A stretch of 64,000 nucleotides of DNA, taken from the NCBI GenBank assembly GCA_964405555.1, contig CAYOOB010000003.1, positions 24,606 through 88,605 on the forward strand. Reading direction: 5' to 3'. How positions within the stretch are numbered: position 1 is the first letter of the stretch; every line of letters starts with the position of its first letter. Made by a program: the position numbers and the translations under genes. The stretch is from an uncultured Lachnospiraceae bacterium (GTDB lineage: Bacteria; Bacillota; Clostridia; Christensenellales; UBA1242). Below are positions 1 through 64,000 of this stretch, in pieces. The notes beneath the pieces are model-generated. The model saw only the letters and a list, made by a program, of their open reading frames with translations, searched no databases and had not been told where the DNA came from.

Positions 1-45
1 TATCTTTAACTTAATATCGTCAAGTCCATAAACTATTTTTCTCAT
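1..45 (-). CDS. 5' end (15 codons, MRKIVYGLDDIKLKI...) of a gene running off the left edge; product unknown
   Basis: ATG at 43-45 on the minus strand, with AAGGAG (complement of 51-56) 5 nt upstream. The frame is open to position 1. Confidence 0.35.
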   Translation of the reverse strand, partial: MRKIVYGLDDIKLKI

Positions 46-138
46 AAATTCTCCTTATGCGAATTTTTGACAACTTGTTTAAATTTTATTCCAAAATTTG
101 TTCTAATGTAACTTTTTGAGAAATAAAATAGGTTTGAG

Positions 139-1671
139 ATGAAATTTTTGGAGGGGTTTATGGCTTTTGAAAGTAATAAATTTAATGTGGTTAGGAAGAA
201 ACATCTTGAAAAATCCACATTCGCCGTGGAGTGTAATGTGGAAAGCGGGGTGGAGATTGAGAAAATTTTGTCTGTTTGCCACACTGCACAGGCAACCGAT
301 GCCGAAATTTTAAACGGAGTTATCAATTATGCTGGCAACATTGACCTATGCATTCTCTATCTGACTGTGGATGGCGAGATTGGCACGCTGAATTCTTCTT
401 GTCCGTTCACATCGAGGTTTGAAGATGAGGCTATCAGTGTGGGAGATAAGGTTGGCATTAAGGTTGATGTGGAAGACTATGCGGTGGAGAGTGTAACATC
501 TTCTAACATCAAAATAAGTTGCACTTGTCAGCAGTCTGGTATACTTATTTTTGAGCGTGAAGTTGGAACAATTTCTTCTGGCGATGACGATATTTGTCAA
601 AAAACAGACGAAATTATAATCAACACTCTTGTTGGCGAAGCGAAAGAAACTTTTCCGGTGGAAAGCGAGTTTTCAATTAAAGAACCGGTAAGAAAAATTA
701 TTTGTTCTGACAGTCAAGTGAGTGTTAAATCGGTGGAAAGTGGAGTGAATTTTGTTTCGGTTGGCGGTGAAGTTGTTACAAGACTTTTATATCTCACTGA
801 AAACGATCGCTTTGAAACTTCATATATAACCGAAAACTTTAAAGAAGAAGTGGAACTTGAAGGGGTAACTCGAGAGTCTGTCAGTGAGGCGTCTGCATAT
901 ATCAAAAGAAGTGATGTTAAAATTCAAATCGAAACTTTGGAGAAAGGTGTGGATGTTAAGGTGAGCGTTCCTGTGGAAGTTCGAGTGATTTCCTACATTG
1001 AAAGAGCGGAAACAGTTGTTACAGACATTTACAGCACAAAATGTAATTTGCAAGTTGATACCTCTTCTTTTGAAATGACTGAGTGTTCCACAACCGACCT
1101 TTTTGAAGAAAAGATTGATGGAACTCTAATCTTGGATGAAGATAAGCCTCGTGTTGACAAGATTATGTTTGTTGGTGGAAGTAATTTGTTTGTTACAAAC
1201 AGTTATATTAAAGGCGGAGAGGTTTTTGTTGAAGGTGTGACAAAAACAAATGTGGTTTATCTTAATGATGAAACAAATTCGCTTAATAGTGTGGTTGTTG
1301 AAGTGCCATTTGTTGTTTCTGACAAAATTGATGCCTCGGAAGATGCACAAGTAAGTATTGATGTGACAATGTCGGATGTGGATGTTGTTGTAAAAAAAGG
1401 AAGAGAATTCCTTTTTGATGCTAAACTTAAAGTTAATGTTTCATACTTTGATGAAAAAATTGGTGCTGTCATTTCGGAAGTTACAACAACAGAAGAATTG
1501 GCAGAGAGAGATTGTTCTGTTGAACTTGTTTTTGCACGTGCAGGTCAATCGGCTTGGGATATTGCAAAAAGCATTAAAGTGAGAGAGGAAACAATTATAT
1601 ATCAAAATCCAAATTTAAGTTTTCCTCTTGTGCAAGATGAAAATGTTATTGTTTATTATAAAATTAGATAG
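139..1671 (+). CDS. DUF3794-like repeat protein (sporulation-associated neighbourhood); product call tentative
   Basis: Long 510-aa ORF with coding-like composition. Recurrent beta-rich modules (..GVINYAGNIDLCILYLTVDG.., ..VGGEVVTRLLYLTENDRF..) resemble the DUF3794 pattern as I remember it. It lies next to spoIIR-sleB-ypeB. Confidence 0.4.
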   Translation: MKFLEGFMAFESNKFNVVRKKHLEKSTFAVECNVESGVEIEKILSVCHTAQATDAEILNGVINYAGNIDLCILYLTVDGEIGTLNSSCPFTSRFEDEAISVGDKVGIKVDVEDYAVESVTSSNIKISCTCQQSGILIFEREVGTISSGDDDICQKTDEIIINTLVGEAKETFPVESEFSIKEPVRKIICSDSQVSVKSVESGVNFVSVGGEVVTRLLYLTENDRFETSYITENFKEEVELEGVTRESVSEASAYIKRSDVKIQIETLEKGVDVKVSVPVEVRVISYIERAETVVTDIYSTKCNLQVDTSSFEMTECSTTDLFEEKIDGTLILDEDKPRVDKIMFVGGSNLFVTNSYIKGGEVFVEGVTKTNVVYLNDETNSLNSVVVEVPFVVSDKIDASEDAQVSIDVTMSDVDVVVKKGREFLFDAKLKVNVSYFDEKIGAVISEVTTTEELAERDCSVELVFARAGQSAWDIAKSIKVREETIIYQNPNLSFPLVQDENVIVYYKIR

Positions 1672-1837
1672 AATATATTATAATAATAAAAAGCCAAAAA
1701 CCTATAAATTTAGAAAAATAGTAATATAAAACAAAAAAAATGAAAATTTTCACAAAAATCGCATATTTTTTGCGATTTTTTTAATTTTTTTCTGATAAAA
1801 ATCAATTTTGAAATAATTTTTTATCGATGAGGTTTTT

Positions 1838-2356
1838 ATGAAATATATTCTTTCTTTTATTGGAGTTGCTGTTATTTGTTGTGCAATTTTTCTTTGCGGT
1901 GGCAATACTGATGCAAACGAAGAATATATTCGTATTCATATTGTGGCAAATTCCAACAGCACGCAAGACCAAAATATAAAGTATGTGGTTAAAGATGCTA
2001 TTGTAAATTTTCTTATTCCATATCTTGCGGAAGCAGAAAGCAAGGAAATGGCGGGAGAGATTGTTGAACAAAACTTAACTAAAATTGCCGAAGTTGTAAG
2101 TTCGGCATTAAAGGCGGAGGGGGCAGACTATGGTGCTAATGTGTATTTAACCAAAGAAGAAATTCCAACTCGAAGCTATGAAACTCTAGTGTTGGAAGAG
2201 GGAGTGTATGATTGCTTAAAAGTGGAACTCGGTGACGGCGAGGGAGATAATTGGTGGTGTGTGGTTTTTCCAGCAGTATGTTTTCTTGATACAAAAAATT
2301 CTTCAAATTATGAGTATATTTCTAAAATTTGGGACATTATATCTAGTGTAATTTAG
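1838..2356 (+). CDS. spoIIR: stage II sporulation protein R (SpoIIR)
   Basis: N-terminal signal/TM segment, then IRIHIVANSNSTQDQNIKYVVKDAI and GEGDNWWCVVFPAVCF, which match the conserved SpoIIR motifs (LRLHV.ANSDS..DQ..K; G.G.NWWCV.FP). Confidence 0.85.
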   Translation: MKYILSFIGVAVICCAIFLCGGNTDANEEYIRIHIVANSNSTQDQNIKYVVKDAIVNFLIPYLAEAESKEMAGEIVEQNLTKIAEVVSSALKAEGADYGANVYLTKEEIPTRSYETLVLEEGVYDCLKVELGDGEGDNWWCVVFPAVCFLDTKNSSNYEYISKIWDIISSVI

Positions 2357-2393
2357 ATTTTTTCAATCTAAAAATCAACTAAATGGAGGAAAT

Positions 2394-3116
2394 ATGAAAA
2401 AAAATTTAAGAAAGAGAGTTGTTGCGTTGGCTTTTGCATTTGTTTTTGCTTTTATGTCTGCGGGCTCGCTGGTGCTTATCTCTACAATGTCGATGGGAAA
2501 TCAAATTGAGGTTGCTGATGCTGTTTCTCTCACAACAAGCGAAATTAAAACAATTCAAACAAAACTTAAGCGTTGGGGTTATTATACTGGCTCGGTGGAC
2601 GGCATTTATGGAACTCTAACAAAGCAGGCGGTTATCTATTTCCAAAAAGTGAACGGTTTGCAAGTGGACGGTATTGTTGGAACAGAAACTGCAACAGCAC
2701 TTGGAATGACACTTTCAAGTAGTTCATCAAGCAGTTCTTCTTCCAGTGATGATACTTCTGTTTCTAGCAACGACCTTTATCTTCTTGCCAAATGTGTTTA
2801 TGCGGAAGCACGTGGCGAGATTTACACTGGTCAAGTTGCGGTGGCAGCGGTTGTTTTAAACAGAGTGGAGAGTGCAGATTTTCCAAACACAATTGCTGGA
2901 GTTATCTATCAACCTTATGCATTCACTGCGGTGAGTGATGGACAAATCAATCTTGAACCAGACGAAACCGCTTATAGTGCAGCCAGAGATGCATTAAATG
3001 GCTGGGATCCTACATACGGAGCATTATATTATTACAACGCTTCAACAGCAACAAGTTCTTGGATTTACTCCAGAACAACCACAGTTGTGATTGGAAATCA
3101 TGTGTTCGCAATTTAA
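2394..3116 (+). CDS. sleB: spore cortex-lytic enzyme SleB (PG-binding domain + Hydrolase_2 domain)
   Basis: Signal peptide. PG_binding_1-like IQTKLKRWGYYTGSVDGIYGTLTKQAVIYFQKVNGLQVDGIVG. Catalytic-domain motifs LLAKCVYAEARGE..GQVAVAAVVLNRV..FPNTIAGVIYQPYAFTAV. RBS GGAGG precedes the ATG. Confidence 0.9.
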   Translation: MKKNLRKRVVALAFAFVFAFMSAGSLVLISTMSMGNQIEVADAVSLTTSEIKTIQTKLKRWGYYTGSVDGIYGTLTKQAVIYFQKVNGLQVDGIVGTETATALGMTLSSSSSSSSSSSDDTSVSSNDLYLLAKCVYAEARGEIYTGQVAVAAVVLNRVESADFPNTIAGVIYQPYAFTAVSDGQINLEPDETAYSAARDALNGWDPTYGALYYYNASTATSSWIYSRTTTVVIGNHVFAI

Positions 3117-3131
3117 GAAAGGAGGTGAAAT

Positions 3132-4616
3132 ATGAGCGAAAAAATGACGCAAAATAATGAAGTTGAAAATACTCAAAACCCTAAAACCAAACATGACGAA
3201 AGTAGATATACTGAAAAGAATTATAACGGCAAGAACAAGAAAGATGAAGGTAGGAACAGGAAAGATGAGGGGAAGAAAAAGTCGTATAAAGGAGCAGTGA
3301 TTGGACTTTCAATTGCAACAGGAATTTTGGGGTTAAGCACAATTGGGCTTGGAGTGGCTTATAGCATGAGTATGACAGAATCGGCTTCTTATGCCACACA
3401 AATTGAAAATATCTACAAGAAAAATTATTATGAATTGGTGGATAATGTGAATAGTGCAGACACTAAAATAAGCAAATTGTTGGCATCGGATGACGAAACA
3501 TATCAGGCAAAAATGTTGACAGAACTCTCGCAAGAGGCGAAGGATATGCAGTCTAATATTGCAAGTTTGCCACTTACTGGCGAAAATGTTTTGCAGGTTG
3601 TTCGTTTTATAAATCAAATGTCTGGCTATACACAAACTCTTGAAGAAACAATTGCCGAGGGTGGAGAACTATCGGATGATGACTTGGAAACCTTAGCCGA
3701 AATGCACGAAGCATTAACTGAAATGAAAAAATATTTAAACCAGATGTCGCAAAAGATGTTTGAAGGATATAGTATTCTGCGTGCGTCATCAACAATGAAT
3801 GGAGATCTCGACCAATTTACATTAGACTTTGCACAAATAAAATCGACTGATGCTGATTATCCAACAATGATATATGACGGACCATTTTCGGATAGTGTGG
3901 TGAATGCTGAAATTAAAGGTTTGACAGGAAGTGAAATTTCAAAGGATGATGCATACTCCAAAGTTGATGAGGTTTTCAAAAATATAAGTAGTTTGAAATA
4001 TGAGGGGCAAACAGATGGTAAATTTGTGACTTACAACTTTTCTCTTGAGAATACTGACGGACAAGATTTGTTTGTTCAGGTAACAAAAATTGGCGGGCAC
4101 GTTTTGACAGTGAGTGGACACATTGAAAGCGACAATACAACCATAAATTTAACACAGGCTGAGAAAATAGCATTAGATTTTGCAGAAAATAATGGTGTTG
4201 AAAATGCCGAAGTTGTGTGGAGCGAAGAGGTGCAATCACAGGTATATTTCAATATTGCTCCAACAGAAAATGGTGTTGTGCTATATCCAGACCTTGTGAA
4301 AGTTAAGGTTGATTTGGAGAATGGTAACGTGATTGGTTATGATGCAATTTCATATTTCACCAATCACACTGACCGCAATTTAGTTGCAAGTGGAATTGGA
4401 ATTGACCTTGCAAGAGAGAGTGTGGATAGTTCTTTCACAATTGTAAATCAAAGACTGGTACTTGCACCATTAGACTATAATCGTGAGGTGCTTTGCTATG
4501 AGTTTGAGGCAACACGTGATGGTGCAACATACTATATTTTTATAAATGCAAGCACAGGAGAGGAGGAAAATATCTTGAAAGTTGTTGAAACCACCGATGG
4601 AAGTAAACTTATGTAA
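3132..4616 (+). CDS. ypeB: germination protein YpeB (SleB partner, PepSY-type C-terminal repeats)
   Basis: Lies 15 nt downstream of sleB (conserved sleB-ypeB operon). N-terminal TM anchor, ~450-aa ectodomain, C-terminal PepSY-like segments. RBS AAGGAGG. Confidence 0.8.
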   Translation: MSEKMTQNNEVENTQNPKTKHDESRYTEKNYNGKNKKDEGRNRKDEGKKKSYKGAVIGLSIATGILGLSTIGLGVAYSMSMTESASYATQIENIYKKNYYELVDNVNSADTKISKLLASDDETYQAKMLTELSQEAKDMQSNIASLPLTGENVLQVVRFINQMSGYTQTLEETIAEGGELSDDDLETLAEMHEALTEMKKYLNQMSQKMFEGYSILRASSTMNGDLDQFTLDFAQIKSTDADYPTMIYDGPFSDSVVNAEIKGLTGSEISKDDAYSKVDEVFKNISSLKYEGQTDGKFVTYNFSLENTDGQDLFVQVTKIGGHVLTVSGHIESDNTTINLTQAEKIALDFAENNGVENAEVVWSEEVQSQVYFNIAPTENGVVLYPDLVKVKVDLENGNVIGYDAISYFTNHTDRNLVASGIGIDLARESVDSSFTIVNQRLVLAPLDYNREVLCYEFEATRDGATYYIFINASTGEEENILKVVETTDGSKLM

Positions 4617-4686
4617 AAACGATAAAAAATTGAAAATATTATACAAAAATTAATAAATACAGACAAAAAATAAAAACACTTTAACT

Positions 4687-4722
4687 TTTTGTGGTTAGAG
4701 TGCTTTTTTTTTATACTATTTA
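4687..4722 (+). terminator. rho-independent terminator after ypeB
   Basis: Stem cactttaac (4687-4695) pairs with gttagagtg (4704-4712), 8/9 bp, followed by a T-run. Confidence 0.5.
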
Positions 4723-4819
4723 AACGAGTTTCTTGATAAGATTTTGAGCCTAAAACAAGACTTTGGTTAATTTGATAGTTGCTTCTAAAATTATTGATCA
4801 ATGTTTTTATTTTCAAAAC

Positions 4820-5863
4820 TTAACCATTGTAATCATCTTTATTGTTGGATGTAAAATTGGTATTACTTTCAATGTTAACATCAAAGTTAGCATCAAAATT
4901 ATGCTGTAAAGATTTTTCACTGTTGGTGTCGACATTGTTATTATTGTTGTTATCGGTGTTATTGACATTGTTATGATTGGTGTTCTTTGTGTTTTTTGGA
5001 TTGTTTTTGTTATTATTTAAGTTATTACTGTCGTTATCATTATTAATACCGACTTCATTATTGTTAGAATTATTAACGTTATCATCTTGTTTGTCATATA
5101 TTTTATGTTTATTTTCATCAGAGTTTTCCTCTTCGTGCGAGGTGTTTTCATAATCAATGTTTTCAAAAATTGATTCTTCGTAATTTAAATCTTCTTGGTG
5201 TTTTTGTATGCTTTGTTGTTGTGTCTGTTTCTTTTTCTCCTTATCTAAGTATGCTGAATGGATGATGATATAAATACCAATTCCAACTGCTGACAAACCA
5301 GCAATTACACCTGTAACACCGTTGAAGTAGGCGGTGTCATTTGCACCTGTTGCAGAAAGAATGGCAACTTGTGTAAGCACAAGAGCAAATATTGCTGAAA
5401 CAAGATTGCATAATCTAAGGCTTGAAAGAAGAATGTCATTCTTTTTTCTTATTTTGCAAAGATGATATATGGCAATTCCAAGTTCTATGAATGAACATAA
5501 AGCTACCAAAATTGACGATATCAATGAGTAAAAGTAGTCTTGCGGTGAAAAGAACAATCTGCCCATGTAAATTCCAAAAGTAAGTCCGGCAATTAAAATT
5601 AGCACACCCATAATCACACTCTTAGACTCTTTGTTTATAGATTCTGCTGTTTTGCTGTGGTTAGAAATAAATATTTTTTTACTAAAACCTATTAATAATG
5701 TGTAAATACCACTCAAGCAATATAGAAATGATGCTTGATATAAACCAAATAATATTTTAGCAACAGACCACAAAAAATTATATATCATTGTTATAAACGT
5801 GATAAATTTTGTTCTTATTAATTGGTCGGTTTTTATTTGTTTTATACTTCTCTTTAATTTCAT
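4820..5863 (-). CDS. polytopic membrane protein with Asn-rich low-complexity C-terminal tail; function unknown
   Basis: 347-aa ORF. About 6 hydrophobic segments fill the first ~200 aa. The C-terminal ~140 aa is dominated by N/D/K (..NNVNNSNNNEVGINNDNDSNNLNNNKNN..). Confidence 0.6.
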   Translation of the reverse strand: MKLKRSIKQIKTDQLIRTKFITFITMIYNFLWSVAKILFGLYQASFLYCLSGIYTLLIGFSKKIFISNHSKTAESINKESKSVIMGVLILIAGLTFGIYMGRLFFSPQDYFYSLISSILVALCSFIELGIAIYHLCKIRKKNDILLSSLRLCNLVSAIFALVLTQVAILSATGANDTAYFNGVTGVIAGLSAVGIGIYIIIHSAYLDKEKKKQTQQQSIQKHQEDLNYEESIFENIDYENTSHEEENSDENKHKIYDKQDDNVNNSNNNEVGINNDNDSNNLNNNKNNPKNTKNTNHNNVNNTDNNNNNNVDTNSEKSLQHNFDANFDVNIESNTNFTSNNKDDYNG

Positions 5864-6240
5864 ATAGTATATATATTTTACTATTTTTATTAATATAATT
5901 CAATTAATTTTAAATAATATTTCATAATTTTTTTTATAATAATTTTAATTTTATTAAAGTTGATATTGTGAAGGTGAGTGGCGTGGCGAAAAATTAAATA
6001 AAAAATAAAGCACTATAACGAGTTGAGGTTATATGCTTATTAGTGAGTGGTTTTTAGAAAATGTTTGTTAATGCTATTTTGGTTTTTAAGTATGTTTGCG
6101 ATAATTTGATTTAAGTGGTTGAATTTAAATTTTTGTTATTTATAATCTAAAAAAAGTTGATACGTAAAAAACTTGATGTTTTTAATGGTTCTTTTGATTT
6201 TGTGTTTATGATGATTAAATTTAAAATTATTATATTGCAT

Positions 6241-6268
6241 AAAAAAAACCGAGTTTACTCGGTTTTTG
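6241..6268 (-). terminator. terminator downstream of spoVG (hairpin usable in both directions)
   Basis: Stem accgag (6248-6253) / ctcggt (6258-6263) with loop ttta. An A8 run lies on one side and a T-run on the other. Confidence 0.65.
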
Positions 6269-6271
6269 GTT

Positions 6272-6547
6272 TTATTCTTGTTCTGCAGAAGCAAGTGCTT
6301 TTTCATATTCGGCAAGGATTTTCTCTTTAAGCATTTCTCTAACTTCTGTTTTGATTGGATGAACGATGTCTTTATGATCTCCTTCTTTTGTTATTCTGCT
6401 TGGCATTGAAAGAAAATATCCATCCTTTCCGCTGATGACTTTGATGTCATGAACAACAAGTTCATCATCAATTGTGATTGATGCAACTGCTTTAAGTTTT
6501 TCGTTGCCATTGTTTACAATTCTTATTCTAATGTCCGTAATATTCAA
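6272..6547 (-). CDS. spoVG: septation protein SpoVG
   Basis: MNITDIRIRIVNNGNEKLKAVASITIDDELVVHDIKVISGKDGYFLSMPSRITKEGDHKDIVHPI is near-canonical SpoVG sequence. Confidence 0.92.
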   Translation of the reverse strand: MNITDIRIRIVNNGNEKLKAVASITIDDELVVHDIKVISGKDGYFLSMPSRITKEGDHKDIVHPIKTEVREMLKEKILAEYEKALASAEQE

Positions 6548-7010
6548 GTTTGTGTACCTTCCTTTTATTAAATCTAAACCTATATGGTCAGTAAAATTAT
6601 ATCACAATTGGATATTTTTGTAAAACAATTTAATCAAATTGTCAATAAAATTTGTAAAATCATATTAATTAATGATGTTTTTTATTAAATATCGTTAAAA
6701 TTATGTACTTTATTTGTTTTAATGTGCGTTTATTTGCGTAATTTTTTGCCTATTGTGTAACAGTTTTTGTTTATTGAGTAACAATATTTGTCTATTTTGA
6801 TTATATTGTATATATTCTTGGAGGTTTTCTCTAAAAAAAACTTTTTGTAGTTTTGAAGATTTCTGGCGATTTTTTAATTTCTTTTAAATTGTTAAAAAAA
6901 GTGTGTTTTATAGAGATTTTAGTTTTGTTTTTCAATTTTTTATATTAGATTCTGTTTTATGAATTCTTATTTTGTGCTTTTTAAAATTTCAAGATTTGGG
7001 AGATGTTAAA

Positions 7011-8300
7011 GTGCGTGATGGTATAAAAAAAATTTATTTGCTTGGTATTGGCGGAGTTTCAATGAGTTCGCTTGCTGTGATGCTAAAAGAACAAAGTTAT
7101 GATGTGTCTGGTAGTGATGAAGCTTATAGCAGAGGGGTGGAAATTTTAAAAAATAACAATATTGGTGTTGATTTTGATGTTAACTATCAAAAAATTGCAA
7201 ATGCCGATTTGGTTGTTTTTTCTTCCGCAATAAAGGAAGATGACCCACGCATGATTTTATGTCGAAAACTTGGGAAAAAGGTTTGGCAAAGGGGTGAATT
7301 GTTGGGAGAAATTAGTAACAGCTACGAAAAGGTTGTTGCTGTTTCTGGTTCTCATGGAAAAACCACCACAACGGCAATGATATTTGAAATTTTGAATGTT
7401 GCAGGGTTAAATCCTTCTTTGCATTTGGGTGGATATCGTGTTGAAAATGGAAAAAATTATCATCTTGGAGGCAAAGAGTTTTTTGTTACAGAAGCGTGCG
7501 AATATCACAACAATTTTTTGTTTTTACACCCATACATAAGTGTTATAACAAACATTGAAAAAGAACATATAGATTTCTTCAAATCTTTTTCTAACCAACT
7601 TAAATCTTTCGAGAAGTTTAAAGTGCAGTCTAAAAATGTTGTAGACAATTTTGAAAATTATAATGCCACAAACATTAGACATGACAACAATGGAAGATTA
7701 ATGTTTTGTTTGAGGCGAGGTAATAAAAAAATTATGGATTTATATATGAACATAAGTGAAGATGTTAATGTGCAAAATTGTATATATGCTCACATTGTTG
7801 CTAAAAAATTGGGTATTCCTGACTGTTTGATAAAAAGGGGATTGGAAAGATTTAAGGGTGTGAAAACACGTTTTGAAAGGAAAAAATGTGCATATTTTGA
7901 TGTGTGTATATGCGATTATGCACATCATCCCACAGAAATTATGAACTCCATTCTAAGTGCGAGGAAGATTTTTAAAGATAAAAAAGTTGTCACTGTTTTT
8001 CAACCTCACACTTATTCACGCACAAAAACACTACTGCCAGAATTTTTGAAAGTTTTTCGTGACCAGCCGTGTCCGATTTTCTATAAAACCTATTCTGCAA
8101 GAGAAAGTGAAAGTGATGGGTTAACCGCCTTGCAATTTACAGAAAAGTTGCAAAAAATTAATAAAAATGCGAAATATTTTGACAATTTTTGCGATTTAAA
8201 GTCTTTTTTATTGAATTTTCCTAAAAAAGATACTGCATTACTATTTCTTGGTGCGGGTGACTTGCCAGAGATTTTACACAAAAATTCTTTTGTTGAATAA
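7011..8300 (+). CDS. murC: UDP-N-acetylmuramate--L-alanine ligase (MurC)
   Basis: IYLLGIGGVSMSSLAVML (Rossmann N-domain) and VSGSHGKTTTTAMI (Mur ligase P-loop). I prefer the GTG at 7011 because GGGAG lies 8 nt upstream. The track ORF begins at TTG 6972. Confidence 0.85.
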   Translation: MRDGIKKIYLLGIGGVSMSSLAVMLKEQSYDVSGSDEAYSRGVEILKNNNIGVDFDVNYQKIANADLVVFSSAIKEDDPRMILCRKLGKKVWQRGELLGEISNSYEKVVAVSGSHGKTTTTAMIFEILNVAGLNPSLHLGGYRVENGKNYHLGGKEFFVTEACEYHNNFLFLHPYISVITNIEKEHIDFFKSFSNQLKSFEKFKVQSKNVVDNFENYNATNIRHDNNGRLMFCLRRGNKKIMDLYMNISEDVNVQNCIYAHIVAKKLGIPDCLIKRGLERFKGVKTRFERKKCAYFDVCICDYAHHPTEIMNSILSARKIFKDKKVVTVFQPHTYSRTKTLLPEFLKVFRDQPCPIFYKTYSARESESDGLTALQFTEKLQKINKNAKYFDNFCDLKSFLLNFPKKDTALLFLGAGDLPEILHKNSFVE

Positions 8301-8309
8301 CATGATAAT

Positions 8310-9035
8310 ATGATAAAGAATTTTCGTGACACCACCATTTTTTACCGCTTTTTTGATAAGAAGAGTGAAGTTGTGAATGTCTATCTTCACGGCTGGGGAG
8401 CGGATATGAAAAGTTTATTGTTCTGCAATGAATACATAAATAAACAGAGTTCGTTGTTTATTGACTTTCCTCCATTTGGGCGAAGTTCAAAAACACTTGC
8501 ACATTGGACAATATTCACTTATGCAAATATGGTGATGTCAATATGTCATCATTTAGGCATAAAGAAAATAAACTTGATTGGTCATTCATTTGGTGGGAGA
8601 GTGGCAATCATTCTTTCTGCACTATGCAAGAATGAGGTAAATAAACTTGTTCTTGTTGACAGTGCAGGCATCAAACCGAAACGAAAACTTAAATATTACA
8701 TAAAAATTTGGACTTATAAAATAAGAAAAAGGTTGGGGCTTGACATTACAAAATATGGCAGTCGTGACTATCTTATGCTTGATGAAAATATGAAAAAGAT
8801 TTTTGTTGGGGTGGTTAACACTCATCTAGACGACTTCTTGCCACTTATAAAAGCAAACACCTTAATTATCTTTGGAAAGAACGACACCACAACACCAATT
8901 TATATGGCAAAAAAATTGAAGCGGAAGATAAAAAATTCACAAATGATTTTGCTTGAAGATGCTGGGCATTTTCCTTTCATTGACAGGCGGTTGGAGTTTA
9001 TTGCAGAACTTTCAAAATTTTTATCCGTACCATAG
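8310..9035 (+). CDS. alpha/beta-fold hydrolase
   Basis: Nucleophile elbow GHSFGGRVA, a late ..DAGHFPF.. His motif, and a ~240-aa size typical of the fold. Confidence 0.7.
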   Translation: MIKNFRDTTIFYRFFDKKSEVVNVYLHGWGADMKSLLFCNEYINKQSSLFIDFPPFGRSSKTLAHWTIFTYANMVMSICHHLGIKKINLIGHSFGGRVAIILSALCKNEVNKLVLVDSAGIKPKRKLKYYIKIWTYKIRKRLGLDITKYGSRDYLMLDENMKKIFVGVVNTHLDDFLPLIKANTLIIFGKNDTTTPIYMAKKLKRKIKNSQMILLEDAGHFPFIDRRLEFIAELSKFLSVP

Positions 9036-9217
9036 AAACGAACATCTGCTCTAAAATTCAAAAATCGGCTTTGAAATGTCATAATTAGCGTATTAGAAAA
9101 AGAAAAATTTTATTTAAAAGAAGAATTTATTTAAAGGAAGAACTTATTTAAAGGAAGATTCTTTATTGAAATTTTTAATAAAAAGCAAAAGCAATAATTT
9201 TTTAAGTTGGAGGATGT

Positions 9218-10621
9218 ATGTTTGTTTTGTTTGCAGTTTTAATTTCTGTTTTATTTTGTGTAATTGATTTACTATATTTTAAATTGTATCAATTGGAAAA
9301 TTACAATATATCCAAATACGTAAAAAAAACACTACATTTTAATTTTGCATTAGGTAAGAAAAATCTATTAGTTTACACAAAAAGAATAAAAAGATTGATT
9401 TTTTGTGATTTTTTTCTAAAATTTTTGATTTTTTTGTTGTTTTTTGGCACAATTTTAAATTTTTGGATAAATTTTTCTATTGTTTTGTTTTTAACAATTT
9501 TTTCGCCTATTTTTGTTTTATTAACATTTTTTGTTATGCTTCCGTGTGAAAATTATATAAAAAAGTGTTACATAAAGAAAGCCAAGAACAAACTTAAAAA
9601 TATGAACTGCAAAACAATTGCAATTACAGGGAGTTATGGTAAGACCTCCACAAAGAATATTTTATATCAACTTTTAAGTGAGGAATTTGAAACGACTGCC
9701 ACTCCAAAAAGTTACAACACACCAATGGGAGTGTGTAAAACCATTCTTGAAAACTTGAAAGAAACTGACGACTTTTTTATTGTGGAGTTTGGTGCAAGGG
9801 CTCAGGGAGATATTGATGAACTTTGTAAATTGGTGGGAGTTGACTTTGGAATTATCACGCCAGTTGGAGATTGTCATTTGGAAACATTCGGCAGTTTGGA
9901 GAATATTGAAAACACAAAATACGAACTATGTTCAAATGCCAAAGATTTGGTGGTTTTTAATGGCAAAAGCAAGTCCACAAAGCGAATGTATCAAAAATAT
10001 CCACGCCGAAAATATTTGGTGTGTTTGGAGGGGAGTTTTGCGTATGCCAAAAACATACAAAACACGGTGGAAGGTTCAAAGTTTACAATGGTATTGAATG
10101 GTAGTGAGTTTTCATGCAGAACAAAACTTTTAGGAAAATCTAATATAGATAACATTGTGGTGGCAACTGCCATGGCATATCTTCTTGGCGAAAGCATTGT
10201 CAGCATAGTTAGAGGGATTGCTAAACTGAAACCAACTCCGCACCGCCTTGAATTGATTAAAGGCAGGTTTGTGAATGTGATTGATGATTCATACAACAGT
10301 AACTATGATGGATTTATGCAGGCTCTTGAAACACTGAAATGTTTTTCTGGAAAAAAAGTGGTTGTTTCGCCAGGTGTTGTGGAGCTTGGAAATGCACAGT
10401 TTGAAGTCAATAAGAGAATTGGTGGTGAGGTTGCCAAGGTTGCGGATGTGTTTGTGATAATGAATCAAACTAATAAAAAGGCACTTCAAGAAGGAGCGGG
10501 TGATGCTTGCGAGGTGTATTTTGCGAACACAAGAGATGAGCAAAAGAAAATACTTCAAACAATCTTATTAAAGGGCGATGTTGTGCTTTTTGAAAACGAC
10601 CTCCCTGATAATATAAAGTGA
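9218..10621 (+). CDS. MurF-like Mur ligase (UDP-MurNAc-tripeptide--D-Ala-D-Ala ligase-like) with N-terminal transmembrane region in place of the usual N-domain
   Basis: P-loop ITGSYGKTSTKNIL. C-terminal HRLELIKGRFVNVIDDSYNSNYDGFMQALETL matches the MurF HR.E...IDDSYNANP motif. The first ~115 aa are 3-4 hydrophobic helices. Confidence 0.65.
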   Translation: MFVLFAVLISVLFCVIDLLYFKLYQLENYNISKYVKKTLHFNFALGKKNLLVYTKRIKRLIFCDFFLKFLIFLLFFGTILNFWINFSIVLFLTIFSPIFVLLTFFVMLPCENYIKKCYIKKAKNKLKNMNCKTIAITGSYGKTSTKNILYQLLSEEFETTATPKSYNTPMGVCKTILENLKETDDFFIVEFGARAQGDIDELCKLVGVDFGIITPVGDCHLETFGSLENIENTKYELCSNAKDLVVFNGKSKSTKRMYQKYPRRKYLVCLEGSFAYAKNIQNTVEGSKFTMVLNGSEFSCRTKLLGKSNIDNIVVATAMAYLLGESIVSIVRGIAKLKPTPHRLELIKGRFVNVIDDSYNSNYDGFMQALETLKCFSGKKVVVSPGVVELGNAQFEVNKRIGGEVAKVADVFVIMNQTNKKALQEGAGDACEVYFANTRDEQKKILQTILLKGDVVLFENDLPDNIK

Positions 10622-10832
10622 CAATATAAAGTGAAGTAGAATATTATATTTGTTCGAAAAAATTAACAAAAATAGAACTCCTTAATTTGCTAAACAATTT
10701 TTGTTATCTTTTTTGACATTTAGTTTTAATATTTGATATACTTCTTGTAAGAAATAATGTTTTTTATTTTATTATTAAATTGTTGGCATAAGTTTTGATT
10801 TTGCAATTTCATTTCTTATAAGGAGGAAAATT

Positions 10833-11723
10833 TTGAGTAAAAGAGAAACTATTTTACAAAAAGGAGAAAATATCTTTTCATCAGACAATGAACAAGAACG
10901 ACTGAAAGTTCAACAACAAATGTTGTATGATTATGATATGCAAATTATAGAAAAATTTATTGATAAAAACAAACCAATTTGTGTTTTAGATTTGGGGTGT
11001 AATAATTGCCAAGTGGGGCTGAGTAGGTTGGAAAAGTTTAACACTAAGGCATATATTGGGGTGGATGTTATTGACAATTCTGAGATGTTAAGCGAAAATA
11101 ATAATTTAAAGAACGCATATTTGAAGGGTGCGGAGTTTTCTTATTGTGTCGCAAATTTAGAAGAAGATACTTTTGAAGATAAACTTTTACAAAGTATGGC
11201 AAAGTGCGGAGTTGAAAAGTTTGATGTTGTGTTTTGTTTTGCGATATTTGCTCATTTAAAAGAGCCAGCAAAAGTATTGACAAAAGTAAAAAAATTTTGT
11301 AATTCAAACTGCTTGTTTTTTATAAGGAATATTGATGATGGATTTAACATTTGTTCAGGCTCTAAGTTGGTGGAAAGAGGGATTAAATTCTTAGATAAAA
11401 CTAAATTTACAGGATTTAGATATTCTGGTAGACAGGTTAATGAAATATTAATTGATGCGGGATTTAAAGAGATTAATCTTGTGAAGACAGGAATCGACAC
11501 AATAGGCATGAACAAAGAGAAAAGGTTGGCTTTATTTCACACTATATTCGATTTTATATTAATATCACTTCGCAAGGAGAAAGATTTAAAAATTTTGAAC
11601 TCACAAAATGAAAAAAGATTGAACTGGCTGGAAGAGATGTACGAAGAAATTGGTAAAGAGTTTTTGAAGGATAGATTTTTCTTACATTTTGGGTTTATGT
11701 TCTATGTTGCAAGGATAGGATAA
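10833..11723 (+). CDS. class I SAM-dependent methyltransferase
   Basis: Motif I VLDLGCNNCQVG and post-I IGVDV. TTG start with AAGGAGG upstream. Confidence 0.6.
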   Translation: MSKRETILQKGENIFSSDNEQERLKVQQQMLYDYDMQIIEKFIDKNKPICVLDLGCNNCQVGLSRLEKFNTKAYIGVDVIDNSEMLSENNNLKNAYLKGAEFSYCVANLEEDTFEDKLLQSMAKCGVEKFDVVFCFAIFAHLKEPAKVLTKVKKFCNSNCLFFIRNIDDGFNICSGSKLVERGIKFLDKTKFTGFRYSGRQVNEILIDAGFKEINLVKTGIDTIGMNKEKRLALFHTIFDFILISLRKEKDLKILNSQNEKRLNWLEEMYEEIGKEFLKDRFFLHFGFMFYVARIG

Positions 11724-11788
11724 CATAAAATCGACTTTATAAAATAAAAAATCAAAAAAAATAATAACACAATAAAAAAAGGAAAAGT

Positions 11789-12337
11789 ATGAAAGAGCAG
11801 TTTGAGATAAAACTTATTGAAAAAGACTATATTGAAGATATTCTCTCTCTTCAAGAGGAAGTTTTTTTAGAGGGGTATACCGAAGATAGGCTAAGGCGCA
11901 ACACTATAAACAGTTTTAACGAAGCTTTTGAAGATGGGCATATTGCTTATGGAGTGTTTCATTGTGGTAAACTGATTGCTTTTGCTATTATGCAAATCAA
12001 TCCTAAATCAAAAATATTATCATCACTAGAGATGAAAAACCTCTACGATAAGTGTGAAATTAAAGTCGATAATAATTCCAAAAATTCCAATTATGCAGTT
12101 ATAAAACTTGTCATTGTTGAAAAGGAATATAGAGGGAATGGGCTTCAAGTTACTTTCTTACAAAAATTTGAAGAAAGATTGAAAGAGTTAAAAATTCCGC
12201 TTGTTATAGCATCGGTATCTCCTCTTAACGAATATAGTTTAAAAAATTTTCTTATAATGGATTATAAGGCATACATAACTAAAAAACTTTATGGAGGATT
12301 TGATAGGGTTATTGTCTTTAAGAAAATTGATTTATAA
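11789..12337 (+). CDS. GNAT-family N-acetyltransferase
   Basis: VIVEKEYRGNGLQVTFL matches the acetyl-CoA-binding motif A (..R/Q-x-x-G-x-G/A..). The 182-aa size fits. Confidence 0.6.
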   Translation: MKEQFEIKLIEKDYIEDILSLQEEVFLEGYTEDRLRRNTINSFNEAFEDGHIAYGVFHCGKLIAFAIMQINPKSKILSSLEMKNLYDKCEIKVDNNSKNSNYAVIKLVIVEKEYRGNGLQVTFLQKFEERLKELKIPLVIASVSPLNEYSLKNFLIMDYKAYITKKLYGGFDRVIVFKKIDL

Positions 12338-12414
12338 ACAGATTTGATTTTTGTTATATTAGACAATAGATTAAAAAATAAAGAGATAGTAAATGGCAAG
12401 TACGGCATCAAAAA

Positions 12415-12449
12415 AACACCAGCATTTTTTGCGTGGTGTTTTGTTTTTA
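12415..12449 (+). terminator. terminator after the GNAT gene
   Basis: aacacca (12415-12421) pairs with tggtgtt (12434-12440), followed by ttgttttt. Confidence 0.45.
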
Positions 12450-12673
12450 TGGGGTGGAGTGATTTTTGACGAACTGATTTATTTTTTTAATATAATCAAA
12501 TTCTTTAAATATTAAATTCTTTAAATATTAAATTCTTTAACTGAGTGATTTCTTTTACAAACGCTTTTAAATTGTTCTAAATTTATTATTTTTTGAATTG
12601 CTTATTCAATTTTGTATTGGTTGTTTTATGTTAGGCTAACCAATAAATTTGAGGTAGCAAAAAATACAAAGAA

Positions 12674-12844
12674 CTATGATTTCTTTGCTTTTTTGATGCA
12701 TTTTGTGCAGGCTTTAACACGCTTGCCGTCAATTTCTGCTGTTTGCAAATTTACATTATATTTTCTTGGGGCTTTGTTGTTTGCATGGCTGACTGTTTTG
12801 CCGTCCATTTTTCCTTTCCCACATATCTCACAAACTCTGCTCAT
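12674..12844 (-). CDS. rpmB: 50S ribosomal protein L28
   Basis: Hand translation of the minus strand gives MSRVCEICGKGKMDGKTVSHANNKAPRKYNVNLQTAEIDGKRVKACTKCIKKAKKS (56 aa). This is the canonical L28 N-terminus. AAGGAG lies upstream. It sits divergent from asp23-yloV, as in other Firmicutes. It is below the size cut-off of the supplied ORF track. Confidence 0.88.
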   Translation of the reverse strand: MSRVCEICGKGKMDGKTVSHANNKAPRKYNVNLQTAEIDGKRVKACTKCIKKAKKS

Positions 12845-13347
12845 TTTTCTTCTCCTTTAACAATAATCGACTTTCATTTTAGCACAATCGAAAAGAAAAA
12901 TCAACTGTTTTGGCAATATTTGTTATTAAATTTTTGTAATTTGACATATCATATTGTAACTCCAGTTGATATGCTTTGGGTTGAAGTAACAAAAATGTGT
13001 GGTTTATATTACGATAAATGTTGAGTTGAGTGTAAATTACAAACATTTTCTATTGTGCTCTTACTTAAGTTCGCCTAAAATTTCTTCAAAAATATCAAAT
13101 AAATGTTAAAATTATATTTAATTTACTTGTAAATTTTTTGTAAATGTTGTAAAATATTCCTATTGGAAGGAGTTTCTGATTTTTAGTTCTGTAATGTTTG
13201 ATTAATTGTGATTGTTGTTGCGATTTTATAGGCGGATAATGAGAGAGTGAGCATTTAATAAAATTACTTAATCAAGCAAAACCAAAATTAAACAATCGAG
13301 ATTTTCCAGATTTTCCAATTTAGAAAAAAATAAACAGGGGGCATCCT

Positions 13348-13698
13348 TTGACTGTCGACACAAACAATTATTATGGCAAAATTTCAATCAGCGACAATGC
13401 AATTCGCACTGTTGCTGGTTTTGCTGCGTTAGATTGTTATGGAGTTGTTGACCTCGTTGCCAAAAACTTCAAAGAAAGTGCAAGGGAACTCTTCAGAAAA
13501 GAAAGATATTCTAAGGGAGTGACTATAAGCCACATAGACAATCGAATTTTCATTGATATACACTGCATTTTAAAATACGGTGTTTCTATCAGTGCCGTGG
13601 CTGAGTCGCTTAAAAAATCAGTAAAATATTCTGTCGAAAATTTCACAGGTATGATTGTTGACACTGTGAATGTTCACGTCGTTGGCGTGTGCGTATGA
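13348..13698 (+). CDS. Asp23/Gls24 family envelope stress protein (YloU-like)
   Basis: GKISISDNAIRTVAGFAALDCYGVVDL is the Asp23 family signature. It precedes the DAK2 gene, as in the conserved yloU-yloV pair. Confidence 0.8.
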   Translation: MTVDTNNYYGKISISDNAIRTVAGFAALDCYGVVDLVAKNFKESARELFRKERYSKGVTISHIDNRIFIDIHCILKYGVSISAVAESLKKSVKYSVENFTGMIVDTVNVHVVGVCV

Positions 13699-13725
13699 TG
13701 ATGCGTATGAGAATAGGAGCATAAG

Positions 13726-15360
13726 ATGCAAAAATCCATTAATGGAGCGACCTTTAAAAAAATGGTCCTCGCAGGTGTAAGTCTGCTTGAACAAAATAAA
13801 GAATATATTGACTCTTTAAATGTGTTTCCAGTTCCTGACGGAGATACTGGCACAAATATGTTTTTAACCATGAAATCGGCGGTGGGTGAGATTAATAAAT
13901 GTATGAACACCGACCTTTCTTCGTTGTCGGAAGCTTTTTCAAAGGGTGCTTTGAGAGGTGCAAGAGGTAACAGTGGTGTTATAACTTCGCAAATTTTTAA
14001 AGGTTTTTGTTCAATAACCAAAAATTGTAAAGAAATTTCAACCAAAGATTTTGCAAAGGCAATGCAAGAGGGTGCAACAATTGCGTATAAGGCGGTCACC
14101 AAACCTAAGGAAGGCACAATTTTAACTGTCATTCGTGTTATGGCAGAAAATGCTGTGAGTTTGGCAAAGAAGCATGATGATTTTGAAGTGTTCTTAAAAA
14201 AGGTTATCGACACAGGTGAAGAAATTTTGAGACAGACACCAGAAATGTTGCCTGTTTTGAAAAAAGCAGGGGTTGTGGACTCTGGTGGTCGTGGAATTTT
14301 GGTGATTTTCACAGGGTTCTACCGTTTTCTTATGGGCGAAGAAGATTTGGAATACACCTTTGTTGATGACACAAAGCCTCAATCAGTGGATGATGTTATT
14401 GCAGATATCAACAATCTTGGCGATATTGAATTTGGTTACTGCACCGAATATATGATAATTCAGATGCACAAGAAAACCACAGAGGCAGACATAGACAAAC
14501 TCCGTGAAAGACTTATGGAGATTGGAGATTCTGTTATTTGTATAGGAGATTTATCGCTTGTTAAGGTTCACGTCCACACAAATGAACCGAACCGTGCACT
14601 TGGCTATGCCCTTGAACTTGGCGAACTTTATAACCTCAAAATTGAGAATATGAGAGAGCAAAATCGTGAACTCAAAAAGAAAGCACAAGCAACAGAGGAA
14701 ACAAAAGAACTTGGCATGATTGCGGTTGCACCGGGTGATGGGCTTATGAACATCTTTAAAGAGTTGACGGTGGATGAAATCATTGTTGGTGGTCAAACCA
14801 TGAATCCAAGTGCAGAGGATATTGCCATGGCAGCGGATAAGGTTCCGGCAAGAAACGTTTTTGTTTTTCCAAATAACAAAAATATAGTTTTGGCAGCAGA
14901 ACAAGCAAATGATGTCACAAACAAAAACCTAATTATAATACCAACAAAAAGTGTTCCAGAGGGTATTTCTGCGGCTATAACGTTCAATCCTGATGCCTCT
15001 GTTGAAGAGAATAAAACAGCAATGCTTGAAGCAATAAAAAGTGTGCGTTCTGGCTCGGTTACTTACGCAGTGAGAGATACTCACGTTGACGGTTTCGACC
15101 TCACAAAAGGCGAGATTATCGGTCTTGATGACAAAGCAATTCTTTCAAAAGGAAATCTTGTGAGTGAAACAACTGAAAAACTTATTGAAGCAATGTTTGA
15201 TGATTCAATCATGAATATTACATTGTTCTATGGCGAAGATATTCGTGAAGATGAGGCAAATTCGTTGCAAGAATCTTTGGCGCAAAAATATCCTGATTGT
15301 GAAGTCACCATTGCAAACGGCGGACAACCAGTATATTATTACCTTGTAAGTTTGGAATGA
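13726..15360 (+). CDS. yloV: DAK2 domain-containing protein YloV
   Basis: N-terminal DhaL/DAK2 motif LNVFPVPDGDTGTNM..GARGNSGVI, ~545 aa, and conserved rpmB/asp23/yloV synteny. Confidence 0.85.
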   Translation: MQKSINGATFKKMVLAGVSLLEQNKEYIDSLNVFPVPDGDTGTNMFLTMKSAVGEINKCMNTDLSSLSEAFSKGALRGARGNSGVITSQIFKGFCSITKNCKEISTKDFAKAMQEGATIAYKAVTKPKEGTILTVIRVMAENAVSLAKKHDDFEVFLKKVIDTGEEILRQTPEMLPVLKKAGVVDSGGRGILVIFTGFYRFLMGEEDLEYTFVDDTKPQSVDDVIADINNLGDIEFGYCTEYMIIQMHKKTTEADIDKLRERLMEIGDSVICIGDLSLVKVHVHTNEPNRALGYALELGELYNLKIENMREQNRELKKKAQATEETKELGMIAVAPGDGLMNIFKELTVDEIIVGGQTMNPSAEDIAMAADKVPARNVFVFPNNKNIVLAAEQANDVTNKNLIIIPTKSVPEGISAAITFNPDASVEENKTAMLEAIKSVRSGSVTYAVRDTHVDGFDLTKGEIIGLDDKAILSKGNLVSETTEKLIEAMFDDSIMNITLFYGEDIREDEANSLQESLAQKYPDCEVTIANGGQPVYYYLVSLE

Positions 15361-15395
15361 TTTTACTTAATAAAAAATATAAAACACAAAAAAAA

Positions 15396-15422
15396 ACTCA
15401 ATTTAACGATTGAGTTTTTTTG
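15396..15422. terminator. bidirectional terminator between yloV (+) and the 15511 gene (-)
   Basis: Stem actcaat (15396-15402) / attgagt (15409-15415), flanked by an A-run and a T-run. Confidence 0.6.
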
Positions 15423-15510
15423 TGCATAATTATAATACATTCATTTTAATTTGTTATATTAGATTTTAAAAGATTTTAACTATTAATTTGATTTATTTTA
15501 GTAAGTTTAA

Positions 15511-16047
15511 TTATATTTCAATACCTTTTTTAGCTTGTTCTTTTTGTGAACTTTCACGCTTTTTTCTTGCGTTTTTTCTCCATTCACGATCTTCTAAGTC
15601 ATAAGCAACTTTGCTGGTTATAATTGCACTTACAGCAGTTACAGGATATAGGGAAGAGGTCGTCGATCCTGCTTTTATGAGATTTTGACCTGTGATATAC
15701 GCATTTTTCAGTTTTTCGGATACATCTTCATAAGTTGTCATATATGTTTTTTCACTTAAATCATCAATATTTTGAACAGCTGTTTCGTATTCGCTTATAG
15801 TTAATTCTCCATTTAAGTATTGGTTATACAAATTGGAATTCTGGTCTTGTTTATATGTTTCGTTTGCTTCATTATAATTAGATTTATCAACTGCTTTGTC
15901 TGATTTTGCCATACCTCCCCAAATAAGTCCAAGTGACACTGGCACAAGCAAAAAGGTACTAACAACAAAAGTGACACAACATATTTTCAAAGCCTTTATT
16001 TTTTTTAATATTCTATTTGATTTTTTATTTTCAGTTTTTTCTTTCAT
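15511..16047 (-). CDS. membrane protein, paralogue 1 of a tandem pair; function unknown
   Basis: The start is set at MKEKTENKK by alignment with the paralogue start MEEKDEKKNK. The two share the long block SNYNEANE.YK..Q.SNL.NQY..GELT.SEYETAVQN.DDLS..TYMT.YEDVSE.LKN.YITGQN. Confidence 0.6.
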   Translation of the reverse strand: MKEKTENKKSNRILKKIKALKICCVTFVVSTFLLVPVSLGLIWGGMAKSDKAVDKSNYNEANETYKQDQNSNLYNQYLNGELTISEYETAVQNIDDLSEKTYMTTYEDVSEKLKNAYITGQNLIKAGSTTSSLYPVTAVSAIITSKVAYDLEDREWRKNARKKRESSQKEQAKKGIEI

Positions 16048-16104
16048 TTTTTTGTCAACGCTCCACATTTATGTATGCTTAATAGTTAAATTTTGTTATT
16101 ATAA

Positions 16105-16641
16105 TTATATTTCAATAACTTTTTCTGCTGATTTTTTATTTAAATTCTTATTTCCTTTTGATTCTTTTTGAGAGTCTTTATATTTAAGAATTTCATCATC
16201 ATTACAAACTTTATATGCTGCAAATCCTGTTAAAGTAGGTATAACAAGAACACTGGAAGTTATAATTGATGCGGTCATCATGTTTTGACCTGTAATATAC
16301 GAATTTTTCAGTTCTTCGGAAACGTCTTCATATTTTGTCATATATGTGTATTTGCTTAAATCGTCAACATTTTGAACTGCCGTTTCGTATTCACTTAAAG
16401 TTAATTCTCCACTAGTATATTGGTTATGTAAATTAGAATATTGCTCTTTCTTATATGCTTCGTTTGCTTCATTATAATTGGATGCGTTTACAGCTTTCTC
16501 TGACTTGGCCGATCCTCCTAAAATAAGCCCAAGTGACACAGGTATAGACAAAACAGCAACAGAAACAAAAGTGGCACAACATAATTTTAATGCTTTAAAC
16601 ACTTTCAATCTTTTGTTTTTCTTTTCATCTTTTTCTTCCAT
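16105..16641 (-). CDS. membrane protein, paralogue 2 of a tandem pair; function unknown
   Basis: AAGGAG RBS. Same architecture as 15511-16047: Lys-rich N-terminus, TM, conserved middle domain, hydrophobic segment, Lys-rich C-terminus ending ..IEI. Confidence 0.65.
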   Translation of the reverse strand: MEEKDEKKNKRLKVFKALKLCCATFVSVAVLSIPVSLGLILGGSAKSEKAVNASNYNEANEAYKKEQYSNLHNQYTSGELTLSEYETAVQNVDDLSKYTYMTKYEDVSEELKNSYITGQNMMTASIITSSVLVIPTLTGFAAYKVCNDDEILKYKDSQKESKGNKNLNKKSAEKVIEI

Positions 16642-16867
16642 CTTTATTCTCCTTCCATGTTGGGTATTATAACATACTAATATTTAAATGTCAATAGTGG
16701 TCTTTAGCCATATCTTTTTGTTTTTAAAACTAAGCTGTGAATTTATGTAAAAATATGTATAATTATTTAGAAAAATTTATTTTTATTAATTTTTTCATAA
16801 AATTATTTGACTTTTTGTCGAAAAATGTTTAAACTATAATCAAGTAATAAGGAGGCTTGCGGAAAGA

Positions 16868-17977
16868 GTGGTTATTGTGGTTGAAATTGGTTCATCAAAA
16901 CTGTCTTGCATCGTGGCACAGAGGGGTGTGAATGGCATTTTCAACATCAAGGCAAAAGCGCAGGTGGAGTATGCGGGTTTTCTTGAAGGTGAGTTTGTTG
17001 AGAAATCATTGCTTGAAGATGCGGTTGCAAGTCTTTTTGCACAAGTAAAGTCGGTTTATCATAGAAATATGGAAAAAATTTTTGTTGGTGTTCCAGCTGA
17101 GTTTTCCAAAGTTTATTCCGCTCAAGAACAAGTGTCTTTTATGTTTAGGCGGGCTGTTAGGCAAGGTGATATTGATGAACTTTCCAGAAAGGCATCCAAT
17201 CACATTCAAGTTGATGGTATGGAGATTTTGGCTGTAACTCCAATCGGATTTGAGCTTGATGAAAGTAGGAAAACCAATTCGCCAAAGGGTGTCAAAGCTA
17301 ACAAAATTTCTGCTGAACTGTCGGTGGTTTTGGCACAATCGTCATTTATTCAGACCTTTAACAACATCTTTGAACGTTTAGGTATTGAGCAAGTGGAGTA
17401 TTTAAGCGAACCTTTGTGCGAAGCAATGTTTATTTTAGAAAAAGAAGAAAGAGAACGAACGTGTATTGTTATTGATGTTGGGGCAAGGTCCACAAGTATG
17501 GCATTTGTTAAAGGAGATGGGTTGACAAACTTAACCTCGTTTTCAATGGGCGGTTCTTACATAACAAGTGATTTGTCTTCGGCTTGTGGAATCTCTTATG
17601 AAGATGCACGGCAACTCAAAAGGCAAATTGTGCTTTCGCTTAAAGGGTCAGATAGCGATTTCTACGATTTGATAACTTTGGGTGGACGTGTCACGAAAAT
17701 TCCCTTGGCATTTGCAAACGAGGTGGTGTGCTATCGGCTGGATATAATTGCCAAAACGGTAAACGAATGCATTAGGTTGTTTGCAAAAGAGTATGTTCCT
17801 TACTATCCGATTTATCTTTGTGGTGCTGGAATAAGTAAAATTAAGGGTGGTAAAGATTATTTCGCAAAATGTATTGGCAGAAATATATCTTATGGATCTC
17901 CGCCAATTCCAGCATTTGATAAACCAGAAAATGCCAGTCTGTTAGGGCTTCTAAATTCTGCACTTGAAGAAAATTGA
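16868..17977 (+). CDS. ftsA: FtsA-like actin-fold cell division protein
   Basis: Lies immediately upstream of ftsZ. Contains VVEIGSSKLSCIVAQ (phosphate-1-like) and IVIDVGARSTSMAF (phosphate-2-like). It is divergent from canonical FtsA, so the call rests on position plus motifs. Confidence 0.6.
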   Translation: MVIVVEIGSSKLSCIVAQRGVNGIFNIKAKAQVEYAGFLEGEFVEKSLLEDAVASLFAQVKSVYHRNMEKIFVGVPAEFSKVYSAQEQVSFMFRRAVRQGDIDELSRKASNHIQVDGMEILAVTPIGFELDESRKTNSPKGVKANKISAELSVVLAQSSFIQTFNNIFERLGIEQVEYLSEPLCEAMFILEKEERERTCIVIDVGARSTSMAFVKGDGLTNLTSFSMGGSYITSDLSSACGISYEDARQLKRQIVLSLKGSDSDFYDLITLGGRVTKIPLAFANEVVCYRLDIIAKTVNECIRLFAKEYVPYYPIYLCGAGISKIKGGKDYFAKCIGRNISYGSPPIPAFDKPENASLLGLLNSALEEN

Positions 17978-18094
17978 TAAAATAATGGAAAATTATACAT
18001 TAAAAATTTCTAAAACAACATAAAAAATCTTGCAAACTTACTTCTATGTAAGTTAAAATATAACAATAGATTGAGGAGTAAAAGGAGAAAAAAT

Positions 18095-19279
18095 ATGGAA
18101 AACAGATCTTCGATAGTAAAAATTAAGGTTCTTGGTGTTGGAGGTGGCGGAAACAACGCTGTTAACAGAATGATTGACGCAAATGTGGCATCTGCTGAAT
18201 TTATCGCTATCAACACTGATAAACAGGCTCTTTTAATTTCTAAGGCTGAAAAACGCTTGCAAATTGGAGAGCGTTTAACAGGTGGTAGAGGTGCAGGTGC
18301 AATTCCTGATATTGGAAGAAAAGCCGCAGAAGAAAGTAAGTCTTCTATCACAGAAATTTTGAAAGGAACCGACCTTGTTTTCATCACAGCAGGTATGGGT
18401 GGTGGAACTGGCACTGGGGCTGCTCCTGTTATTGCTCAAATTGCTAAAGAACTTGGAATTTTGACTGTCGGAATTGTTACAAAACCATTCTTGTTCGAAA
18501 GTGCAAAGCGTATGGATAATGCAGAAAGAGGTATTGCAGAATTAAAAAAATATGTTGACACCATTGTTATTATTCCAAATGAAAGACTTTTAACAATTTT
18601 ACCAGAAAAAACAACTTTGGTTGATGCGTTTAGATATGCCGACGATGTGCTTCGTCAAGGTATTCAAGGAATTGCAGATTTGATTGTATTTCCAGGGTTG
18701 ATTAACCTTGATTTTGCTGACGTTGAAACAATTATGAAAGGTCGTGGGTTGGCACACATGGGAATTGGTCACGGTAAAGGTGAAAACAAAACCTTGGAGG
18801 CTGTTCGTCAAGCGGTTGCTTCACCACTTATTGAAACAACAATAGAGGGAGCAACTGGTGTTGTGTTGAATGTTAAGGGTGGAAGTGATATAACTCTTCG
18901 TGAGGTTACAGAGGCAGCAAATATGGTCAGAGAAGTTATTGACCCTGGTTGCAACCTTATCTTTGGAAGCAGTATTGACCCAGAAATGAGAGATGAAGTT
19001 GAAATCACAATCATTGCAACTGGTTTTAGAACTATGGACAATCAGGTTGAAGAAGAGGAAGAACCAGAGGAACAACCAGTGAAAGAAGAAGACAAGTTTA
19101 AAGGTTTTAATCCATTTGGATATAATGCACAACCACAACCTCAGCCACAACCACAACCACAACCACAAAGCGAGGTTAACTTGCAACAGAACGAAAATAC
19201 TTCTCGTGTGGATGTAAATCCAAACATCAATTCTATTCCACCTTGGATTGAGAAAATTAGGAATAAAAACAGAAAATAA
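18095..19279 (+). CDS. ftsZ: cell division GTPase FtsZ
   Basis: [17 protein letters not shown] and the tubulin signature [16 protein letters not shown] prefer the ATG at 18095 (AAAGGAG 7 nt upstream) over the track TTG at 18071. The C-terminal linker contains (PQ)n. Confidence 0.95.
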
Positions 19280-19367
19280 ATCATATTTTAATTTTCTGAA
19301 TTGTAAAATAAAACTATAAATTGTAAATTGTTTGCTATGAATTTGGCAATAAAAACAATGTAACAAA

Positions 19368-19398
19368 AAACAACCATAATTTTATGGCTGTTTTTTTA
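19368..19398 (+). terminator. terminator after ftsZ
   Basis: caaccata (19371-19378) pairs with tatggctg (19383-19390) with one mismatch, followed by T7. Confidence 0.55.
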
Positions 19399-19831
19399 TT
19401 TCAACAAATTGGCATAATTTCGAAAGTTGTTAAATTATTGTTCGAAATTTTTTAATTTTTTACTAGCAACAGCATTCAAAAGGAACGTCTTTATTATATT
19501 TTTCATCACAATAAACATTTCCTTTGCCAGTCTACTTTATGTAATACGAATTGTCTTTCTTTTCAAGGAATTCTATTTTTCTGCTTTTATATCCTCATAT
19601 TCATGCACATATAGTGTCCAACCTTTTTTATCTGAAAATGTAAATGTTTAATTTTATAAATCTTGTATGGATAATTTGCCAATATTAATTCTTTTTTATA
19701 TAGGGTAGGTTGCCAAAGTTCTCCGTCAACTCTTTTATCTTATGTAAAGATTTCAATATTAAATTTGAACTTTTTTTATTGTTGCTTTATCAATTTTAAA
19801 AGTTAAATTAGCAAGTTTTAAATATTTTTCT

Positions 19832-20212
19832 TTAGTTGTCGTCACATATTTCTTCTGTATTTGAAGTTTCATTTTTGTGTTTTGATTGATTTTTTTGTTT
19901 TTTCTTCATTAGTTTTTTAGTAATTATATGTAATGTTATTTGAAATATAAAAAGTCCAATTGCAACCAACAACATTATAAGCCCAACATTAAAATAATTA
20001 TCTTTTACATCATATATAACAGAACTTTTTACGCTCATAAGTGATATTCCAGTCACAAATAAAACAAAGAATGTGACTGAAACAATAATTCCAAGAATTT
20101 TTAGCAAAATAACTTGCCATCTTTTTAATTTTTCTTCGGGAACAATTAATAATGCAAAATTTGCGAATAAACTTAAAAATATATCGTCTAAAAGTATTGT
20201 TAAAATTTCCAT
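19832..20212 (-). CDS. small membrane protein with Lys-rich tail; function unknown
   Basis: 126-aa ORF with 3 hydrophobic helices and a GGAG-type RBS (complement of aactcct 20216-20222). No recognisable motif. Confidence 0.45.
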   Translation of the reverse strand: MEILTILLDDIFLSLFANFALLIVPEEKLKRWQVILLKILGIIVSVTFFVLFVTGISLMSVKSSVIYDVKDNYFNVGLIMLLVAIGLFIFQITLHIITKKLMKKKQKNQSKHKNETSNTEEICDDN

Positions 20213-20633
20213 AATAACTCCTTTTTAATTATAACATAGAGAGAGGAAAGGTTGTCAAATATTTTGCATTTTTTTTGTATAATGTAAAGATTTTATAGTC
20301 CTTAATAAAAACAATTAAGGGTTATGAACATGAAAAGTATGTTGTGAGAATTACAAAACAAGATTACACAGAAGTAAAAATTAATATTAAAATCAATTAA
20401 TAGGAAATAAATTTGCAAGAAATAACATTAACAATAAATTGATTAGAAAGCAAAATGTATTAAAAACAAGATGAATAAGAAAATAAATTAATTAGAAAGA
20501 ATTAATTGGAAGGTTATATATTGTTTAAAGGGTATCTAAAAATGACAAAAATACTGCAGAAACCTATATTTTTGCTATTTTTTTTATATGTGTTTAGGTG
20601 TTGAATTTAATAAAATTGTTTTGAGGTGAGATT

Positions 20634-21434
20634 TTGAAAATTGTTGTGGAATATGTCTTGCTGGAAAATTTACTTATCAACCTCATAATTTTAAAAACTA
20701 CCTCTCTTCTTTTAAAGGAAAGGAGTAGGCTTTGTTTATTGTCGGCGTTTTTTGGAGGATGTGTCACTGTTGCTATGCCAGCAATGATGTTGTCGAAGTT
20801 GGGGTATGTCCTAATTGAAATTGGTTTGTCAATGATTGTAATTTGTATTTCTTTCAAGTTTAAGACACTCAAAAAGTTTCTTGGAATATTCTTAACATAC
20901 TTCATTACTACTTTAATTTATGGTGGTGCCTGCTATTATTTTGAAAACTTGTTTGGTTTTACCTCGCTATTGATTGTGCTTTTGGTGGTGGTTTGCGTTT
21001 TTGTGATTATGAAAGTTTTTATCAAACTGCTCCACAGACGAAGAAATATTGAAAATTTTTGTTTTGATGTTGAGATTGAAATTGATGGAAAGAAAACAAA
21101 ATGGAAGGGTTTTCTTGATAGTGGAAATCTACTGCATGATCCTATCACAAATAAGCCGGTAAGTTTGATTAATTACAAGGTTTTTTCTTCACTGTTCAAA
21201 GAAATCAAGATTGAGGATGTGTTATTCAAAAGCGAAAGATTAAAGAAATTAAAATCGGCTCACTACATCTCATTTAACACATTAGGCGGAGGTGACAAAA
21301 TTTTGGTTTTTCAAGTGGATAGTTTGTGTGTGGCAGGTAAGCATTTGCAAAAAGCAACATTAGGGCTAAGCTTTAAAAATTTCAAACAAGCATTTGGGAG
21401 TGATATTATATTGAGTGGTTCTTTGGCAAGTTAA
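20634..21434 (+). CDS. spoIIGA: sigma-E processing peptidase SpoIIGA
   Basis: Five N-terminal TM helices and the aspartic protease motif FLDSGNLLHDPITNKPV (D-S/T-G-N..DP.T..PV). It lies directly upstream of sigE. Confidence 0.88.
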   Translation: MKIVVEYVLLENLLINLIILKTTSLLLKERSRLCLLSAFFGGCVTVAMPAMMLSKLGYVLIEIGLSMIVICISFKFKTLKKFLGIFLTYFITTLIYGGACYYFENLFGFTSLLIVLLVVVCVFVIMKVFIKLLHRRRNIENFCFDVEIEIDGKKTKWKGFLDSGNLLHDPITNKPVSLINYKVFSSLFKEIKIEDVLFKSERLKKLKSAHYISFNTLGGGDKILVFQVDSLCVAGKHLQKATLGLSFKNFKQAFGSDIILSGSLAS

Positions 21435-21554
21435 ATGAAAGTTAAACAGTTAAAGTATGTTATGCTTAATTTATAAAAATGAATTTTTTAATTGATTTAA
21501 GTGTTGTTGTTTTGAGAAAATTGTTAATTAAAAGATAAATTTGTTGGAGGAAAA

Positions 21555-22286
21555 ATGAACGAATTTTTTATTAAGATTAAACTTATGCTTTGGAAGTTTT
21601 TTAATCGTGAAGACTCAAAATGTGCCGAAGATATTATGTGTTATATTTGTGGAGATAAAGCTTTGCCACAACCACTTCCAGCCGAGGAGGAGGCGCTGTT
21701 ACTTGACGAAATAAAAAATGGTAATTTGCAGGCACGTGACAAACTGATTGAGCATAATTTACGTTTGGTTGTTTATATTGCCAAGAAGTTTGAAACCTCT
21801 GGAATTGAATTGGAAGATTTAATTTCAATTGGTGCAATTGGACTTATCAAAGCGGTAAAGACATATAAACTCGACAAAAATATCAAACTTGCCACTTATG
21901 CAAGTCGATGTATTGAAAACGAAATTTTGATGCAACTCAGAAAAAGCACGAGAATCAGAAATGAAATCTCTCTGGATGAACCACTTTCTTCTGACGGAGA
22001 TGGTAATGAACTTCTTCTTGCAGATATTATTTCAGTGGACGAAGACAGTGTTTCAAAAAACATAGAAACCACGGCAGAGAAACAAATTTTAATGGAGGTA
22101 ATATCTAAATTGGATAGTCGAGAGCAAATGATTATGTATCTTCGTTTTGGACTTCTGGGATACGAAGAAAAAACACAAAAGGAGGTGGCGGATATGATGG
22201 GTATAAGTCAAAGTTATATCTCACGAATTGAGAAAAAAATTTTAAATAAACTACGAAAAAAGCTTGAAAAAACAGCAGAAAATTAA
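21555..22286 (+). CDS. sigE: RNA polymerase sporulation sigma factor E (pro-sigma-E)
   Basis: Pro-sequence followed by [48 protein letters not shown]. Region 4 is [23 protein letters not shown]. Confidence 0.92.
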
Positions 22287-22718
22287 AAATTTAATAAAAA
22301 ATAAGTATTAATTGATAAAAAATATAAAATAAAATTATTTATAAAAATAATTATTGAATATTGACAATAGGATAAAAAACAAAATAAATAAAATAAATTA
22401 AAATTTATAAAAAAAGGAAAATAGATTATGGTAAATAAACAAAAAAATAATAAAAATGACAATAAAATAACAAAAACTCAACAATCTGACGATAAAATAC
22501 ACAAAAAAATTATAAAATTGATTGTAAAACAAAAAATTTAGAAATAAAAAATTAGAATAAAAATATATAAATTTATATTAATTAATAAATAATAAAAAAT
22601 AATATAATTAAAAAAATAAAAATAAATAAAAAAATAATAAAAAATAAAATAAAAATAATTAAAAAAATAATAAAAAAATGTCAAAAAAGCACTATTTTTG
22701 GCAATTTTTTCTTATTTT

Positions 22719-22748
22719 GCATAGTTTTATGCAACAAGGGGCAAGATA
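22719..22748 (+). promoter_or_regulatory. candidate forespore (sigma-F/G type) promoter of sigG
   Basis: GCATA (22719-22723), a 15-nt spacer, then GGGCAAGATA (22739-22748). This resembles the B. subtilis sigma-F consensus GYATA-15-GGnnAnAHTR with one mismatch (consensus recalled from memory). It sits about 23 nt before the RBS/ATG of sigG. Confidence 0.35.
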
Positions 22749-22770
22749 TTCTTTAAGAAAAGGAGGTTCT

Positions 22771-23544
22771 ATGTCCAATAGGGTTGTTATTTCGGGAGTA
22801 AACACTTCAAACTTACCAAAACTTAAAAATGAAGAAGTTATGGAACTTCTCAAAAAAGTTAAAAATGGAGATGAATTTGCACGAGATAAATTTGTTGTGG
22901 CAAATTTGCGATTGGTACTTTCTGTGGTGCAAAGATTTTCGGGGCATAGCGACAAGTCTGATGATATGTTTCAAGTTGGATGTGTTGGACTTCTGAAAGC
23001 GATTGATAATTTTGATGAAACGCTTAATGTACGCTTTTCGACTTATGCGGTTCCTATGATTGTTGGAGAAATTAGAAGATATTTGCGTGACAACAATTCT
23101 GTTAGGGTCAGTCGCTCCATTCGTGATATGGCATACCGTGCATTGCAGGCAAAGGAGGAATACATTAAACAAAACAACGCAGAACCCACTTTGGAGCAAA
23201 TATCTAAAATGTTGGACGTGCCTCTTGTAGATGTTACTTTTGCACTTGACGCAATCAGTGAAACAATATCTTTGAACGAACCAATTTATAATGATGGAAA
23301 CGACACTATAAGAATGATGGATCAAATTGCAGACGATAAAAATTGTGATGATGAACTTGTTGAGAAACTTTCTTTAAATGATGCGATAAAAAATTTGTCT
23401 GAGCGAGAAAAAGAAATTTTGCTTATGAGATATTATGTTGGCAAAACACAAATGGAGGTGAGCGAAGAGGTTGGTATATCACAAGCACAAGTTTCAAGAT
23501 TAGAAAAAAATGCGTTGAAGGCAATAAAAAATTTTATTGAGTAA
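22771..23544 (+). CDS. sigG: RNA polymerase sporulation sigma factor G
   Basis: MSNRVVISGVNTSNLPKLKNEEVMELL..ARDKFVVANLRLVLSVVQRF..VGCVGLLKAIDNFD..YAVPMIVGEIRRYLRD. I prefer the ATG at 22771 (AAAGGAGG 5 nt upstream). The track start at 22678 lies in an A/T tract. Confidence 0.92.
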   Translation: MSNRVVISGVNTSNLPKLKNEEVMELLKKVKNGDEFARDKFVVANLRLVLSVVQRFSGHSDKSDDMFQVGCVGLLKAIDNFDETLNVRFSTYAVPMIVGEIRRYLRDNNSVRVSRSIRDMAYRALQAKEEYIKQNNAEPTLEQISKMLDVPLVDVTFALDAISETISLNEPIYNDGNDTIRMMDQIADDKNCDDELVEKLSLNDAIKNLSEREKEILLMRYYVGKTQMEVSEEVGISQAQVSRLEKNALKAIKNFIE

Positions 23545-23805
23545 ATTCAATAAAATTTTTTATTGCTGTGTGTTGTTTAAAATTTTTTATTCTTTTTAGG
23601 TTTGATTTATAAAGCAATTTAGATTTTTAATGTGTTTATAATTTTTTTTTGAAGGTTTTATTATAAGGTTAATATTTATGGGTTTTATTTTATTAGATTT
23701 ATTTTTTTTGATTTTTTTGTTTTATGTAAGTTCTTTATTTATTTGATTTTGTTAATTATTGTTTTATATAAGTTCTTTATTTGTTAAAATTATGTTAAAA
23801 GGTTT

Positions 23806-24417
23806 TTATTTGTTAAAATAGTTTCCGTTTTGATTTCCTAAATAAATACCTTCGGATATATTACTGTGGTTGCGTATGTTTGCAGTGCCTGACAGTATTG
23901 CATCTCCATGAATTTGAGCATATCCAGAAACTTTTGCATAACCGCCAACTGTGGCATTATCATAAACTTCCGCTCCATCATAAACGATTGCGTGACCAAC
24001 CACTTTTGCATTTCCTCTCACACAAGCGGAGTTGTATATAATAGCATTACCGCCAACAATGGCATTTTCACTTATTTCTGCCAAACCACCAACACTTGCA
24101 TTGTTTTTAACAATTGCAGAATTTTCCACTGTGGCATCTTGGCATACGATGGCATCGTCATAAATCCAGCATGAACCGCTTTGAGATAAGTTTTTACCAC
24201 TCTGTATCCAGCCACCAAGCTCGCCCTTTTTAACTAAAATCTTACCACTTGGATCCTTGATATCTTTTATTGCTTGAATGCGATATAATGTTATAAGTTT
24301 GTTTTCGCCATTCATATTTCTGGCATATATCTTTTTGCGATGGCTAAGAAGAAAGATGTATTTTTCTTCATTTCCAAAAGTTAATTTTATATTTTTCATT
24401 TTAGACTGTGTTTTCAT
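23806..24417 (-). CDS. YdcK-like left-handed beta-helix (hexapeptide-repeat) protein
   Basis: N-terminal LYRIQAIKDI..GELGGWIQSGKNLSQSGSCWIYDDAIV, followed by about 8 imperfect hexapeptide-type repeats (ATVENSAIVKNNASVGG..NAIVGGNAIIYNSACVRGNAKVVGHAIVYDGAEV..). Start set at the ATG with GAGGAG upstream. Confidence 0.5.
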   Translation of the reverse strand: MKTQSKMKNIKLTFGNEEKYIFLLSHRKKIYARNMNGENKLITLYRIQAIKDIKDPSGKILVKKGELGGWIQSGKNLSQSGSCWIYDDAIVCQDATVENSAIVKNNASVGGLAEISENAIVGGNAIIYNSACVRGNAKVVGHAIVYDGAEVYDNATVGGYAKVSGYAQIHGDAILSGTANIRNHSNISEGIYLGNQNGNYFNK

Positions 24418-24555
24418 ATTAAACTCCTCACTTAAAATATACCACAATAATATTTGTTTGTCAATAATAGAATTTAAGCAAAGTTGCGGATAATGAAATA
24501 TAAAAATTTTTTATTATTTATTCATTTTTTGACAAAATGCGACATATTTTAAACC

Positions 24556-24852
24556 ATGGAAACGTCGTTTTTAGAACTGAGATGCAAAGAAGTTGTTGAT
24601 GTTGTGGATGGGAGAAGGCTGGGGCATATTGTGGACGTTATTTTTAATTTGGAAAATGGATGTCTTCAAGGAGTGGTTGTGCCTGGCGAAAAGAGTTTTT
24701 GGAATGTGTTTAAAAGCGGAACCGAACTTTTTATATCGTTGAGTCAAATTGTAAAAGTGGGAGAGGATGCTGTGTTGGTAGAACTTTTTGCTAATCAAAA
24801 CTCCAATTCTCCATACATTGCAAGTGCGGGAGTAAGAAAGAAAAATAAATGA
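24556..24852 (+). CDS. ylmC: YlmC/YmxH family sporulation protein (PRC-barrel)
   Basis: LRCKEVVDVVDGRRLGHIVDVIFNLENGCLQGVVVPG matches the YlmC/YmxH signature (L..KEVIN..DG..LG...D..ID...G.I..II.PG). Confidence 0.8.
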   Translation: METSFLELRCKEVVDVVDGRRLGHIVDVIFNLENGCLQGVVVPGEKSFWNVFKSGTELFISLSQIVKVGEDAVLVELFANQNSNSPYIASAGVRKKNK

Positions 24853-24940
24853 ATTTTAATCAGTAAAATTATAAGATTAAGGAAGAATATAAAACCTTCA
24901 AAAACCACAATTCATTTTTGTAATTGTGGAAAGTCTGTTT

Positions 24941-25062
24941 TGATAAATAAGTTATGATAAATAAGTTATGATAAATATGTTATGATAAATATGTTATGAT
25001 AAATATGTTATGATAAATATGTTATGTTATGATAAATATGTTATGTTATGATAAATAGGTTA
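24941..25062. repeat. 14-bp minisatellite, about 8 copies (tgataaata[at]gtta) with two 5-bp tgtta insertions
   Basis: Read directly. Units start at 24941, 24955, 24969, 24983, 24997, 25011, 25030 and 25049. Confidence 0.95.
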
Positions 25063-25117
25063 AGGTAAATTATAATTCTTTGGTTTATTAAGATTTTATA
25101 AAATTAAAAAACAACTA

Positions 25118-25441
25118 TTAAAGTTGTTTTGGTTTTTCCATATAATTCACTTTTTTGCCTGTTCTTGTTGCATAAGCAATTTCACTTTTTGTGCTTTCTC
25201 CAATGTAACCGTCTTTATTTATCACAAAAATTTCGTCTGCCATATCAATTTTTCGCTTGTGCATATCATCAAGCATCTCTTTTGTTCCTTCGCTCCAAAC
25301 CTCGTTATCTCCAGAATGTCCAAAAAGACCAACAGAGATTACAATGCAACCTTCAAGAGTTAATCGTTTTTGCTCTCTGAAGAAATCGTCTTTAAATCTT
25401 GTGCTACCACACAATGTTACAACTTTATATTTTCCAACCAT
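25118..25441 (-). CDS. small protein, possibly nucleoside 2-deoxyribosyltransferase-like/DUF4406-like fold
   Basis: 107 aa with RBS GGAGGA. The pattern VVTLCGSTRFKD...LDDMHKRKIDMADEIFVINKDGYIGESTKSEIAYA resembles that family as I recall it. The product call is weak. Confidence 0.35.
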   Translation of the reverse strand: MVGKYKVVTLCGSTRFKDDFFREQKRLTLEGCIVISVGLFGHSGDNEVWSEGTKEMLDDMHKRKIDMADEIFVINKDGYIGESTKSEIAYATRTGKKVNYMEKPKQL

Positions 25442-25510
25442 GTTTTCCTCCGATTTTTATATTTTATTTCTGTTATGTTTTTATATATTTTGCTATTTTG
25501 CAATAATGTT

Positions 25511-25954
25511 TTACATTTCTGTTATAAGTTTGATGAAATTGGTTACATCTTTAAATTGGCGATAAACTGAAGCAAAGCGGACATACGCAATTTCATCCAC
25601 TGCTTTAAGTTTTTTCATTACCATTTCACCAATCTCTTGTGAAGGTACTTCTTGTCTTAAAGAGTTTTGAATGCTCTTTTCGATTTCATCTGCCATGGTG
25701 TCGATTTGCGATATGGAAACAGGGCGTTTTTCGCACGCCTTAATCATTCCACTTTTTATCTTTTCTATATTAAATGGTTGACGACTTCCGTCTTTTTTTA
25801 CAACTAAAATTGGAACTGTTTCAATGGTTTCATAGGTTGTGAAACGTTTGCCACAACCAAGACATTCTCTTCTTCTTCTTATTGAATTTGTTTCATCTGT
25901 GCTTCTTGAATCTAAAACTTTGCTTTCTTCGCAACCGCAATAAATACATTTCAT
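25511..25954 (-). CDS. nrdR: transcriptional repressor NrdR
   Basis: [42 protein letters not shown] (zinc ribbon) plus an ATP-cone. Start set at 25954 with AGGAGT upstream. The track start at 26017 adds 21 unlikely residues. Confidence 0.92.
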
Positions 25955-26036
25955 AAGTTTACTCCTCGTTTTCATTTTAACACAATATTTTGTATTCTTA
26001 CAAGCAATTTTACACAATTAATGGAAAATTTTCTTT

Positions 26037-26087
26037 TTGTTGGGAAGTTTAAATTGTTGGGAAGTTCAAATTGCTGGGAAGTTCAAA
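26037..26087. repeat. 3 x 17-bp direct repeat (ttgytgggaagttyaaa) in the nrdR/feoA divergent intergenic region
   Basis: Units at 26037-26053, 26054-26070 and 26071-26087, with 1-2 substitutions between them. Confidence 0.9.
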
Positions 26088-26364
26088 ATAGTGTAAAGTC
26101 GAGAGTAAAATTGAATGCAAAGTTGGGTTTTTATCCGAAATTCTAAATATAGAGGCTCTTATACTCAACAAGAAATCGTTGTTAAATGGTTCTATATGGA
26201 AAGTTGAAAAAAATTAAATTAATATATAAGGCATTCCCTTTGTTGGGTTTTCATCATCATCTCCATCCACAATAGTAATACAATTACATAATCATCATGC
26301 CATTAAGTTATAATTGAGTTATAGGTTAAGTCATATATATTTGGACAAACTCATAAAATGCTCT

Positions 26365-26589
26365 ATGACAACCTTAAATCTTGCAAAGAAAAATCAAAAA
26401 TATCGTATTGTGGGTTATGTTGGGCAGTTGGATGGAGTTTCTCGTCGTCTGCTTGAACTTGGCTTTACTGAGGGCGAACAAGTGAAAGTGATTTCAACTT
26501 CATTGCAAAAGAAAGTCTTTTTGATTGAAATCCGTGGATATATTTTGAGTGTACAGACAAGTCTTCTTCAAAGAATAGAGGTTAAGTAA
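26365..26589 (+). CDS. feoA: ferrous iron transport protein FeoA
   Basis: LNLAKKNQKYRIVGYVG..RRLLELGFTEGEQVKVI is an SH3-like FeoA pattern. It lies upstream of feoB. Start set at the internal ATG (MTTLN). Confidence 0.8.
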   Translation: MTTLNLAKKNQKYRIVGYVGQLDGVSRRLLELGFTEGEQVKVISTSLQKKVFLIEIRGYILSVQTSLLQRIEVK

Positions 26590-26697
26590 AAAAATAAATT
26601 AATTTTTTGTTTTCTTCTAATTTGAAGAATTATTTTATTTGGTGTTTTAGTAGTATTTTTTTTGATGATTAAAATGATGCTTCATGGTGCGAGGTGT

Positions 26698-29052
26698 ATG
26701 GAAGAGATATTATTGGTTGGAAACCCTAATGCTGGCAAAACCACACTTTACAATAGTTTGACTTCTTCAAATGAACATATAGGTAATTGGCATGGGGTGA
26801 CAGTGGAAAATAAAGAAAAGTGCTTCAAGATTGATGGGCAAGATTTTTCATTGGTGGATACTCCGGGGATATATTCACTTTGTCCGCTTTCGTTTGAGGA
26901 GCAGGTGACGGTTAAGACTATTTTTGATGGTTATGAACGCAAAAAGGTTATAAACATCTGCGACCAAAATAATTTGAGAAGAAATCTCTATTTAACTCTT
27001 TGTCTTTTGGAAAGAGGTTGTGATGTTGTGCTGGTTGTGAATGAAATAGACAAAAAACCAATCTTTAAAATTGATTGCCAAAAATTGAGTGATTGTTTGG
27101 GTATTGATGTTGTTATGGTTAATGCTGAAAAGAAAATTGGTATTGATAAATTAAAGGGAGTTTTGTTAGAAAAATTTAAACGAGAAACCAAACCTAAAAA
27201 CGAAGTTTTAGATATAGATAATTTTGATGTTTTAGATAGAAAAATAAAAAACAAAAATGTTGAAAATGAGTTTAGGAAAAATTTATTTTATGATAAAAAT
27301 TACAACAAATTAGGTTATTTGAAGAATATTAAAATTGATAGAGCAACATTAAAAAATATTAAAGAAAAACTTAAAAACGGCACAACAGAGAAAGTTGTAA
27401 ATAATGAAGAAAAAATTAAAAATGATAAAAAAGGGTTAAAAATTAGCGAAAAAACGCAAAAAAATCAAGAAAAAACTGCAATTTTTGATGATTTTTATTC
27501 AAACATCAAACTTTACGAAAAAGATGAAAAGTATTTTGCTGAACTTGGAATCAAAGATTGTCAAGGGATTTTTTCTTGTGTGCCTGAAAATTCTATGCAA
27601 ATTTTAGCAAATCTCCGATATGATTTTATTAACACAATTATTTCTAAATGCACTACCAAAACTGAGGCGGTTTATGGAAAAAGTAAAATTGATAAAATTA
27701 TTTTAAATAAGTGGTTGGCTTTTCCTATTTTTGTGCTTATTTTGTCTGGAATATTTTATCTTACTTTCTTTTCTTTGGGTGGTTGGCTTTCTGATTTGCT
27801 TGGAAATGCTTTGCAAGTTTGTATATCGCCAATTTTAAACATGATTGAAAGTGCATTTGGACAGTCTTCGGCAATTTACAATCTTTTTAATGTGGCAATC
27901 TTTGGAGGGGTTGGAATGGTGCTATCCTTTTTGCCTCAGGTTGTGTTGTTATTTTTCTTTTTGTCTGTGCTGGAAGACAGTGGTTATATGTCGAGAGTGG
28001 CTTTCATTTTTGAAGATATCCTTGGAAAAATTGGACTGTCTGGCAAAAGTGTGTACACTCTTTTAATGGGGTTTGGCTGTTCAACCACTGCCATAATGAC
28101 CGCTCGCAATATGGAAGATAAGAATGCTAAAATTAAAACAGCAATACTGTGTCCATACATGAGTTGTTCGGCAAAAATTCCAATCTACACTGTGATTGGT
28201 GGGGCATTTTTTGGTGTGAATAACATCTTTTGTATTGTCGGGCTATATTTTTTGGGAGTGGCTGTTGCAATTCTAATTTCAACAATTTTTGAAAAAACTG
28301 TGTTAAAAAGCAAGAAACAGAGTTTTATTTTAGAATTTCCTCCATATCGCAAAATGTCTTTTAAGCGAGTTGGAAAGGTGTTGTGGAAGAACAGCAAAGA
28401 GTTTTTGGTTCGTGTTGGAACGGTTATGATTGCAATGAACATTATAATTTGGGTGCTTTCATCTTTTAGTTTCACATTTAAGTATGTTGCCAACGGTGAT
28501 GGTGTGAGTATGCTTGAAACAATTGGAAAAATTTTATCGCCAATTTTCAAACCTCTTGGCTTTGGAAGTTGGGCAATTGTGGCATCACTGCTTGCTGGAT
28601 TGGTGGCAAAAGAGGTGGTGATTTCTTCTATTGCTATGTTTAACGGCATTGATGCCAGTGTATACAAACTTGTTTCGCAATCTATAATTATTTCGACAAG
28701 TGCGGTCTACTTTGCTTCAAATGCAAGTGTGATTTCATTTTTAGTGTTCTGCTTGCTATACACTCCATGTATTGCTTCAATCTCCATGTTAATTCAAGAA
28801 ATTGGTGCGAAGTGGACGTTTATCAGTGTGTTAATTCAACTTTTTACCGCTTATGTGGTTTCTTTTGTGATTTACAATATCTTTTTCGCCTTTGAAGTGT
28901 TCGGTTTTGTGAAACCATTCGTGACGTTAGTCACAATTATCATAATTTTAATTGCGGTCTATTTTATAGTGAAAAAGTTGAAAAATGGAAATGTATGTGC
29001 ATATTGTGAAAGTTGCAACAAAAAATGTTTAAAAAAGCAAAAAAAACATTAA
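26698..29052 (+). CDS. feoB: ferrous iron transporter FeoB (with Lys/Asn-rich insertion after the G-domain)
   Basis: G1 GNPNAGKTTLYN, G3 DTPG, G4 NEID, then the polytopic gate domains (..LSFLPQVVLLFFFLSVLEDSGYM..). Cys-rich C-terminal tail. The start is ambiguous (26662-26698). Confidence 0.9.
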   Translation: MEEILLVGNPNAGKTTLYNSLTSSNEHIGNWHGVTVENKEKCFKIDGQDFSLVDTPGIYSLCPLSFEEQVTVKTIFDGYERKKVINICDQNNLRRNLYLTLCLLERGCDVVLVVNEIDKKPIFKIDCQKLSDCLGIDVVMVNAEKKIGIDKLKGVLLEKFKRETKPKNEVLDIDNFDVLDRKIKNKNVENEFRKNLFYDKNYNKLGYLKNIKIDRATLKNIKEKLKNGTTEKVVNNEEKIKNDKKGLKISEKTQKNQEKTAIFDDFYSNIKLYEKDEKYFAELGIKDCQGIFSCVPENSMQILANLRYDFINTIISKCTTKTEAVYGKSKIDKIILNKWLAFPIFVLILSGIFYLTFFSLGGWLSDLLGNALQVCISPILNMIESAFGQSSAIYNLFNVAIFGGVGMVLSFLPQVVLLFFFLSVLEDSGYMSRVAFIFEDILGKIGLSGKSVYTLLMGFGCSTTAIMTARNMEDKNAKIKTAILCPYMSCSAKIPIYTVIGGAFFGVNNIFCIVGLYFLGVAVAILISTIFEKTVLKSKKQSFILEFPPYRKMSFKRVGKVLWKNSKEFLVRVGTVMIAMNIIIWVLSSFSFTFKYVANGDGVSMLETIGKILSPIFKPLGFGSWAIVASLLAGLVAKEVVISSIAMFNGIDASVYKLVSQSIIISTSAVYFASNASVISFLVFCLLYTPCIASISMLIQEIGAKWTFISVLIQLFTAYVVSFVIYNIFFAFEVFGFVKPFVTLVTIIIILIAVYFIVKKLKNGNVCAYCESCNKKCLKKQKKH

Positions 29053-29328
29053 AAACATTATCTTAAGACCTAAAATATTACAAAAACATAAAAAGTTATT
29101 AAATAAATATTGGGACAAGAGGTAACAAAAATTGGGTTTATAAAGTTAATAGGAAAAACAAGAAAAATATAAGAAAACCTGAGAAAATATAAGAAAAACT
29201 ATAGAAAATACAAAAAAACATAAGGAAACAAGAAGAAATTAACGAGAGAATAAGAATAAATTTAAAACAATAGAATTTTCATTTTGAAATAATTTGATTT
29301 AAATTTTGTTTTATGTTATATTCATATT

Positions 29329-30636
29329 ATGGTTAAACCAATTGTTGCCATAGTGGGCAGAGCAAATGTTGGAAAATCAAGTTTTTTCAATAAAGTTTGC
29401 GGAAAAAGAATAAGTATTGTGGATGATGTTGCGGGGGTCACTCGTGACAGGCTTTATGCTGACACCACTTGGAGTGGAAAAGATTTCACTTTGGTGGATA
29501 CTGGTGGCATAGAGTTGGCAAGCGAGGATGTTTTTCAAAAGGAAATTATTGAGCAAGTGATGCTGGCAATCGAAAATGCTAATGTGATTGTCTTTATGGT
29601 TGACGGAAAAACTGGTGTAACTCAAAGTGATGAAGATGTTGCTAAACTTTTAAGAAAACAAAAAGTTCCAGTTGTGCTGGTTGTGAACAAGCTTGATAAC
29701 TTTGATGTTTCATCCACTTATGAGTTTTACACTCTTGGTTTGGGTGAGCCTATGCCAATTTCTTGCACTCAAAGCAAGGGTATTGGTGATGTGCTGGACA
29801 AGGTGGTGTCATATTTTCCTGAAAATGTGCAAACAGAAGAAGTTGCAGGAATTAAAATTAGTCTTGTGGGCAGACCAAATGTTGGCAAAAGTTCTTTAAT
29901 CAACCGCTTGCTTGGTAAGAAGCGTGTGGTTGTAAGCGATATTGAAGGCACAACAAGAGATAGCGTAATTATTCCTTTTAAGTGCAATAAGAAGATATAT
30001 AATTTAATCGACACTGCAGGGCTTAGGCGTCAGCGTGCAGTGGAAAAGCAGTCGGTGGAAGGTTATTCTGTTTTGCGAAGTATGTCGGCAATTGAAATGA
30101 GTGATGTTGTTTTAATTGTGCTTGATGCCACCAAGGAGGTTGCAGAACAGGATGTTAGAATTGCTGGCTATGTTCATGAGGCTGGAAAACCGAGTGTTGT
30201 GGTTGTTAACAAGTGGGATGAAAAGAGTACCACAAAAGAGAACTTCACAAAAATTTTAAAAGACAAACTTTCTTTTATGTCATATTTTAAAGTGTTGTTT
30301 GTTTCGGCACTGACAGGGCAAGGACTTTCGGAAATTATGAAAACGGTGGATGTTGTCTATGAGAACTCTTCAAGAAGAATATCAACCGGGCTTTTAAACG
30401 ACATTTTGCACGATGCAATTTTAAATTTTGAACCACCTGCAAAGAATGGCAAAAAGTGTAAGATTATGTTTGTGACACAGCCGTCCACAAACCCACCGAG
30501 ATTTGTCTTTTTCTGCAAAGACCCAACTTTAATCAATTTTTCTTATGAAAGATATTTGGAAAATCGACTGCGTGAGAAGGTAGATTTTTCGGGAACACCA
30601 ATAGAATTGGTGTTTAAAGGTAAGGAGGAAGAATGA
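29329..30636 (+). CDS. der: ribosome-associated GTPase Der (EngA)
   Basis: Two tandem G-domains (GRANVGKSSFFN..DTGG..NKLD and GRPNVGKSSLIN..DTAG..NKWD) plus a KH-like C-terminus. Confidence 0.95.
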   Translation: MVKPIVAIVGRANVGKSSFFNKVCGKRISIVDDVAGVTRDRLYADTTWSGKDFTLVDTGGIELASEDVFQKEIIEQVMLAIENANVIVFMVDGKTGVTQSDEDVAKLLRKQKVPVVLVVNKLDNFDVSSTYEFYTLGLGEPMPISCTQSKGIGDVLDKVVSYFPENVQTEEVAGIKISLVGRPNVGKSSLINRLLGKKRVVVSDIEGTTRDSVIIPFKCNKKIYNLIDTAGLRRQRAVEKQSVEGYSVLRSMSAIEMSDVVLIVLDATKEVAEQDVRIAGYVHEAGKPSVVVVNKWDEKSTTKENFTKILKDKLSFMSYFKVLFVSALTGQGLSEIMKTVDVVYENSSRRISTGLLNDILHDAILNFEPPAKNGKKCKIMFVTQPSTNPPRFVFFCKDPTLINFSYERYLENRLREKVDFSGTPIELVFKGKEEE

Positions 30637-31601
30637 CAGTTTATGTAGTTTATATATACTTGGCGGTTGCGTTGATTGTTGGTTATTTTATTGGTAACAT
30701 CAACTTTGCTCGCATATTCTCAAAGAAACTTTCAAATAAAGATATCACAAAGGTTGGTAGTAAAAACCCGGGCACGATGAATGTTCTGCGAACGCAGGGT
30801 TTTGCTAGGGCAATGCTAACACTGGTGTTTGAAGCAATTAAAGTTGGTGTGCCAGCATTGGTGTGTTATTTTCTCTTTGAGCAATTCTTCACAGGGTATG
30901 GACAAATTTCCTATTTTATTTCAAGTTTTGGTGGAATTTTGGGGCATTGTTTTCCTGTTTTCTATAAGTTTAAAGGTGGAAAAGGTGTTGCTTGCACATT
31001 TGGAATGTTTTTGTTTAATCCACAATTTTGGTGGCTGTCATTAATTATGTTTGTTGTTTGTTTTGTGCTGTTTTTGTTCTGCGAATATGGATATATTGTC
31101 AATTTGTTTTTCATATTGGTTATGTCGGTGTACGCAACTTCCTATTTGGTTTTAGAACAATTATTGTGGTGGATAATTATCATTATTATTATTTGGTTGA
31201 ACTTCATTATGATTGTAATCTTGCATAGAGGAAATATAAAACGCACCATACAAGGAACTGAAAATAAGGTAAATCTTCGAGAAAAAATATTTCATAAAAA
31301 GAGATTTTCTTCTGAGGAAGTAAAAGAGGAAAAATCTGAAAATAGCGATAATAATTTGGATGTTATTGAAGTTGAAGGAAAAGAAGTTGAAGAGGATAAA
31401 TCGCAAGTAGAAAAAGAGGGTGTTGAACACAAAAGAAATATTAAAGGTGATAAAAATGACTCCAACCAAGTTGAAATGGGAGTTGATAAGGATGTGAATG
31501 CAACAAATAAGAAAGGTGGTAGGAAAAACTTAAAAGAAGCAAAAGAGCAAACTGAACAGAAGAAAAACGGAGAGGGGGATGACTCGTCGGCAGTTTCTTG
31601 A
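30633..31601 (+). CDS. plsY: glycerol-3-phosphate acyltransferase PlsY with ~110-aa charged C-terminal extension
   Basis: GSKNPGTMNVLRTQG, HCFPVFYKFKGGKGVA and conserved der-plsY synteny. AAGGAGG RBS. The ATG overlaps the der stop. Confidence 0.85.
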   Translation: MTVYVVYIYLAVALIVGYFIGNINFARIFSKKLSNKDITKVGSKNPGTMNVLRTQGFARAMLTLVFEAIKVGVPALVCYFLFEQFFTGYGQISYFISSFGGILGHCFPVFYKFKGGKGVACTFGMFLFNPQFWWLSLIMFVVCFVLFLFCEYGYIVNLFFILVMSVYATSYLVLEQLLWWIIIIIIIWLNFIMIVILHRGNIKRTIQGTENKVNLREKIFHKKRFSSEEVKEEKSENSDNNLDVIEVEGKEVEEDKSQVEKEGVEHKRNIKGDKNDSNQVEMGVDKDVNATNKKGGRKNLKEAKEQTEQKKNGEGDDSSAVS

Positions 31602-31935
31602 TTACATTGAACAGGAGTATGGTGTTTTGCCAGACTATCATTTCAAAGAAGATTTTGATAGTGCAGTGTTTCGTCATAAAGATAACAGAAAATGGTTTGG
31701 ACTTGTGATGCAAGTGTCAAAATATAAACTTGTTGGTAACGAAAAACGGCTTGTGGATGTTCTAAACTTGAAGTGTGAACCATTGCTTAGGCAACCGCTC
31801 ATGCAAAATCGTGGTATTTATGAATGTTACCAGATGAATAAAGTCCATTGGATATCTGTCATTTTGGAAGAAGTTGAATTGGATGAAATTACATCTCTTG
31901 TGGAAATGAGTTTTGATTTAACAAAACACCGCTAA
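31579..31935 (+). CDS. MmcQ/YjbR family DNA-binding protein
   Basis: YIEQEYGVLPDYHFKEDFDSAVFRHKDNRKWFGLVM...VDVLNLKCEP matches the YjbR family pattern. GGAGAGGGGG RBS. It overlaps the plsY 3' end by 23 nt. Confidence 0.7.
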   Translation: MTRRQFLDYIEQEYGVLPDYHFKEDFDSAVFRHKDNRKWFGLVMQVSKYKLVGNEKRLVDVLNLKCEPLLRQPLMQNRGIYECYQMNKVHWISVILEEVELDEITSLVEMSFDLTKHR

Positions 31936-31957
31936 ATTAATAGTGGTGTTTTTTTGT
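31925..31957 (+). terminator. terminator after yjbR-like gene
   Basis: acaccgct / agtggtgt stem (one G-U pair), followed by T7. Confidence 0.6.
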
Positions 31958-32050
31958 TTTTTATGGGATTGAAGTAACAAGTGAGAGTGTTATAGGAAGC
32001 ATTTTTGCAGGTGTTATTGTTTTTATCTTTATATTATGTATTATATTTAT

Positions 32051-32453
32051 GTTCTGTATAACAACAATTTCGTTGACATATCACTTGAAAACTCGTATAA
32101 TGATGATAACTACCAAGAAATGGTAGAACTTGCAACCCTTAATCCATTCCGCTATCGCTCATATTACTACGATAATGAAACAGGTTTGTATTATCTTAAT
32201 TCAAGATACTATAGGGAATTATTGGAGAGACTTAACAATAAATAGCTTAGTTGCAGGCTTACTGTCGACTATTGGGTGGTATTTTGGTAATGCATCGGAA
32301 ATTTTGAAAAATCTTAACTTTAAAAGTTTATTTGCAGCAACTGCAGTTTGGTCAGAATTTATATTTTCCTATCTGACGGATTCAATAAGTACTTTGTTGG
32401 ACTATCTAGGAAAAATTTTTAGAAATTCATTATTTGGAGGCATGAAGTTTTAA
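32051..32453 (+). pseudogene. degenerate orphan Rhs/YD-repeat C-terminal toxin cassette 1 (core tip, then out-of-frame toxin tail)
   Basis: 32051-32212 is a 162-bp homologue of 33028-33189 and encodes ..ELATLNPFRYRSYYYDNETGLYYLNSRYY. Homology stops before the expected DPxxGRF. The frame then terminates, and the remaining ~75 codons continue in another frame (track ORF 32130-32453). Confidence 0.65.
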
Positions 32454-32920
32454 TGATGAAAACAAAATTTTGGAATCATAGACTGGAATTGTTTTTAGGT
32501 GGGACAATAGCCACCTTATTGTCCATAAGCATTTTTATAGTTGGCATAATTCTTACTATAATTAATAAAATTTATTTTCCTTTAATAATCATTGGCATAC
32601 TTATGATAATTATAATAATTTATTCCTATTTTATTGATAAAAGAATGTTGTCAAACGTTATTTTCTCTGATAATGGAATAGAATGTAGATGGCTAAAAAA
32701 GAAAGTTGACTTTGTTAAATGGGAAGAAATAACAGATGTAAAGGCTGTTCCTCACGGAATTGCAATACACAATTTATCTTTTATTGTTGGAAACAAGCAT
32801 ATAAATGTTGGATTATCAAAAAAAATGTATAATACTATAATGCTTATATGTCCTGAAACTAATCTCAAACTTCAAATAAAAAATTTAAAAGAGTTTAAAC
32901 ATCTTCATAAAAATGACTAA
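32453..32920 (+). CDS. putative immunity protein 1 (2-TM N-terminus + small soluble domain)
   Basis: Its ATG overlaps the stop of the toxin-tail frame (TAATG). Architecture and position are those of Rhs/CDI immunity genes. No motif-based identification. Confidence 0.5.
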   Translation: MMKTKFWNHRLELFLGGTIATLLSISIFIVGIILTIINKIYFPLIIIGILMIIIIIYSYFIDKRMLSNVIFSDNGIECRWLKKKVDFVKWEEITDVKAVPHGIAIHNLSFIVGNKHINVGLSKKMYNTIMLICPETNLKLQIKNLKEFKHLHKND

Positions 32921-32923
32921 AAC

Positions 32924-32963
32924 AAAGAGTCTTTTAGTGCACAATACTAAGAGACTCTTTTTA
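32924..32963 (+). terminator. terminator between cassette 1 and cassette 2
   Basis: Perfect 9-bp stem aaagagtct (32924-32932) / agactcttt (32952-32960), followed by a T-run. Confidence 0.6.
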
Positions 32964-33099
32964 TCATCAAATCAGAACACAACTTGTAAAATACATTTAT
33001 GACGCTTGGGGAAATTGCCGAACTTTTGTTCTGTATAATAACAATTTTGTTGACATATCACTTGAAAATGATTATAATGAAGATAACTACCAAGAAAGG

Positions 33100-33912
33100 G
33101 TGGAACTTGCAACATTTAATCCATTCCGCTATCGTTCATATTACTACGATGAAGAAACAAACCTCTACTACTTGAATAGTAGATACTACGACCCAGAGAT
33201 TGGAAGGTTTATCAATGCTGATGACATTACCACATTAGACATCACTCAAATTGCAATAAATGGACTTAATCTCTACGCATACTGCTTAAATAATCCAGTC
33301 AACGAAACTGACGAAGGTGGATATTTCTTAAGTTGGTTACTTGCTTTGCTTATCACTGCGGCTGTTTTTGCAGTTGCTAATACTGCTGTTCAACTAGTTA
33401 CAGATGTAGTAAATTATGCAATTACTGGCAGTTGGGATTCTGGTTGGGAAGATTATGTCGGTGCATTTATTGGTGGCTTCGCAGGGGGTATTACATTCTT
33501 TATATCAGGTTATAATTTAGGATTGGCTTTCGGAGTAATGTCTGGAATTGAAACTTTTTCAACTTCATTGTTAACAAATGCTACCGGAAAAACTAATTCT
33601 TCTTTTGGTTATATTCTTGCAGAATCTTTAGGTTCTTTTGCAATTAGTAGTATTTTGGGAGCATTATTTGGAGGAACTAAAATAGCAGGGATAACAATTG
33701 GAAAAAATAGTGCATTTGCTGTTTTTAAATCAGGGCTAACAAAATTAATAAATGGCACTGCATCAAAAATGTCTTTAAAAGTTATTTCTAAAGGGTTACT
33801 TTCTGTTCTGACATTAAAGTCTTCTGGAACACTATTATCGGGAGCTCTCAGCGGTATTTATGATTGGTTTAAATATCTAATAGGTAACAAATCTGGAGTT
33901 GGTTATGTCTAA
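33100..33912 (+). CDS. orphan Rhs/YD-repeat C-terminal fragment: core tip + glycine-rich hydrophobic toxin domain
   Basis: NPFRYRSYYYDEETNLYYLNSRYYDPEIGRFINADD...NLYAYCLNNPVNETDEGG is the end of the RHS repeat-associated core. The frame is open from 32938 and encodes KYIYDAWGN (a YD repeat), but it has no ATG. The only start is the GTG at 33100, with no obvious RBS. The following ~190 aa are G/A/S-rich hydrophobic segments. Confidence 0.7.
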   Translation: MELATFNPFRYRSYYYDEETNLYYLNSRYYDPEIGRFINADDITTLDITQIAINGLNLYAYCLNNPVNETDEGGYFLSWLLALLITAAVFAVANTAVQLVTDVVNYAITGSWDSGWEDYVGAFIGGFAGGITFFISGYNLGLAFGVMSGIETFSTSLLTNATGKTNSSFGYILAESLGSFAISSILGALFGGTKIAGITIGKNSAFAVFKSGLTKLINGTASKMSLKVISKGLLSVLTLKSSGTLLSGALSGIYDWFKYLIGNKSGVGYV

Positions 33913-34405
33913 AAATAAAGATAATACAATATTAACAATTAGAGCAAAAGGTATAGGTTTTATAATTTTATTTTGTATCTGTTCACTTTTTATAGTTGCA
34001 GCACTTTATCTAATTGTATGTTTCTTTATTCCCTCTGTAACTGATGTGTATCACAATTATATATATTTAATTATATCGGTTATAGCCTTAGCAATTGCCT
34101 CTCTTGAATTAGTTGAAATATTTAGAAAAGGACAGGTAAAATTTATAGAAAATAAATTTGTTTGTAGAGGACAAAATCAAAGAGTCTTTCCTGCAATAGA
34201 ACAAGATTGCAAAGATTTTGTAAGTTATAAATTAACATCAAAATATACTACCCAATGCCTTGAATTTACATTTACTGACGGCAAAAAAGTTTTATTCCAC
34301 ACACCTCAATTTGGGAAAAAACAAGTCATCCAAATCTTAAATGAAATAAAAAAACGTGGTGGTTTTCCAGAACAAGAAGTTAAAATAGAACATTATTATA
34401 TATAA
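33905..34405 (+). CDS. putative immunity protein 2 (2-TM N-terminus + small soluble domain)
   Basis: Its ATG overlaps the toxin stop by 8 nt. Same architecture as 32453-32920 but a different sequence. Confidence 0.5.
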   Translation: MSKNKDNTILTIRAKGIGFIILFCICSLFIVAALYLIVCFFIPSVTDVYHNYIYLIISVIALAIASLELVEIFRKGQVKFIENKFVCRGQNQRVFPAIEQDCKDFVSYKLTSKYTTQCLEFTFTDGKKVLFHTPQFGKKQVIQILNEIKKRGGFPEQEVKIEHYYI

Positions 34406-34406
34406 A

Positions 34407-34432
34407 AGAGAGGTTCCTATCCTCTCTTTTTT
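34407..34432 (+). terminator. terminator after cassette 2
   Basis: agagagg (34407-34413) / cctctct (34421-34427), followed by T6. Confidence 0.65.
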
Positions 34433-34598
34433 ATTCATATCATAAATTTTTTGCTTTTAATACTATTGAACTTATTACTAAATAATTTTCTTTAATATAT
34501 TTAACATCGATTTTATTGTATATATTTTTTTAATTGTTATGTTATATGTTGATATTTTATGTTATATTAAAAAGTCTTTGATAAACTTTTTCATATTT

Positions 34599-34805
34599 TT
34601 AATCTTCCAAACCGAGTAAATAGTCGGCACTAACTTTAAAATATTTTGCAAGAATTATTAGGTTGTCGCTTGTTATGTCGGCTTGTCCGTTTTCCCAACG
34701 ACAAAGTTCAGAACGAGAAAGTCCTGTTACCTTACTTAATTCAACAAAAGACAGGTTTTGCTCTTTTCTTAATTCTTTTAATCTGTCAGCAAAAATTCGT
34801 TTCAT
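34599..34805 (-). CDS. XRE-family HTH transcriptional regulator
   Basis: RLKELRKEQNLSFVELSKVTGLSRSELCRWENGQADITSDNLIILAKYFKVSADYLLGL is a classic HTH_3 domain. The start is either 34805 (MKRIFADRL) or 34847. Confidence 0.8.
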   Translation of the reverse strand: MKRIFADRLKELRKEQNLSFVELSKVTGLSRSELCRWENGQADITSDNLIILAKYFKVSADYLLGLED

Positions 34806-34905
34806 ATAAAAAATTTTATCATAATAAATGTTTAAATAGTTTGACATCTCATATATGAGATGATATTATATATTAACCATAATTAAATTTTATGCGAGGT
34901 GAACA

Positions 34906-35152
34906 ATGAATAAAAAATACCAAAGTTTTTGAAACTATTTTACAGGCATTTGATGAGAGGGAAGTGTTTGAACCTATTGTGATAGGTGATGATGTTGAAG
35001 AGAAAATAAACAAGTTGAAAGTACAGATGTCAGAAAGTGTGTTGGAAGAATTTGATGAATTATTGAGTGAAATTTTTGAACTCTATCGCAAAGAAGAAAT
35101 TGAATTAATTGATTTTGTAATAAATTTTGTTTCCGTCTTATATAGGGGATAG
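34906..35152 (+). pseudogene. small acidic ORF divergent from the XRE gene, split by a frameshift in an A6 run
   Basis: GAGGTG RBS plus the ATG at 34906 opens a frame that stops after 8 codons. Removing one A from the A6 run (34912-34917) joins it to the 34964-35152 frame, giving about 81 aa. Confidence 0.3.
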
Positions 35153-35204
35153 TTCTATTTATTCTTTGGAAGTCATAAAATATGGTATCCTTAGGAGGTT
35201 TTAA

Positions 35205-36683
35205 ATGGAAAAATATCAAGTATATGAGGATATCAAAACTCGCACCAACGGCGATATTTATGTGGGTGTTGTTGGTCCTGTTAGGGTTGGAAAGTCGACA
35301 TTTATTTCGGAATTTATGAAAAAACTCGTCATTCCAAATATTGAAAACAAGAATGTTCAACAGCGTGCCGTGGACGAACTTCCTCAAAGTGCAGACGGAA
35401 AAACTATCATGACAACTCAACCTCGTTTTGTGCCGTCGGAGGCGGTGAAAATTTCTGTGGCAGACAAGATTAATTTGAAAGTACGTATGATTGACTGTGT
35501 GGGCTATCTTGTGAGCGGAGCCATGGGTGTTACTGAAAACGACAAGCCAAGATTAGTAAAAACACCTTGGTCGGAAGAGGAATTACCTTTTGAAGTGGCG
35601 GCAGAACTTGGCACTAAAAAGGTTATTGAGGAACATTCCACATTTGGAATTGTTATGACAACCGATGGCAGTGTGACCGACATTGAAAGAGCAAACTATA
35701 TTTCCGCAGAAGAGCGTGTTATTGCCGAAATGAAAGCGTGTGAAAAACCTTTTGTTGTGGTGCTTAACTGTAAGAATCCAACTTCTGTGGAGAGTAAGAG
35801 GCTGGCTCAAAATTTAAGTGAGAAATATAAAGCTCAAGTGATTGCTATGAATGTTGCCGAAATGAAAGAAGGCGATATTGATAAAATTTTTGAAAAAGTG
35901 CTTTTGGAATTTCCTGTGAAAAGTATCAAGGTTTCCATGCCAAAATGGATTCAAGCATTGCCATTTTCTAATCCAATCATTTGCGAAATTGTGGAAGAAG
36001 TTAAAAGGTTTGCGAATAATATACGTAAAATTGGCGATGCCAACAAGGACGCAGTGGTGTTTACTGAAAGCGAAAGTTTTGACCCAATCACATTCTCCAA
36101 CATTGAAATGGGTGATGGGGTGATTAAATTTAATGTTATACCAAAAGAGAATTTATTTTATCATGTTCTTTCTGAGGAGTGTGGTTTTGCTATAAATGAT
36201 GATTACGAACTTGTTTCATATATCAAAAATTTGGCGATTGCAAAGGTGGAATATGACAAACTGAAAGATGCTCTTGACGAAGTGGAACAAAACGGCTATG
36301 GCATCGTGGTGCCAAGGCAAGAAGAATACACACTTCAACAACCAGAGGTGTTCAAACAGGGTGGAAAGTTTGGAGTGAAAATTAAAGCGTCAGCACCAAG
36401 TTTGCACATAATTAAGGTGGACGTGGAAACAGAGGTTACTCCACTTGTTGGAAGTGAAGCACAAAGTCAAGATTTGGTGGAATATCTATCCGGACAATTT
36501 GAAAATAACCCAGAGGGTATTTGGGAAACGAACCTTTTGGGTAAGAGTTTGTTCTCGTTGGTGGACGGCAATATTGGGTCTAAAATTGTTTCAATGCCAG
36601 CCGATGCACAAAGGAAGATGAGAAAAACATTAGGAAGAATTATCAATGAGGGTAAGGGCGGGGTTTTGTGTATTTTGTTATGA
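35205..36683 (+). CDS. spoIVA: stage IV sporulation protein A (spore coat morphogenetic ATPase)
   Basis: MEKYQVYEDIKTRTNGDIYVGVVGPVRVGKSTFI (Walker A) is near-identical to the conserved SpoIVA N-terminus. 492 aa. Confidence 0.95.
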   Translation: MEKYQVYEDIKTRTNGDIYVGVVGPVRVGKSTFISEFMKKLVIPNIENKNVQQRAVDELPQSADGKTIMTTQPRFVPSEAVKISVADKINLKVRMIDCVGYLVSGAMGVTENDKPRLVKTPWSEEELPFEVAAELGTKKVIEEHSTFGIVMTTDGSVTDIERANYISAEERVIAEMKACEKPFVVVLNCKNPTSVESKRLAQNLSEKYKAQVIAMNVAEMKEGDIDKIFEKVLLEFPVKSIKVSMPKWIQALPFSNPIICEIVEEVKRFANNIRKIGDANKDAVVFTESESFDPITFSNIEMGDGVIKFNVIPKENLFYHVLSEECGFAINDDYELVSYIKNLAIAKVEYDKLKDALDEVEQNGYGIVVPRQEEYTLQQPEVFKQGGKFGVKIKASAPSLHIIKVDVETEVTPLVGSEAQSQDLVEYLSGQFENNPEGIWETNLLGKSLFSLVDGNIGSKIVSMPADAQRKMRKTLGRIINEGKGGVLCILL

Positions 36684-36704
36684 TAATTTCACATAATAAT
36701 AAAT

Positions 36705-36802
36705 AGAAGAATAAAACCAGAAGAATAAAATCAGAAAAATAAAATCAGAAGAATAAAATCAGAAGAATAAAATCAGAAAAATAAAATCAGAAAAATAAAA
36801 AC
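36705..36802. repeat. 14-bp minisatellite, 7 copies (aga[ag]gaataaaa[cta]c)
   Basis: Read directly. Units occur every 14 nt from 36705, starting 22 nt after the spoIVA stop. Confidence 0.95.
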
Positions 36803-37118
36803 AGAGAAAAAAAACTACTAATTTTATAAAATTAACCGAATTATAAAAACTAAAAATGCTCACAAAAAAAATACTCATAAAGACAAAAAATAGTAAAAAA
36901 TATACTAAAAAAATAGTAAAAAAGTAATAAAAATTAAAAAAAATAGTAAATTTTGAAAAAAAACTAAACAAAAAGTGAAAAGATGAGCAAGATAAAAATA
37001 AATAGAGTAGTTAATTAATTGAAAAATTTTAAAAAATTTGATAAAACTTCAATTAAATATTTGACCCTGTTCTGTGCAATTTGGTATAATTATAGAAGAT
37101 TAACAAAAGGAGGAATTT

Positions 37119-37643
37119 ATGGCTAAAAATAAATCAAAAGACACTGGGTCAATAATATGGCCTGTGGCAACATTACTTTTGGGAGGATTGATTTTAGGTC
37201 TTCTTGCATTACCATTTATGAGTATTGAAATTTTGGGTAGTTCCACAAGTGTAAGCGGTTGGGAATTCATAGATTTCAGTGATGGTGCACCAACAGGATG
37301 TGCGGTTGTGCTTTTGCTTCTTGTGATTTTCGCTTGCCTCATGATGCTGTTATCAGTTGTTAAATTGTTGAATTGCATGGGAATAATCAAAGATTCAAAA
37401 TTTATCAATTTCTTGCTCGTGATTTGCGGACTTGCAGTTGCTGTTTTGGCAATAGTGAACATTTTCACAATCTCGTCTTATGCTTCGGGAGATTCTCTCA
37501 ACACTGGCTGGGGTGCTTTAGACGATGTAATAAGTTCTTTGATTGGCTCTGTTGTTAGTATAGGCTGGACTGGACTGATAATCAATGGTGTTGTTGGCGT
37601 TCTTGCTTTCATTTCAAGTGCTTTGGCAATTAAAGAGAAATAA
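37119..37643 (+). CDS. membrane protein (4-5 TM); function unknown
   Basis: AAAGGAGG RBS and a hydrophobic 174-aa ORF. Confidence 0.55.
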   Translation: MAKNKSKDTGSIIWPVATLLLGGLILGLLALPFMSIEILGSSTSVSGWEFIDFSDGAPTGCAVVLLLLVIFACLMMLLSVVKLLNCMGIIKDSKFINFLLVICGLAVAVLAIVNIFTISSYASGDSLNTGWGALDDVISSLIGSVVSIGWTGLIINGVVGVLAFISSALAIKEK

Positions 37644-37969
37644 TTAATAAATCAAAAAATATAATTCAAAAGTTTTTTATGTATAAATCAATTAGTAAAA
37701 AGGTGCTTTGCAATTATAGTAAAGTTCCTTTTTTTTACTTCCAAAATTATTAATAAATTATATGGTTTATTAACATCGATTATTTTTATAATTTTCGACA
37801 TATTTCATCTTTTAAATTAAGTATTTGTTTTGTGTTAAATATTTTGTTGTAATTTTATTTGCATGAATTTTTTTGTTGTGTTATCATATAAATATTGTTG
37901 AGAGTGCTTATTGTGCAACAAGGTTGTACTGATTTACATGGTGGCACGATCGTTATAAAGGAGATATAA

Positions 37970-38635
37970 ATGAATAAAAGTGTGCTTTGGTCTTCAATAG
38001 GCTTCACAATTTTGGGTGTTGTAAATTTGGTTTTGTGTGTTATTCTTGCCTCTTTGGGTGTTGTTGAAGTGCGTAGTATGGGGTATCTTTTTGCTATAAT
38101 TCAACTTGTGGTAACATGGCTTCCTGTCATTTTGAATAAATATTTTCATGTTGAGTTTGACTTAATTTTCTTAATAAGTTTTCATCTCTTTATTTTTTGT
38201 GGAATTTGCATAGGTTCGCAATGGGGAGTTTATCAAATGAATTCTTGGTATGATAAGGTGGTTCATACTGTGGGCGGATTTATATTGGCATTTCTTGGCT
38301 ACACTGTATATGCCAACACTAAAAATCAAAAACTTAATCTTTTTTGGGTGTTTGTTTTGGTTTTCTCTTTCTCGATGATGTGCGGTGGCGTGTGGGAAAT
38401 TTTAGAATATCTCACTGATGGTTTATTTAGCAACAATGCACAGAATTGGGCAGATTTCAGTGGTAATGCTCTTATTGGAAGGGAGGCTCTTGCTGACACT
38501 ATGTTAGATTTGATTTGTGATTTTGTTGGTTCTATTGTCTGCGGGATTGTGGCAGTGTTCTTGGAAAAGAAAAAGTCTAAAGAAGAAAATTTAAAAAATA
38601 GTGGTGTAATTGAAAAAAAAGAAACCGAAAAATAA
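37970..38635 (+). CDS. membrane protein (about 6 TM); function unknown
   Basis: AAAGGAG RBS and a 221-aa hydrophobic ORF with a Lys/Glu tail. Confidence 0.55.
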   Translation: MNKSVLWSSIGFTILGVVNLVLCVILASLGVVEVRSMGYLFAIIQLVVTWLPVILNKYFHVEFDLIFLISFHLFIFCGICIGSQWGVYQMNSWYDKVVHTVGGFILAFLGYTVYANTKNQKLNLFWVFVLVFSFSMMCGGVWEILEYLTDGLFSNNAQNWADFSGNALIGREALADTMLDLICDFVGSIVCGIVAVFLEKKKSKEENLKNSGVIEKKETEK

Positions 38636-38867
38636 TCCATAGAAGTTGAAGTGAAATAAGAAAAAGTTAAAAAAGCAAAGGGTATTAAAATAAGATAACA
38701 GGAAAAATGACATATATTTAACACATAAAATAATTTTAAGACGAAGGTCGTTAAAAAAGAAATGAGTTATGAATATGTCTATAAAAATGCAAAAACAGAT
38801 TGTTTATGCTTGACAAAATTAGACAAAATACCTATAATTTAAACTTGAAGAGGGTATAGGTGAGAAG

Positions 38868-39995
38868 ATGAATTGGAGTGAAATTTGGGATGATATTGTA
38901 ACATTCTTTAAGACGAATGTTTGGAATATTGTTCTTTTTGTTGCCGTTTTGCTTATAGGCATTATAATAATTAAGATTTTAATGAATATCGTTAGGCGTC
39001 TTTTAAACAAAACTCGCATGGAGAGAATAACAATTGGTTTTCTTTGTGCAATTTTAAAGATATGTTTTTGGCTTGTTCTGGTCTTGATTTTGTTAAGCAT
39101 AATCGGCATTGAAATTACTGGAATTTTAACCGCTTTGAGTGCCGTTGTGTTAGCAATAGGTTTGGCATTAGAAGATTTAATCGCAAATGTTGCCAACGGA
39201 ATTGTTATCATAACAAACAAGATGTTCAAGAAAGGCGACTACATTGAGGTGGACGGCAAAGAAGGTAGTGTTGTAAATATCAACTTTTTGTTTACTACAA
39301 TTGTGACGAGTGACAATAAAAAGATTATGATACCAAATTCCACAATAGTGGAAAATCCTGTGGTGGACTTTGATTCTAACGGAACAAGACGTGTGGAATT
39401 TAAATTTTATATTACATACGATAGCGATGTTGAAGTGGTAAAGAAGTTGATTATTGATTGTATGAAGAGTAATGGTAAAGTGCGATTGGTGCCAGAACCA
39501 TTTTGTAGGTTGAATGCTGTAAATCAAGGCGGTATGGAATTTATTGCAAGATGTTGGTGCGATTGTGAAGACTATTCGGATGTTTACTTTGATGTTTTGG
39601 AACTTGTTTATAATGAATTGAAACGCAATCAAATAAAACTTAAAGACCAAAAGGATGGTGTTACTTTGCCGTTCTCTAAAAATGGAATTCCAAAGAGAGT
39701 AGAAAAAGAGAGATTTGAAGATGACTCGATAGATTTGGAAAATATGAGTTTTTCAGAAATAATGGCAAGAAGTAAACAAAGAAATATGAAGAAACTTGAA
39801 AAAATGAGAAATAGAAAGAAAAATAAAAATACTAACCGTAAAAACGAAAATGTACAAATTGCAAGTATAGAAACTTCTACCAAAAGCAATGAAATAGGCG
39901 AGGGTGTCAACATTCAAACAGAACAAACAAAAAGAGAAGAAATAATTTCAAGTAATGAAGTGAAAAAAGATTCTCAAAACAATGATGAAAATTAA
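38868..39995 (+). CDS. small-conductance mechanosensitive channel (MscS family) with ~110-aa charged C-terminal extension
   Basis: TM3/beta-domain junction GILTALSAVVLAIGLALEDLIANVANGIVIITNKMFKKGDYIEVDGKEGSVVNINFLFTTIVTSDNKKIMIPNS is the MscS family core. Confidence 0.85.
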   Translation: MNWSEIWDDIVTFFKTNVWNIVLFVAVLLIGIIIIKILMNIVRRLLNKTRMERITIGFLCAILKICFWLVLVLILLSIIGIEITGILTALSAVVLAIGLALEDLIANVANGIVIITNKMFKKGDYIEVDGKEGSVVNINFLFTTIVTSDNKKIMIPNSTIVENPVVDFDSNGTRRVEFKFYITYDSDVEVVKKLIIDCMKSNGKVRLVPEPFCRLNAVNQGGMEFIARCWCDCEDYSDVYFDVLELVYNELKRNQIKLKDQKDGVTLPFSKNGIPKRVEKERFEDDSIDLENMSFSEIMARSKQRNMKKLEKMRNRKKNKNTNRKNENVQIASIETSTKSNEIGEGVNIQTEQTKREEIISSNEVKKDSQNNDEN

Positions 39996-40077
39996 AATTA
40001 ATAAAAAGACGCTACATAGAGAATTAAAGTAATATGAATTAAATATAAAAGTAAAATTATTATGATAATTAGTTAAA

Positions 40078-40110
40078 AAAACATCTTAATAAAGTTAAGG
40101 TGTTTTTATT
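40078..40110. terminator. bidirectional terminator between mscS (+) and 40145 gene (-)
   Basis: acatcttaa (40081-40089) / ttaaggtgt (40095-40103), flanked by A7 and T5. Confidence 0.5.
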
Positions 40111-40144
40111 TTTAATAATATGTATAAAGTGTTTGTCTAAATTT

Positions 40145-40768
40145 TTAATCAATTTTTTTGCCGCTTGTTACGTAGTCTAAAAATTCGTTCATATTTAATC
40201 CAACTTTTGGTTTTTTATATTCATAAATTTCGGTGCTATATTCTTTTATTGGTTTTATACATGATTTAGCATATTCAATTTGTTTAAATTTTTGCCACTC
40301 TATCGCGTTATCAATAGATTTAAACTCATAAATTCCTTTGTTTTTATAGTCAGAATGTTCGAATAGTTTCCAATTTTCATTTTCTTTATAAATAAGATAT
40401 GTATGAGCAAAGCCTGAATTTGATATATCTTCTTGATATGCTGAAATCCAAAACGTTTTAACTGAAAAACCTTTTTTCTCAAACCAATATCTTTCAATTT
40501 CAACTTGGTCATAACAATGTGCAATTCCATCTTTTAATATTTGGATAACAGGGCGTACCCTCCAATTATTACAAGCATCTTGAAATTCTTGTTTTGAACT
40601 ATCATACAACTTGTTGCCATTTTTGTCAATTATGCCATAATGAATATTTTCATCTAAAAATTTCATTAAATCCTCTGGTGTTTTTACATTATCTATATTC
40701 ACTTCTCGGTAATCCTTTTCTTTAAATTTTATTATAAGATTAAAGATAATAATTGTCAAATGATGCAA
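40145..40768 (-). CDS. hypothetical protein, possibly transglutaminase-like/papain-like cysteine peptidase fold
   Basis: Candidate Cys (..DGIAHCYDQVE..), His (..FAHTYLIY..) and Asp (..FEHSD..) appear in the order expected for a transglutaminase-like core. The start is uncertain: 40768 lacks an RBS, while an internal ATG at MKFLDE has AGAGGA upstream. Confidence 0.3.
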   Translation of the reverse strand: MHHLTIIIFNLIIKFKEKDYREVNIDNVKTPEDLMKFLDENIHYGIIDKNGNKLYDSSKQEFQDACNNWRVRPVIQILKDGIAHCYDQVEIERYWFEKKGFSVKTFWISAYQEDISNSGFAHTYLIYKENENWKLFEHSDYKNKGIYEFKSIDNAIEWQKFKQIEYAKSCIKPIKEYSTEIYEYKKPKVGLNMNEFLDYVTSGKKID

Positions 40769-40916
40769 TGAAAAAATTTCGATTAAACATTTTTAATTTA
40801 GTAACATTAATATGGTCTTTTTTATAAAATGTGGTGGTGGGGAGGTCTTTTTGCTTGATTTTAGATTAAAAATGTGTTAAACTTAATGTGCACTAAACTT
40901 TTATATGTTTTTAATT

Positions 40917-40992
40917 GACCTCGTAGTAAAACTGGATATTACGGCCCCCTCCTAAGGGGTTGTTCTGGGTTCGAGTCCCGGCGGGGTCACCA
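40917..40992 (+). tRNA. tRNA-Arg (anticodon CCT)
   Basis: Hand-folded cloverleaf. Acceptor gacctcg/cggggtc, D-stem gtaa/ttac, anticodon stem gcccc/ggggt, loop ctCCTaa. T-arm ctggg-ttcgagt-cccgg, discriminator A, encoded CCA. 76 nt. Confidence 0.85.
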
Positions 40993-40993
40993 A
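40949..40993 (+). repeat. attL: 45-bp direct repeat (3' part of tRNA-Arg from the anticodon loop to CCA+1)
   Basis: ctcctaaggggttgttctgggttcgagtcccggcggggtcaccaa, identical to 58325-58369. Confidence 0.9.
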
Positions 40994-41257
40994 TAGCAAT
41001 ACTTAATGGCTTGATTTTAGTTCTCAACATACTTCTACAAACTCAACCAATTCTAATATCCATATTAGAATTATTAACTTTAATATTGGGGGTGATTAGT
41101 ATAGAGAATAATAAATTGAGAAGAAATATCATCAACACACGCGGAGTATTAAGAATTTATTATCAAGTCTGTTAGGCATTGTTGTGTTGTGTGTTGTGCG
41201 GTGCAAATCCGCAATACTCCAAATATTATCAATGGTAGGCACTTAACCTACCATTTT

Positions 41258-41740
41258 TTATATAAAAATTTTTTCCATAACATCTATTGAGTTGTCAATA
41301 TCTTGACAATAGTGTGTGTAAATTTTTAGTGTTATATCACTGTTGGCGTGTCCTGCAAAATGGGGTTGATATTTAAGCCATGGGTATTTCTTTTCTACTT
41401 CATTTCTTTCGGACTTATTCAGTGTTTCAGGCTTAATAATTTCTCCTATTTGCATATAGCCCCAGATTACATGTTTGCCATTCTTATGATATTTATCATT
41501 GATAATGTCCTCATACCAGCCATAAAACAAAAATAAGTCGCCAACTCCCACTCCATTCTTTTCTAAATGAGCTTGAAAGCCTTTGATTTGCCCTAAACTA
41601 CCTTTAAAGTTTTCGCAATTAAAATAATTTTCTAATTGCGGGTCAAGGTGACAGTGAGTTTGTGGGTCAATGTGACAGTGAGTTTTTAAAAATGGTTTGT
41701 TTTGTTCTTTGACTTCAATAACTCTATTCAAAAATGGCAA
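41258..41740 (-). pseudogene. chimeric ORF: unknown N-terminal domain fused to the last ~32 codons of a tyrosine integrase (integrase remnant next to attL)
   Basis: The C-terminus ..AGHANSDITLKIYTHYCQDIDNSIDVMEKIFI carries the G-H-x(n)-Y-x-H catalytic-Tyr motif. It parallels the tail of the intact Int (..AGHSKALKTSDFYSHFIKNSDIHASEILNKIFE). The upstream 128 aa are unrelated and contain a 24-bp tandem duplication (41641-41688). Confidence 0.6.
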
Positions 41741-42052
41741 GTCACAAAAGGAGTTGCGACCTTGCCGTCATTTATAATTTGTATGAGGTGTAATATGAAT
41801 AAAAATGATGTTGTATTGAGAATAAGTCTAACTCAAATCAAACTCACACATTTAGGGTAATTTTTAGTTAAGGGTAAAAATAGCTATGTGAAAAAAGAGC
41901 ATACAAAAAAACATACTCTTTGGATGTAAGTTATTTTAAATATTTGACATATCTCATTTAAACGAATTATACTATCAACAAATATTTGAAATAACCAAAT
42001 AATTCAACATCTTTTGAAAGTTGTTTGACACATTTTCGGGACGGCGTTATTT

Positions 42053-42068
42053 CTCCTAAGCGGTTGGT
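42053..42068 (+). repeat. degenerate att-like site (14/16 match to the att core)
   Basis: ctcctaagCggttgGt compared with att ctcctaagGggttgTt, in the same orientation as attL/attR. Confidence 0.4.
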
Positions 42069-42387
42069 ATATCCACTTAATCCAGCGAAACGTTGATCTT
42101 CTCCAGAAAGTTGCAAAAAAACACATCTATATGGAGAAAATACATTGTTAAACTGTTAAATTTTGATGCGGTGTTCAAAATATTGGGGCGAATTTCTGAA
42201 ACTTAGGTGAACAAAATGAGAAGTCTTATTCATAAGTATCTTATTATGGAATTTGTGTTTTTACAGTAAATGATTTTTTTTATAAGTGTGTTTGATAAAA
42301 TTTTACAAAAAATTCATTTATTATATAAATTTGGAAGAAAAGTATGCTATAATGGTTTTAGTTTAATAAAGCGATAAAGGAGATTTT

Positions 42388-45300
42388 ATGCAAACGCTTC
42401 TAAATGATTTTTGTTTTTCAGAAGAAAAAGCTGGGCTACTTCTAGTTGATTTACCAACAGGAACTGGGAAAACTCACAATGCGGTTGAGTTTATATATAG
42501 AAATTATGAAAAAGTAAAAAATAAAATAATCTTTATTACTAATTTAAAGAAAAATCTTCCTATTGCCAAACTAAAAGAATTTTTTGAAAAGGACAATAGG
42601 CTTGATGATTTTGAAAAAGATGTATTGTTTATAGATAATAATGTCGATACACTTATAGATCACTTCAATGAAGTTGATAGTGGCAATAAAATCCCTTATG
42701 CTAAGTTTAATAAAAATGGAACCATATTCAATGTAAAACGCTGTATTAAAATTATCAATACATTGAAAGAAAGTTTAAACAATAAGAAACCAACCGATAT
42801 GGATGCATTTGTCTCAAAAGAAAATGCTTATTTTATGATTAATCAAGCAAGAGAAGATTTACGAGACAAATATGAAAAAGAGCTAAGAGAAGTTATTGAA
42901 GAAGTTCTGCGATTTGATAATGAAGGCAAACGAAGGTCTAAAGCACAAAAATTGGATTTAATAAAAAATGATCCAGATTACCAATGGATTTCAGTTCTCT
43001 ATCCAGCAGTAAACACAGACGATAAAAAGATTATATTTATGAGTACTGATAAATTTTTAGTTAGAAACTCTACAATCGTTGAACCATCATATAATATCAT
43101 TGACAACAAATCACTTCTTAACGAATCTATTGTTTTCATTGATGAATTTGATGCCAGCAAAGACATTATATTAAAGAACATCATAAATGAAAGTTTGGAT
43201 ACTAAAGTTAATATCATTGAGCTCTTTCGAATAATATATTCAGGTTTGGAAAACACTTCTTTTTCTAAGTTATTAACAGATGTTTCTGCAACATTAAAAA
43301 ATAAAATTGAGAAAAAAGAAAGAAAATATTACACACCAGATGAAATTATTGGAGAGTTTAGAGCAAGTGCGAAAGAGATAGCAGAAAAATATAATCTCGT
43401 AAATTATCATAAACTTGAGGAATCTGAAAAAGAGAGAGCAAATTTTCTTTTTCAAGACTACAAATTTCACACAATTTTAGGAGATGCTAAAAATTGCGTT
43501 TATCTAGACAATGATGAAGACTTTAAAATTAACTGGATAAAAAGAGCTAATGATATGAACATTTTGGAGAACCAAAATTTGTTTATGCTTTTGCAAGATA
43601 TTAAGTCTTTTTTAGCATATTTTCAAAATGGCATAAAGTTTATTGCAGATAACTATCGTAATCTAAAAAAAGAGCGTAAACAAGAAACAAATAATTTTTC
43701 TTATGAAGCATCAATTAAAACTGCACTTGCGGAATTTGGGATTGAAGGTAAATATTTGAATTATTTGACAAGTCAAATTATGAATACAAGAAAGGCTCGC
43801 TCTTATAAAATTGTTGATCTGAAAAGTGAACTAGACTTCTCGGTTTATGAAAAAGGGTTTAGATTCTACAATTTTATTGACAGTGATACTTTTGATACAC
43901 AGTCAAAAATCAATTTACTATCATTCAATATGTCGCCAGAGAAAATACTAATTTATTTATGTAGCAATGCCAAAGTTGTTGGAATTTCAGCTAGCGGTAC
44001 TCTTGAAACAGTAACTGGAAACTATGACTTGGGATATATAAAAAGGAAACTCGGCAAACTCTTTTACGAGATTGATGAAAAAGAAAAAGGAAGAATCAAT
44101 AATTTTATTATAAAACAACTAGGTAATTATAAAAATGTACAAATAGATATAGATAAATGCCAAATTACTAATAAAAACTACACTGATGTAATGTTAAAAA
44201 TTTTTGACGAACATATAAGTGAAAATATCTTAAACAAAATTTCGGAATATTCTACTGATGATTTTGTTAAAGCGAGATACTGTAAAATTGCTTATGCTAT
44301 TAACGAATTCTTTAGTCGCGGCATTAAGTCTTTTCTCTTTCTAACAAATGTGTCTATGAATAATAGTCTTGAGTTTAACTATAATTGCATAAATTATATT
44401 TTTGATATTTTAAAACCAAATGATTTAAGCAATGTATATTGTTATGCGTTAGAGGGATCTCTCGAAAAATTTGAAAATTTAAAACAAGCAGTAAAAGATA
44501 AACTTAAAAGTGGGAAACGGGTCTTTGTTGTTTCGACTTATCAAACATTAGGTGCCGGTCAAAATTTGCAATACGAGTATGATGACAATTATGAAGGTTT
44601 GTTAGAAACAATAAATGATAATACATATAGCAAAAAGCAAAAAGATTTCGAAGCATTGTTTTTAGATAAGCCTACTAATATGTTTGTTAATATGAATTCC
44701 AATCCAAATGAGGAACAACTTATTAAGTTTATTTATCAAGTAAAATGCTTAGAGGAAACAGGTTATTTCGATGTTGAAGAAGCTACGAGAGAAATTAAAA
44801 AAGGAATTAAAATACTGTACCATGCCTCTTCACAAGGTATTTCAACTCCCAGGTCAAAACATATTTATATGCACACTGCAAAGATAATTTTACAAGCGAT
44901 TGGAAGAATATGCCGTACAAATAATAAGAATAAAAATATATTTATTTCATTTGATTGTCAAATGGAATATGATTTAGCATATTGCAAAAATGAGCTTTTA
45001 AAAAGACCGATGAATTATGAATTGAAAGAGCTTCTAAATAAATGTGAGAATGTAAAAGAGGAAGTTGATAATTCGATTTTCAAAATCAATAATTCAAAAA
45101 TAAAAAAGAATTCAGATAAGATAGATTCTTTGTTGCATTTCAAATCCAATACTGATATTTCAAAATGGGAAGAATTGAGAGATATTGTATTAAAATATCC
45201 TTATGATAATGAAGGAATTCACAATGAATATGACATCTATTGTGAACTTAAAGAACCGAGTAGTTACTATTATTATAATAAGGATCAGAATGGAGAATAT

Positions 45301-45849
45301 AATATAACTTACGAAAAAGTTAATGATTATTGTATATCTGCAGATTTTGCAAATCTAAAAACCTTAATGTCAATCAAAGAAATAAAAACCTATTTTGAGG
45401 ATATGGGATATGCTACAACTCTCGAAAAATCCTCTTATATTTTATTACCTAATGTTTTTACGCGAATTTATCTTGGAGCCTTAGGCGAATCTGTTGGTGA
45501 ATATTTAATTAATAGGTTCCTTAATCAATACGATTTAAAACTTGAAAGAATAAGAGATGTCAATAGATACGAAAAGTATGATTTTGTTTTTGATAATGAT
45601 AAATATGTGGATTTTAAATATTGGAATGGGAATTTTGATAAAGATAGACAGAGAGAAGTTGAAAGATGTATTAGAAAACTAAATGAATGTGATGGAAAAT
45701 ATGGTTTCATAATTAATATACTAAAACCTAAAAATTATGATCCAAAACAATATGTTAGTCCAGATGAAAGGCTTACAATAATTCCATATCTATATGATCC
45801 TGAAACAAAAAAATGGAACCTAAAAGATCTTGAAAAATTGTTACATTAA
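42388..45849 (+). CDS. SF2 helicase (DinG/XPD-like motif set) fused to a C-terminal PD-(D/E)xK-like nuclease domain
   Basis: Motif I DLPTGTGKT (aa ~21), motif II VFIDEFDAS (aa ~250), motif III GISASGTL (aa ~532). Motif V-like VSTYQTLGAGQNL and motif VI LQAIGRICRT (aa ~835). C-terminal GALGESVGEY..YEKYDFVF..YVDFKYW (E...D...DxK, aa ~1030-1080). AAAGGAG RBS. Confidence 0.7.
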   Translation: MQTLLNDFCFSEEKAGLLLVDLPTGTGKTHNAVEFIYRNYEKVKNKIIFITNLKKNLPIAKLKEFFEKDNRLDDFEKDVLFIDNNVDTLIDHFNEVDSGNKIPYAKFNKNGTIFNVKRCIKIINTLKESLNNKKPTDMDAFVSKENAYFMINQAREDLRDKYEKELREVIEEVLRFDNEGKRRSKAQKLDLIKNDPDYQWISVLYPAVNTDDKKIIFMSTDKFLVRNSTIVEPSYNIIDNKSLLNESIVFIDEFDASKDIILKNIINESLDTKVNIIELFRIIYSGLENTSFSKLLTDVSATLKNKIEKKERKYYTPDEIIGEFRASAKEIAEKYNLVNYHKLEESEKERANFLFQDYKFHTILGDAKNCVYLDNDEDFKINWIKRANDMNILENQNLFMLLQDIKSFLAYFQNGIKFIADNYRNLKKERKQETNNFSYEASIKTALAEFGIEGKYLNYLTSQIMNTRKARSYKIVDLKSELDFSVYEKGFRFYNFIDSDTFDTQSKINLLSFNMSPEKILIYLCSNAKVVGISASGTLETVTGNYDLGYIKRKLGKLFYEIDEKEKGRINNFIIKQLGNYKNVQIDIDKCQITNKNYTDVMLKIFDEHISENILNKISEYSTDDFVKARYCKIAYAINEFFSRGIKSFLFLTNVSMNNSLEFNYNCINYIFDILKPNDLSNVYCYALEGSLEKFENLKQAVKDKLKSGKRVFVVSTYQTLGAGQNLQYEYDDNYEGLLETINDNTYSKKQKDFEALFLDKPTNMFVNMNSNPNEEQLIKFIYQVKCLEETGYFDVEEATREIKKGIKILYHASSQGISTPRSKHIYMHTAKIILQAIGRICRTNNKNKNIFISFDCQMEYDLAYCKNELLKRPMNYELKELLNKCENVKEEVDNSIFKINNSKIKKNSDKIDSLLHFKSNTDISKWEELRDIVLKYPYDNEGIHNEYDIYCELKEPSSYYYYNKDQNGEYNITYEKVNDYCISADFANLKTLMSIKEIKTYFEDMGYATTLEKSSYILLPNVFTRIYLGALGESVGEYLINRFLNQYDLKLERIRDVNRYEKYDFVFDNDKYVDFKYWNGNFDKDRQREVERCIRKLNECDGKYGFIINILKPKNYDPKQYVSPDERLTIIPYLYDPETKKWNLKDLEKLLH

Positions 45850-45927
45850 AAATAACTTCTTAGAAAATTTTTATAAATTTTTTGAATTGATATGTTATAA
45901 TTCTAATATATTTAGTGAGGATGAAGC

Positions 45928-46902
45928 ATGCTAAAAACCTTTTTTGATTTCTGTTCTGGAATCGGTGCTGGCAGACTCGGACTTGAGTATTGCGGGTTAA
46001 CTTGTGTTGGTCATTCTGATACAAGCAGGCTGGCAGACACAACATACAGACTGTTACATAATGCATCAACAGACAAAAACTATGGAAATCTTAAGAAACT
46101 TGGAAAAGACAATTTGCCAGATTTTGATTTGCTAATAGCTGGCTTCCCTTGTCAAACTTTTTCAGTAATTGGGAAACAGGCAGGATTTAGTGATGACCGA
46201 GGTCAAATTATTTTTCATTTGTCAAGAATACTTAGAGAAATGCAGCCGAAGTGTTTTATTTTAGAAAATGTAAAAGGATTAGTATTGCATGATAACGGTA
46301 AAACCATCAAAAAAATTATTGAAGAATTGAATAGATCTGGATATTCTGTTGCCTACAAAGTGATTTCAAGTTTGAATTGTGGAGTTCCTCAAATGAGACA
46401 AAGAGTCTACTTTGTTGGCATTAGAAAGGATATTTGTAACAGTATAAATGACTTTGCTTGGCCGAAGGATATAGCAAAACCAGAATTAAACGATTTTTTA
46501 CCAGATCGTAAACAGATACAACCTGAGTTTTTGAACATTTTAATTCATTATTTAAAAAATTCAACAAATAACGGGAAATATACAGTACAAGATTTGCAAT
46601 GCATGAATGGAAAAATTCTAGATACAAGGATGAACGACCTAAGGATCTATGATGGAAAAGTTCCTACTCTCAGGGCTCAACGCGATGGCATATATTATGT
46701 TTTTAATAATACAATTTATCAACTAACAGGATGTGAAGCATTAATATTGCAGGGCTTTTCCCAAGAATATGTGGATAGAGTTAGGGATAAAGTTTCTGAT
46801 AGGCATTTGCTGATGCAAGCAGGGAATGCAATGACGGTAAATGTAATAACATTGATTGGACAATGTTTAATAAATTATCTAAAGAAAAAGGAGAACAAAT
46901 AA
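45928..46902 (+). CDS. DNA (cytosine-5)-methyltransferase, specificity unknown
   Basis: Motif I FFDFCSGIGAGRLG, motif IV GFPCQTFSVIGK, motif VI ENVKGL, motif VIII QMRQRVYFVG, motif X AGNAMTV. Confidence 0.9.
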   Translation: MLKTFFDFCSGIGAGRLGLEYCGLTCVGHSDTSRLADTTYRLLHNASTDKNYGNLKKLGKDNLPDFDLLIAGFPCQTFSVIGKQAGFSDDRGQIIFHLSRILREMQPKCFILENVKGLVLHDNGKTIKKIIEELNRSGYSVAYKVISSLNCGVPQMRQRVYFVGIRKDICNSINDFAWPKDIAKPELNDFLPDRKQIQPEFLNILIHYLKNSTNNGKYTVQDLQCMNGKILDTRMNDLRIYDGKVPTLRAQRDGIYYVFNNTIYQLTGCEALILQGFSQEYVDRVRDKVSDRHLLMQAGNAMTVNVITLIGQCLINYLKKKENK

Positions 46903-47693
46903 TGGCAATTTGGAAAGATTTTGAAATAGAGTGTACTAATTATTTAAATTCACAATTTGGTAAATTCGCAAAATTTACTCATCTTGGAGATAGTGATTCT
47001 ACAGTTGCAGACATAAAAGTAAACACTAAAAATAAAAAAGAGTTTTATATTGAATCGAAACATTCTCCAGCACAGTGTGGACAATTTGTTTTAATTCCAA
47101 ATATTAAAACTCATAAATTTGATTATAGTTCGTTAAATGTAAACAAAATAAATAAGTACTCTTCACAGATAATAGAACATATGAATAAAAATTTTAAAGA
47201 ATTTAAGGAAGCTGGTACAGCTGGCAAAGAAATTAAATTTGAAGGGTGTGAGAATGTCTTCTGTGGTTGGATTATTGATTATCATAAATCGAAAAATGTA
47301 AAATTTTTCATGACCAACAATAATATTATACTTCCGATAGAACAATTTGCAGAATTTTTCACAGTTACAGCTAAATATCGTATAAAACGTAGCGGTTCAT
47401 CTCCTGTTGGGAACTCAAATATTATAAATGTCAAAAATTATGTTAAAGAACATTTCAATATTCAACACATTGAAGTTGTAGGAGATAAAATATTTGTTAA
47501 ATCAAATGAAGAATTACATAATAAAAGATTTGTGATAAACGGATATGAGTATATGTTGTCGAAGCGTGATGGAGTTTACGAAATAAGAAAACTATCTAAT
47601 ACTTTTAACGCGAATGTTATATTTTCTATTGAATTAAAACCTGGAAAGCAGGGGCTAACAGTTTCGCAATTTATTGCTTTATTAAATTTATAA
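46902..47693 (+). CDS. putative type II restriction endonuclease (PD-(D/E)xK-like)
   Basis: Its ATG overlaps the MTase stop (TAATG), which implies translational coupling. The N-terminal FEIEC...VADIKV...EFYIESKH fits E...D...ExK. No family-level identification. Confidence 0.45.
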   Translation: MAIWKDFEIECTNYLNSQFGKFAKFTHLGDSDSTVADIKVNTKNKKEFYIESKHSPAQCGQFVLIPNIKTHKFDYSSLNVNKINKYSSQIIEHMNKNFKEFKEAGTAGKEIKFEGCENVFCGWIIDYHKSKNVKFFMTNNNIILPIEQFAEFFTVTAKYRIKRSGSSPVGNSNIINVKNYVKEHFNIQHIEVVGDKIFVKSNEELHNKRFVINGYEYMLSKRDGVYEIRKLSNTFNANVIFSIELKPGKQGLTVSQFIALLNL

Positions 47694-47981
47694 TATACTC
47701 TCCAAAAAGCTGATATACTTTTTAACCGCAAATTTATATGTGGATAGATAATATTTACCAATTGGTAGGTCTCCAACAAGGAGGTTTGCCATTTTTTCAT
47801 TTTGTCCAGAATTTTTGAATAGATCAAGGAGGCTTTCACATTTGTCTTTTCTATATTCTTCATCTATGTCACAATCTTTTATAGCATGTTCAATACGTTT
47901 TATCCTGGAAACATAATCGCTACAAAGTTTTTTGGGAGTGTTGTTTTGTTTTAAATAACGAACAAAGTCAAACTCAAGCAT
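47688..47981 (-). CDS. 97-aa protein translationally coupled to the M.HhaI-like gene; function unknown
   Basis: Its ATG overlaps the MTase TGA (ATGCTTGA). Its 3' end overlaps the convergent 46902-47693 gene by 6 nt. Confidence 0.5.
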   Translation of the reverse strand: MLEFDFVRYLKQNNTPKKLCSDYVSRIKRIEHAIKDCDIDEEYRKDKCESLLDLFKNSGQNEKMANLLVGDLPIGKYYLSTYKFAVKKYISFLESIL

Positions 47982-48960
47982 TGTCGTGACCTACTTTCTT
48001 GCCGATTTCGATTGCGATGTATTGCAAAACGTCAATAACAACAGAATTACCAAATTGTTTATATGCCTGATTTTTGTTTTTAGCCATTTTGTAGGTGTCT
48101 GGGAATCCCATTAATCTTGCACATTCACGAGGATGTAGCTTGCGTGGTCTACCATTAACCAAATAGCCTCCAGTTTTAGCGAAAACACCACCGCCATTAG
48201 CAGACAAAGTAATTGCTATGCCTTTTGTACTGTAGATTCGTTCACCTTGGCCACCTTTGTTTACAATTCCCAGTCTAATAGACTTGTTACTAAATTGGGA
48301 ATCATCTTTTACATTGTAATAAGTATCTGATCTTTCAACATACAAATTTGAAACTATTGACTCATCATTTAGCAAGAAATCTTGAACGTGTTTAGATAGC
48401 GGGAATGGTTTTGGGAAATTAAAACGACCACAATTTAATTCTTTCCTAAAGCAAACCATGTATATTCTCTCTCTTTTCTGTGGTATGCCATAGTCTGTTG
48501 CATTTAAGACTTTGTAATCAAAGGAGTAGCCTAATTCTTCCATGGTGGCTTTCACAACTTGCAATGTTTTACCGTTATCGTGAGCGGCAAAATTCTTAAC
48601 ATTTTCCATAAAGACAACTTTTGGTTTTTTACATTTTACTATTCTTGCAACATCAAAAAATAGAGTGCCTCGACTATCTTCAAAACCTCGTTGTTTTCCA
48701 CTTATAGAGAATGCCTGGCATGGAAACCCAGCACATAATATATCGTGATCGGGGATAGTATTTTCATCCACCTTGGTAATATCGCCCTCTGGTATATCTC
48801 CAAAGTTTTCATTGTAGACTGTCTGTGCAAATTTGTCCCATTCGTTGGAATACACACATTTTGCTCCTAAAGATTCCAGAGCTAACCTAAAACCACCTAA
48901 TCCTGCAAATAAATCAATAAATGTGCAATATGAAAGAGTCTTCTCTTTTATTTCGATCAT
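47974..48960 (-). CDS. DNA (cytosine-5)-methyltransferase, M.HhaI-like (predicted GCGC specificity)
   Basis: From MIEIKEKTLSYCTFIDLFAGLGGFRLALESLGAKCVYSNEWDK through GFPCQAFSISGKQRGFEDSRGTLFFD, ENVKNF, QKRERIY and QFGNSV, it tracks the M.HhaI sequence as I recall it. This includes the target-recognition loops RLGIVNKGGQGERIYSTKGIAITLSANGGGVFAKTGGYL. Start set at 48960 (GGAGGT RBS). Confidence 0.85.
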   Translation of the reverse strand: MIEIKEKTLSYCTFIDLFAGLGGFRLALESLGAKCVYSNEWDKFAQTVYNENFGDIPEGDITKVDENTIPDHDILCAGFPCQAFSISGKQRGFEDSRGTLFFDVARIVKCKKPKVVFMENVKNFAAHDNGKTLQVVKATMEELGYSFDYKVLNATDYGIPQKRERIYMVCFRKELNCGRFNFPKPFPLSKHVQDFLLNDESIVSNLYVERSDTYYNVKDDSQFSNKSIRLGIVNKGGQGERIYSTKGIAITLSANGGGVFAKTGGYLVNGRPRKLHPRECARLMGFPDTYKMAKNKNQAYKQFGNSVVIDVLQYIAIEIGKKVGHDNA

Positions 48961-49243
48961 TTTAACCTCCGAATCTGTCATATTATAGCACACTGCGCTA
49001 TAAATTCCAACTAATTTCAACCAACTAATTTCAACCAAAAACAGTAAAAACTTATAATTTAATCTGTTGGTTTTCAAATGCAATAGTGTATAATCATATT
49101 GTGAGGAAATATATGAACAATAATAATGAAATTGACATTTTGGACTAGGACATATACAGAGAAGTGCTCCTATATAGTAGAGGGTTGCTTCAAAAAAGAG
49201 CTCGTTTGAATTAATCCTCTAAATTATTTAGGAGGATTTTTTT

Positions 49244-49489
49244 ATGATAGAAAACAAATTATTAACTACAGCAGACATAGAGAACATGTCGCTAAAACAG
49301 TTTCTAAAATACAAAGTTGACACTTCAGAAAGAATATTAATAGCAGCGCAAGAATTGCTTTGTGCCAATGAAGACTGGCTTTTAATTAACGAATTAGAAC
49401 ATGTGGAAACAGTAAAGGAACTATTTCATATTGTTAGACAAGCAAAAGAGGATCTTTGGTTCGATGTACAACGTAGAAAACGAGGTTAA
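49244..49489 (+). CDS. hypothetical 81-aa protein (island)
   Basis: AGGAGG RBS and coding-like composition. No motif recognised. Confidence 0.45.
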   Translation: MIENKLLTTADIENMSLKQFLKYKVDTSERILIAAQELLCANEDWLLINELEHVETVKELFHIVRQAKEDLWFDVQRRKRG

Positions 49490-49494
49490 TAAAG

Positions 49495-50160
49495 ATGCGA
49501 CAATTTATTTTTGAGTTTGAACAACCAGTTGTCATGCGACTAGGATTAAATCTTAAAGAACTGCTCTTTTTAGACTATATTTTACAGTTTGTAAATAGTG
49601 GCAATATGCGAAGTAAAAGAGTTGAAAGTAAATACTATTTTAAGTTAACATACAAAAAGATTATGGAAGACCTCCCTATTTTAAAAATTAAAGAAAGACA
49701 AATTCGCAACATGATAACAAAACTTGAGAATATGCATCTCGTTGAGTGTCTTTCAGAGTTAAGGAACGAAATGCACTTAAATGTGGATTTTGATGCTCTG
49801 TTCGGTAACAAATTGCCAGACGGTTTCGATCTTTCAGCAATTGGCTTCCACGATGAAGGTAATGGAGTGCTGACAATAGATTATTATGATATTAAAAAAA
49901 TAAAAATAATAACTGAATACACGCGCGTGAAAGATGTGGATAAAGATTTACTAACAAATCTATTCTATGAAAATATATCACACATAGTATCACCAACTAT
50001 CTTTCAAGGATTTATTAAAGATAAAGTATTTGTTGAAGAGATAAAAGATGAATATGTTTTGCTGTCTGTCACAAATGTTAAGTACGTAGGCAAAGAATAT
50101 GGCGAAAAAGTTAAATTTGCACTTGAGAAATCTTTAAAAAGCCTAGTATATAATGGCTAG
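49495..50160 (+). CDS. hypothetical 221-aa protein, possible winged-helix DNA-binding / replication-initiation-like function
   Basis: The N-terminal LKELLFLDYILQFV...YFKLTYKKIMEDLPILKIKERQIRNMITKLENMHLVE resembles wHTH modules of mobile-element Rep/DnaD-like proteins. This is a weak call. Confidence 0.3.
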   Translation: MRQFIFEFEQPVVMRLGLNLKELLFLDYILQFVNSGNMRSKRVESKYYFKLTYKKIMEDLPILKIKERQIRNMITKLENMHLVECLSELRNEMHLNVDFDALFGNKLPDGFDLSAIGFHDEGNGVLTIDYYDIKKIKIITEYTRVKDVDKDLLTNLFYENISHIVSPTIFQGFIKDKVFVEEIKDEYVLLSVTNVKYVGKEYGEKVKFALEKSLKSLVYNG

Positions 50161-50575
50161 CCCCAGGGGTGGTCAAATCTCTACGAGATACACGATCAGA
50201 ACGGGCGGGCAGCCGCACGCAAAAATTCGCGAAATCAAAAATCAAAAAATAATCAAAATTTTTATTGAAAATATGCTTAAATCACTTATTTCGCTAGCAA
50301 AAATGTACTTTTTGATTATTTACTTGAAATCAAAAATAATTAAATTTTAGTTAAACAAAATCAAAATTTAACCGGCAATTTTAATTTTAGCGACACGATT
50401 AAACGGGTTTTTTAGAAAGGTTTTGTGATTTACGATAATTTACTCAAAACAAATGCTTTCGTGCGACTGTGAGCGAATTTAAGGCAAATTAAAGCAAGAT
50501 TACAAAATTACAAGAAAACAAAGTTTCAAGGATACAAAGATACAAGAAAAATCTTTTATTTTATTCGGCTGTTCA

Positions 50576-50630
50576 CTGGACTTTATTGTGCTTTTGCGGT
50601 ATGTGTTTGATAGCAAAAGCACAAGTCCAG
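50576..50630. promoter_or_regulatory. long imperfect inverted repeat just upstream of xis
   Basis: ctggactttattgtgcttttgc (50576-50597) and gcaaaagcacaagtccag (50613-50630). 18 paired positions with a 3-nt bulge. It ends 27 nt before the xis ATG. Confidence 0.5.
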
Positions 50631-50656
50631 TTGGAAACAGCACACTGGAGGTATCA

Positions 50657-50875
50657 ATGCAAAGAATAAGGACTATCACTGAGACATTACAAATGTTGAA
50701 GAAAGAAGATCCAGAAACTTGTTTAAGCGAGTTTCTAATAAGGAAACTTGCAAACAACTACAAAATTCGTTCCATCAAAACTGGCAACAAAGTACTGATA
50801 GACTACGATTCACTATTGGCATTTCTTCAAAGCAAAAGTTATGAGTTGCCAATGGAACAAATCATTATTGAATAA
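50657..50875 (+). CDS. xis: excisionase-like small DNA-binding protein
   Basis: 72 aa with a GGAGG RBS, ending 11 nt before int. Contains an HTH-like segment (CLSEFLIRKLANNYKIRSIKTGNKVLIDYDSLLAFL). The call is mainly positional. Confidence 0.5.
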   Translation: MQRIRTITETLQMLKKEDPETCLSEFLIRKLANNYKIRSIKTGNKVLIDYDSLLAFLQSKSYELPMEQIIIE

Positions 50876-50886
50876 GGAGAAAAGTT

Positions 50887-52278
50887 ATGCCATGTATTAA
50901 AAAGAATGTGTTAGACACGGGTGCGATTTCATATCGCATCCAAGTCAAAGCGAAGAATGAAAGGACTGGAAAGTTTGAGGCGAAAGTGATGACTTGCAGG
51001 AAGCCAGCAGAACTCACAGAAAGGCAATATAAACGAGAACTGCAAAGAATAGCATTTGAATTCGAAGATAAGTTCCGCAAGTCTATGAATGGCTTGCTTG
51101 CCGTAGATAATGACATATTATTCATAGATCATGCCAACAAGTGGTTAGAAAAAGTTAAGAACACAAAATCGCTCAACTATTATGTTAAAGGTAAGGACAG
51201 TATCAAAAAGTTCTATGCTTACTTTGGGAATATTAAACTAAATCAAATCACACCAGTTATGGTCCAAGGGTTCTTGGATGAAATGAGTTTTAAAAAGGTT
51301 GAAAAGAAAAGTGCTGTGATGATAAAAGATATAACTCAATATCTTAAATCACACTGCATTAAACTTGTAGATGCAACAAACAAAACTGGCATATCAAGAT
51401 CAATATTCTTCTCTGCAACAAGTGGCCATGGAATAAGAGTTGAAAATGCTGAGAGAATATGCCAAGAGTTGGGGTTAAATTATGACGAGTATTTTAAGAC
51501 TGAAATTGTCTCTCATCCTTACGCAAAAGAAACAATACTAAAACTTAAACGAACATTAGCAACAATTCTGGCAGAGGCTAAGAGACAAAGATTGGTTGAG
51601 CATAACTTTGCGAGCAGAGATTATATCGCACCAATACAAGGCTACAAGAAAGAAATACAAATCTTAAACGACAAGGAGGCAAAGATACTGGCACAGTATT
51701 TGGACACTGAACCAAATCCTCGCTGGAAGATTGCTCTATTAACTATCTTGTTTATGGGGTTAAGGCGTGGCGAACTCGCTGGACTTGAATGGCAAGACAT
51801 TGATTTTGAAAACAAAACAATGACAATTCAAAGATCGGTGCAAGATATTGTTGGATTTGGACTTATAACAAAAGATCCAAAAACCGAAAACTCAAAACGA
51901 ACAATATCAATGCCAGATAAACTTATAACTTACTTGAAAGAATATCAAGCATGGTGGGACAATCAAAAACATTACTTGGGCGACCGCTGGAAAGATACTG
52001 ATAGATTGTTCTGCACAGAAGATGGTAAAACAATTTCACCAGGACTATTTAGAGTGTGGTTGCAAAAGACACTGATAAAAGCGGGACTACCAAAAGTATC
52101 TCTCCACTCACTTCGTCACACCAATATAACATTGCAACTAATCGCTGGCGTAGATATGAAAACGGTGTCTGCTCGTGCTGGACATAGCAAAGCGTTAAAG
52201 ACAAGCGATTTCTATAGCCACTTTATAAAGAATTCAGATATCCATGCAAGTGAAATATTAAATAAAATTTTTGAATGA
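50887..52278 (+). CDS. int: tyrosine-type site-specific integrase
   Basis: Catalytic residues in order: LRRGELAGLEWQDIDF (Arg), HSLRHTNITL (H-x-x-R), AGHSKALKTSDFYSH (His...Tyr). The N-terminal arm-binding-like domain is SYRIQVKAKNERTGKFEAKVMTCRKP. Confidence 0.92.
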   Translation: MPCIKKNVLDTGAISYRIQVKAKNERTGKFEAKVMTCRKPAELTERQYKRELQRIAFEFEDKFRKSMNGLLAVDNDILFIDHANKWLEKVKNTKSLNYYVKGKDSIKKFYAYFGNIKLNQITPVMVQGFLDEMSFKKVEKKSAVMIKDITQYLKSHCIKLVDATNKTGISRSIFFSATSGHGIRVENAERICQELGLNYDEYFKTEIVSHPYAKETILKLKRTLATILAEAKRQRLVEHNFASRDYIAPIQGYKKEIQILNDKEAKILAQYLDTEPNPRWKIALLTILFMGLRRGELAGLEWQDIDFENKTMTIQRSVQDIVGFGLITKDPKTENSKRTISMPDKLITYLKEYQAWWDNQKHYLGDRWKDTDRLFCTEDGKTISPGLFRVWLQKTLIKAGLPKVSLHSLRHTNITLQLIAGVDMKTVSARAGHSKALKTSDFYSHFIKNSDIHASEILNKIFE

Positions 52279-52442
52279 TTATTAAATAATAATTAAAAAA
52301 CTTTGAGCGTTGTTAAGATTTACAGTAAAATAATTAGAATTGAGATTCGTAGATCTCAGACAACTTGAAATTTAGTGAAAATTCTTGTATAATAATACAA
52401 ATAGTGTTATTAGGTACAAACATTGTTGTAATGGAGGAATTA

Positions 52443-55400
52443 ATGAACGAATCAAATGAAAGGGTACAGTTTATTTCTGATTATATTATCTCTTATGAAA
52501 ACAAAATTAAAATATTAAATAAAGAAGGGTTGTTTGATGCGGCAAAATTGTTTGAACTTTTTGCAATCAAGGTTTGTTCTTTATACTTTAAACAAGAATT
52601 TTTTAACCTAAATGTTAATACGTTTCAATATCCTTGTGTTGATTTAATATCTGAAGATAAGAATTTATTTGTTCAAGTTAGTACAGTTCAAGATGTACCA
52701 ACGAAAATTAAAAATACTTTAGAATCTATCAGAGATTCTAAACATGAAAACATAAAGGATATAAAGAACGTAATTTTCTTTTTGCTTAGCAATGATAGTA
52801 TCAACAATGTAGTGGATTATAAAGGTGAGAACAAAATTGGTAATTTTGAATTTATTAAAAAAGAAAATTTAATAACAACACGAGATGTCATTTATAAGGC
52901 AGAAGTGGATTTAGATTTTCAGTTAGGACTATATGATATTCTAAAAAAGGAAGAAGAAAGTGTTAAAACTAATTTAAAAAGTTTTAAAGAGGCATTAAGA
53001 GATAGTGCTACTTGTATTTCTTCTATTGAAGATAAGATCAACGGAGAATATAGTATTGATTTGTCTGAATATATAAATAATATTAGAGAACACAACCATA
53101 AAAATATTTTAATTGAAGGGAAAGCAGGCAGCGGGAAAACGGTTCTTTGTAAAAAGTTAGTTGAACAAGAAGAGATAGTGTTATTTGCAAGAGCTGAGAG
53201 ATTTTGTGAAGAAACTAATATAAACAGTATTTGGCATTTTAATTTAGATGAAACGCTAGAATATTTAAATAATAAAAAGATAGTTATATTTATAGATGCA
53301 TTAGAGTTTATTGCCGACAATAGAACTAAACTTGACATGTTAATGATGCTATATGAACGAACAAAAGATTATAGAAACGTATTTATAATTGTGTCTTGTA
53401 GAACTAGTGATAAATCAGCATTTATAAAATTGCAAAATGAATACTCTATTGTTAATTATGAGGTTGCAAACCTGAATCCAGAAATGCTAAAACCATTGGC
53501 GGATAAGTATTCAATCATAAGAGATATGCAGAATAACGATTTATACTCTGAGCTTTTAGGATCTCCATTTTACTTAAATATTATTATTTCAAATATGTCA
53601 ACACTGCAAAATATTTCAGACGAAAATCAACTTAGAGAATATATTTGGCAAAAGGTTATTAGTTTAAATGATAGTAATATTAGAGATGCTGTTAATAAAA
53701 TCGTTTTTGAAAGAGCTAAGAATTTTCTTGTTGGAGTACCTTGTGATGAAATAGATCCCGAGATTCTAAAAAAATTAGAATCAAATAATATAGTTACGTG
53801 TAATGATAAACGTGTCAGATTAAAGTATGATATTTTTGAAGATATATGTTTTGAGCAATATATCGACAAAGTTTTTTATGAATGCAAAGGTGATTATAAA
53901 ATATTTTTTGATAAATTAGAAAATATGGGTAGGTGTATATATAGACGATACCAAATTTGGATTGAAAATAAATTATTAGCAAAAAATAATAGAGACAAAT
54001 TTATTTATAGTTTATTATTTTCAAAAACTTTGCCTGATGAATGGCACAAACAAACTGAGATAGGGTTAGTTAAGTCAAGACATAGTGAAAGTTTCTTTAT
54101 TGAGAACGCGAATACTTTAATTAAAGAAAATCTTTTATTAGAATTTGTAAATATTACAAATTTGTATGGCTTTGAACTCGATGTACCTTTTTCTAGGGAC
54201 ATTTATTTAACCCTAAAAAATGCGGGAATTGGTAGAAAATGTTTAATTAATATTATAGCCGAAAACAATTTATATAAAACATGGACAGAGCCAGTTCAAC
54301 CATTAGAGAAGCTTGTAATTGACTATTCCCAAAATAAAGATTATGATGAAAGTACTGCAATAAATACAACAAAAATACTTGCTTATCTAATTGACGAAAT
54401 ACTGTTAAACAAGCCAAAAGAAAAATATTGGAGAGTTTTTGATTGTATAAAAGATAAACTAAGGGCTGTATACAAACTCGGAAACTATTGTAAAGATTGG
54501 ATTAATAATTTCTTCAACAAAGTAATAGATATGTTTAAGGGGCAAGATGACGATAAAGTAAGATTTGCTGAGGATGTAATAGAGAATATAATTAGTTATG
54601 AAAATTGTATATTGTCAAAATACATTCCTAATGAAGTATGTAACATTTTTGAATTATATTATACATTTAAGCGTAAACCTTCTAAAAATAACTTTTATAT
54701 CCCAGAAAACGAAAATAAAATATACTCATTGTATGGTTTGAATAAAAATGCAGAAAGTTATGACCATGAATCATTTAGGAAAGCCCCTCAAAATAGTAAC
54801 TTCGTATATATGTATTTTTGTTTTAACGGACTTCATGGACTAAAATGGATGGTTCAGTTTATTAATAAACTTGTGTTAAACTTTAAAAATAATAATAAAG
54901 GGTTACCAGAATTTACTGTTTACTTTGCAGAAACAAATAAAGAAAAGAAATATTTTGGATATTCGGATATGTGGCTTACAATGGTTCAAGAACATCAAGT
55001 TCCTACGCTTATTGCCGATATTGTGTATTCATTTAAAGAACTAATTAGGTTTTATATGAAAAATAATGACTTGTCAGTCACTCAAAAACTTAAAATTGCA
55101 AACAATATAAAAAATTACATTTATGAAAATTCGAACAATATTATATTGTTATCAATTATTTCAGAAGTTGGTATGGAATTTGAGCAGTTGTTACCAGGAT
55201 ATGCAATAGATTTAATTTCAAATATGGATATTGTTATCAATGATTTAACAAGATATTCTTTACAAATGCCTAATCCTTTAAGGAATAAGTTGGAAAATGA
55301 AATTATGATATCCGCGGGATTACCTTTTGGATTGAAACACAGGTACAAAGCGGTCAATAACAATATAAGTTTGCGAGAGTATGCCCGCAACTGCCAAATT

Positions 55401-57188
55401 GAACATGGAAAAAATATAAGGAAAAAAACTTTTGATATAATTGATTATTTATATAGAACAATTCCTGATGATCTTGAAAATTGTGAAAGGTATTTACAGC
55501 TCCAACAAATAGACATGAGAAAAGCCGAGGTACATAAGATTAATGATTCAACAATAGAGTCAATAACTGGTATGGCTAAACAGAAATCTGATAAACAAGA
55601 GAAATTAAACAGCAAATATATACCTCTGGTAAATAAATGTAATGACTTAAACAACAAAATAAAAGATAATACCATCATTCTTGATGACTATATCTCTTCT
55701 ATCAATTTATTGTTGTCTTATAAAGATGATCCATTATATTTTTCAATTGAGAATAATTTATTTGCATATATTTCTTTGGCTTTAAATGATCCGAATTTAG
55801 ACATTGTTAAGAGAGAAGAATATTGTAAATTGTGGATTGAAAATTCAAGTAAGTTAACTTTCAATGGATCAATGCTTGATTCTGAATTATTTACAATTTT
55901 GTTTAAACAAATTAACTTAGAAATTAATGGTATCTTAAAAAACGATATCAAACAAATTCTATTAGATCTAATTCTTTATGAAGGTCCTAATGGCAAGATT
56001 AGACAAATTGCGGTTTACGCAAAACAATATCTGAGAAATAATATACAAATTGCGACTTCTATTTTTTATACGATTTTAGCATTAGCAAAAGATGAAATGA
56101 ACCATCAAAAATATAACGCAAAGTATATAATAGAAAATAAATTAGAGGACAATTTTGTATTTAAACCTAATATGCAAGCGAAATTGGTTGGAGTAGATCA
56201 ATTTATTGAAAATGATGGTAAAAAGCTGTATTGTTCAAATGCTCAACAAATAATAAAGAAATATTTATACGATGAACAACAATTAGATTTAGACGACTTT
56301 AATTTATATGATTATGATATACATTTACTTAGCTATGCTCTTAACTGCGGGGTGACTCTAGATGGATCTATTTTTGATGACATTGTAAGACAATATATTG
56401 AATTTCTAATTCACTTTTGGCATGAAAACAAAGGGAACTATAGCAACCACGAAATTATCGGCGTGTATGAATTATATGAAGTACAGGAGTTTATACAAAG
56501 AGAAATATTGAGCAATTTAAATCAGACCAAAAAAGTATTAAGCTTAATGTTTGATAACATCGACTATTCTTTGTTTGAAAAAGAAACCGTAGAATTTTAT
56601 CTTGAAGTATTTGGTTGTTTATTGTCCTATTACTTTGATTCTTATGATAATGCTCAAAAAAGACAAAATTGTGAAGAAATAATAGAATTATTAGCAGAAA
56701 AAATTAATGCTATAAACGACGTAAATTTACGTATAAATTTAACAAAATGTTTGATGTTTTGTTTAACTCGATATGGTGGATCGGGTGATTGGAGCAACTG
56801 TAAAGCTTCGTATTCATATAAGGATAAGCTGTTCCTAAATAAAGTGTTCGCTAATTACGGATATTATCATTTGGGAGAATTGTTGGAAGTCATTTATAAA
56901 ATGCATTTAGATGAATTATTACCAGAAATTCTATTATCTTTAAAAGAATCGTTTGAAAAAGCACCACGAGAAAGGAAATATGAATGGGATACAGAATCTT
57001 TATATAAGATAATTCTTGATAAATCATTTATAATAGACTCCATAATAAATAAATCATTCTTTAAATTTGCCAGAGATATAAAAGAAGATAATGATTTAAT
57101 TGCTGCTTTTGAGTATATTTTAAACGTATTAGTAGAATATGGAAATGAAAAGGCCGCCGTCATTCTTGATGAATTTCGGATACACTAG
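52443..57188 (+). CDS. giant (1581-aa) P-loop NTPase: SMEK-like N-terminal domain + STAND/AAA-like NTPase + ~1250-aa uncharacterised C-terminal region
   Basis: Walker A IEGKAGSGKTVLCKKL (aa ~226), Walker B KIVIFIDALEF (aa ~280), sensor-like FIIVSCRTSDK (aa ~314). The N-terminal LFDAAKLFELFAIKVCSLYF..NLNVNTFQYPCVDLISEDKNLFVQVSTVQDVPTKIKNTLE resembles the SMEK-type domain of conflict-system NTPases (from memory). Start set at ATG 52443 (GGAGG 5 nt upstream). Confidence 0.65.
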   Translation: MNESNERVQFISDYIISYENKIKILNKEGLFDAAKLFELFAIKVCSLYFKQEFFNLNVNTFQYPCVDLISEDKNLFVQVSTVQDVPTKIKNTLESIRDSKHENIKDIKNVIFFLLSNDSINNVVDYKGENKIGNFEFIKKENLITTRDVIYKAEVDLDFQLGLYDILKKEEESVKTNLKSFKEALRDSATCISSIEDKINGEYSIDLSEYINNIREHNHKNILIEGKAGSGKTVLCKKLVEQEEIVLFARAERFCEETNINSIWHFNLDETLEYLNNKKIVIFIDALEFIADNRTKLDMLMMLYERTKDYRNVFIIVSCRTSDKSAFIKLQNEYSIVNYEVANLNPEMLKPLADKYSIIRDMQNNDLYSELLGSPFYLNIIISNMSTLQNISDENQLREYIWQKVISLNDSNIRDAVNKIVFERAKNFLVGVPCDEIDPEILKKLESNNIVTCNDKRVRLKYDIFEDICFEQYIDKVFYECKGDYKIFFDKLENMGRCIYRRYQIWIENKLLAKNNRDKFIYSLLFSKTLPDEWHKQTEIGLVKSRHSESFFIENANTLIKENLLLEFVNITNLYGFELDVPFSRDIYLTLKNAGIGRKCLINIIAENNLYKTWTEPVQPLEKLVIDYSQNKDYDESTAINTTKILAYLIDEILLNKPKEKYWRVFDCIKDKLRAVYKLGNYCKDWINNFFNKVIDMFKGQDDDKVRFAEDVIENIISYENCILSKYIPNEVCNIFELYYTFKRKPSKNNFYIPENENKIYSLYGLNKNAESYDHESFRKAPQNSNFVYMYFCFNGLHGLKWMVQFINKLVLNFKNNNKGLPEFTVYFAETNKEKKYFGYSDMWLTMVQEHQVPTLIADIVYSFKELIRFYMKNNDLSVTQKLKIANNIKNYIYENSNNIILLSIISEVGMEFEQLLPGYAIDLISNMDIVINDLTRYSLQMPNPLRNKLENEIMISAGLPFGLKHRYKAVNNNISLREYARNCQIEHGKNIRKKTFDIIDYLYRTIPDDLENCERYLQLQQIDMRKAEVHKINDSTIESITGMAKQKSDKQEKLNSKYIPLVNKCNDLNNKIKDNTIILDDYISSINLLLSYKDDPLYFSIENNLFAYISLALNDPNLDIVKREEYCKLWIENSSKLTFNGSMLDSELFTILFKQINLEINGILKNDIKQILLDLILYEGPNGKIRQIAVYAKQYLRNNIQIATSIFYTILALAKDEMNHQKYNAKYIIENKLEDNFVFKPNMQAKLVGVDQFIENDGKKLYCSNAQQIIKKYLYDEQQLDLDDFNLYDYDIHLLSYALNCGVTLDGSIFDDIVRQYIEFLIHFWHENKGNYSNHEIIGVYELYEVQEFIQREILSNLNQTKKVLSLMFDNIDYSLFEKETVEFYLEVFGCLLSYYFDSYDNAQKRQNCEEIIELLAEKINAINDVNLRINLTKCLMFCLTRYGGSGDWSNCKASYSYKDKLFLNKVFANYGYYHLGELLEVIYKMHLDELLPEILLSLKESFEKAPRERKYEWDTESLYKIILDKSFIIDSIINKSFFKFARDIKEDNDLIAAFEYILNVLVEYGNEKAAVILDEFRIH

Positions 57189-57213
57189 CGACAAAAATTA
57201 ATATATTCAATAA

Positions 57214-57245
57214 AAAGACGACTAAATAAAGCCGTCTTTTTTTTG
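57214..57245 (+). terminator. terminator after the giant NTPase gene
   Basis: aagacg (57215-57220) / cgtctt (57233-57238), followed by T8. Confidence 0.5.
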
Positions 57246-57252
57246 TATAAAT

Positions 57253-57298
57253 TGGTGTGAGTAAGAGGATTTGAACCTCCGACCTGTCGCTTAGGAGG
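57253..57298 (-). other. orphan 3' half of a different tRNA-Arg(CCT), inverted relative to the resident tRNA (fossil att site)
   Basis: The minus strand reads cCTCCTAAgcgac-aggtc-ggagg-ttcaaat-cctct-tactcac-a-cca. That is an anticodon loop, 3' anticodon stem, variable loop, complete T-arm, 3' acceptor and CCA. No complementary 5' half follows. Confidence 0.7.
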
Positions 57299-57388
57299 TA
57301 AATGTAATATCCTTAAAAACTTTGTTAAAACACTTGCAAAAGATTTTTATTTAAGTTAAAACACAAGACAACTTGAAAGGAGTTAGAT

Positions 57389-57754
57389 ATGAAAGCAAAG
57401 TTCCTGTGCGATATTTCTAATGCTCGATTGCTTAGGAATAAATTAGATAAAGACGAAGGTTTAGAATGTGAATATGTGATTGAACGAGTTGTGTATTTAT
57501 CCAAGCGAGACTTTATTCCTTTTCGTGAGCATCTTATGGAAGAAACACCGTTTGTGTCTTGTCACAAGGAAGATATGTTTATCGATAAGCAAGGCATTTG
57601 GCATGTTTTGATGTTCTGCTGTTTGCAGTCGGATATAATCTTGCTTGTAAACAGTGACAGCAAAGATTATGCCAAATATTGTAGCATTATTTCAAATGGA
57701 GGTGAGGAAGTTGAACCACGTTTTACAACTAGTCAGAGATATACTAGAAAATGA
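57389..57754 (+). CDS. hypothetical 121-aa protein (island right end)
   Basis: AAAGGAG RBS and coding-like composition. Confidence 0.45.
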   Translation: MKAKFLCDISNARLLRNKLDKDEGLECEYVIERVVYLSKRDFIPFREHLMEETPFVSCHKEDMFIDKQGIWHVLMFCCLQSDIILLVNSDSKDYAKYCSIISNGGEEVEPRFTTSQRYTRK

Positions 57755-57950
57755 AAAAAGAACTGCCGAGGAGCAGTTGCAACTAAATAAAATCTGTGAA
57801 CTTGAAGACAAGTTCATTAAAGGCTTTTCAAAAGAAAAGTGGAAGGAATATTTTGATTTAGACTTAGAAAAAGGTCAACTCCATAGCCTTGACCTTGATA
57901 AGGTTATTGAAATTACCTATAACATTTGCAAAGAGATTTTTAAATCGTAG
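57696..57950 (+). CDS. hypothetical small protein (start uncertain: ATG 57696 or TTG 57711)
   Basis: GGAGGTGAGG precedes the TTG at 57711. It overlaps the preceding ORF. Confidence 0.3.
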   Translation: MEVRKLNHVLQLVRDILENEKRTAEEQLQLNKICELEDKFIKGFSKEKWKEYFDLDLEKGQLHSLDLDKVIEITYNICKEIFKS

Positions 57951-57966
57951 AGGTTTGGTATGTGGG

Positions 57967-58131
57967 ATGCTGTTAATGTTGTCAGAAATCATTTCTGTCG
58001 TTTCTACACTATCAATGGAACAATATCGGCTGTATCTAAAAGCCTGGTATGAAATATGCGAATTTAGAAAAATTGAAGTTGATGAGTATATAAAAGTTGC
58101 AAATAAGTTATTTGTTGATATGTTTAAGTAA
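57967..58131 (+). CDS. hypothetical small protein (54 aa)
   Basis: Internal ATG of track ORF 57889-58131. No clear RBS. Confidence 0.25.
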   Translation: MLLMLSEIISVVSTLSMEQYRLYLKAWYEICEFRKIEVDEYIKVANKLFVDMFK

Positions 58132-58324
58132 GAACCTTCAAATTGTACCCAAACGGCAAAACTGCTCAAAAAGTCACCATTTCTGTACCGTGGAGTTGAA
58201 AGGATTTGCGTTTATGGTATAAAAGTTAGAAAAGTTGGTTGGAGTTTTGTAAATTGCGTGATATAATGTTTGTGAGAATTGCAAAAGTGAGCAATAGAAA
58301 AGTTAATTTAACTATATTTTATTG

Positions 58325-58369
58325 CTCCTAAGGGGTTGTTCTGGGTTCGAGTCCCGGCGGGGTCACCAA
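58325..58369 (+). repeat. attR: displaced 3' part of tRNA-Arg(CCT), 45/45 identical to 40949-40993
   Basis: The preceding sequence (..tatattttattg) cannot form the tRNA 5' half. Confidence 0.9.
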
Positions 58370-58652
58370 AAAACTTATCAAAAAGAATGGTGCGTTTTTT
58401 TAATTATTGTATTATGAGTTTTTGGGACTCGTGCAAAATTAAAAATTTTGCGTTTGCCTACAGCAAAAAAAACAGAACAAGTTGTGGCTTAAAGCAAGGT
58501 GAGGGGGAGCTCGTCTTTTACTTGATGGCGAGTATGAGTGGTTATTTAAAGATTTGATAAAAATAAAAATATTTGTAATGTTTTATAATATTTGATAAAA
58601 AATTGTTGACAGAACAACAATTTTAGAATATAATTAGTGTGTGAGGTTTAAA

Positions 58653-59105
58653 ATGGAAAATCGTTATGACAAATTTACATCTTTAATTACAAACATCAAT
58701 CGCAACATACAGAAAATTAAAAATGTTGAAATGGAAAGGTTGGGGTTGAAAGGTAAACAAGTTCAAGTTATGTTTAATCTTTTCAATCTAAAAGAAGGGG
58801 CAAGTTCAACAGAGTTATGTTCTTTGTGCGGAGAGGATAAAGGAGCAATTTCACGCACCATAAAAGAATTGGAAGAAGGTGGTTATGTTTTTGTTGACGA
58901 ATCGCCTTTAAAGAAATATAAAAATCCAATCAAACTTACAAAAAAAGGTGTTGAAATTGGAGAGATTGTTTCAGAGAAGATTGATAAATATTTTAATCTT
59001 GGAAGAAAGGGTGTTAATGAAAAAGACATCGATAAATTTTACGCAATGCTTACAATGATTTCAAATAATTTAGATGAAATTTGTGAAAATTATGATAAAG
59101 ACTAA
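58653..59105 (+). CDS. MarR-family transcriptional regulator
   Basis: LGLKGKQVQVMFNLFNLKEGASSTELCSLCGEDKGAISRTIKELEEGGYVFVDE is a wHTH MarR pattern. 150 aa. Confidence 0.75.
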   Translation: MENRYDKFTSLITNINRNIQKIKNVEMERLGLKGKQVQVMFNLFNLKEGASSTELCSLCGEDKGAISRTIKELEEGGYVFVDESPLKKYKNPIKLTKKGVEIGEIVSEKIDKYFNLGRKGVNEKDIDKFYAMLTMISNNLDEICENYDKD

Positions 59106-59390
59106 GTAAGATTAAACCAAAATAAACAAATTTAAAATATAAAACCTATAAAATTGGAATTAATAAATTTTGTAATAAATATTAATAAAAACCTCACTCA
59201 ATAAAAAACAAAATAAAAACAGAATAAAAAAAACTAAAAAATAATAAAAAAGACTGTAAAAATTGTTAAAAAACAATAAAAAAGTAAAAAAAATAAAGAA
59301 AATACAAAAAAATTAAAATATTAAAATAAGTGTAAAGAAAATTTAGAATAGAAATAGAAACAAATAAAACAAATTAAGTGAGGTGATTTT

Positions 59391-60239
59391 ATGATTAAAA
59401 TTGTTGTTGATTCAGCATCAGACATTGATCAAAAGGAAGCAGATTCGCTTGGAATTACATTAATTCCTATGCAGATAACTTTTGGCGAGGAAGAATTTTT
59501 GGACGGAGTTAATCTTTCACATAAAGAATTTTTTGAAAAACTTGTTGAAAGTTCCGACCTTCCAAAAACTAGTCAAATTAATGAGTTTCGTTTTGAAGAA
59601 TGTTTTGAAAGCTTAACGCAAAACGGCGATGAGGTTATTGCAATCTTACTCTCGTCCAAACTTTCTGGAACATACGATTGTGCAAAGAAAGCATCCAAAA
59701 GATTTGGAGATAAGGTTTTTGTTGTGGATAGTCTTAATGCGTGCATTGGCGAACGTATATTGGTTCAATACGCACTTAAATTGATTGAAGAGAGAAAACT
59801 ATCTGCGAAAGAAATTGTTAATGAACTTAATGAGAAGAAGAACAAAATTCAACTGCTTGCACTGCTAGACACATTAAAATATCTCAAAAAAGGTGGCAGA
59901 ATATCTTCTGTTGTTGCAATCACAGGAGAGGTATTCTCAATCAAACCAGTGGTTTCAATTGTTGGCGGTGTGGTGAAAATGGTTGGTAAAGCAATAGGTT
60001 CAAAAAAAGGAAATAATCTCTTGATGCAGTTGGTGGAAAAGTGTGGAGGAATTGATTTTGAAAAACCTTATGCTGTGGCATACTCTGGTCTTTCGGATTC
60101 GATACTTAATAAGTATTTACAAGACAGCGAACATCTTTGGAAAGGTAAAGCTGAAAAGGTGCCAACATATATGATTGGAAGTACAATCGGCACGCACGCT
60201 GGTCCGGGTGCTATTGCAGTTGCATTCTTTGGTGTTTGA
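59391..60239 (+). CDS. DegV family fatty-acid-binding protein
   Basis: MIKIVVDSASDI..LGITLIPMQITFGEEEFLDGVNLSHKEFFEKL..TSQ is the DegV N-terminal pattern. 282 aa. Confidence 0.85.
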   Translation: MIKIVVDSASDIDQKEADSLGITLIPMQITFGEEEFLDGVNLSHKEFFEKLVESSDLPKTSQINEFRFEECFESLTQNGDEVIAILLSSKLSGTYDCAKKASKRFGDKVFVVDSLNACIGERILVQYALKLIEERKLSAKEIVNELNEKKNKIQLLALLDTLKYLKKGGRISSVVAITGEVFSIKPVVSIVGGVVKMVGKAIGSKKGNNLLMQLVEKCGGIDFEKPYAVAYSGLSDSILNKYLQDSEHLWKGKAEKVPTYMIGSTIGTHAGPGAIAVAFFGV

Positions 60240-60564
60240 TTTTAACAAAACAAAAGATAAGATGGTATGGATAAGTAATAAGATGTAAAGTCTATGAAAT
60301 ATGCAGAATTTAGGCATAATGGGTAAAACTCGAACAGTAAATTGCAAGTGTATAATTTAATTAAATAAAGTGTATAATTTAATCAAACAATGAGTTAATA
60401 ATAAATTAACGACAAACTTCAACAAAATAATAAACTTCAACTAAATAAAAATAAAAAACTAAAAAATAATTCTGTAATTTAGTTGACAAGGTTCCCTCTA
60501 TATAGTGTAAAATGTTAGTAACAAAGCTATAAGTTTTGGAATAATTAAATTGGTGGAGGGTGAT

Positions 60565-61314
60565 ATGAAAAATTTATTAAAAGCAGTGCCTTTGGGGCTT
60601 GCTATGGTTGGAATTGTCACTTTTGCAGGTTGTGGAAATACAAGTTTATCTAAAGTTGACTTCACAAATGCGGAAGAAATAACAATTGAGGATTTTCAGG
60701 AATATATAAATTCTGATGATGTAAGTTTTGTGATGGATGGCTATAAACTCACAATGTCGTATAATGGAACTGAATATGGTGATGTTTACTACAAGACAAC
60801 TGATGCAGACACAGGCGAATATGAGTTCAAAGCGGAATTAACTTATCCTGCTGAGTTGATAGGTTCAGATGAAGATGAAGATTTTAAAATATATGTGACA
60901 GACGGATATCTTTATATGTCTGCGTTTGGTCAGGATGTTTATACTTCTTTAGATTCAGAATATGTATCGTCATTGTTATCAGAGTTTTCAGAATTGTTGG
61001 AATACAATGATGGTAGTTATTTATTTGAACTATATGTAGAAGATAGAGAAGAGGTTGAAATTCTTAAACTTGAAAGCGGAAATAAAACAATGTTCCAAAT
61101 CTCAATAGAGAACACGACTTCTGATTATTATACTGAAAGTGTAGTTATAAGATATTCTTTTAAGAAAGGTAGTTTAACCGGCATTTATATGCAGATAACT
61201 AACACTTATACTGACGGTTCTTATCTTACAGAAGAATATGAAATAGAATCATATTCAAAAACAATCAAATTTCCAAGCTTGAAAAATTATGTTGACTTGG
61301 AAACACTAGTTTAA
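60565..61314 (+). CDS. lipoprotein, function unknown
   Basis: Signal peptide with lipobox MKNLLKAVPLGLAMVGIVTFAGC. GGTGGAGGG RBS. Confidence 0.65.
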   Translation: MKNLLKAVPLGLAMVGIVTFAGCGNTSLSKVDFTNAEEITIEDFQEYINSDDVSFVMDGYKLTMSYNGTEYGDVYYKTTDADTGEYEFKAELTYPAELIGSDEDEDFKIYVTDGYLYMSAFGQDVYTSLDSEYVSSLLSEFSELLEYNDGSYLFELYVEDREEVEILKLESGNKTMFQISIENTTSDYYTESVVIRYSFKKGSLTGIYMQITNTYTDGSYLTEEYEIESYSKTIKFPSLKNYVDLETLV

Positions 61315-61500
61315 TTGTTTAATGTGAGTATACTAAAAACAGACTTAACTATGTCTGTTTTTATTTTATTATTACGTTTTATTATTAAGTTGTTACTTAA
61401 ATCTTTGAATTTAAAGTTTATTTTAATGTTCGACGGTGTTTATATGTGGTGTTTATACTTTGTATTTTATAAAAAAATTTGGAAACTTTTGCGTAAATGC

Positions 61501-61529
61501 TTGACATTAATGCGAATTTTGTTTAAAAT
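61501..61529 (+). promoter_or_regulatory. sigma-A type promoter of the rplM-rpsI operon
   Basis: TTGACA (61501-61506), a 17-nt spacer, then TAAAAT (61524-61529). The ~85-nt leader to the rplM ATG may correspond to the Firmicute L13 leader. Confidence 0.6.
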
Positions 61530-61620
61530 GTAATAGTCTTTGATTGAGAAGGCGATTTTTATTGTTAGCCCCATAAAAGTCAACTTCAAAACAAACAAAT
61601 AAATTTAATGGGAGATTATA

Positions 61621-62064
61621 ATGAAAACATACATGGCAAATCCAGTCAGTGTGGAAAGAAAATGGTATCTTGTTGACGCAACAGGTATGTCTTTGGGACG
61701 TCTTGCAAGTCAAGTTGCCGATATTTTGACTGGTAAAAATAAAACTATATACACTCCTCATGTTGACACGGGGGACTTTGTTGTTGTCATCAATTCAGAC
61801 AAAGTTGTTTTGACTGGAAAGAAACTTCAACAGAAAAAATATCGCTGGCACACAGGTTATGTTGGCGGTCTTAAAGAAATGGACTATGCAACATTTATGA
61901 AGAAGAGTTCCGACAAAGTGGTTGAAAAGGCAGTTAAGGGTATGCTTCCAAAAACAAGTTTAGGAAGAAAGCAAATCACAAGATTGCACGTTTATAAGGA
62001 TGCAGAGCACAAACAACAGGCTCAAAATCCAGAACCAATAACTTTAAAAGGAGCGGTTGAATAA
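61621..62064 (+). CDS. rplM: 50S ribosomal protein L13
   Basis: [41 protein letters not shown] is canonical L13. Confidence 0.97.
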
Positions 62065-62474
62065 TGGCAGAGAAGAAACAAAATAAAACTGGTTGCTTCG
62101 TTGCAACAGGAAGAAGAAAAAAGTCTATTGCAAGAGTGCGTTTAGTTGCAGGTAATGGCAAGTTTGAAGTTAATGGCAGAAACATTGATGATTATCTTCA
62201 ACGTGACACTTTGATTTTGATTGCAAAACAACCTCTCACACTCACTAACATGACAGATAAATTTGATGTTTTTGTTAATGTTGAAGGTGGTGGAATTTCT
62301 GGTCAGGCTGGTGCAATCAGTCACGGTATTGCAAGAGCACTTGTTAAAACTAATGAAACATTAAAGAAAGAACTCAAAGATGCTGGACTTCTCACTCGTG
62401 ACCCAAGAATGAAAGAACGTAAAAAATATGGACTTAAAAAAGCAAGAAAAGCATCACAATTCTCAAAGAGATAA
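62064..62474 (+). CDS. rpsI: 30S ribosomal protein S9
   Basis: [17 protein letters not shown]...[19 protein letters not shown]...[26 protein letters not shown] is canonical S9. Confidence 0.97.
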
Positions 62475-62477
62475 TCT

Positions 62478-62501
62478 GGGTGGCAGTTGCCACTCTTTTT
62501 T
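62478..62501 (+). terminator. terminator after rpsI
   Basis: gggtgg (62478-62483) / ccactc (62490-62495), followed by T6. Confidence 0.6.
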
Positions 62502-62903
62502 ATTGTGTTATTTTAATCTTATTATAAACTTTTAACTTATTATTTTTCAGCTGAACAAATATGGAATAATTTCACTTATGAAATATGGATAATTTTTCAT
62601 GTTTTAATTGCTTCGTTTTTTATTATATATCACAATCATGTTTAGATGTTGAAAATTATAGTTTTAGTTTTCTAATTTTTACTTGTGTGTAAACTTTATT
62701 AATTAGTGTCAACATATTATTAATTGTATAAATATATTATTAAATTGGTTAAACTGAAAGGTTAAAAATAAATTGTTAAATTAGTTGAAATTTTCTCATT
62801 ATTTAACTAAAATATATAATAGCAAATGATTTAGAGAAAGAAGTGTTTAAAATAAAAACATTTGCAAAAACTTTATGAATTTATTGTGAAAGGAGATTTT
62901 TTT

Positions 62904-63527
62904 ATGAAAGATTTAATAAAAATTAATTGTCATAGTTCGATTTGTATTGACGATAAATATTATTTCGATCCTTTTAATATAACCGAAGATAAGCACAATG
63001 CTGAAATTATTTTTATCACTCACTCTCATTTTGATCATTTAGATTTGAGTTCAATTAGGAAAATTATTAAATCCGACACTGTTATTGTTTGTACAAAAGA
63101 TAGTGAAGAAATTTTGAAAAAAGAGATTAGTAACAAAATCATTGTTGTTAAGCCAAACGAAGAGGGGATGGTTAAAAATATTCAATTTAAAACCTTTCCT
63201 GCATATAACATTGGACATCATCATTTTAAAGAACTTGGTTATGTTGGTTACACTGTCAAAATTTATGACTTAAACTATACTGTTTGTGGAGATACTGACG
63301 CAACAGAAGAGTTGAAGAGGGTGAAAACGGATGTTTTACTTGTTCCTATTGGAGGAACTTACACAATGAATCCTCGGGAGGCGGGTGAACTTGTTAATAT
63401 CATAAAACCAAAACTTGCCATACCAATGCACTATGCATACATTTCAGGAACATTGGGCAAAGAAGCAGAAATAGATTTTAAGAAAGTTGTTGATAAAAAT
63501 ATTGATATTAAAATCTTGATTAAATAA
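62904..63527 (+). CDS. MBL-fold metallo-hydrolase
   Basis: IFITHSHFDHLD (HxHxDH) and a later ..CGDTD.. motif. AAAGGAG RBS before the ATG at 62904. Confidence 0.8.
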   Translation: MKDLIKINCHSSICIDDKYYFDPFNITEDKHNAEIIFITHSHFDHLDLSSIRKIIKSDTVIVCTKDSEEILKKEISNKIIVVKPNEEGMVKNIQFKTFPAYNIGHHHFKELGYVGYTVKIYDLNYTVCGDTDATEELKRVKTDVLLVPIGGTYTMNPREAGELVNIIKPKLAIPMHYAYISGTLGKEAEIDFKKVVDKNIDIKILIK

Positions 63528-63745
63528 AAGCATTATATTGAAATTTTGATTAATAAGGGAATTGATTTTGAATAAATTAAGATTGAGATATTGATTAAAT
63601 AAAAGTATTGACATTAGAATTTTGATTAAATAAAAGTTATTAGAATTTTGAGCAAATAAAAGTTATTAGAATTTTGAGCAAATAAAAGTTATTAGAATTT
63701 TAAGCAAATAAAAGTATTGAGATTGAACTTTTGATTAAATAAAAA
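63516..63745. repeat. degenerate 26-31-bp tandem array seeded from the last 15 nt (including the stop codon) of the MBL gene
   Basis: ttgattaaataaaag occurs at 63516, 63591 and 63622 (the copy at 63731 is a variant, ttgattaaataaaaa). Three consecutive 26-bp units ttattagaattttgagcaaataaaag start at 63637, 63663 and 63689. Confidence 0.9.
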
Positions 63746-63775
63746 CCATAGACAAATACTATGGTTTTATTTTGA
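63741..63775. terminator. bidirectional terminator between the MBL gene (+) and the right-edge gene (-)
   Basis: aaccatag (63744-63751) / ctatggtt (63759-63766), flanked by A5 and a T-run. Confidence 0.65.
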
Positions 63776-63787
63776 ATCTATCATTTA

Positions 63788-64000
63788 TTATACCGTTGGT
63801 ATGTCGTTGATTGCTGTTGCGGTTGGATAGATTGGTAAGTCTTGTAAACCTGGGCAGGCGGTTTGAGTTGGTGCTTGACGGCATGGTGGAAGGGTTGGAT
63901 AGCCGTAAGATGGCACAAGCACATCCACAACACTGATTACTTTCACAATAACTTGAACGCATCCTGTCACTGTGAACACATTTGGGGTGGTGAATGTTCC
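63788..64000 (-). CDS. 3' end of a gene entering from the right edge; Pro/Thr/Cys-containing C-terminus, product unknown
   Basis: The frame is open from position 64000 to the stop at 63788 (..VFTVTGCVQVIVKVISVVDVLVPSYGYPTLPPCRQAPTQTACPGLQDLPIYPTATAINDIPTV). A terminator follows. Local GC is clearly higher than in the flanking sequence. Confidence 0.4.
   Translation of the reverse strand, partial: GTFTTPNVFTVTGCVQVIVKVISVVDVLVPSYGYPTLPPCRQAPTQTACPGLQDLPIYPTATAINDIPTV

What the first reader, a model, noticed from the sequence alone, without database searches (positions are those of the whole stretch)
32051..34405. Array of two orphan Rhs/YD C-terminal toxin-immunity cassettes with no parent rhs gene
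Two 162-bp homologous segments (32051-32212 and 33028-33189) encode the tip of the RHS repeat-associated core (NPFRYRSYYYD.ET.LYYLNSRYY). Cassette 2 continues into DPEIGRFINADD...NLYAYCLNNPVNETDEGG and a full toxin domain. It has no ATG, only a GTG with no obvious RBS, and its frame extends upstream into a YD repeat (KYIYDAWGN). Cassette 1 breaks exactly after SRYY and shifts frame, which leaves a toxin tail but an intact immunity-like gene. Orphan cassettes normally trail a full-length rhs/wapA gene and are thought to be swapped in by recombination through this homology. Here the array starts right after the terminator of a housekeeping-type operon (der-plsY-yjbR), so the parent must be elsewhere or lost. 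The canonical DPxGL self-cleavage motif is replaced by DEGGY.
Basis: partly seen in the sequence, partly recalled or inferred. Interest (0 to 1): 0.6.

Follow-up and report, generated by a model that had tools for sequence, protein, structure and literature searches.

The report
Parentless Rhs toxin-immunity cassettes with own promoters
Two leftover tail-ends of a bacterial contact-weapon (Rhs) gene, each still paired with its antidote gene and each apparently carrying its own promoter and terminator, were inserted between two housekeeping genes of a gut Clostridium; this is a known kind of element, and it most likely now serves mainly to make the antidotes.

Summary
There are two 165-nt direct repeats (32047-32211 and 33024-33188, 84% identical), and both encode the tip of the RHS repeat-associated core. 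Cassette 2 continues into an intact helical, glycine-zipper-rich toxin domain followed by a two-TM immunity gene. Cassette 1 lost 166 toxin codons but kept its immunity gene.

The orphan interpretation holds. Both toxin types sit on full-length 1,700-2,100-aa Rhs proteins elsewhere, and each toxin-immunity pairing recurs in other loci.

Three refinements:
- The window has no Rhs shell. Four close relatives have yjbR directly next to spoIVA, so the 3.2-kb block is an insertion rather than a decayed full locus.
- Parentless orphans and the DExG motif are both common in this clade.
Equivalent promoters are enriched and synonymously conserved in related Rhs tips, and several orphans begin at the -35 hexamer.

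Each cassette therefore reads as promoter, tip, toxin, immunity gene, terminator. Internal rhs promoters are already known from Salmonella (Starsta 2020), so I class this as a new variant of a known kind. Expression and function are untested.

The parts
31926..35151 (+). Lineage-specific ~3.2-kb inserted block between yjbR and spoIVA. It holds two Rhs cassettes, an HTH gene and a small ORF.
   Evidence: In blastn of the window against syntenic relative L082, homology stops at 31925 and resumes at 35152. L082, L086, L088/L089 and L090 have only 85-173 nt between yjbR and spoIVA.
32047..32212 (+). Cassette 1: remnant of the rhs core tip (repeat copy 1), cut after SRYY.
   Evidence: TIGR03696 positions 13-44 only, 26.3 bits.
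32073..32101 (+). Embedded promoter P1: TTGACA-17-TATAAT, 12 of 12 matches.
   Evidence: Only 6 perfect sites occur in 128 kb against 0.16 expected. The element is conserved in related tips.
32214..32453 (+). Cassette 1: out-of-frame tail (last ~75 residues) of a T1-type toxin. 166 codons are missing.
   Evidence: tblastn and alignment to the C-termini of the L023 orphans and the L023 and L004 full-length Rhs.
32453..32920 (+). Immunity gene 1 (155 aa, hydrophobic N-terminal membrane segment, read as two TM helices). Its ATG overlaps the stop of the toxin tail (TAATG).
   Evidence: 35-38% identical, essentially full length, to the genes directly after T1-type toxins in L004 and L023. Hydropathy. 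No Pfam hit.
32924..32960 (+). Intrinsic terminator of cassette 1.
   Evidence: 16-bp stem, -19 kcal/mol, z -6.9, followed by UUUUUAUC.
32962..33321 (+). Cassette 2: last YD repeat (KYIYDAWGN), linker and complete core tip up to the DEGG cleavage-type motif. Repeat copy 2 is 33024-33188.
   Evidence: TIGR03696 70.7 bits. PDB Rhs tips.
33050..33078 (+). Embedded promoter P2: TTGACA-17-TATAAT, 12 of 12 matches.
33322..33912 (+). Cassette 2: intact T2-type toxin domain (about 195 aa).
   Evidence: 50-59% identical to the C-termini of full-length Rhs proteins P0244-P0246, P0250 and P0251. The AlphaFold model is helical with pLDDT above 90 over residues 80-180. One TM segment and 10 GxxxG motifs. 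No Pfam, PADLOC or PDB fold match.
33905..34405 (+). Immunity gene 2 (166 aa, two N-terminal TM helices). GGAG lies 6 nt before the ATG, and the gene overlaps the toxin stop by 8 nt.
   Evidence: 37-54% identical to the genes directly after T2-type toxins in L014, L020 and L010. Hydropathy.
34404..34430 (+). Intrinsic terminator of cassette 2.
   Evidence: -13.2 kcal/mol, z -4.75, followed by a U-run.
34599..34847 (-). Xre-type HTH_3 gene (82 aa) inside the inserted block.
   Evidence: Pfam HTH_3, E 4e-14. HTH_3 relatives (31-46% identical) lie upstream of full-length rhs genes in several loci, for example L004, L006, L013, L027 and L063. The family is generic, so the link to rhs is unproven.
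34906..35152 (+). Small ORF inside the inserted block. It is interrupted at a T5 run, and removing one T gives 81 aa. It has its own 11/12 promoter (34841-34869) and a GAGGTGA ribosome-binding site.
   Evidence: No family hit.

Best explanation
The region is a ~3.2-kb insertion into the yjbR-spoIVA intergenic space of a low-GC, spore-forming gut Clostridium. It carries two tandem, 5'-truncated Rhs C-terminal cassettes.

Each cassette has the anatomy of a self-contained transcription unit, in this order:
- a consensus sigma-70/sigma-A promoter, written into the remnant of the rhs core in the linker between the last YD repeat and the NPFRYR tip;
- the core tip;
- a toxin-coding stretch;
- an immunity gene for a small two-TM membrane protein, overlapping or abutting the toxin stop;
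- an intrinsic terminator.

Cassette 2 keeps an intact helical, glycine-zipper-rich toxin domain, presumably membrane-inserting. It has no usable start codon or export part. Cassette 1 has lost 166 toxin codons but kept its promoter, immunity gene and terminator.

The most likely present function is constitutive, parent-independent expression of the two immunity proteins. These would protect the cell against T1- and T2-type Rhs toxins delivered by neighbours, or by any full-length Rhs of its own. Cassette 2 could additionally be a silent spare warhead, joined to a full-length rhs by recombination through the tip homology.

Shown: the anatomy, the homologies, the synteny, and the sequence-level conservation of the promoter.
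Inferred: transcription from the promoters, the immunity function, the toxin activity, and how the block arrived.
For: Identity as Rhs cassettes
- TIGR03696 and PDB Rhs tips match.
- T1 tail and imm1 are homologous to the C-terminus plus downstream gene of full-length Rhs in L004 and L023. The T2 plus imm2 pair recurs in L014, L020 and L010.
- T2 sits at the C-terminus of 1,787-2,125-aa Rhs proteins.

Insertion
- An empty site is seen in four relatives.

Promoter
- A 12/12 consensus is present in both repeats.
- Only 6 such sites occur in the window (both strands) against 0.16 in dinucleotide shuffles. Three of the other four lie just upstream of ORF starts.
- Among 135 related Rhs tips, 36% have a promoter scoring at least 11/12 within 220 nt upstream, against 3.3% of random 250-nt windows.
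- The hexamers are conserved while the spacer is not: TTG and TA..T are 100% conserved, the spacer 49%.
- Synonymous codons are fixed to the consensus in the window's own sequence class: Asp = GAC 18/18 against 30% background, Val = GTT 25/25 against 44%, Thr = ACT 13/13 against 34%.
- A second sequence class has the element at another position: GAC 32/36 (p 1e-8), Val = GTG 25/29 (p 1e-16), which creates the TG of an extended -10.
- Orphans exist whose reading frame is broken around the element, yet the hexamers are kept (L007:11465, L035). In others, homology starts at the -35 hexamer right after the previous terminator (L018:2997, L020:1673, L042, L044, L056).

Unit structure
- No terminator lies between promoter and immunity gene, and there is a strong terminator after each immunity gene.
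- Immunity ORFs are intact with ribosome-binding sites.

Precedent
- Salmonella rhs main and orphan genes carry mapped internal promoters in the conserved core end that transcribe the CT plus immunity genes (PMC7043789).
Against: - There are no expression data of any kind. The promoter is a consensus match plus comparative evidence, not a mapped start site.
- The element is not universal. 23 of 135 related tips have nothing scoring at least 9/12 in the scanned window, and a full-length Rhs carrying the T2 toxin (L092) has only a weak match.
- The related sequences are not phylogenetically independent, so the codon p-values are inflated.
- The boundary statistic is noisy: 19 of 52 orphans start within -60 to +15 nt of the -35 hexamer.
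- Immunity and toxin activities are untested, and both immunity proteins lack any family assignment.
- The rest of the source genome could not be inspected. It is therefore unknown whether a full-length rhs exists elsewhere, and the 'spare warhead' part is open.
Confidence: 0.6

Rival explanations
1. Silent toxin reservoir. The cassettes are unexpressed spare parts that matter only when homologous recombination through the ~165-nt tip homology fuses them to a full-length rhs elsewhere in the genome.
For: The T2 toxin is intact and lacks a start codon. In related loci the same cassette types trail full-length rhs genes in classical arrays, for example L004, L023 and L010. Recombinational activation of an orphan is documented in Salmonella (PMC3967940).
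Against: No parent lies within 64 kb. Recombination with a distant parent would invert or delete chromosome between the two sites. The two tips are only 84% identical to each other over 165 nt, against 95% over 522 bp in the Salmonella case. Cassette 1 has no usable toxin yet keeps its promoter, immunity gene and terminator. This model is not exclusive of the best explanation.
Confidence: 0.3
2. Internal toxin-antitoxin module, as shown for Salmonella rhs. The embedded promoter gives an mRNA from which a truncated toxin (from GTG 33100) and the immunity protein are both made inside the cell. The pair then acts as an addictive or growth-modulating TA pair.
For: There is a promoter 22 nt upstream of the in-frame GTG 33100, and of ATG 32120 in cassette 1. 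The Salmonella P2A/P2B transcripts yield toxic protein from a weak CTG start (PMC7043789). An addictive module would also explain survival of a parentless block.
Against: The only Shine-Dalgarno-like sequence (AAGAAAGG) abuts GTG 33100 with no spacer. No conserved in-frame start follows the promoter in relatives, and some have stop codons there (L007:11465). Cassette 1 cannot make a toxin.
Confidence: 0.15
3. Pure relics. The block is decaying debris of a former rhs locus or of a transferred fragment, with no current function. On this view the promoter-like hexamers are only by-products of conserved amino acids.
For: Cassette 1's toxin is gutted and frame-shifted, and cassette 2 lacks a start codon. 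The neighbouring small ORF is frame-shifted. There is no expression evidence.
Against: Both immunity ORFs, both terminators and both 12/12 promoters are intact, although the repeats have diverged to 84%. Synonymous positions of the hexamers are fixed across diverged relatives, and the hexamers persist where the frame is broken. T2 aligns full length to functional-looking homologues.
Confidence: 0.12

Closest known systems
Orphan rhs-CT/rhsI modules of Enterobacteriaceae (Salmonella Typhimurium STM0292; Poole 2011 PMC3150448; Koskiniemi 2014 PMC3967940)
   Same: A 5'-truncated fragment keeps the end of the conserved core, has no translation start or export part, carries a polymorphic toxin after the cleavage motif, and has a cognate immunity gene directly downstream. 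The same toxins occur on full-length Rhs in other strains.
   Different: Here the modules are not downstream of a main rhs gene. They form an isolated insertion between housekeeping genes. The host is a Gram-positive-type Clostridium with no T6SS expected. The retained core homology is much shorter (165 nt at 84%, against 522 bp at 95%).
Internal P2A/P2B promoters of Salmonella rhs main and orphan genes, with type II TA-like behaviour (Starsta et al. 2020, PMC7043789)
   Same: A sigma-70-type promoter is written into the coding sequence of the conserved core end and is present in both full-length and orphan copies. It is positioned to transcribe the toxin tip, toxin and immunity gene independently of the full-length gene.
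   Different: The position is not homologous. In Salmonella the hexamers lie in the YFDDETGLHYN tip, with the TSS 89 nt before the PxxxxDPxGL-coding sequence. Here they lie in the linker about 40 nt upstream of NPFRYR, roughly 225 nt before the DEGG codons (33078 to 33310). A second Clostridial class has the element in the last YD repeat. Nothing here is experimentally mapped, and an internal toxin start is doubtful.
Standalone toxin cassettes and polyimmunity loci of polymorphic toxin systems (Zhang et al. 2012, PMC3482391)
   Same: Toxin-immunity cassettes are arranged as T-I pairs that recombine with the 3' end of a full toxin gene. Genomes can hold more cassettes and immunity genes than active toxins.
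   Different: Polyimmunity loci are defined as immunity genes uninterrupted by toxin cassettes. This block still has toxin sequence before each immunity gene.
Membrane-depolarising glycine-zipper toxins with membrane immunity proteins: Rhs effector Tse5, LXG toxin EsxX (PMC12744356), ionophoric CdiA-CTs (PMC11630599)
   Same: A hydrophobic, GxxxG-rich helical C-terminal domain is paired with a small integral-membrane immunity protein.
   Different: No detectable sequence or fold relationship was found. The activity is inferred from composition and a predicted structure only.

Membership tests
Orphan Rhs C-terminal toxin/immunity module | Fragment homologous to the 3' end of the rhs core (RHS repeat-associated core, TIGR03696) | tested here: met
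   Cassette 2 scores 70.7 bits against a cutoff of 32.5. Cassette 1 scores 26.3 bits because it is truncated at model position 44 of 76. PDB Rhs/Tc tips align.
Orphan Rhs C-terminal toxin/immunity module | Lacks the YD shell, N-terminal region and translation start of a full-length gene | tested here: met
   The frame opens at 32938 with no start before GTG 33100. Only the last YD repeat is present. tblastn with 1,765-aa and 1,961-aa parents finds nothing else in the window.
Orphan Rhs C-terminal toxin/immunity module | Polymorphic toxin domain after the DPxG-type autoproteolysis motif, and the same domain found on full-length Rhs elsewhere | tested here: met
   The motif is TDEGG|Y. DExG is found in 33 of the related tips surveyed, against 57 DPxG. 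T2 sits on P0244-P0246, P0250 and P0251. T1 sits on the L004 and L023 parents.
Orphan Rhs C-terminal toxin/immunity module | Small immunity gene immediately downstream, with the linkage conserved | tested here: met
   imm1 homologues follow T1 toxins in L004 and L023. imm2 homologues follow T2 toxins in L014, L020 and L010.
Orphan Rhs C-terminal toxin/immunity module | [quoted passage not shown] | tested here: not met
   There is no shell homology in 64 kb, and relatives have an empty site. This is usual for the family but not universal: about a dozen related orphan loci also lack a parent within up to 10 kb.
Orphan Rhs C-terminal toxin/immunity module | The toxin inhibits growth and is neutralised specifically by the adjacent immunity protein | not testable with these tools
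   Needs expression of 33322-33909 with and without 33905-34405.
Internally transcribed Rhs-CT/RhsI unit (Salmonella P2 type, Starsta 2020) | Sigma-70 promoter inside the conserved core end, shared by main and orphan copies | tested here: met
   Met by sequence only. Both cassettes have a 12/12 consensus. The element is enriched, positionally clustered and synonymously conserved in full-length and orphan relatives. Its position differs from that in Salmonella.
Internally transcribed Rhs-CT/RhsI unit (Salmonella P2 type, Starsta 2020) | Mapped transcription start and measurable CT/immunity transcript | not testable with these tools
   No transcriptome for this uncultured organism was available.
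Internally transcribed Rhs-CT/RhsI unit (Salmonella P2 type, Starsta 2020) | Internal translation start giving a toxic intracellular protein (TA behaviour) | tested here: inconclusive
   The in-frame GTG 33100 and ATG 32120 lie about 20 nt after the -10 hexamer, but without a properly spaced Shine-Dalgarno sequence. No conserved start is seen in relatives.
Polyimmunity locus / acquired interbacterial defence island | Array of immunity genes not interrupted by toxin cassettes, often with a recombinase | tested here: not met
   Toxin sequence precedes each immunity gene. The nearest integrase (50887-52278) is 16 kb away, in a separate island.

The most novel reading that the evidence does not exclude
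In gut Clostridia, Rhs C-terminal cassettes are autonomous, dispersible genetic units rather than passive debris.

On this reading, a sigma-A promoter is maintained by selection inside the coding sequence of the last YD repeat or linker of full-length genes. It lies at non-homologous positions in at least two sequence classes, and at a third position in Salmonella. After displacement, orphans are trimmed down to exactly this promoter. The resulting promoter-tip-toxin-immunity-terminator units spread to new chromosomal sites, such as yjbR|spoIVA here, where they act as stand-alone immunity (or addiction) genes without any parent rhs.
Probability: 0.45. Interest if true: 0.55.

Novelty: new variant of a known kind. 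Interest (0 to 1): 0.4.

Why it matters
Orphan toxin cassettes are usually treated as silent spare parts tied to a parent gene. If Clostridial Rhs cassettes carry their own promoter inside the coding sequence, two things follow.
- Immunity to neighbours' Rhs toxins can be inherited, kept and moved independently of the weapon. That changes how toxin and immunity repertoires in gut Firmicutes should be counted and interpreted.
- It would extend the Salmonella finding of internal rhs promoters to a distant phylum at a different position, which suggests repeated selection for the same solution.

The locus also flags a sizeable, unannotated family of helical glycine-zipper toxin domains (233 clusters at 50% identity) with membrane immunity partners.

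The step beyond what is already known is moderate and is not demonstrated experimentally here.

Tried and rejected
Searches that led nowhere
- Exact look-ups of the window's own proteins found no contig on record. Cluster look-up says only NCBI, contig 93,577 bp.
- The source genome is not among the GTDB species representatives: the best tip identity was 72%. The rest of the genome therefore could not be searched for a parent.
- A metagenome scan with the shared 20-mer GTTGACATATCACTTGAAAA gave one chance hit, in a Tex-like gene.
- Pfam, NCBIfam and PADLOC gave nothing for the toxin domains or immunity proteins.
- imm1 has only two close homologues other than itself in the word-based search.
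- There was no similarity to plasmids or phages and no Rfam family above threshold.
- The 110 nt between the yjbR terminator and cassette 1 has no homologue in any fetched locus. The 81-aa ORF has none either.

Ideas considered and dropped
- The T2 toxin exists only in orphans. All of the top 120 word-based hits were 545 aa or shorter, but the exhaustive search found it on full-length Rhs proteins.
- DEGGY is an aberrant cleavage site (one search shows it is a common variant).
- The promoter hexamers merely reflect conserved amino acids (and the broken-frame cases, argue against this).
- The HTH gene is a relic of the regulatory module upstream of rhs parents. HTH_3 relatives do sit there in several loci, but the similarity is generic, so this is left open.
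Full report
**Observation**

The described features are real and lie at the stated places.
- The repeat finder gives one 165-nt direct repeat, 32047-32211 against 33024-33188, 84% identical.
- Both copies translate to VLYNNNFVDISLEN.YN.DNYQE.VELAT.NPFRYRSYYYD.ET.LYYLNSRYY.
- The frame of cassette 2 is open from 32938 and reads QIRTQLVKYIYDAWGN... It has no ATG, GTG or TTG before GTG 33100, and it runs to 33912.
- Cassette 2 matches the NCBIfam RHS repeat-associated core domain at 70.7 bits (cutoff 32.5), and it matches the C-terminal tips of solved Rhs/Tc proteins.
- Cassette 1 matches only model positions 13-44, because it stops being Rhs-like after SRYY at 32212.
- The 64-kb window holds no other Rhs shell sequence on either strand. 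A tblastn with two full-length relatives finds only the two tips and the toxin tail of cassette 1. The two largest ORFs in the window are a DdmD-like helicase and an Avs4-like STAND NTPase.

**What the cassettes are**

A scan of species-representative genomes with the 119-aa tip returned 76 loci. Most are uncultured gut Clostridia or Christensenella-like MAGs.
- In 29 loci the tip ends a full-length open frame with at least 900 codons upstream. In 40 it is a short orphan.
- Classical arrays exist. For example, L004 has a 1,765-aa Rhs, then a 153-aa gene, a 323-aa orphan, a 158-aa gene and a 408-aa orphan.

Cassette 1:
- Its out-of-frame tail (32214-32453) is homologous to the last ~75 residues of the toxins of the L023 orphans and of the full-length Rhs of L023 and L004.
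- ORF 32453-32920 is 35-38% identical, essentially end to end, to the genes directly downstream of those toxins.
- Intact relatives have 166 codons between SRYY and (N/S)YW that are missing here.

Cassette 2:
- Its toxin domain recurs in L004, L010, L014 and L020. ORF 33905-34405 is homologous to the genes that follow it there.
- An exhaustive HMMER search with the toxin domain alone finds 233 clusters. Among them are full-length Rhs proteins of 1,787-2,125 aa with the domain at the extreme C-terminus, 50-59% identical.

Both cassettes are therefore genuine displaced Rhs warhead-plus-antidote modules. The toxin and immunity assignments rest on conserved linkage, not on any assay.

**The toxin and immunity proteins**
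- The T2 domain has a hydrophobic helix right after the cleavage-type motif, 10 GxxxG motifs and 12% glycine.
- AlphaFold models it as a helical bundle with pLDDT above 90 over residues 80-180.
- No Pfam, PADLOC or PDB fold match was found.
- Both immunity proteins have a hydrophobic N-terminal membrane region (two TM helices in imm2) and a C-terminal part of roughly 90 residues. They are unrelated to each other in sequence.
- By analogy with Tse5, EsxX and the ionophoric CdiA-CTs, a membrane-inserting, depolarising toxin blocked in the membrane by its partner is the likeliest activity. This is inference.

1. DEGGY is not an oddity. Among related tips the motif reads DPxG 57 times, DExG 33 times and DSxG 15 times. 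DExG also occurs in full-length genes such as the L004 parent, TDENGY.
2. A missing parent is common in this clade. About a dozen orphan loci have no large YD ORF in up to 10 kb upstream. One is L002, on a 649-kb contig between housekeeping genes.
3. The parent was probably never at this site. Four relatives whose SpoIVA is 86-90% identical (L082, L086, L088/L089, L090) share the feoAB-der-plsY-yjbR-spoIVA order, with only 85-173 nt between yjbR and spoIVA. DNA homology with L082 stops at window 31925 and resumes at 35152. The cassettes, an Xre-type HTH gene (34599-34847, minus strand) and a small frame-shifted ORF (34906-35152) therefore form a 3.2-kb lineage-specific insertion. No phage or plasmid relative and no recombinase were found at the site.

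**The feature that was missed**

Both repeat copies contain a perfect TTGACA-17-TATAAT, at 32073-32101 and 33050-33078, on the coding strand.
- The whole window has six such sites on both strands, against 0.16 expected from dinucleotide shuffles. Three of the other four lie 7-30 nt upstream of ORF starts.
- Among 135 Rhs tips in the related loci, 36% have a promoter scoring at least 11/12 within 220 nt upstream of NPFRYR, against 3.3% of random windows. At 10/12 or better the figures are 62% against 13%.

Two classes appear.
- *Class a.* In the window's closest relatives the element ends 37-40 nt before the N codon, inside a variable linker (NFV[DA].-5 aa-Y[NT]). TTG of the -35 hexamer and TA..T of the -10 hexamer are invariant, while the 17-nt spacer is 49% conserved. 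Synonymous choices are fixed to the consensus: GAC 18/18 against 30% background, GTT 25/25 against 44%, ACT 13/13 against 34%.
- *Class b.* In a higher-GC class the element is TTGACA-18-TGnTA(C/A/G)AAT, inside the last YD repeat (ILD.NGN.VV.Y.YDAWGN). It shows GAC 32/36, GTA 31/36 and GTG 25/29, where GTG supplies the TG of the extended -10.

Several orphans keep the hexamers although the reading frame around them is broken (L007:11465; L035, where the spacer is non-coding). In several others, homology to Rhs begins at the -35 hexamer directly after the previous cassette's terminator (L018:2997, L020:1673, L042, L044, L056). In a noisy BLAST-based measure, 19 of 52 orphans begin within -60 to +15 nt of the -35 hexamer. 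The sequences are related to one another, so the p-values overstate independence. The pattern is nevertheless hard to explain by protein constraint alone.

**Resulting model**

Each cassette reads as promoter, tip, toxin (or toxin stump), immunity gene, terminator.
- No terminator-like site lies between promoter and immunity gene.
- Strong hairpins with U-runs follow each immunity gene: 32924-32960 at -19 kcal/mol, and 34404-34430 at -13.2 kcal/mol.
- imm2 has GGAG 6 nt before its ATG and overlaps the toxin stop by 8 nt. imm1's ATG overlaps the stop of the toxin tail (TAATG).
- Cassette 1 lost most of its toxin yet kept its promoter, immunity gene and terminator. This points to immunity expression as the maintained function.
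- Whether the T2 toxin is translated from GTG 33100 is doubtful, because the Shine-Dalgarno-like AAGAAAGG abuts the GTG and no conserved start exists in relatives.

**Comparison with what is known**
- Orphan rhs-CT/rhsI modules, and their activation by recombination, are established in Salmonella (PMC3967940). Standalone cassettes are a general property of polymorphic toxin systems (PMC3482391).
- Internal promoters in the conserved core end of the Salmonella main and orphan rhs genes, transcribing toxin plus immunity, have been mapped and shown to act like TA modules (PMC7043789).
- The present element works like that but sits at a non-homologous position: about 40 nt upstream of NPFRYR rather than inside YFDDETGLHYN. 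It is also in Firmicutes, and it is only predicted.

I therefore rate the finding as a new variant of a known kind, of moderate interest.

**Limits**
- The source genome outside the window could not be reached, so the existence of a parent elsewhere is unknown.
- There are no expression or activity data.
- The mechanism of insertion is unresolved. The only hint is a possible microhomology (TGTTCTG against TGTTTCTG) at the left junction.

Noticed in passing
window 34599-35152: Inside the same inserted block there is a divergent pair: an Xre-type HTH_3 gene (minus strand) and a small plus-strand ORF. The ORF has a strong ribosome-binding site and an 11/12 promoter with TG (34841-34869). It is interrupted at a T5 run (34926-34930), and removing one T restores an 81-aa ORF with no family hit. 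This may be a sequencing error or a real frameshift.
   Followed up: partly
window 32130-32453: In cassette 1 a TTG at 32130 is in the +1 frame relative to the tip and lies 29 nt after the -10 hexamer. It opens a 107-aa ORF that, because of the deletion's frame shift, runs through the toxin tail and stops at the TAATG overlapping the imm1 start. This could give translational coupling to imm1. The equivalent TTG in cassette 2 (33107) gives only about 22 aa.
   Followed up: no
window 40145-57188: There is a defence and mobile island downstream: an Nmad3-domain protein (41258-41740, minus strand), a DdmD-like helicase (42388-45849), two C5 cytosine methyltransferases (45928-46902; 47974-49083, minus strand), a tyrosine integrase (50887-52278), and a 1,607-aa SMEK-N/Avs4-like STAND NTPase (52365-57188).
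   Followed up: partly
L084 8556-9851; L085 8584-9851: In another relative (SpoIVA 86% identical) the space just upstream of spoIVA holds a tRNA gene, a 200-aa protein with a weak barnase-type ribonuclease hit, and one or two copies of a 108-109-aa gene that could be its inhibitor. The position upstream of spoIVA thus seems to collect toxin/antidote-like modules in different lineages.
   Followed up: no
P0003, P0006, P0027-P0029, P0055: A class of 'long orphans' of about 490-545 aa all begin at nearly the same place in the shell (...YKYDSLSRL(I/V)REDNKPLNKT(T/V)TWEYDAGGNI...). This suggests a second preferred truncation or recombination point, or another internal start.
   Followed up: no
window 33322-33700 versus PDB 8fjp_A: The mosquito salivary protein SGS1 (an Rhs/YD protein) aligns not only over the core tip but on into the hydrophobic segment after the cleavage motif (query 54-202, E 7e-7).
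   Followed up: no
window 32036-32050 versus L082 ~9900-9912: The left junction of the insertion shows possible microhomology. Cassette 1's Rhs homology starts with TGTTCTG, where the empty site of the relative reads TGTTTCTG. This hints at illegitimate recombination, but it is weak.
   Followed up: partly
window 30633-31601: PlsY is 322 aa, with a roughly 120-residue Lys/Glu-rich low-complexity C-terminal extension that overlaps the start of yjbR. Relatives vary in length (258-318 aa).
   Followed up: no
window 16666-16694 (-), 38810-38838 (+), 40731-40759 (-), 58606-58634 (+): These are the only other perfect TTGACA-17-TATAAT sites in the window. Three lie 7-30 nt upstream of ORF starts. The fourth lies within the first codons of ORF 40145-40768 as listed, whose true start is probably further in.
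   Followed up: partly

Follow-up and report, generated by a model that had tools for sequence, protein, structure and literature searches.

The window, a 64,000-nucleotide stretch of DNA from an uncultured Lachnospiraceae bacterium, contains a single tRNA gene, tRNA-Arg(CCT) (ARAGORN), whose 3' half is found again at the far end of a 17.4-kb segment, and the question raised by this locus is whether the enclosed DNA was acquired by one integration or by several recombinations. The tRNA (40917-40992, plus strand; Rfam tRNA 55.6 bits), which forms the left boundary, is complete and functional-looking, with 7/7 pairs in the acceptor stem. Its last 44 nt plus one base make up the exact 45-bp direct repeat CTCCTAAGGGGTTGTTCTGGGTTCGAGTCCCGGCGGGGTCACCAA which the earlier note had reported as bounding the insertion, and which was found in exactly two plus-strand copies, 40949-40993 and 58325-58369 (45/45 identical). 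The repeat could not be extended, since the preceding bases are CCCC and ATTG and the following bases T and A, respectively. The left copy starts at the anticodon-loop heptamer CTCCTAA (40949-40955), giving an attL-type site composed of tRNA 5' half, CTCCTAA and 3' half, and the right copy is of the attR type, with P arm, CTCCTAA, host tRNA 3' half and then the MarR flank. It was also borne out that the tRNA 5' half is present at the left copy only and that the two ORFs starting with MFWVRVPAGSP (40960 and 58336) represent translated repeat sequence. The possibility that the 45-mer is a dispersed multi-copy sequence was looked for: no third copy was found in the window with up to 3 mismatches, nor any third copy of its parts, and it occurred 0 times in 100 shuffles. 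Rfam at a permissive threshold did not call the half sites as tRNA pseudogenes, with the remaining matches at chance level, and GC content gave no contrast between island and flanks. The flanking genes are those named before, mscS (38868-39995) on the left, and MarR (58641-59105), DegV (59391-60239) and rplM-rpsI (61621-62474) on the right.

The gene content between the repeats (xis-int, R-M genes, a helicase-nuclease and a giant NTPase) agrees with the earlier note. An intact tyrosine integrase of 463 aa (50887-52278, plus strand; Pfam PF00589 1.2e-18, PF14659; phrog_1 4e-58) was identified, with the HxxR motif visible in ...LHSLRHT... and the terminal Y in ...DFYSHF, and it had 543 homologues, many of which were 77-96% identical. 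Directly upstream is a small ORF (50588-50875, plus strand; probable start ATG at 50658), which gave no family match, is 64-98% identical in relatives and adjoins int in all of them; from this position it would function as xis. Upstream of xis-int, orf81 and orf221 (49244-50160, plus strand) form a conserved core with a probable role in replication or regulation. In the related loci L030-L038, orf221 shows 44-86% identity; it weakly matched a replication initiator (phrog_428, 1e-3), and the cores of L041, L045 and L047 contain a primase-helicase. The conserved non-coding region 50161-50587, 78% identical to L038 and carrying 24-nt direct repeats at 50495-50550, is a candidate origin or operator.

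The working role of the island may be that of a source of three predicted defence modules, namely a DdmD-like helicase-nuclease present as an orphan, a type II R-M system that includes two C5 methylases, and a SMEK-STAND Avs4-like sensor. The DdmD-like protein (1153 aa; 42388-45849, plus strand; PADLOC DdmD 4e-33; PDB DdmD 9ix4, 3e-45) could be aligned along most of its length with DdmD of DdmDE, a plasmid and phage defence system of Vibrio cholerae, but no gene for the Argonaute-like guide DdmE was found adjoining it; its neighbours are an intergenic region containing the site J1 described below and the methylase M1, so that the R-M operon comes next instead. In the R-M block (45928-49083), the C5 cytosine DNA methyltransferase M1 (45928-46902, plus strand; Pfam PF00145 6e-65; TIGR00675) is adjacent to a type II restriction endonuclease (46863-47693, plus strand; PADLOC REase_II 1e-56) with a 40-nt overlap, and a second C5 methyltransferase, M2 (47974-49083, minus strand; Pfam PF00145 8e-101), is convergent. 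The domain of M2 begins at aa 54 and its true start probably lies at about 48960-48981; downstream of it a 97-aa ORF (47688-47981, minus strand) gave no family match. The SMEK_N and STAND NTPase protein of 1607 aa (52365-57188, plus strand; Pfam SMEK_N 1e-20; PADLOC Avs4 1e-30) fills the cargo slot between int and an att arm, and no relative of it was found in the PDB. The Avs4 profile covers residues 207-1361, the STAND NTPase and long C-terminal region of the protein fitting it over about 1150 residues. Characterised Avs4 carries an N-terminal nuclease, instead of which the island protein has SMEK_N.

In at least five other lineages, all metagenomic (L030, L032, L034, L035/36 and L045/47) and with unrelated chromosomal flanks, integrases 77-96% identical to that of the window adjoin att sites derived from tRNA-Arg(CCT); for a sixth lineage, L038 (CATKAE010000275.1), the P-arm end only is visible. 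In L030, L032, L034 and L035/36 the integrases (77-80% identical) converge on tRNA-Arg(CCT). In L047 a tRNA-Arg 3' half comes after the family integrase (88%), at the point where the element adjoins a second one, and it is another integrase that converges on the full tRNA. The right end of the island corresponds to the same end of these elements: the small conserved genes orf121 and orf98 (57389-57950, plus strand; phrog_21303) are 65-92% and 75-90% identical, respectively, in L035 and L038-L046, and the whole end, made up of orf121, orf98, the P arm of about 190 nt (58139-58324, plus strand) and the tRNA 3' half, is collinear with L038, L041 and L045 at 82-88% DNA identity. The candidate extended -10 promoter TGATATAAT pointed out earlier at 58259-58267 is present in this arm and faces outward, and its TATAAT was invariant in 6/6 P arms when the window was aligned with L035, L038, L039, L041 and L045. 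The P arm and orf121 each occur once in the window.

The same-target relatives in different flanks and the homologous right end, together with the island-encoded tyrosine recombinase and the direct repeats derived from the tRNA 3' part, support a site-specific insertion at tRNA-Arg(CCT) that is also composite, as had been proposed from the letters of the window. With respect to class, the element could be either an IME or a satellite. No conjugation or mobilisation genes were found in the island, Pfam scans of all sizeable ORFs revealing no relaxase, coupling protein or type IV secretion genes, and no structural, packaging or capsid-redirecting genes were found with PHROG and Pfam. A scan of IMG/VR with the integrase gave distant matches only (27-31% identical), and by megablast the island had no match in either plasmid or phage collections.

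The canonical layout of the family, with int and orf121 on opposite strands, was observed in three independent complete or near-complete relatives, L035/36, L038 (int 95.5%, orf121 92% identical) and L045/L047. Unlike these, int and orf121 are co-oriented in the window. Two internal att-derived sites, J1 and J2, were also present, and they were found solely via homology to relatives. J2 contains a foreign "class II" tRNA-Arg(CCT) 3' half, named C* (57253-57299, minus strand), which is inverted and ends at the anticodon loop (57291-57297). The acceptor strand of C* forms 2/7 pairs with the host 5' half, compared with 7/7 for the repeat copy; being unable to pair with the host acceptor, C* is consistent with a copy borne by an element that went in at the distal att site and not within the tRNA itself. 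Next to it is a conserved element arm (57189-57252, plus strand; terminator hairpin 57213-57244), whose counterpart in relatives adjoins an element-borne tRNA, and L032, L034 and L035 match this left side of J2, arm and class-II 3' half, at 81-87% identity. On its right side, J2 matches the orf121-upstream region of L038 and L045 at 78-82% identity, and there that region is preceded by just a short att-like core (window 57281-57398 against L038 9893-10010: 78% over 120 nt, E 1e-19). The orf121-upstream region of the window (57300-57388, plus strand) contains a decayed class-I tRNA D-arm motif, GTAATATCC, and in canonical relatives it comes after an internal att-like scar (attI), which is present in L038-40 and L045/46 and absent from L035 and L041-44. 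Its first part, 57300-57330, was also considered as a decayed local tRNA 5' half or a second P arm, which was rejected because L038 and L045 carry this sequence internally, as their conserved region upstream of orf121. The canonical junction arm of the family, CTCCTAAGTACCGACTTG..., was searched for in the window and was absent.

J1 (42053-42076, plus strand) is intergenic and reads CTCCTAAGCG then GTTGGTATATCCAC; it is proposed to be the left junction of an inversion, an identification that rests on about 24 nt. The flank on its right resembles the attI flank of L038, with a score reached by 34/20000 random windows (p ~0.002). Its left arm carries an outward promoter-like site, like the P arms of the family, and the similarity of this arm to the P_B arm of L047 was not significant (1696/20000). 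A 10-nt core is identical in J1 (42053, plus strand) and J2 (57288-57297, minus strand), flanking the int-bearing segment, and these 10 nt are the only identity common to the two. The island has, in total, four att-derived sites, at 40949 (plus), 42053 (plus), 57291 (minus) and 58325 (plus), and their direct tandem order is recovered only after the putative inversion is undone. The first reading of the sequence had missed both internal sites (42053, and 57253-57299 inverted), as well as the inverted state of the intact xis-int block relative to the outer repeats, which emerges from comparison with every canonical relative.

The segment between the tRNA site and J1 (40994-42052, about 1.06 kb), still bounded by att sites, has the layout of a CIME-like remnant of an older integrative element. 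It is composed of a 264-nt arm with a terminator hairpin at 41231-41255, a fused ORF, non-coding DNA, and a second arm with an outward promoter-like site (TTGACA-18-TATACT, 41944-41973). The fusion ORF (160 aa; 41258-41740, minus strand) joins a truncated Nmad3 (about 41336-41671; Pfam 7e-23, profile positions 63-169 of 247) to a tyrosine-integrase C-terminal tail (about 41261-41358, ...AGHANSDITLKIYTHY...KIFI) which resembles the tails of the window and L047 integrases. It is 56% identical to the full-length Nmad3 adjoining the tRNA in L004 and holds a 24-nt tandem duplication (41636-41683). The "integrase remnant" of the earlier note was therefore correct as to the presence of an integrase tail, but this is only about 33 aa long, is fused to the truncated Nmad3 gene, and makes up the whole integrase content of the remnant. 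An identification of the remnant with the second element of L047 was rejected, as the tail similarity was weak (E 0.01) and the arm similarity not significant.

Taken together, 40994-58369 is probably a composite tRNA-Arg(CCT) defence island, produced by accretion of two integrative elements and then one large inversion. The simplest history would consist of three recombinations at the anticodon-loop heptamer CTCCTAA; this is the minimum number, since the arm pairing of the four sites forms a 4-cycle of four parental sites. In the first step, an older element would have inserted into the tRNA with an attP whose 45 nt were those of the host tRNA 3' half; the tRNA would thereby be kept intact and the host's own 3' half displaced rightward. 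This element would then have decayed to about 1.06 kb, with one arm, the tail of about 33 aa fused to truncated Nmad3, and the second arm left. In the second step, a family element of about 16.3 kb would have been inserted at the distal att site of the older one, which is suggested by the homology of both its ends to relatives. Its order would have been P arm, orf98 and orf121, left cargo, orf221, xis, int, right cargo, and the arm with the foreign tRNA-Arg 3' half; the two integrations may have occurred in either order. In the third step, the middle att junction would have recombined with the inverted attI upstream of orf121, and about 15.2 kb (42060-57290) would have been inverted, generating the hybrid junctions J1 (42053) and J2 (57253-57299) and placing the DdmD-like gene, M1, R, orf221, xis, int and the STAND gene on the plus strand. 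For this third step, one junction is demonstrated and the other moderately supported, and the inversion was apparently carried out by the island's own integrase, to judge from the joint positions only. The two arms of the integrase would now be in inverted orientation, so the family element could not be excised unless the segment flips back, and excision of the full 17.4 kb would depend on the integrase being able to use the arm of the old element.

The inversion step of this history could be replaced by an insertion, in which a second circular family element (core plus STAND cargo) entered the attI of the resident via its attP, but this is improbable. J2 is the exact one-side product of attP x attI, and there is weak P-arm-like similarity at 49107-49138. 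However, such an insertion predicts a direct-orientation junction with a second P arm and probably a second orf121/orf98. In the window the P arm and orf121 are single, and J1, the only other att-like site with matching flanks, is inverted. The TTAGGAG at 49228 was rejected as a junction, since att-like flanks are missing there and the sequence serves orf81 as its ribosome-binding site.

It is also unlikely that the tRNA originally lay on the minus strand immediately upstream of MarR and received a canonical integration with int towards MarR, later rearrangements having shifted the P-arm end and the tRNA 5' half. In the host relatives that are nearest (L001, L004 and L007) the tRNA does lie between mscS/spoIVA and MarR on the opposite strand, 138-2140 bp upstream of MarR; the int-STAND-arm-C* block is oriented to MarR, as would be predicted; and the decayed class-I D-arm motif comes after C*. 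That motif, however, is common to L038 and L045, where it is element-internal and adjoins orf121, so it does not come from a local host tRNA. In addition, more recombination events would be needed than for accretion plus inversion, and the intact plus-strand tRNA with its adjoining integrase tail would be left unexplained. The opposite tRNA strand in the three relatives means that the locus has a further rearrangement history outside the accretion-inversion model. In the search for an empty site, which the earlier note had suggested, genus-level relatives lacked the island, but with the tRNA on the opposite strand they offer no clean empty site. Exact-protein look-ups of MarR, DegV and L13 found no conspecific genome or metagenome contig, the DegV of the best genome relative being 83% identical, and a metagenome scan with MarR reached 45% identity at best.

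It is very improbable that the inversion is an assembly artefact or arose by homologous instead of site-specific recombination: all relatives are metagenome-assembled, but the 10 nt shared by J1 and J2 are too short to mislead an assembler or serve RecA-type recombination, and the position of both joints is precisely the heptamer at which all att sites of the family switch partners. A single integration of one element, with int natively mid-island and no rearrangement, hardly comes into consideration, for although the exact repeat encloses the entire segment and lacks a third copy, it is already contradicted by the inversion of int against orf121 and the P arm in the three canonical relatives, by the inverted foreign tRNA 3' half and family arm inside the island, and by the separate integrase tail adjoining the tRNA.

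The proposed accretion fits the published scheme of CIME plus IME/ICE tandems, e.g. those related to ICESt1/ICESt3 of Streptococcus thermophilus, in which an element at the 3' part of a target gene decays, loses its integrase and keeps its att sites, and a second element of similar specificity enters the distal att to give a composite bounded by direct repeats (PMC5704250). The difference is that the middle att junction of the island would have been split by the inversion with attI and no longer lies between the two elements, so the array would not be resolvable through simple excision. The pTN3 integrase of Thermococcales, which catalyses inversions between att sites or tRNA genes, is likewise a tRNA-targeting tyrosine integrase inverting DNA between inverted copies of its own site; it acts in archaeal chromosomes, with megabase-scale inversions, and also shows low-sequence-specificity recombination (PMC5495485). 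In contrast to pTN3, the inversion proposed here is within the island and was reconstructed from sequence alone.

Defence hotspots occur in integrative elements and phage satellites, such as P4-like and PICI-type elements. The island family likewise has a conserved int, xis and replication core with defence slots that vary per relative, but, unlike phage satellites, no capsid-hijacking or packaging genes were seen in the island. Variable cargo is found on both sides of the conserved rep-xis-int core in relatives, including type I R-M, Kiwa KwaA, Hachiman HamA-helicase, NACHT/kinase and DndB-like proteins, as well as reverse transcriptase, HATPase and AAA_21 proteins. A survey of chromosomally integrated elements (PMC10201445) was the published point of comparison.

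The island itself is an ordinary kind of mobile island, but probably a two-element and mostly flipped one, and the practical outcome is a corrected annotation of its boundaries, four att-derived sites, two elements and three defence modules. An island with perfect repeats and an intact integrase can still be immobilised, here probably by a site-specific inversion, and such an inversion escapes a repeat search alone, the reconstruction having required comparison with relatives. It is conceivable, though doubtful, that attI and the junction site form an integrase-driven invertible switch. If so, the flip of about 15 kb would lock or unlock excision as the arms become inverted or direct, and would bring the DdmD-like/R-M operon to a position downstream of the outward-facing promoter in the adjoining arm (41944-41973), so that defence cargo and island mobility would be toggled together. 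The family defined here is a widespread and unnamed group of tRNA-Arg(CCT)-targeting elements of uncultured gut Clostridia, which act as vehicles for diverse defence systems, placed in two or more variable slots. Judging from related loci, its members seem to interrupt the host tRNA at the anticodon loop and to bring along a replacement tRNA, which, if true, would be an unusual means of keeping the host viable.

The exact 45-bp direct repeat that the earlier note had seen bounding a 17.4-kb island was found as described, with 45/45 identity between its copies (40949-40993 and 58325-58369). It consists of the last 44 nt and the next base of tRNA-Arg(CCT) (40917-40992, +; Rfam, 55.6 bits), the sole tRNA gene in the window, begins at the anticodon-loop heptamer CTCCTAA and could be extended on neither side; both ORFs beginning MFWVRVPAGSP were read-throughs of it. 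The 45-mer was not a dispersed multi-copy sequence within the window, which held two copies only; no third turned up when up to 3 mismatches were allowed, and none arose in shuffled sequence. The proposed composite, tRNA-integrated island also held, with strong independent support from a family of tRNA-Arg(CCT)-targeted defence carriers.

The island is flanked by mscS, MarR, DegV and rplM-rpsI, with spoIVA further left, and no GC contrast with the flanks was observed. Its first gene is a 160-aa fusion ORF (41258-41740, -), composed of a truncated Nmad3 (Pfam 7e-23, profile positions 63-169 of 247) and a tyrosine-integrase tail of ~33 aa. The Nmad3 fragment contains a 24-nt tandem duplication, TTGCGGGTCAAGGTGACAGTGAGT (41636-41683, two copies, 92% identical), encoding the repeated peptide THCHIDPQ / THCHLDPQ. 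A DdmD-like helicase-nuclease (42388-45849; PADLOC 4e-33; PDB DdmD 9ix4, 3e-45) stands immediately upstream of a type II R-M operon; DdmE was not found beside it, and its product may be an orphan or differently partnered DdmD relative. In the operon, C5 methylase M1 (45928-46902) overlaps endonuclease R (46863-47693; PADLOC 1e-56) by 40 nt, and a second C5 methylase, M2 (47974-49083, -), lies convergent on the other side of R, then a 97-aa ORF without assigned function. Two C5 methylases per endonuclease are the typical arrangement for enzymes with asymmetric sites. Next are orf81 and orf221 (49244-50160), with a weak replication-initiator match, a xis-like small ORF (50588-50875), an intact tyrosine integrase of 463 aa (50887-52278), a SMEK_N and STAND NTPase of 1607 aa (52365-57188; Avs4 profile match, 1e-30), and orf121 and orf98 (57389-57950). 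The non-coding stretch between orf221 and xis (50161-50587) is conserved in the family (78% identical to the relative L038) and contains direct repeats of 24 nt at 50495-50550; it is a putative origin or operator.

Three flanking proteins were looked up by exact match, and no record was found. A genome scan with DegV matched only uncultured Clostridia MAGs (best 83% identity), annotated Christensenella or Borkfalkiaceae and derived from rabbit and mouse gut, and a metagenome scan with MarR gave matches of 45% identity only. Synteny was kept in host-relative locus L001 (spoIVA, membrane proteins, mscS ... MarR, DegV, rplM, rpsI). The interval from mscS/spoIVA to MarR in host relatives L001, L004 and L007 holds one tRNA-Arg(CCT) and no partial tRNA copies, and the island genes are absent from it apart from a full-length Nmad3 in L004. 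This gene (3711-4580, 289 aa, 56% identical to the window fragment) is convergent with the tRNA, 82 bp from its 3' end, and no integrase accompanies it; the clade may have long carried Nmad3 as cargo at this hotspot. Relative to MarR-DegV, the relatives' tRNA (L001 7179-7254, L004 4662-4737, L007 9344-9419) lies on the strand opposite to the window's; the tRNA locus has a rearrangement history outside the accretion-inversion model proposed here. Between mscS and the tRNA, a 207-aa ORF (40145-40768, -) gave zero family matches and zero homologues in 26 related loci, and its region may be further variable DNA at the hotspot.

The window integrase has hundreds of homologues, many 77-80% and a few 89-96% identical. 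A canonical layout, read in int direction, was drawn from several recovered contexts: a tRNA-Arg(CCT) 3' fragment (-); a conserved P arm, the element-end arm beside the att core (~190-250 nt), then variable cargo; orf98 (-), orf121 (-) and sometimes a 77-aa ORF, then variable cargo; a replication-type gene (orf217-221 or primase-helicase); xis and int (+), then variable cargo; and a terminator-bearing conserved arm, then tRNA-Arg(CCT) (-). L035/36 is a complete ~13-kb element, and L038 is the closest relative (int 95.5%, xis 98%, orf221 86%, orf121 92%). Gene content is shared in part between the L045 and L047 contigs, which come from different samples, so the two appear to show the same element. 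The int and orf121 genes lie on opposite strands in L035/36, L038, L045 and L047.

The cargo comprised type I R-M with a recombinase and Kiwa KwaA in L030; NACHT, kinase, SLFN-type helicase and M.C5-ASCH in L032; UvrD-PD-(D/E)XK, N6/N4 methylase and HATPase_c in L034; DndB-like, D12 methylase and AAA_21 in L035; three C5 methylases, two HNH proteins and a Fic protein in L038; and Hachiman, R-M and reverse transcriptase in L041 and L045. Since the relatives carry different defence genes, the family is a defence-island carrier targeted to tRNA-Arg(CCT). In the left cargo of L030 (1-7372), a small tyrosine recombinase lies between two opposed hsdS genes of the type I R-M system, an arrangement resembling a phase-variable specificity shufflon.

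An orf77-orf121-orf98-P-arm module is common to L041-L046 and L047, whose cores carry a primase-helicase and an HTH_17 protein, both lacking in L038 and the window; among the primase-helicase elements of L041-L047, an integrase was visible only in L045/L047 (88%). Occurring on differing cores, the att-proximal module is therefore either exchanged between cores or conserved across them. The P arms (window 58139-58324; L035, L038, L041, L045) are 82-83% conserved over ~190 nt with differing neighbour genes, and they include an invariant TATAAT directed outward, across the att core and towards MarR. At 400-545 in L035, immediately beyond the element's left att fragment, there are about eight tandem ~19-nt units (ACATCTAGAATAAAAAAT).

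Two types of tRNA-Arg(CCT), class I and class II, were distinguished. A full class-II tRNA adjoins the family arm in L030, L032, L034 and L035, where it appears to be element-borne; the L030 and L032 copies are 77/77 identical in different hosts. About 130 nt past it lies a class-I host tRNA 5' half, which CTCCTAA joins to a conserved arm (GTACCGACTTG...); these regions are L030 13062-13300, L032 12874-13110, L034 16374-16610, L035 13482-13720 and L047 18590-18995. In L035 and in L045/L047, the class-I 5' half is complementary to the 3' fragment displaced to the opposite end, with 7/7 acceptor pairs in L035, and 6/7 acceptor pairs and a perfect anticodon stem in L045/L047. From this pairing of separated halves, it seems that in canonical integration the host tRNA is split at the anticodon loop and the element supplies a replacement. 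The GTACCGACTTG arm is absent from the window, where the class-II tRNA is present as a 3' half only.

The window is anomalous in that int (+) and orf121 (+) share a strand. Its right end (orf121, orf98, P arm and 45-mer) is collinear with L038, L041 and L045 (82-88% identity) and canonically oriented relative to the tRNA, and the orf221-xis-int-STAND block is inverted relative to it. Directly after the STAND gene are the conserved terminator arm (57189-57252) and C*, a 47-nt tRNA-Arg(CCT) 3' half (57253-57299, -), together 81-87% identical to their counterpart in L032, L034 and L035. C* differs in class (T loop TTCAAAT, acceptor strand TACTCAC) from the host tRNA and outer repeat (TTCGAGT, CGGGGTC), pairing 2/7 with the host 5' acceptor strand versus 7/7 for the repeat copy; like the repeat, it has tRNA homology only as far as the anticodon loop. 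The adjoining 57281-57398 matched the region upstream of orf121 (or the 77-aa ORF) in L038 and L045 (78-82%, E 1e-19 to 2e-23). That region opens with attI, an internal att-like scar (...GTGGATAGAGCTATCGC TTAGGAG TCCGTTATAATATC...) inverted relative to the element's outer sites. One attI flank resembles a class-II D-arm and anticodon stem, the other a decayed class-I D-arm, which explains the GTAATATCC motif after C*. J2 (57253-57299) is thus a hybrid of element arm plus full C* on one side and the orf121 side of attI on the other.

CTCCTAA occurs 9 times in the window, and beyond the three known sites only 42053 (+) is intergenic with att-like flanks. This site shares a 10-nt core, CTCCTAAGCG, with J2, and its right flank GTTGGTATATCCAC is similar, at the same offset, to ATAGCTCTATCCAC on the opposite side of L038 attI, with a score reached by just 34/20000 random windows. 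The left flank holds an outward TTGACA-18-TATACT (41944-41973), comparable to the conserved outward TGnTATAAT of P arms; this flank was not significantly similar to the P arm of L047's second element. We take 42053 to be J1, the reciprocal inversion product, as the weaker half of the junction evidence.

Four sites are thus present: tRNA 5' half / C plus old arm at 40949; old P-type arm / attI flank at 42053; attI (orf121 side) / C* plus family arm at 57291, reverse-read; and family P arm / C plus MarR flank at 58325. Compared with four natural parents (attB, old attP, family attP, attI) they form a 4-cycle, therefore three recombinations are the minimum. An old element would have entered the tRNA, the family element would have entered the old element's distal site, and the middle junction would then have recombined with attI, giving the inversion. 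The first two steps match the published tandem accretion scheme of a CIME (decayed element keeping att sites) and an IME (integrative element) (PMC5704250). A comparable middle junction exists in L047 (family arm, class-II 3' half, heptamer, second element's arm), whose second element has its own integrase. The third step has a precedent in Thermococcales, where integrases catalyse inversion between att or tRNA sites (PMC5495485).

Undoing the inversion would restore a canonical ~16.3-kb family element: C*, arm, STAND (-), int (-), xis (-), orf221 (-), orf81 (-), M2, orf97, R (-), M1 (-), DdmD-like (-), attI, orf121 (+), orf98 (+), P arm and 45-mer. The attI-adjacent cargo would then point away from orf121, an arrangement seen in L038, L041 and L045. 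The 45/45 outer identity would follow if the old element's attP carried a copy identical to the host tRNA 3' half, and the tRNA would still be functional because the family element entered the distal site and not the tRNA itself.

Confidence is high for the insertion and composite nature of the island, and moderate both as to where precisely the inversion ends and as to the integrase being its catalyst. The island belongs to a known class, integrase-borne defence islands that sit in a tRNA gene and are built by accretion; its internal site-specific inversion is unusual, not unprecedented. After the inversion every large gene is co-directional with the surrounding genes, and the outward promoter-like site of the old arm lies upstream of the DdmD-like/R-M operon. 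The integrase and xis-like ORF are intact, and the family arms would now be inverted relative to each other. Recombination between these arms would invert the 1-kb orf121 segment and leave the element unexcised, and excision of the whole 17.4 kb would need the integrase to act on the old element's arm. As long as the 15-kb segment keeps its present orientation, the island is thus probably immobile.

What the first reader, a model, noticed from the sequence alone, without database searches (positions are those of the whole stretch)
42388..45849. 1153-aa DinG/XPD-like helicase fused to a PD-(D/E)xK-like nuclease, placed directly upstream of C5-MTase/endonuclease genes
Seen directly: PTGTGKT, DEFD, SASGTL, TLGAGQNL and QAIGRICRT in the order and spacing of SF2 helicases. 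About 280 aa separate motifs II and III, as in DinG/XPD, but there is no Cys cluster. A C-terminal E...D-x11-DFK arrangement is typical of PD-(D/E)xK nucleases. Helicase N-terminal plus nuclease C-terminal is the domain order of type III Res subunits. The adjacent methyltransferases, however, are C5-cytosine enzymes rather than the N6-adenine Mod of type III systems. No HsdS/HsdM, PglZ, DUF1998 or PLD partner is present. It could be a stand-alone helicase-nuclease defence gene. It could also be the motor or restriction arm of an unusual C5-methylation-linked system.
Basis: partly seen in the sequence, partly recalled or inferred. Interest (0 to 1): 0.75.

Follow-up and report, generated by a model that had tools for sequence, protein, structure and literature searches.

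The report
DdmD helicase-nuclease without its Argonaute partner
The gene encodes an intact relative of DdmD, the DNA-shredding motor of the DdmDE anti-plasmid system, from a small branch that has lost its Argonaute targeting partner and often sits beside restriction-modification genes, so the motor may work without a guide.

Summary
The 1153-aa ORF and all five helicase motifs are real. It is a full-length DdmD homologue, not a type III Res or a repair DinG. The PADLOC DdmD profile gives E=4e-33. PDB DdmD chains give E=3e-45. An AlphaFold model (pLDDT 86) superposes on Lactobacillus and Vibrio DdmD at TM 0.71-0.79. All five nuclease catalytic residues are conserved.

Canonical DdmD needs the Argonaute DdmE, encoded directly downstream. 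Here DdmE is absent. The gene belongs to a monophyletic clade (36/36 loci, bootstrap 50/50; about 8 of more than 400 family clusters, mostly gut Clostridia and Erysipelotrichales). No member has DdmE and no neighbour family recurs in more than 4 of 28 contexts. Purifying selection is strong (dN/dS about 0.07).

The link to C5 methylation specifically is not supported. Relatives sit beside type I, II and III restriction-modification systems, or none. Restriction-modification genes are, however, enriched next to this clade: 12/20 contexts against 6/67 for DdmDE loci, always co-oriented.

The gene lies in a 17.4-kb island at tRNA-Arg with perfect 45-bp repeats. The island also carries a type II restriction system, an integrase and an Avs4-like NTPase.

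Verdict: a new, DdmE-less variant of a known effector. Its mode of target selection is unknown.

The parts
40917..40992 (+). tRNA-Arg (anticodon CCT). Its 3' 45 bp (40949-40993) form the left copy of the island's direct repeat (attL).
   Evidence: ARAGORN; repeat family D1; sequence read.
41258..41740 (-). 160-aa ORF with a partial Nmad3 domain and a tyrosine-recombinase-like C-terminal tail (…GHANSDITLKIYTHY…). It is probably a decayed remnant at the island's left edge.
   Evidence: Pfam Nmad3 E=7e-23, covering only profile positions 63-169 of 247. Translation. This stretch is absent from the 96%-identical locus L002, whose homology to the window starts at 42053.
42388..45849 (+). Gene for a DdmD-family helicase-nuclease of the DdmE-less clade, 1153 aa. 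By homology to L. casei DdmD the domains are HD1, Insertion (about 91-214), Arch (about 280-490), HD2 (about 560-895) and nuclease (about 896-1153).
   Evidence: PADLOC DdmD E=4.4e-33; PDB DdmD E=3e-45; AF2 model, TM 0.71-0.79 to DdmD structures; dN/dS 0.07. Domain limits are taken from 10.1101/2024.10.09.617351.
42454..42474 (+). Walker A / motif I, PTGTGKT (residues 23-29, K28).
   Evidence: invariant in 54 homologues.
43141..43152 (+). Motif II, DEFD (residues 252-255).
   Evidence: D252, E253 and D255 are invariant.
45487..45618 (+). PD-(D/E)xK nuclease catalytic segment: E1034, E1062, D1065, D1075, K1077.
   Evidence: Aligned to V. cholerae DdmD E1059/E1082/D1085/D1100/K1102; invariant.
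45928..46902 (+). C5-cytosine DNA methyltransferase M1 (324 aa). It starts 79 bp after the DdmD-like stop codon.
   Evidence: PADLOC MTase_II E=5e-92; TIGR00675 dcm E=5e-72.
46863..47693 (+). Type II restriction endonuclease (276 aa).
   Evidence: PADLOC REase_II PDLC03486 E=1.2e-56.
47763..47791 (+). Terminator-like hairpin after the REase. None is predicted between the DdmD-like gene and M1, so the three genes may form one transcript (inference).
   Evidence: pattern scan only.
47974..49083 (-). Second C5-cytosine DNA methyltransferase M2 (369 aa).
   Evidence: PADLOC MTase_II E=3e-120; TIGR00675 E=3e-96.
49495..50160 (+). 221-aa island ORF of unknown function. With the integrase it forms a conserved backbone of related islands.
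   Evidence: Window 49495-52276 is 85-86% identical at nucleotide level to L004 and 77% to L082. No family hit.
50887..52278 (+). Tyrosine recombinase / integrase (463 aa).
   Evidence: Pfam Phage_integrase E=1e-18 plus Phage_int_SAM_3; NCBIfam Xer-like hits.
52365..57188 (+). 1607-aa Avs4-like STAND NTPase with an N-terminal SMEK domain. This is a third defence module on the island.
   Evidence: PADLOC Avs4 E=1e-30 over residues 207-1361; Pfam SMEK_N E=1e-20.
57389..57754 (+). 121-aa ORF of unknown function. In related islands it lies directly upstream of the DdmD-like gene and is transcribed divergently.
   Evidence: Window 57314-57931 matches L002 8808-9342, L003 9474-9920, L004 9091-9642 and L082 6627-6966, all inverted and abutting the DdmD-like gene.
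58325..58369 (+). Right copy of the perfect 45-bp direct repeat (attR). The island spans about 40994-58369 (17.4 kb).
   Evidence: 100% identity, spacing 17376 bp; sequence read.

Best explanation
The gene encodes an intact, selectively maintained member of the DdmD family. The protein has a DinG-like SF2 helicase core (HD1/HD2) with Insertion and Arch domains, and a C-terminal PD-(D/E)xK nuclease. It belongs to a small monophyletic clade that has lost DdmE, the Argonaute that normally finds the target and loads DdmD.

By homology (inferred), the protein is an ATP-driven 5'->3' single-strand DNA translocase that nicks and degrades the strand it tracks. With no guide-binding partner and no other conserved neighbour, it most likely acts as a self-sufficient, guide-independent effector. 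It would load directly on foreign DNA that exposes single-stranded tails, forks or processed breaks. Purified Vibrio and Lactobacillus DdmD dimers open on such substrates once the ssDNA overhang reaches about 15-20 nt.

The gene is cargo of a 17.4-kb tRNA-Arg integrative island, together with a type II C5 restriction-modification system and an Avs4-like NTPase. It is probably co-transcribed with the first methylase and the restriction enzyme. Restriction breaks in unmethylated DNA are a plausible, but not obligatory, source of entry sites.

Shown: family membership, fold, catalytic residues, local absence of DdmE, clade structure, island borders, selection. Inferred: activity, polarity, trigger, defence role, operon structure.
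For: Family: PADLOC DdmD E=4.4e-33 over residues 214-1082. phmmer against the PDB gives L. casei DdmD E=3e-45 and V. cholerae DdmD E=5e-38. The AF2 model has pLDDT 85.7 and pTM 0.85. Its 20 best PDB matches are all DdmD at TM 0.71-0.79 over the full length; DinG, XPD and CasDinG follow at TMq 0.25-0.33.

Catalytic residues: K28, D252/E253, Q836/R840/R843 and E1034/E1062/D1065/D1075/K1077 are invariant.

DdmE: in the other branch of the family a 600-745-aa gene lies directly downstream in every locus with room except L030. It matches PDB DdmE. An HMM of it finds nothing in six-frame translations of the window or of the orphan-clade loci then held. A second search, of called ORFs, found none in the three orphan loci added later.

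Clade: an NJ tree splits 36 loci without DdmE from 59 loci (54 with DdmE), with bootstrap 50/50.

No alternative partner: no neighbour family occurs in more than 4 of 28 contexts.

Functional gene: dN/dS is 0.074 and 0.065 against L002 and L001.

Island: tRNA-Arg plus a perfect 45-bp repeat 17.4 kb away. It holds an integrase, a type II RM and an Avs4-like protein.

Biochemistry of homologues: DdmD alone nicks plasmids and degrades ssDNA, is a 5'-3' helicase, and its dimer opens on ssDNA or forked DNA (10.1101/2024.07.20.604412; 10.1101/2024.10.09.617351).
Against: In V. cholerae, DdmD without DdmE shows only residual nuclease activity on plasmids in vitro (10.1101/2024.07.20.604412). A guide-less DdmD is therefore not known to be an effective defence.

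Only 6-10 kb on each side of each gene was examined, so a partner encoded elsewhere is not excluded.

The orphan clade differs from DdmE-linked DdmD only by small indels, so no obvious structural novelty explains autonomy.

No experiment or expression data are available. The operon call rests on a pattern scan.

The strong co-orientation and enrichment of RM neighbours could mean the protein is not self-sufficient.
Confidence: 0.55

Rival explanations
1. RM-licensed DdmD. In this clade a restriction-modification system has functionally replaced DdmE as the targeting module. The RM system discriminates self from non-self by methylation and cuts invading DNA. The DdmD-like motor loads at those breaks and degrades the DNA processively. 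The helicase-nuclease and an RM system therefore form one functional unit.
For: An RM methylase or Res gene lies within 2 kb in 12 of 20 de-duplicated orphan contexts, against 6 of 67 DdmDE contexts (Fisher p=7e-6). With full flanks the counts are 10/17 against 6/49 (p=3.5e-4).

All 12 are on the same strand. Gaps are often short: 35-143 bp in the window, L013, L018, L011, L016, L007 and L017.

The RM types differ: type II C5, type II N6, D12, type I and type III.

The RM is exchanged while DdmD stays. L013 and L180 share 79% DdmD identity but only 28% HsdM identity. The window and L004 share 66% DdmD identity but only 29% C5 MTase identity.

The closest homologue, L001, keeps the same RM module although its upstream context differs.

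No terminator is predicted between the DdmD-like gene and M1.
Against: About 40% of orphan contexts have no RM gene within 2 kb (L006, L086, L090, L093, L096, L099, L179).

RM systems are the commonest content of defence islands, and orphan genes sit in such islands more often than DdmDE loci do. The enrichment may therefore reflect island residence only.

The contexts are not phylogenetically independent.

The MTase seeds came from orphan loci, which biases detection. A Pfam check of the controls partly offsets this.

Type II ends carry only short overhangs, whereas known DdmD dimers need about 15-20 nt of ssDNA.
Confidence: 0.3
2. Canonical mechanism with a partner in trans. The protein still works with a DdmE-like or other Argonaute (or another DNA sensor) encoded elsewhere in the genome.
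For: Overall architecture is nearly identical to DdmE-linked DdmD: median length 1153 against 1158 aa, with only small indels. Only 6-10 kb of flank per locus could be searched.
Against: In the sister branch DdmE is immediately downstream in every locus with room except L030, so the pair is normally tightly linked.

In the orphan clade, 0 of 39 loci have DdmE, over sequence divergence down to 36%.

Four short HD2 loops present in the DdmE-linked branch are missing. L. casei DdmE-contact residues D584/R585 fall in a 7-aa gap of this protein (residues).

The gene travels on an island without such a partner.
Confidence: 0.1
3. One reading: a Res-like motor or restriction arm of an unusual C5-methylation-linked system (type III-like, DISARM-like or Druantia-like).
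For: It is directly upstream of, and co-oriented with, a C5 MTase. Three different C5-MTase RM cassettes follow homologues at least 66% identical (window/L001/L002, L082, L083-85).
Against: The C5 cluster already has its own REase.

ResIII matches only around Walker A and scores below threshold. There are no DrmA/B/C, DruE, PglZ or Mod hits.

C5 MTases occur near only 3 of about 28 distinct orphan contexts. Others have N6 MTases, type I or III systems, or none.
Confidence: 0.03
4. A housekeeping DinG-like repair helicase, or a decaying leftover of a DdmDE operon with no current function.
For: The helicase core resembles DinG and XPD. DdmE has evidently been lost.
Against: The gene lies inside a tRNA-integrated island bounded by perfect repeats and has different flanks in close relatives. 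The ORF is full length with all catalytic residues and dN/dS of about 0.07. The clade persists across 36-96% identity in many taxa.
Confidence: 0.02

Closest known systems
DdmD of the DdmDE anti-plasmid system (Vibrio cholerae VC1771; Lactobacillus casei LcDdmD; PDB 8u0u, 9ezx, 9ix4, 9khv)
   Same: The same full-length architecture and fold: HD1, Insertion, Arch, HD2 and PD-(D/E)xK nuclease (TM 0.71-0.79). The same helicase motifs and the same five nuclease residues. Similar length. It is likewise carried on a genomic island next to other defence systems.
   Different: About 20% sequence identity to the solved proteins and at most 35% to any DdmE-linked homologue sampled. There is no ddmE gene downstream; a type II RM operon sits there instead. 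It belongs to a separate, fully supported clade. Four short HD2 loops are missing, and it has clade-specific conserved residues: G180, R183, G451-x-E453-G454, K1113-P1114 and Y1134-x-Y1136-D1137.
Cas3 of type I CRISPR-Cas (helicase-nuclease recruited by a targeting complex)
   Same: The logic is the same: an SF2 helicase fused to a nuclease that degrades DNA processively after loading on a displaced strand. The DdmDE papers draw this analogy themselves.
   Different: Different helicase lineage and nuclease (an HD domain in Cas3). The only PADLOC Cas3 match is E=0.0011 at the P-loop. No Cascade or CRISPR array is nearby.
DinG / XPD / CasDinG (Csf4) 5'-3' helicases
   Same: The helicase core with an Arch-type insertion between motifs II and III. 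These are the next-best structural matches.
   Different: No FeS cluster cysteines. An extra C-terminal nuclease. TMq is only 0.25-0.33. The gene is not in the core genome.
Type III restriction Res subunit
   Same: Helicase at the N-terminus and PD-(D/E)xK-type nuclease at the C-terminus. Genuine Res genes sit immediately upstream of three homologues (L007, L017, L018).
   Different: ResIII scores below threshold and only at Walker A. There is no RE_endonuc domain and no Mod partner. Genuine Res proteins form a separate family (PDLC03647 E=2e-289 for the L007 neighbour, and no match for this protein).
Defence genes embedded in or next to RM cassettes (PrrC/RloC in type Ic loci; TgvAB inside the V. 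cholerae VPI-2 type I RM)
   Same: A non-RM defence gene repeatedly found co-oriented with RM cassettes of varying specificity. The TgvAB example is described in PMC12409362. PrrC and RloC are cited from my own knowledge.
   Different: Those proteins are anticodon nucleases or GmrSD-like enzymes and are tied to type I systems. Here the gene is a DdmD-type motor found beside type I, II and III systems, and functional coupling has not been shown.

Membership tests
DdmD protein family | Significant match to a DdmD sequence profile or to solved DdmD sequences over most of the length. | tested here: met
   PADLOC DdmD E=4.4e-33, residues 214-1082 against profile positions 238-1107 of 1190. PDB LcDdmD E=3e-45 (residues 15-849 and 968-1119) and VcDdmD E=5e-38.
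DdmD protein family | DdmD fold: DinG-like HD1/HD2 with Insertion and Arch domains plus a C-terminal PD-(D/E)xK domain. | tested here: met
   AF2 model with pLDDT 85.7. Foldseek top 20 hits are all DdmD, TM 0.71-0.79, about 1240 aligned columns.
DdmD protein family | Conserved ATPase motifs and the nuclease pentad (Vc E1059, E1082, D1085, D1100, K1102). | tested here: met
   K28, D252/E253 and Q836/R840/R843, plus E1034, E1062, D1065, D1075 and K1077, are invariant in 54 sequences.
DdmDE defence system | A ddmE gene (catalytically inactive long-C Argonaute) adjacent to ddmD, normally directly downstream. | tested here: not met
   A DdmE HMM built from 53 neighbours of the sister clade (verified against PDB DdmE) finds nothing in six frames of the 64-kb window or of the orphan-clade loci then held. 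A search of called ORFs found none in the three orphan loci added later. The downstream genes are a C5 MTase and a REase.
DdmDE defence system | DdmD held as an autoinhibited dimer that is opened by DdmE and target DNA. | not testable with these tools
   Only monomer prediction is available. The Insertion and Arch (dimerisation) domains are present in the model.
DdmDE defence system | Elimination of plasmids in vivo. | not testable with these tools
   This needs an experiment.
Type III RM Res subunit | ResIII helicase domain above threshold, RE_endonuc (PF19778) C-terminal domain, and an adjacent Mod N6 methylase. | tested here: not met
   ResIII scores 18.9 bits against the 22.5 cutoff, at residues 16-55 only. 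There is no RE_endonuc hit. No Mod is present, and the neighbours are C5 MTases. No REase_III profile hit.
DinG/XPD repair helicases | A 4-Cys FeS cluster between motifs Ia and II, and core-genome conservation. | tested here: not met
   Only C9 and C119 precede motif II. The gene lies in a tRNA-integrated island with variable flanks in relatives.
DISARM / Druantia / BREX (methylase-linked helicase systems) | DrmA+DrmB(DUF1998)+DrmC(PLD), or DruE, or PglZ/BrxC partners. | tested here: not met
   PADLOC gives no such hit for the protein or for the other flanking genes scanned. The two C5 MTases do match the methylase models DrmMII and DruM, but as lower-ranking hits than Type II MTase models.
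Genomic island integrated at a tRNA gene | A tRNA at one border, a direct repeat of the tRNA 3' end at the other, and an integrase inside. | tested here: met
   tRNA-Arg 40917-40992. Perfect 45-bp repeat at 40949-40993 and 58325-58369. Tyrosine integrase at 50887-52278.

The most novel reading that the evidence does not exclude
In this clade the Argonaute DdmE has been replaced by restriction-modification as the targeting device. Any RM system (type I, II or III) marks self by methylation and breaks foreign DNA. The DdmD-like motor is licensed by those breaks to destroy the invader. The result would be a modular 'RM + DdmD' defence unit that standard annotation tools probably miss, because ddmE is absent and the PADLOC and DefenseFinder DdmDE definitions, as I recall them, need both genes.
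Probability: 0.3. Interest if true: 0.75.

Novelty: new variant of a known kind. Interest (0 to 1): 0.55.

Why it matters
DdmD is currently understood only as the effector half of an Argonaute-guided system. Structural work shows it as an autoinhibited dimer that DdmE must open.

A conserved, selected clade that has lived without DdmE across wide divergence leaves two possibilities. The motor may be triggered directly by DNA structure. Alternatively, a different targeting module, plausibly restriction-modification, has taken DdmE's place. Either answer would show how defence effectors are re-wired between sensors.

If PADLOC- and DefenseFinder-type rules need both genes (from my own knowledge of the tools; DefenseFinder was not run here), these genes are probably invisible to current defence annotation. 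Gut Clostridia and Erysipelotrichales may therefore carry an uncounted anti-plasmid or anti-phage function, with consequences for gene transfer in the gut microbiome and for transforming these organisms.

If instead the RM adjacency is only island co-location, the finding is a modest extension of a known family.

Tried and rejected
1. A degraded ddmE in the 2.4-kb gap upstream (40000-42388). Rejected: it holds tRNA-Arg, an Nmad3 fragment and a 207-aa ORF, and the DdmE HMM finds nothing.

2. The 651-aa gene upstream of the closest homologue (L001) as a DdmE candidate. Rejected: it is a DRT3b reverse transcriptase.

3. A specific C5-methylase link. Rejected: C5 MTases occur near only 3 distinct orphan contexts.

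4. Another conserved partner. Rejected: clustering of 251 neighbours from 28 contexts gives no family in more than 4 contexts. The 121-aa divergent upstream gene is limited to one subclade and in the window lies 11.5 kb away.

5. A large structural change explaining the loss of DdmE. Only small indels were found.

6. Carriage on phages or plasmids. No phage hits, and 4 plasmid hits of which only one covers most of the protein (Nostoc, 98% coverage, 32.7% identity).

7. Literature on DdmE-less DdmD. Searches found none. One search was uninformative. The original 2022 Nature paper and Bravo et al. 2024 are not held, so prior mention cannot be excluded.

8. Co-divergence of DdmD with neighbouring RM genes. 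Inconclusive. Type III Res proteins are about 57% identical where the DdmDs are 37-47% identical, but elsewhere the RM genes are clearly swapped.

9. The first control Pfam run failed on the size limit and was repeated on 132 proteins.

Full report
**1. Observation**

The ORF 42388..45849 (+) is real: ATG start, 1153 codons. PTGTGKT is at residue 23, DEFD at 252, SASGTL at 534, TLGAGQNL at 720, QAIGRICRT at 836, and DFK at 1075. Motifs II and III are 279 residues apart. Only two cysteines (C9, C119) precede motif II, so there is no FeS cluster. The nuclease motif spacing is D1065-x9-D1075-F-K1077 rather than x11. The neighbours are as described: a C5 methylase (45928-46902), a type II restriction enzyme (46863-47693) and a second C5 methylase on the other strand (47974-49083).

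**2. What the protein is**

Pfam sees almost nothing: ResIII at 18.9 bits, below threshold, over residues 16-55 only. NCBIfam has no match. The PADLOC DdmD profile matches at E=4.4e-33 over residues 214-1082. phmmer against PDB sequences finds only DdmD. L. casei DdmD gives E=3e-45 in two stretches covering residues 15-849 and 968-1119. V. cholerae DdmD gives E=5e-38.

An AlphaFold2 model built on 54 homologues has mean pLDDT 85.7 and pTM 0.85. Its twenty best PDB matches are all DdmD chains, aligned over about 1240 columns with TM 0.71-0.79. DinG, XPD/TFIIH and CasDinG follow at TMq 0.25-0.33.

The five nuclease residues shown by mutagenesis to be essential in V. cholerae DdmD are E1059, E1082, D1085, D1100 and K1102 (10.1101/2024.05.10.593530). 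They align to E1034, E1062, D1065, D1075 and K1077 here, and these are invariant across homologues, as are K28, D252/E253 and Q836/R840/R843.

The family is DdmD, not type III Res.

**3. The missing partner**

DdmD is known only as half of DdmDE. DdmE is a catalytically dead long-C Argonaute. It uses DNA guides to find plasmid DNA, and it recruits and opens the autoinhibited DdmD dimer.

I fetched 80 genomic loci and 80 metagenomic loci encoding homologues. I added further loci by exact-protein look-ups.

In homologues at most 35% identical to the window protein, a 600-745-aa gene lies directly downstream on the same strand in 52 of 54 genome loci where it was found. It matches PDB DdmE at E=1.5e-12. 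Among metagenome loci, every one with at least 2 kb of downstream sequence has it.

An HMM of this DdmE group finds nothing in six-frame translations of the whole 64-kb window or of the closer homologue loci then held. A second search, of called ORFs, found none in the three orphan loci added later.

A neighbour-joining tree of 95 full-length proteins, midpoint-rooted, splits into two groups. One has 36 sequences, none with DdmE, and includes the window. The other has 59 sequences, 54 of them with DdmE. Of the five exceptions, three are contig ends, one is an ORF-calling artefact, and one (L030) really lacks DdmE. The split has 50/50 bootstrap support.

In a search of 1.84 billion cluster representatives the family has 1021 members at E<=1e-3 and 432 at E<=1e-30. 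Only about eight of these score like the orphan clade. The window gene thus belongs to a small, distinct, DdmE-less branch. Record titles place it mostly in uncultured gut and rumen Clostridia and Erysipelotrichales.

**4. Is it functional?**

The ORF is full length with all catalytic residues. dN/dS is 0.074 against L002 (96% amino-acid identity) and 0.065 against L001 (92% amino-acid identity, 82% nucleotide identity). The clade spans 36-96% identity with conserved length. This is not a decaying remnant.

**5. Is there a replacement partner?**

I clustered 251 neighbours (within 5 kb) from 28 distinct orphan contexts. No family is present in more than four contexts.

A 121-aa gene transcribed divergently upstream is confined to one subclade. 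In the window it lies 11.5 kb away, at 57389-57754.

Compared with the DdmE-linked branch, the orphan clade lacks four short loops, all in HD2 (near window residues 622, 678, 822 and 891). It has a 5-residue insertion at 175-178 and several clade-specific conserved residues. L. casei DdmE-contact residues D584/R585 fall in a 7-residue gap of this protein, and R632 aligns next to one of the missing loops. This fits loss of the DdmE interface, but the evidence is weak.

**6. The methylase question**

The adjacent genes form a complete type II RM system with its own endonuclease. Relatives do not share it.

- L082 (73% identity): a controller protein, a C5 MTase and a HinfI/TdeIII-like REase.
- L083-85/L004 (66%): a Bsp6I-like REase and two C5 MTases.
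- L003 (74%): a type II N6 MTase.
- L009 (55%): a Dam-like MTase and a REase.
- L012/L016 (40%): a D12 MTase.
- L013/L014: HsdM.
- L011: another type II MTase.
- L180: DUF4357-HsdR-HsdM.
- L007, L017, L018: a type III Res immediately upstream.
- L086, L090, L093, L096, L179, L181: no RM nearby, but Fic, YobI-type ATPase, AAA_21 or SF1 helicase genes.
- L088: Gabija upstream.
- L001: DRT3 upstream.

A dependence on C5 methylation is therefore not supported.

RM genes of any kind are nonetheless enriched. I used jackhmmer seeds for the main MTase classes and for type III Res. An RM gene lies within 2 kb in 12 of 20 de-duplicated orphan contexts. The figure for DdmDE contexts is 6 of 67 (Fisher p=7e-6). 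With full flanks on both sides the counts are 10/17 and 6/49 (p=3.5e-4). All 12 are co-oriented with the DdmD-like gene. Gaps are 35-143 bp in seven loci.

A Pfam scan of the nearest neighbours agrees. The orphan set contains DNA_methylase, MethyltransfD12, N6_Mtase/Eco57I and RE_endonuc. In the control set no DNA-methylase family appears in two or more members, and housekeeping families (MFS, PUCC, aldo-keto reductase) dominate.

The RM partner is exchanged while the DdmD-like gene stays. L013 and L180 share 79% DdmD identity but only 28% HsdM identity. The window and L004 share 66% DdmD identity but only 29% C5 MTase identity.

Four caveats apply. Contexts are not phylogenetically independent. 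The seeds came from orphan loci. About 40% of contexts lack an RM neighbour. RM systems are the commonest cargo of defence islands, where orphan genes evidently reside more often than DdmDE loci do. The enrichment may therefore reflect island residence rather than function.

**7. Genomic setting**

A tRNA-Arg(CCT) gene lies at 40917-40992. Its last 45 bp are repeated perfectly at 58325-58369. These repeats delimit a 17.4-kb island that contains:

- a decayed Nmad3/recombinase fragment;
- the DdmD-like gene;
- the RM system;
- conserved 81-aa and 221-aa ORFs;
- a tyrosine integrase (50887-52278);
- a 1607-aa SMEK-domain, Avs4-like STAND NTPase (PADLOC Avs4 E=1e-30);
- the 121-aa ORF.

Related islands (L004, L082) share the backbone DdmD-like gene, variable RM slot, 221-aa ORF, integrase. 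The backbone is 77-86% identical at nucleotide level, while the DdmD-like genes are 70-74% identical.

GC content of the DdmD-like gene is 27-28%, against 31-32% in the flanking core genes. No homologue is found in phage records. Only four weak hits occur in plasmids.

No terminator-like hairpin is predicted between the DdmD-like stop codon (45849) and the first methylase (45928). One follows the REase at 47763-47791. The three genes may therefore be one transcript, which is an inference from a pattern scan.

**8. Mechanism**

Established for homologues (from the literature): DdmD is a 5'->3' ssDNA translocase with a Mn2+/Mg2+-dependent ssDNA nuclease. Alone it nicks plasmids weakly. Its dimer dissociates on forked DNA or on ssDNA overhangs of about 15-20 nt.

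My best account (confidence 0.55) is that the orphan protein keeps this chemistry and acts without a guide. It would load directly on foreign DNA that exposes ssDNA tails, forks or processed breaks. Neighbouring RM systems would be synergistic but not required.

The main rival (0.3) is that RM has functionally replaced DdmE as the discriminating module, with restriction breaks licensing the motor.

A trans-encoded Argonaute (0.1) cannot be excluded with 6-10 kb flanks. It is unlikely given the otherwise strict DdmD-DdmE linkage and the island's self-contained nature.

The Res-like C5-linked reading (0.03) and the repair or pseudogene reading (0.02) are contradicted by the tests above.

**9. 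Novelty and score**

The protein family and its chemistry are known. What I could not find described in the searchable literature is a conserved DdmE-less clade and its association with RM cassettes. Key subscription papers were not available to check. I class it as a new variant of a known kind, with interest 0.55. The value would rise to about 0.75 if RM licensing were shown.

Noticed in passing
window 40949-40993 and 58325-58369: A perfect 45-bp direct repeat of the 3' end of tRNA-Arg(CCT) delimits a 17.4-kb integrative island. The perfect repeats suggest recent integration or retained mobility.
   Followed up: yes
window 52365-57188 (+): A 1607-aa protein with an N-terminal SMEK domain and an Avs4-like STAND NTPase body (PADLOC Avs4 E=1e-30). 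It is a possible Avs variant with a SMEK effector, inserted between the integrase and the island's right end.
   Followed up: partly
window 41258-41740 (-), incl. 41636-41683: This ORF fuses a partial Nmad3 domain to a tyrosine-recombinase-like tail. It contains a 24-bp tandem duplication (TTGCGGGTCAAGGTGACAGTGAGT x2, 92% identical) encoding THCHIDPQ/THCHLDPQ. It looks like debris from an earlier insertion at the same tRNA.
   Followed up: partly
window 57314-57931 vs L002 8808-9342, L003 9474-9920, L004 9091-9642, L082 6627-6966: The 121-aa ORF segment lies directly upstream of, and divergent from, the DdmD-like gene in related islands. [quoted passage not shown] This implies a rearrangement or a different integration junction.
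   Followed up: partly
window 45928-49083 vs L004 13560-17424, L082 10691-13220, L003 13661-16737: Between the conserved DdmD-like gene and the conserved 221-aa ORF plus integrase backbone, related islands carry different RM cassettes. This looks like a variable RM slot.
   Followed up: partly
window 47688-47981 (-): A 97-aa ORF lies between the REase and the second C5 methylase. It is conserved in L001 and L002 (cluster c16) and has no family hit. It may be a controller or accessory protein of the RM system.
   Followed up: no
L001 2831-9907: The 92%-identical homologue is preceded by a different defence stretch: DUF4417, ApeA_NTD1, and a 651-aa DRT3b-like reverse transcriptase (PDB 9z6y E=4e-32). 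A HaeIII-type RM and a serine recombinase lie downstream.
   Followed up: partly
L030 (Fournierella MAG), 2262-5615: This is the only member of the DdmE-linked branch with about 10 kb of downstream sequence and no DdmE. It may be an independent second loss of DdmE.
   Followed up: no
L093 4975-5961, L180 5070-5960, L096 9897-10943: Fic-domain genes lie immediately next to the DdmD-like gene in three distant orphan contexts.
   Followed up: no
window 28096-31922 vs L082 3-3416: The core genes feoB, der, plsY and yjbR of the window are 67-74% identical to those flanking the L082 island. In that related genome the island sits next to these genes instead of at tRNA-Arg. The region may be a hotspot for defence islands.
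   Followed up: no
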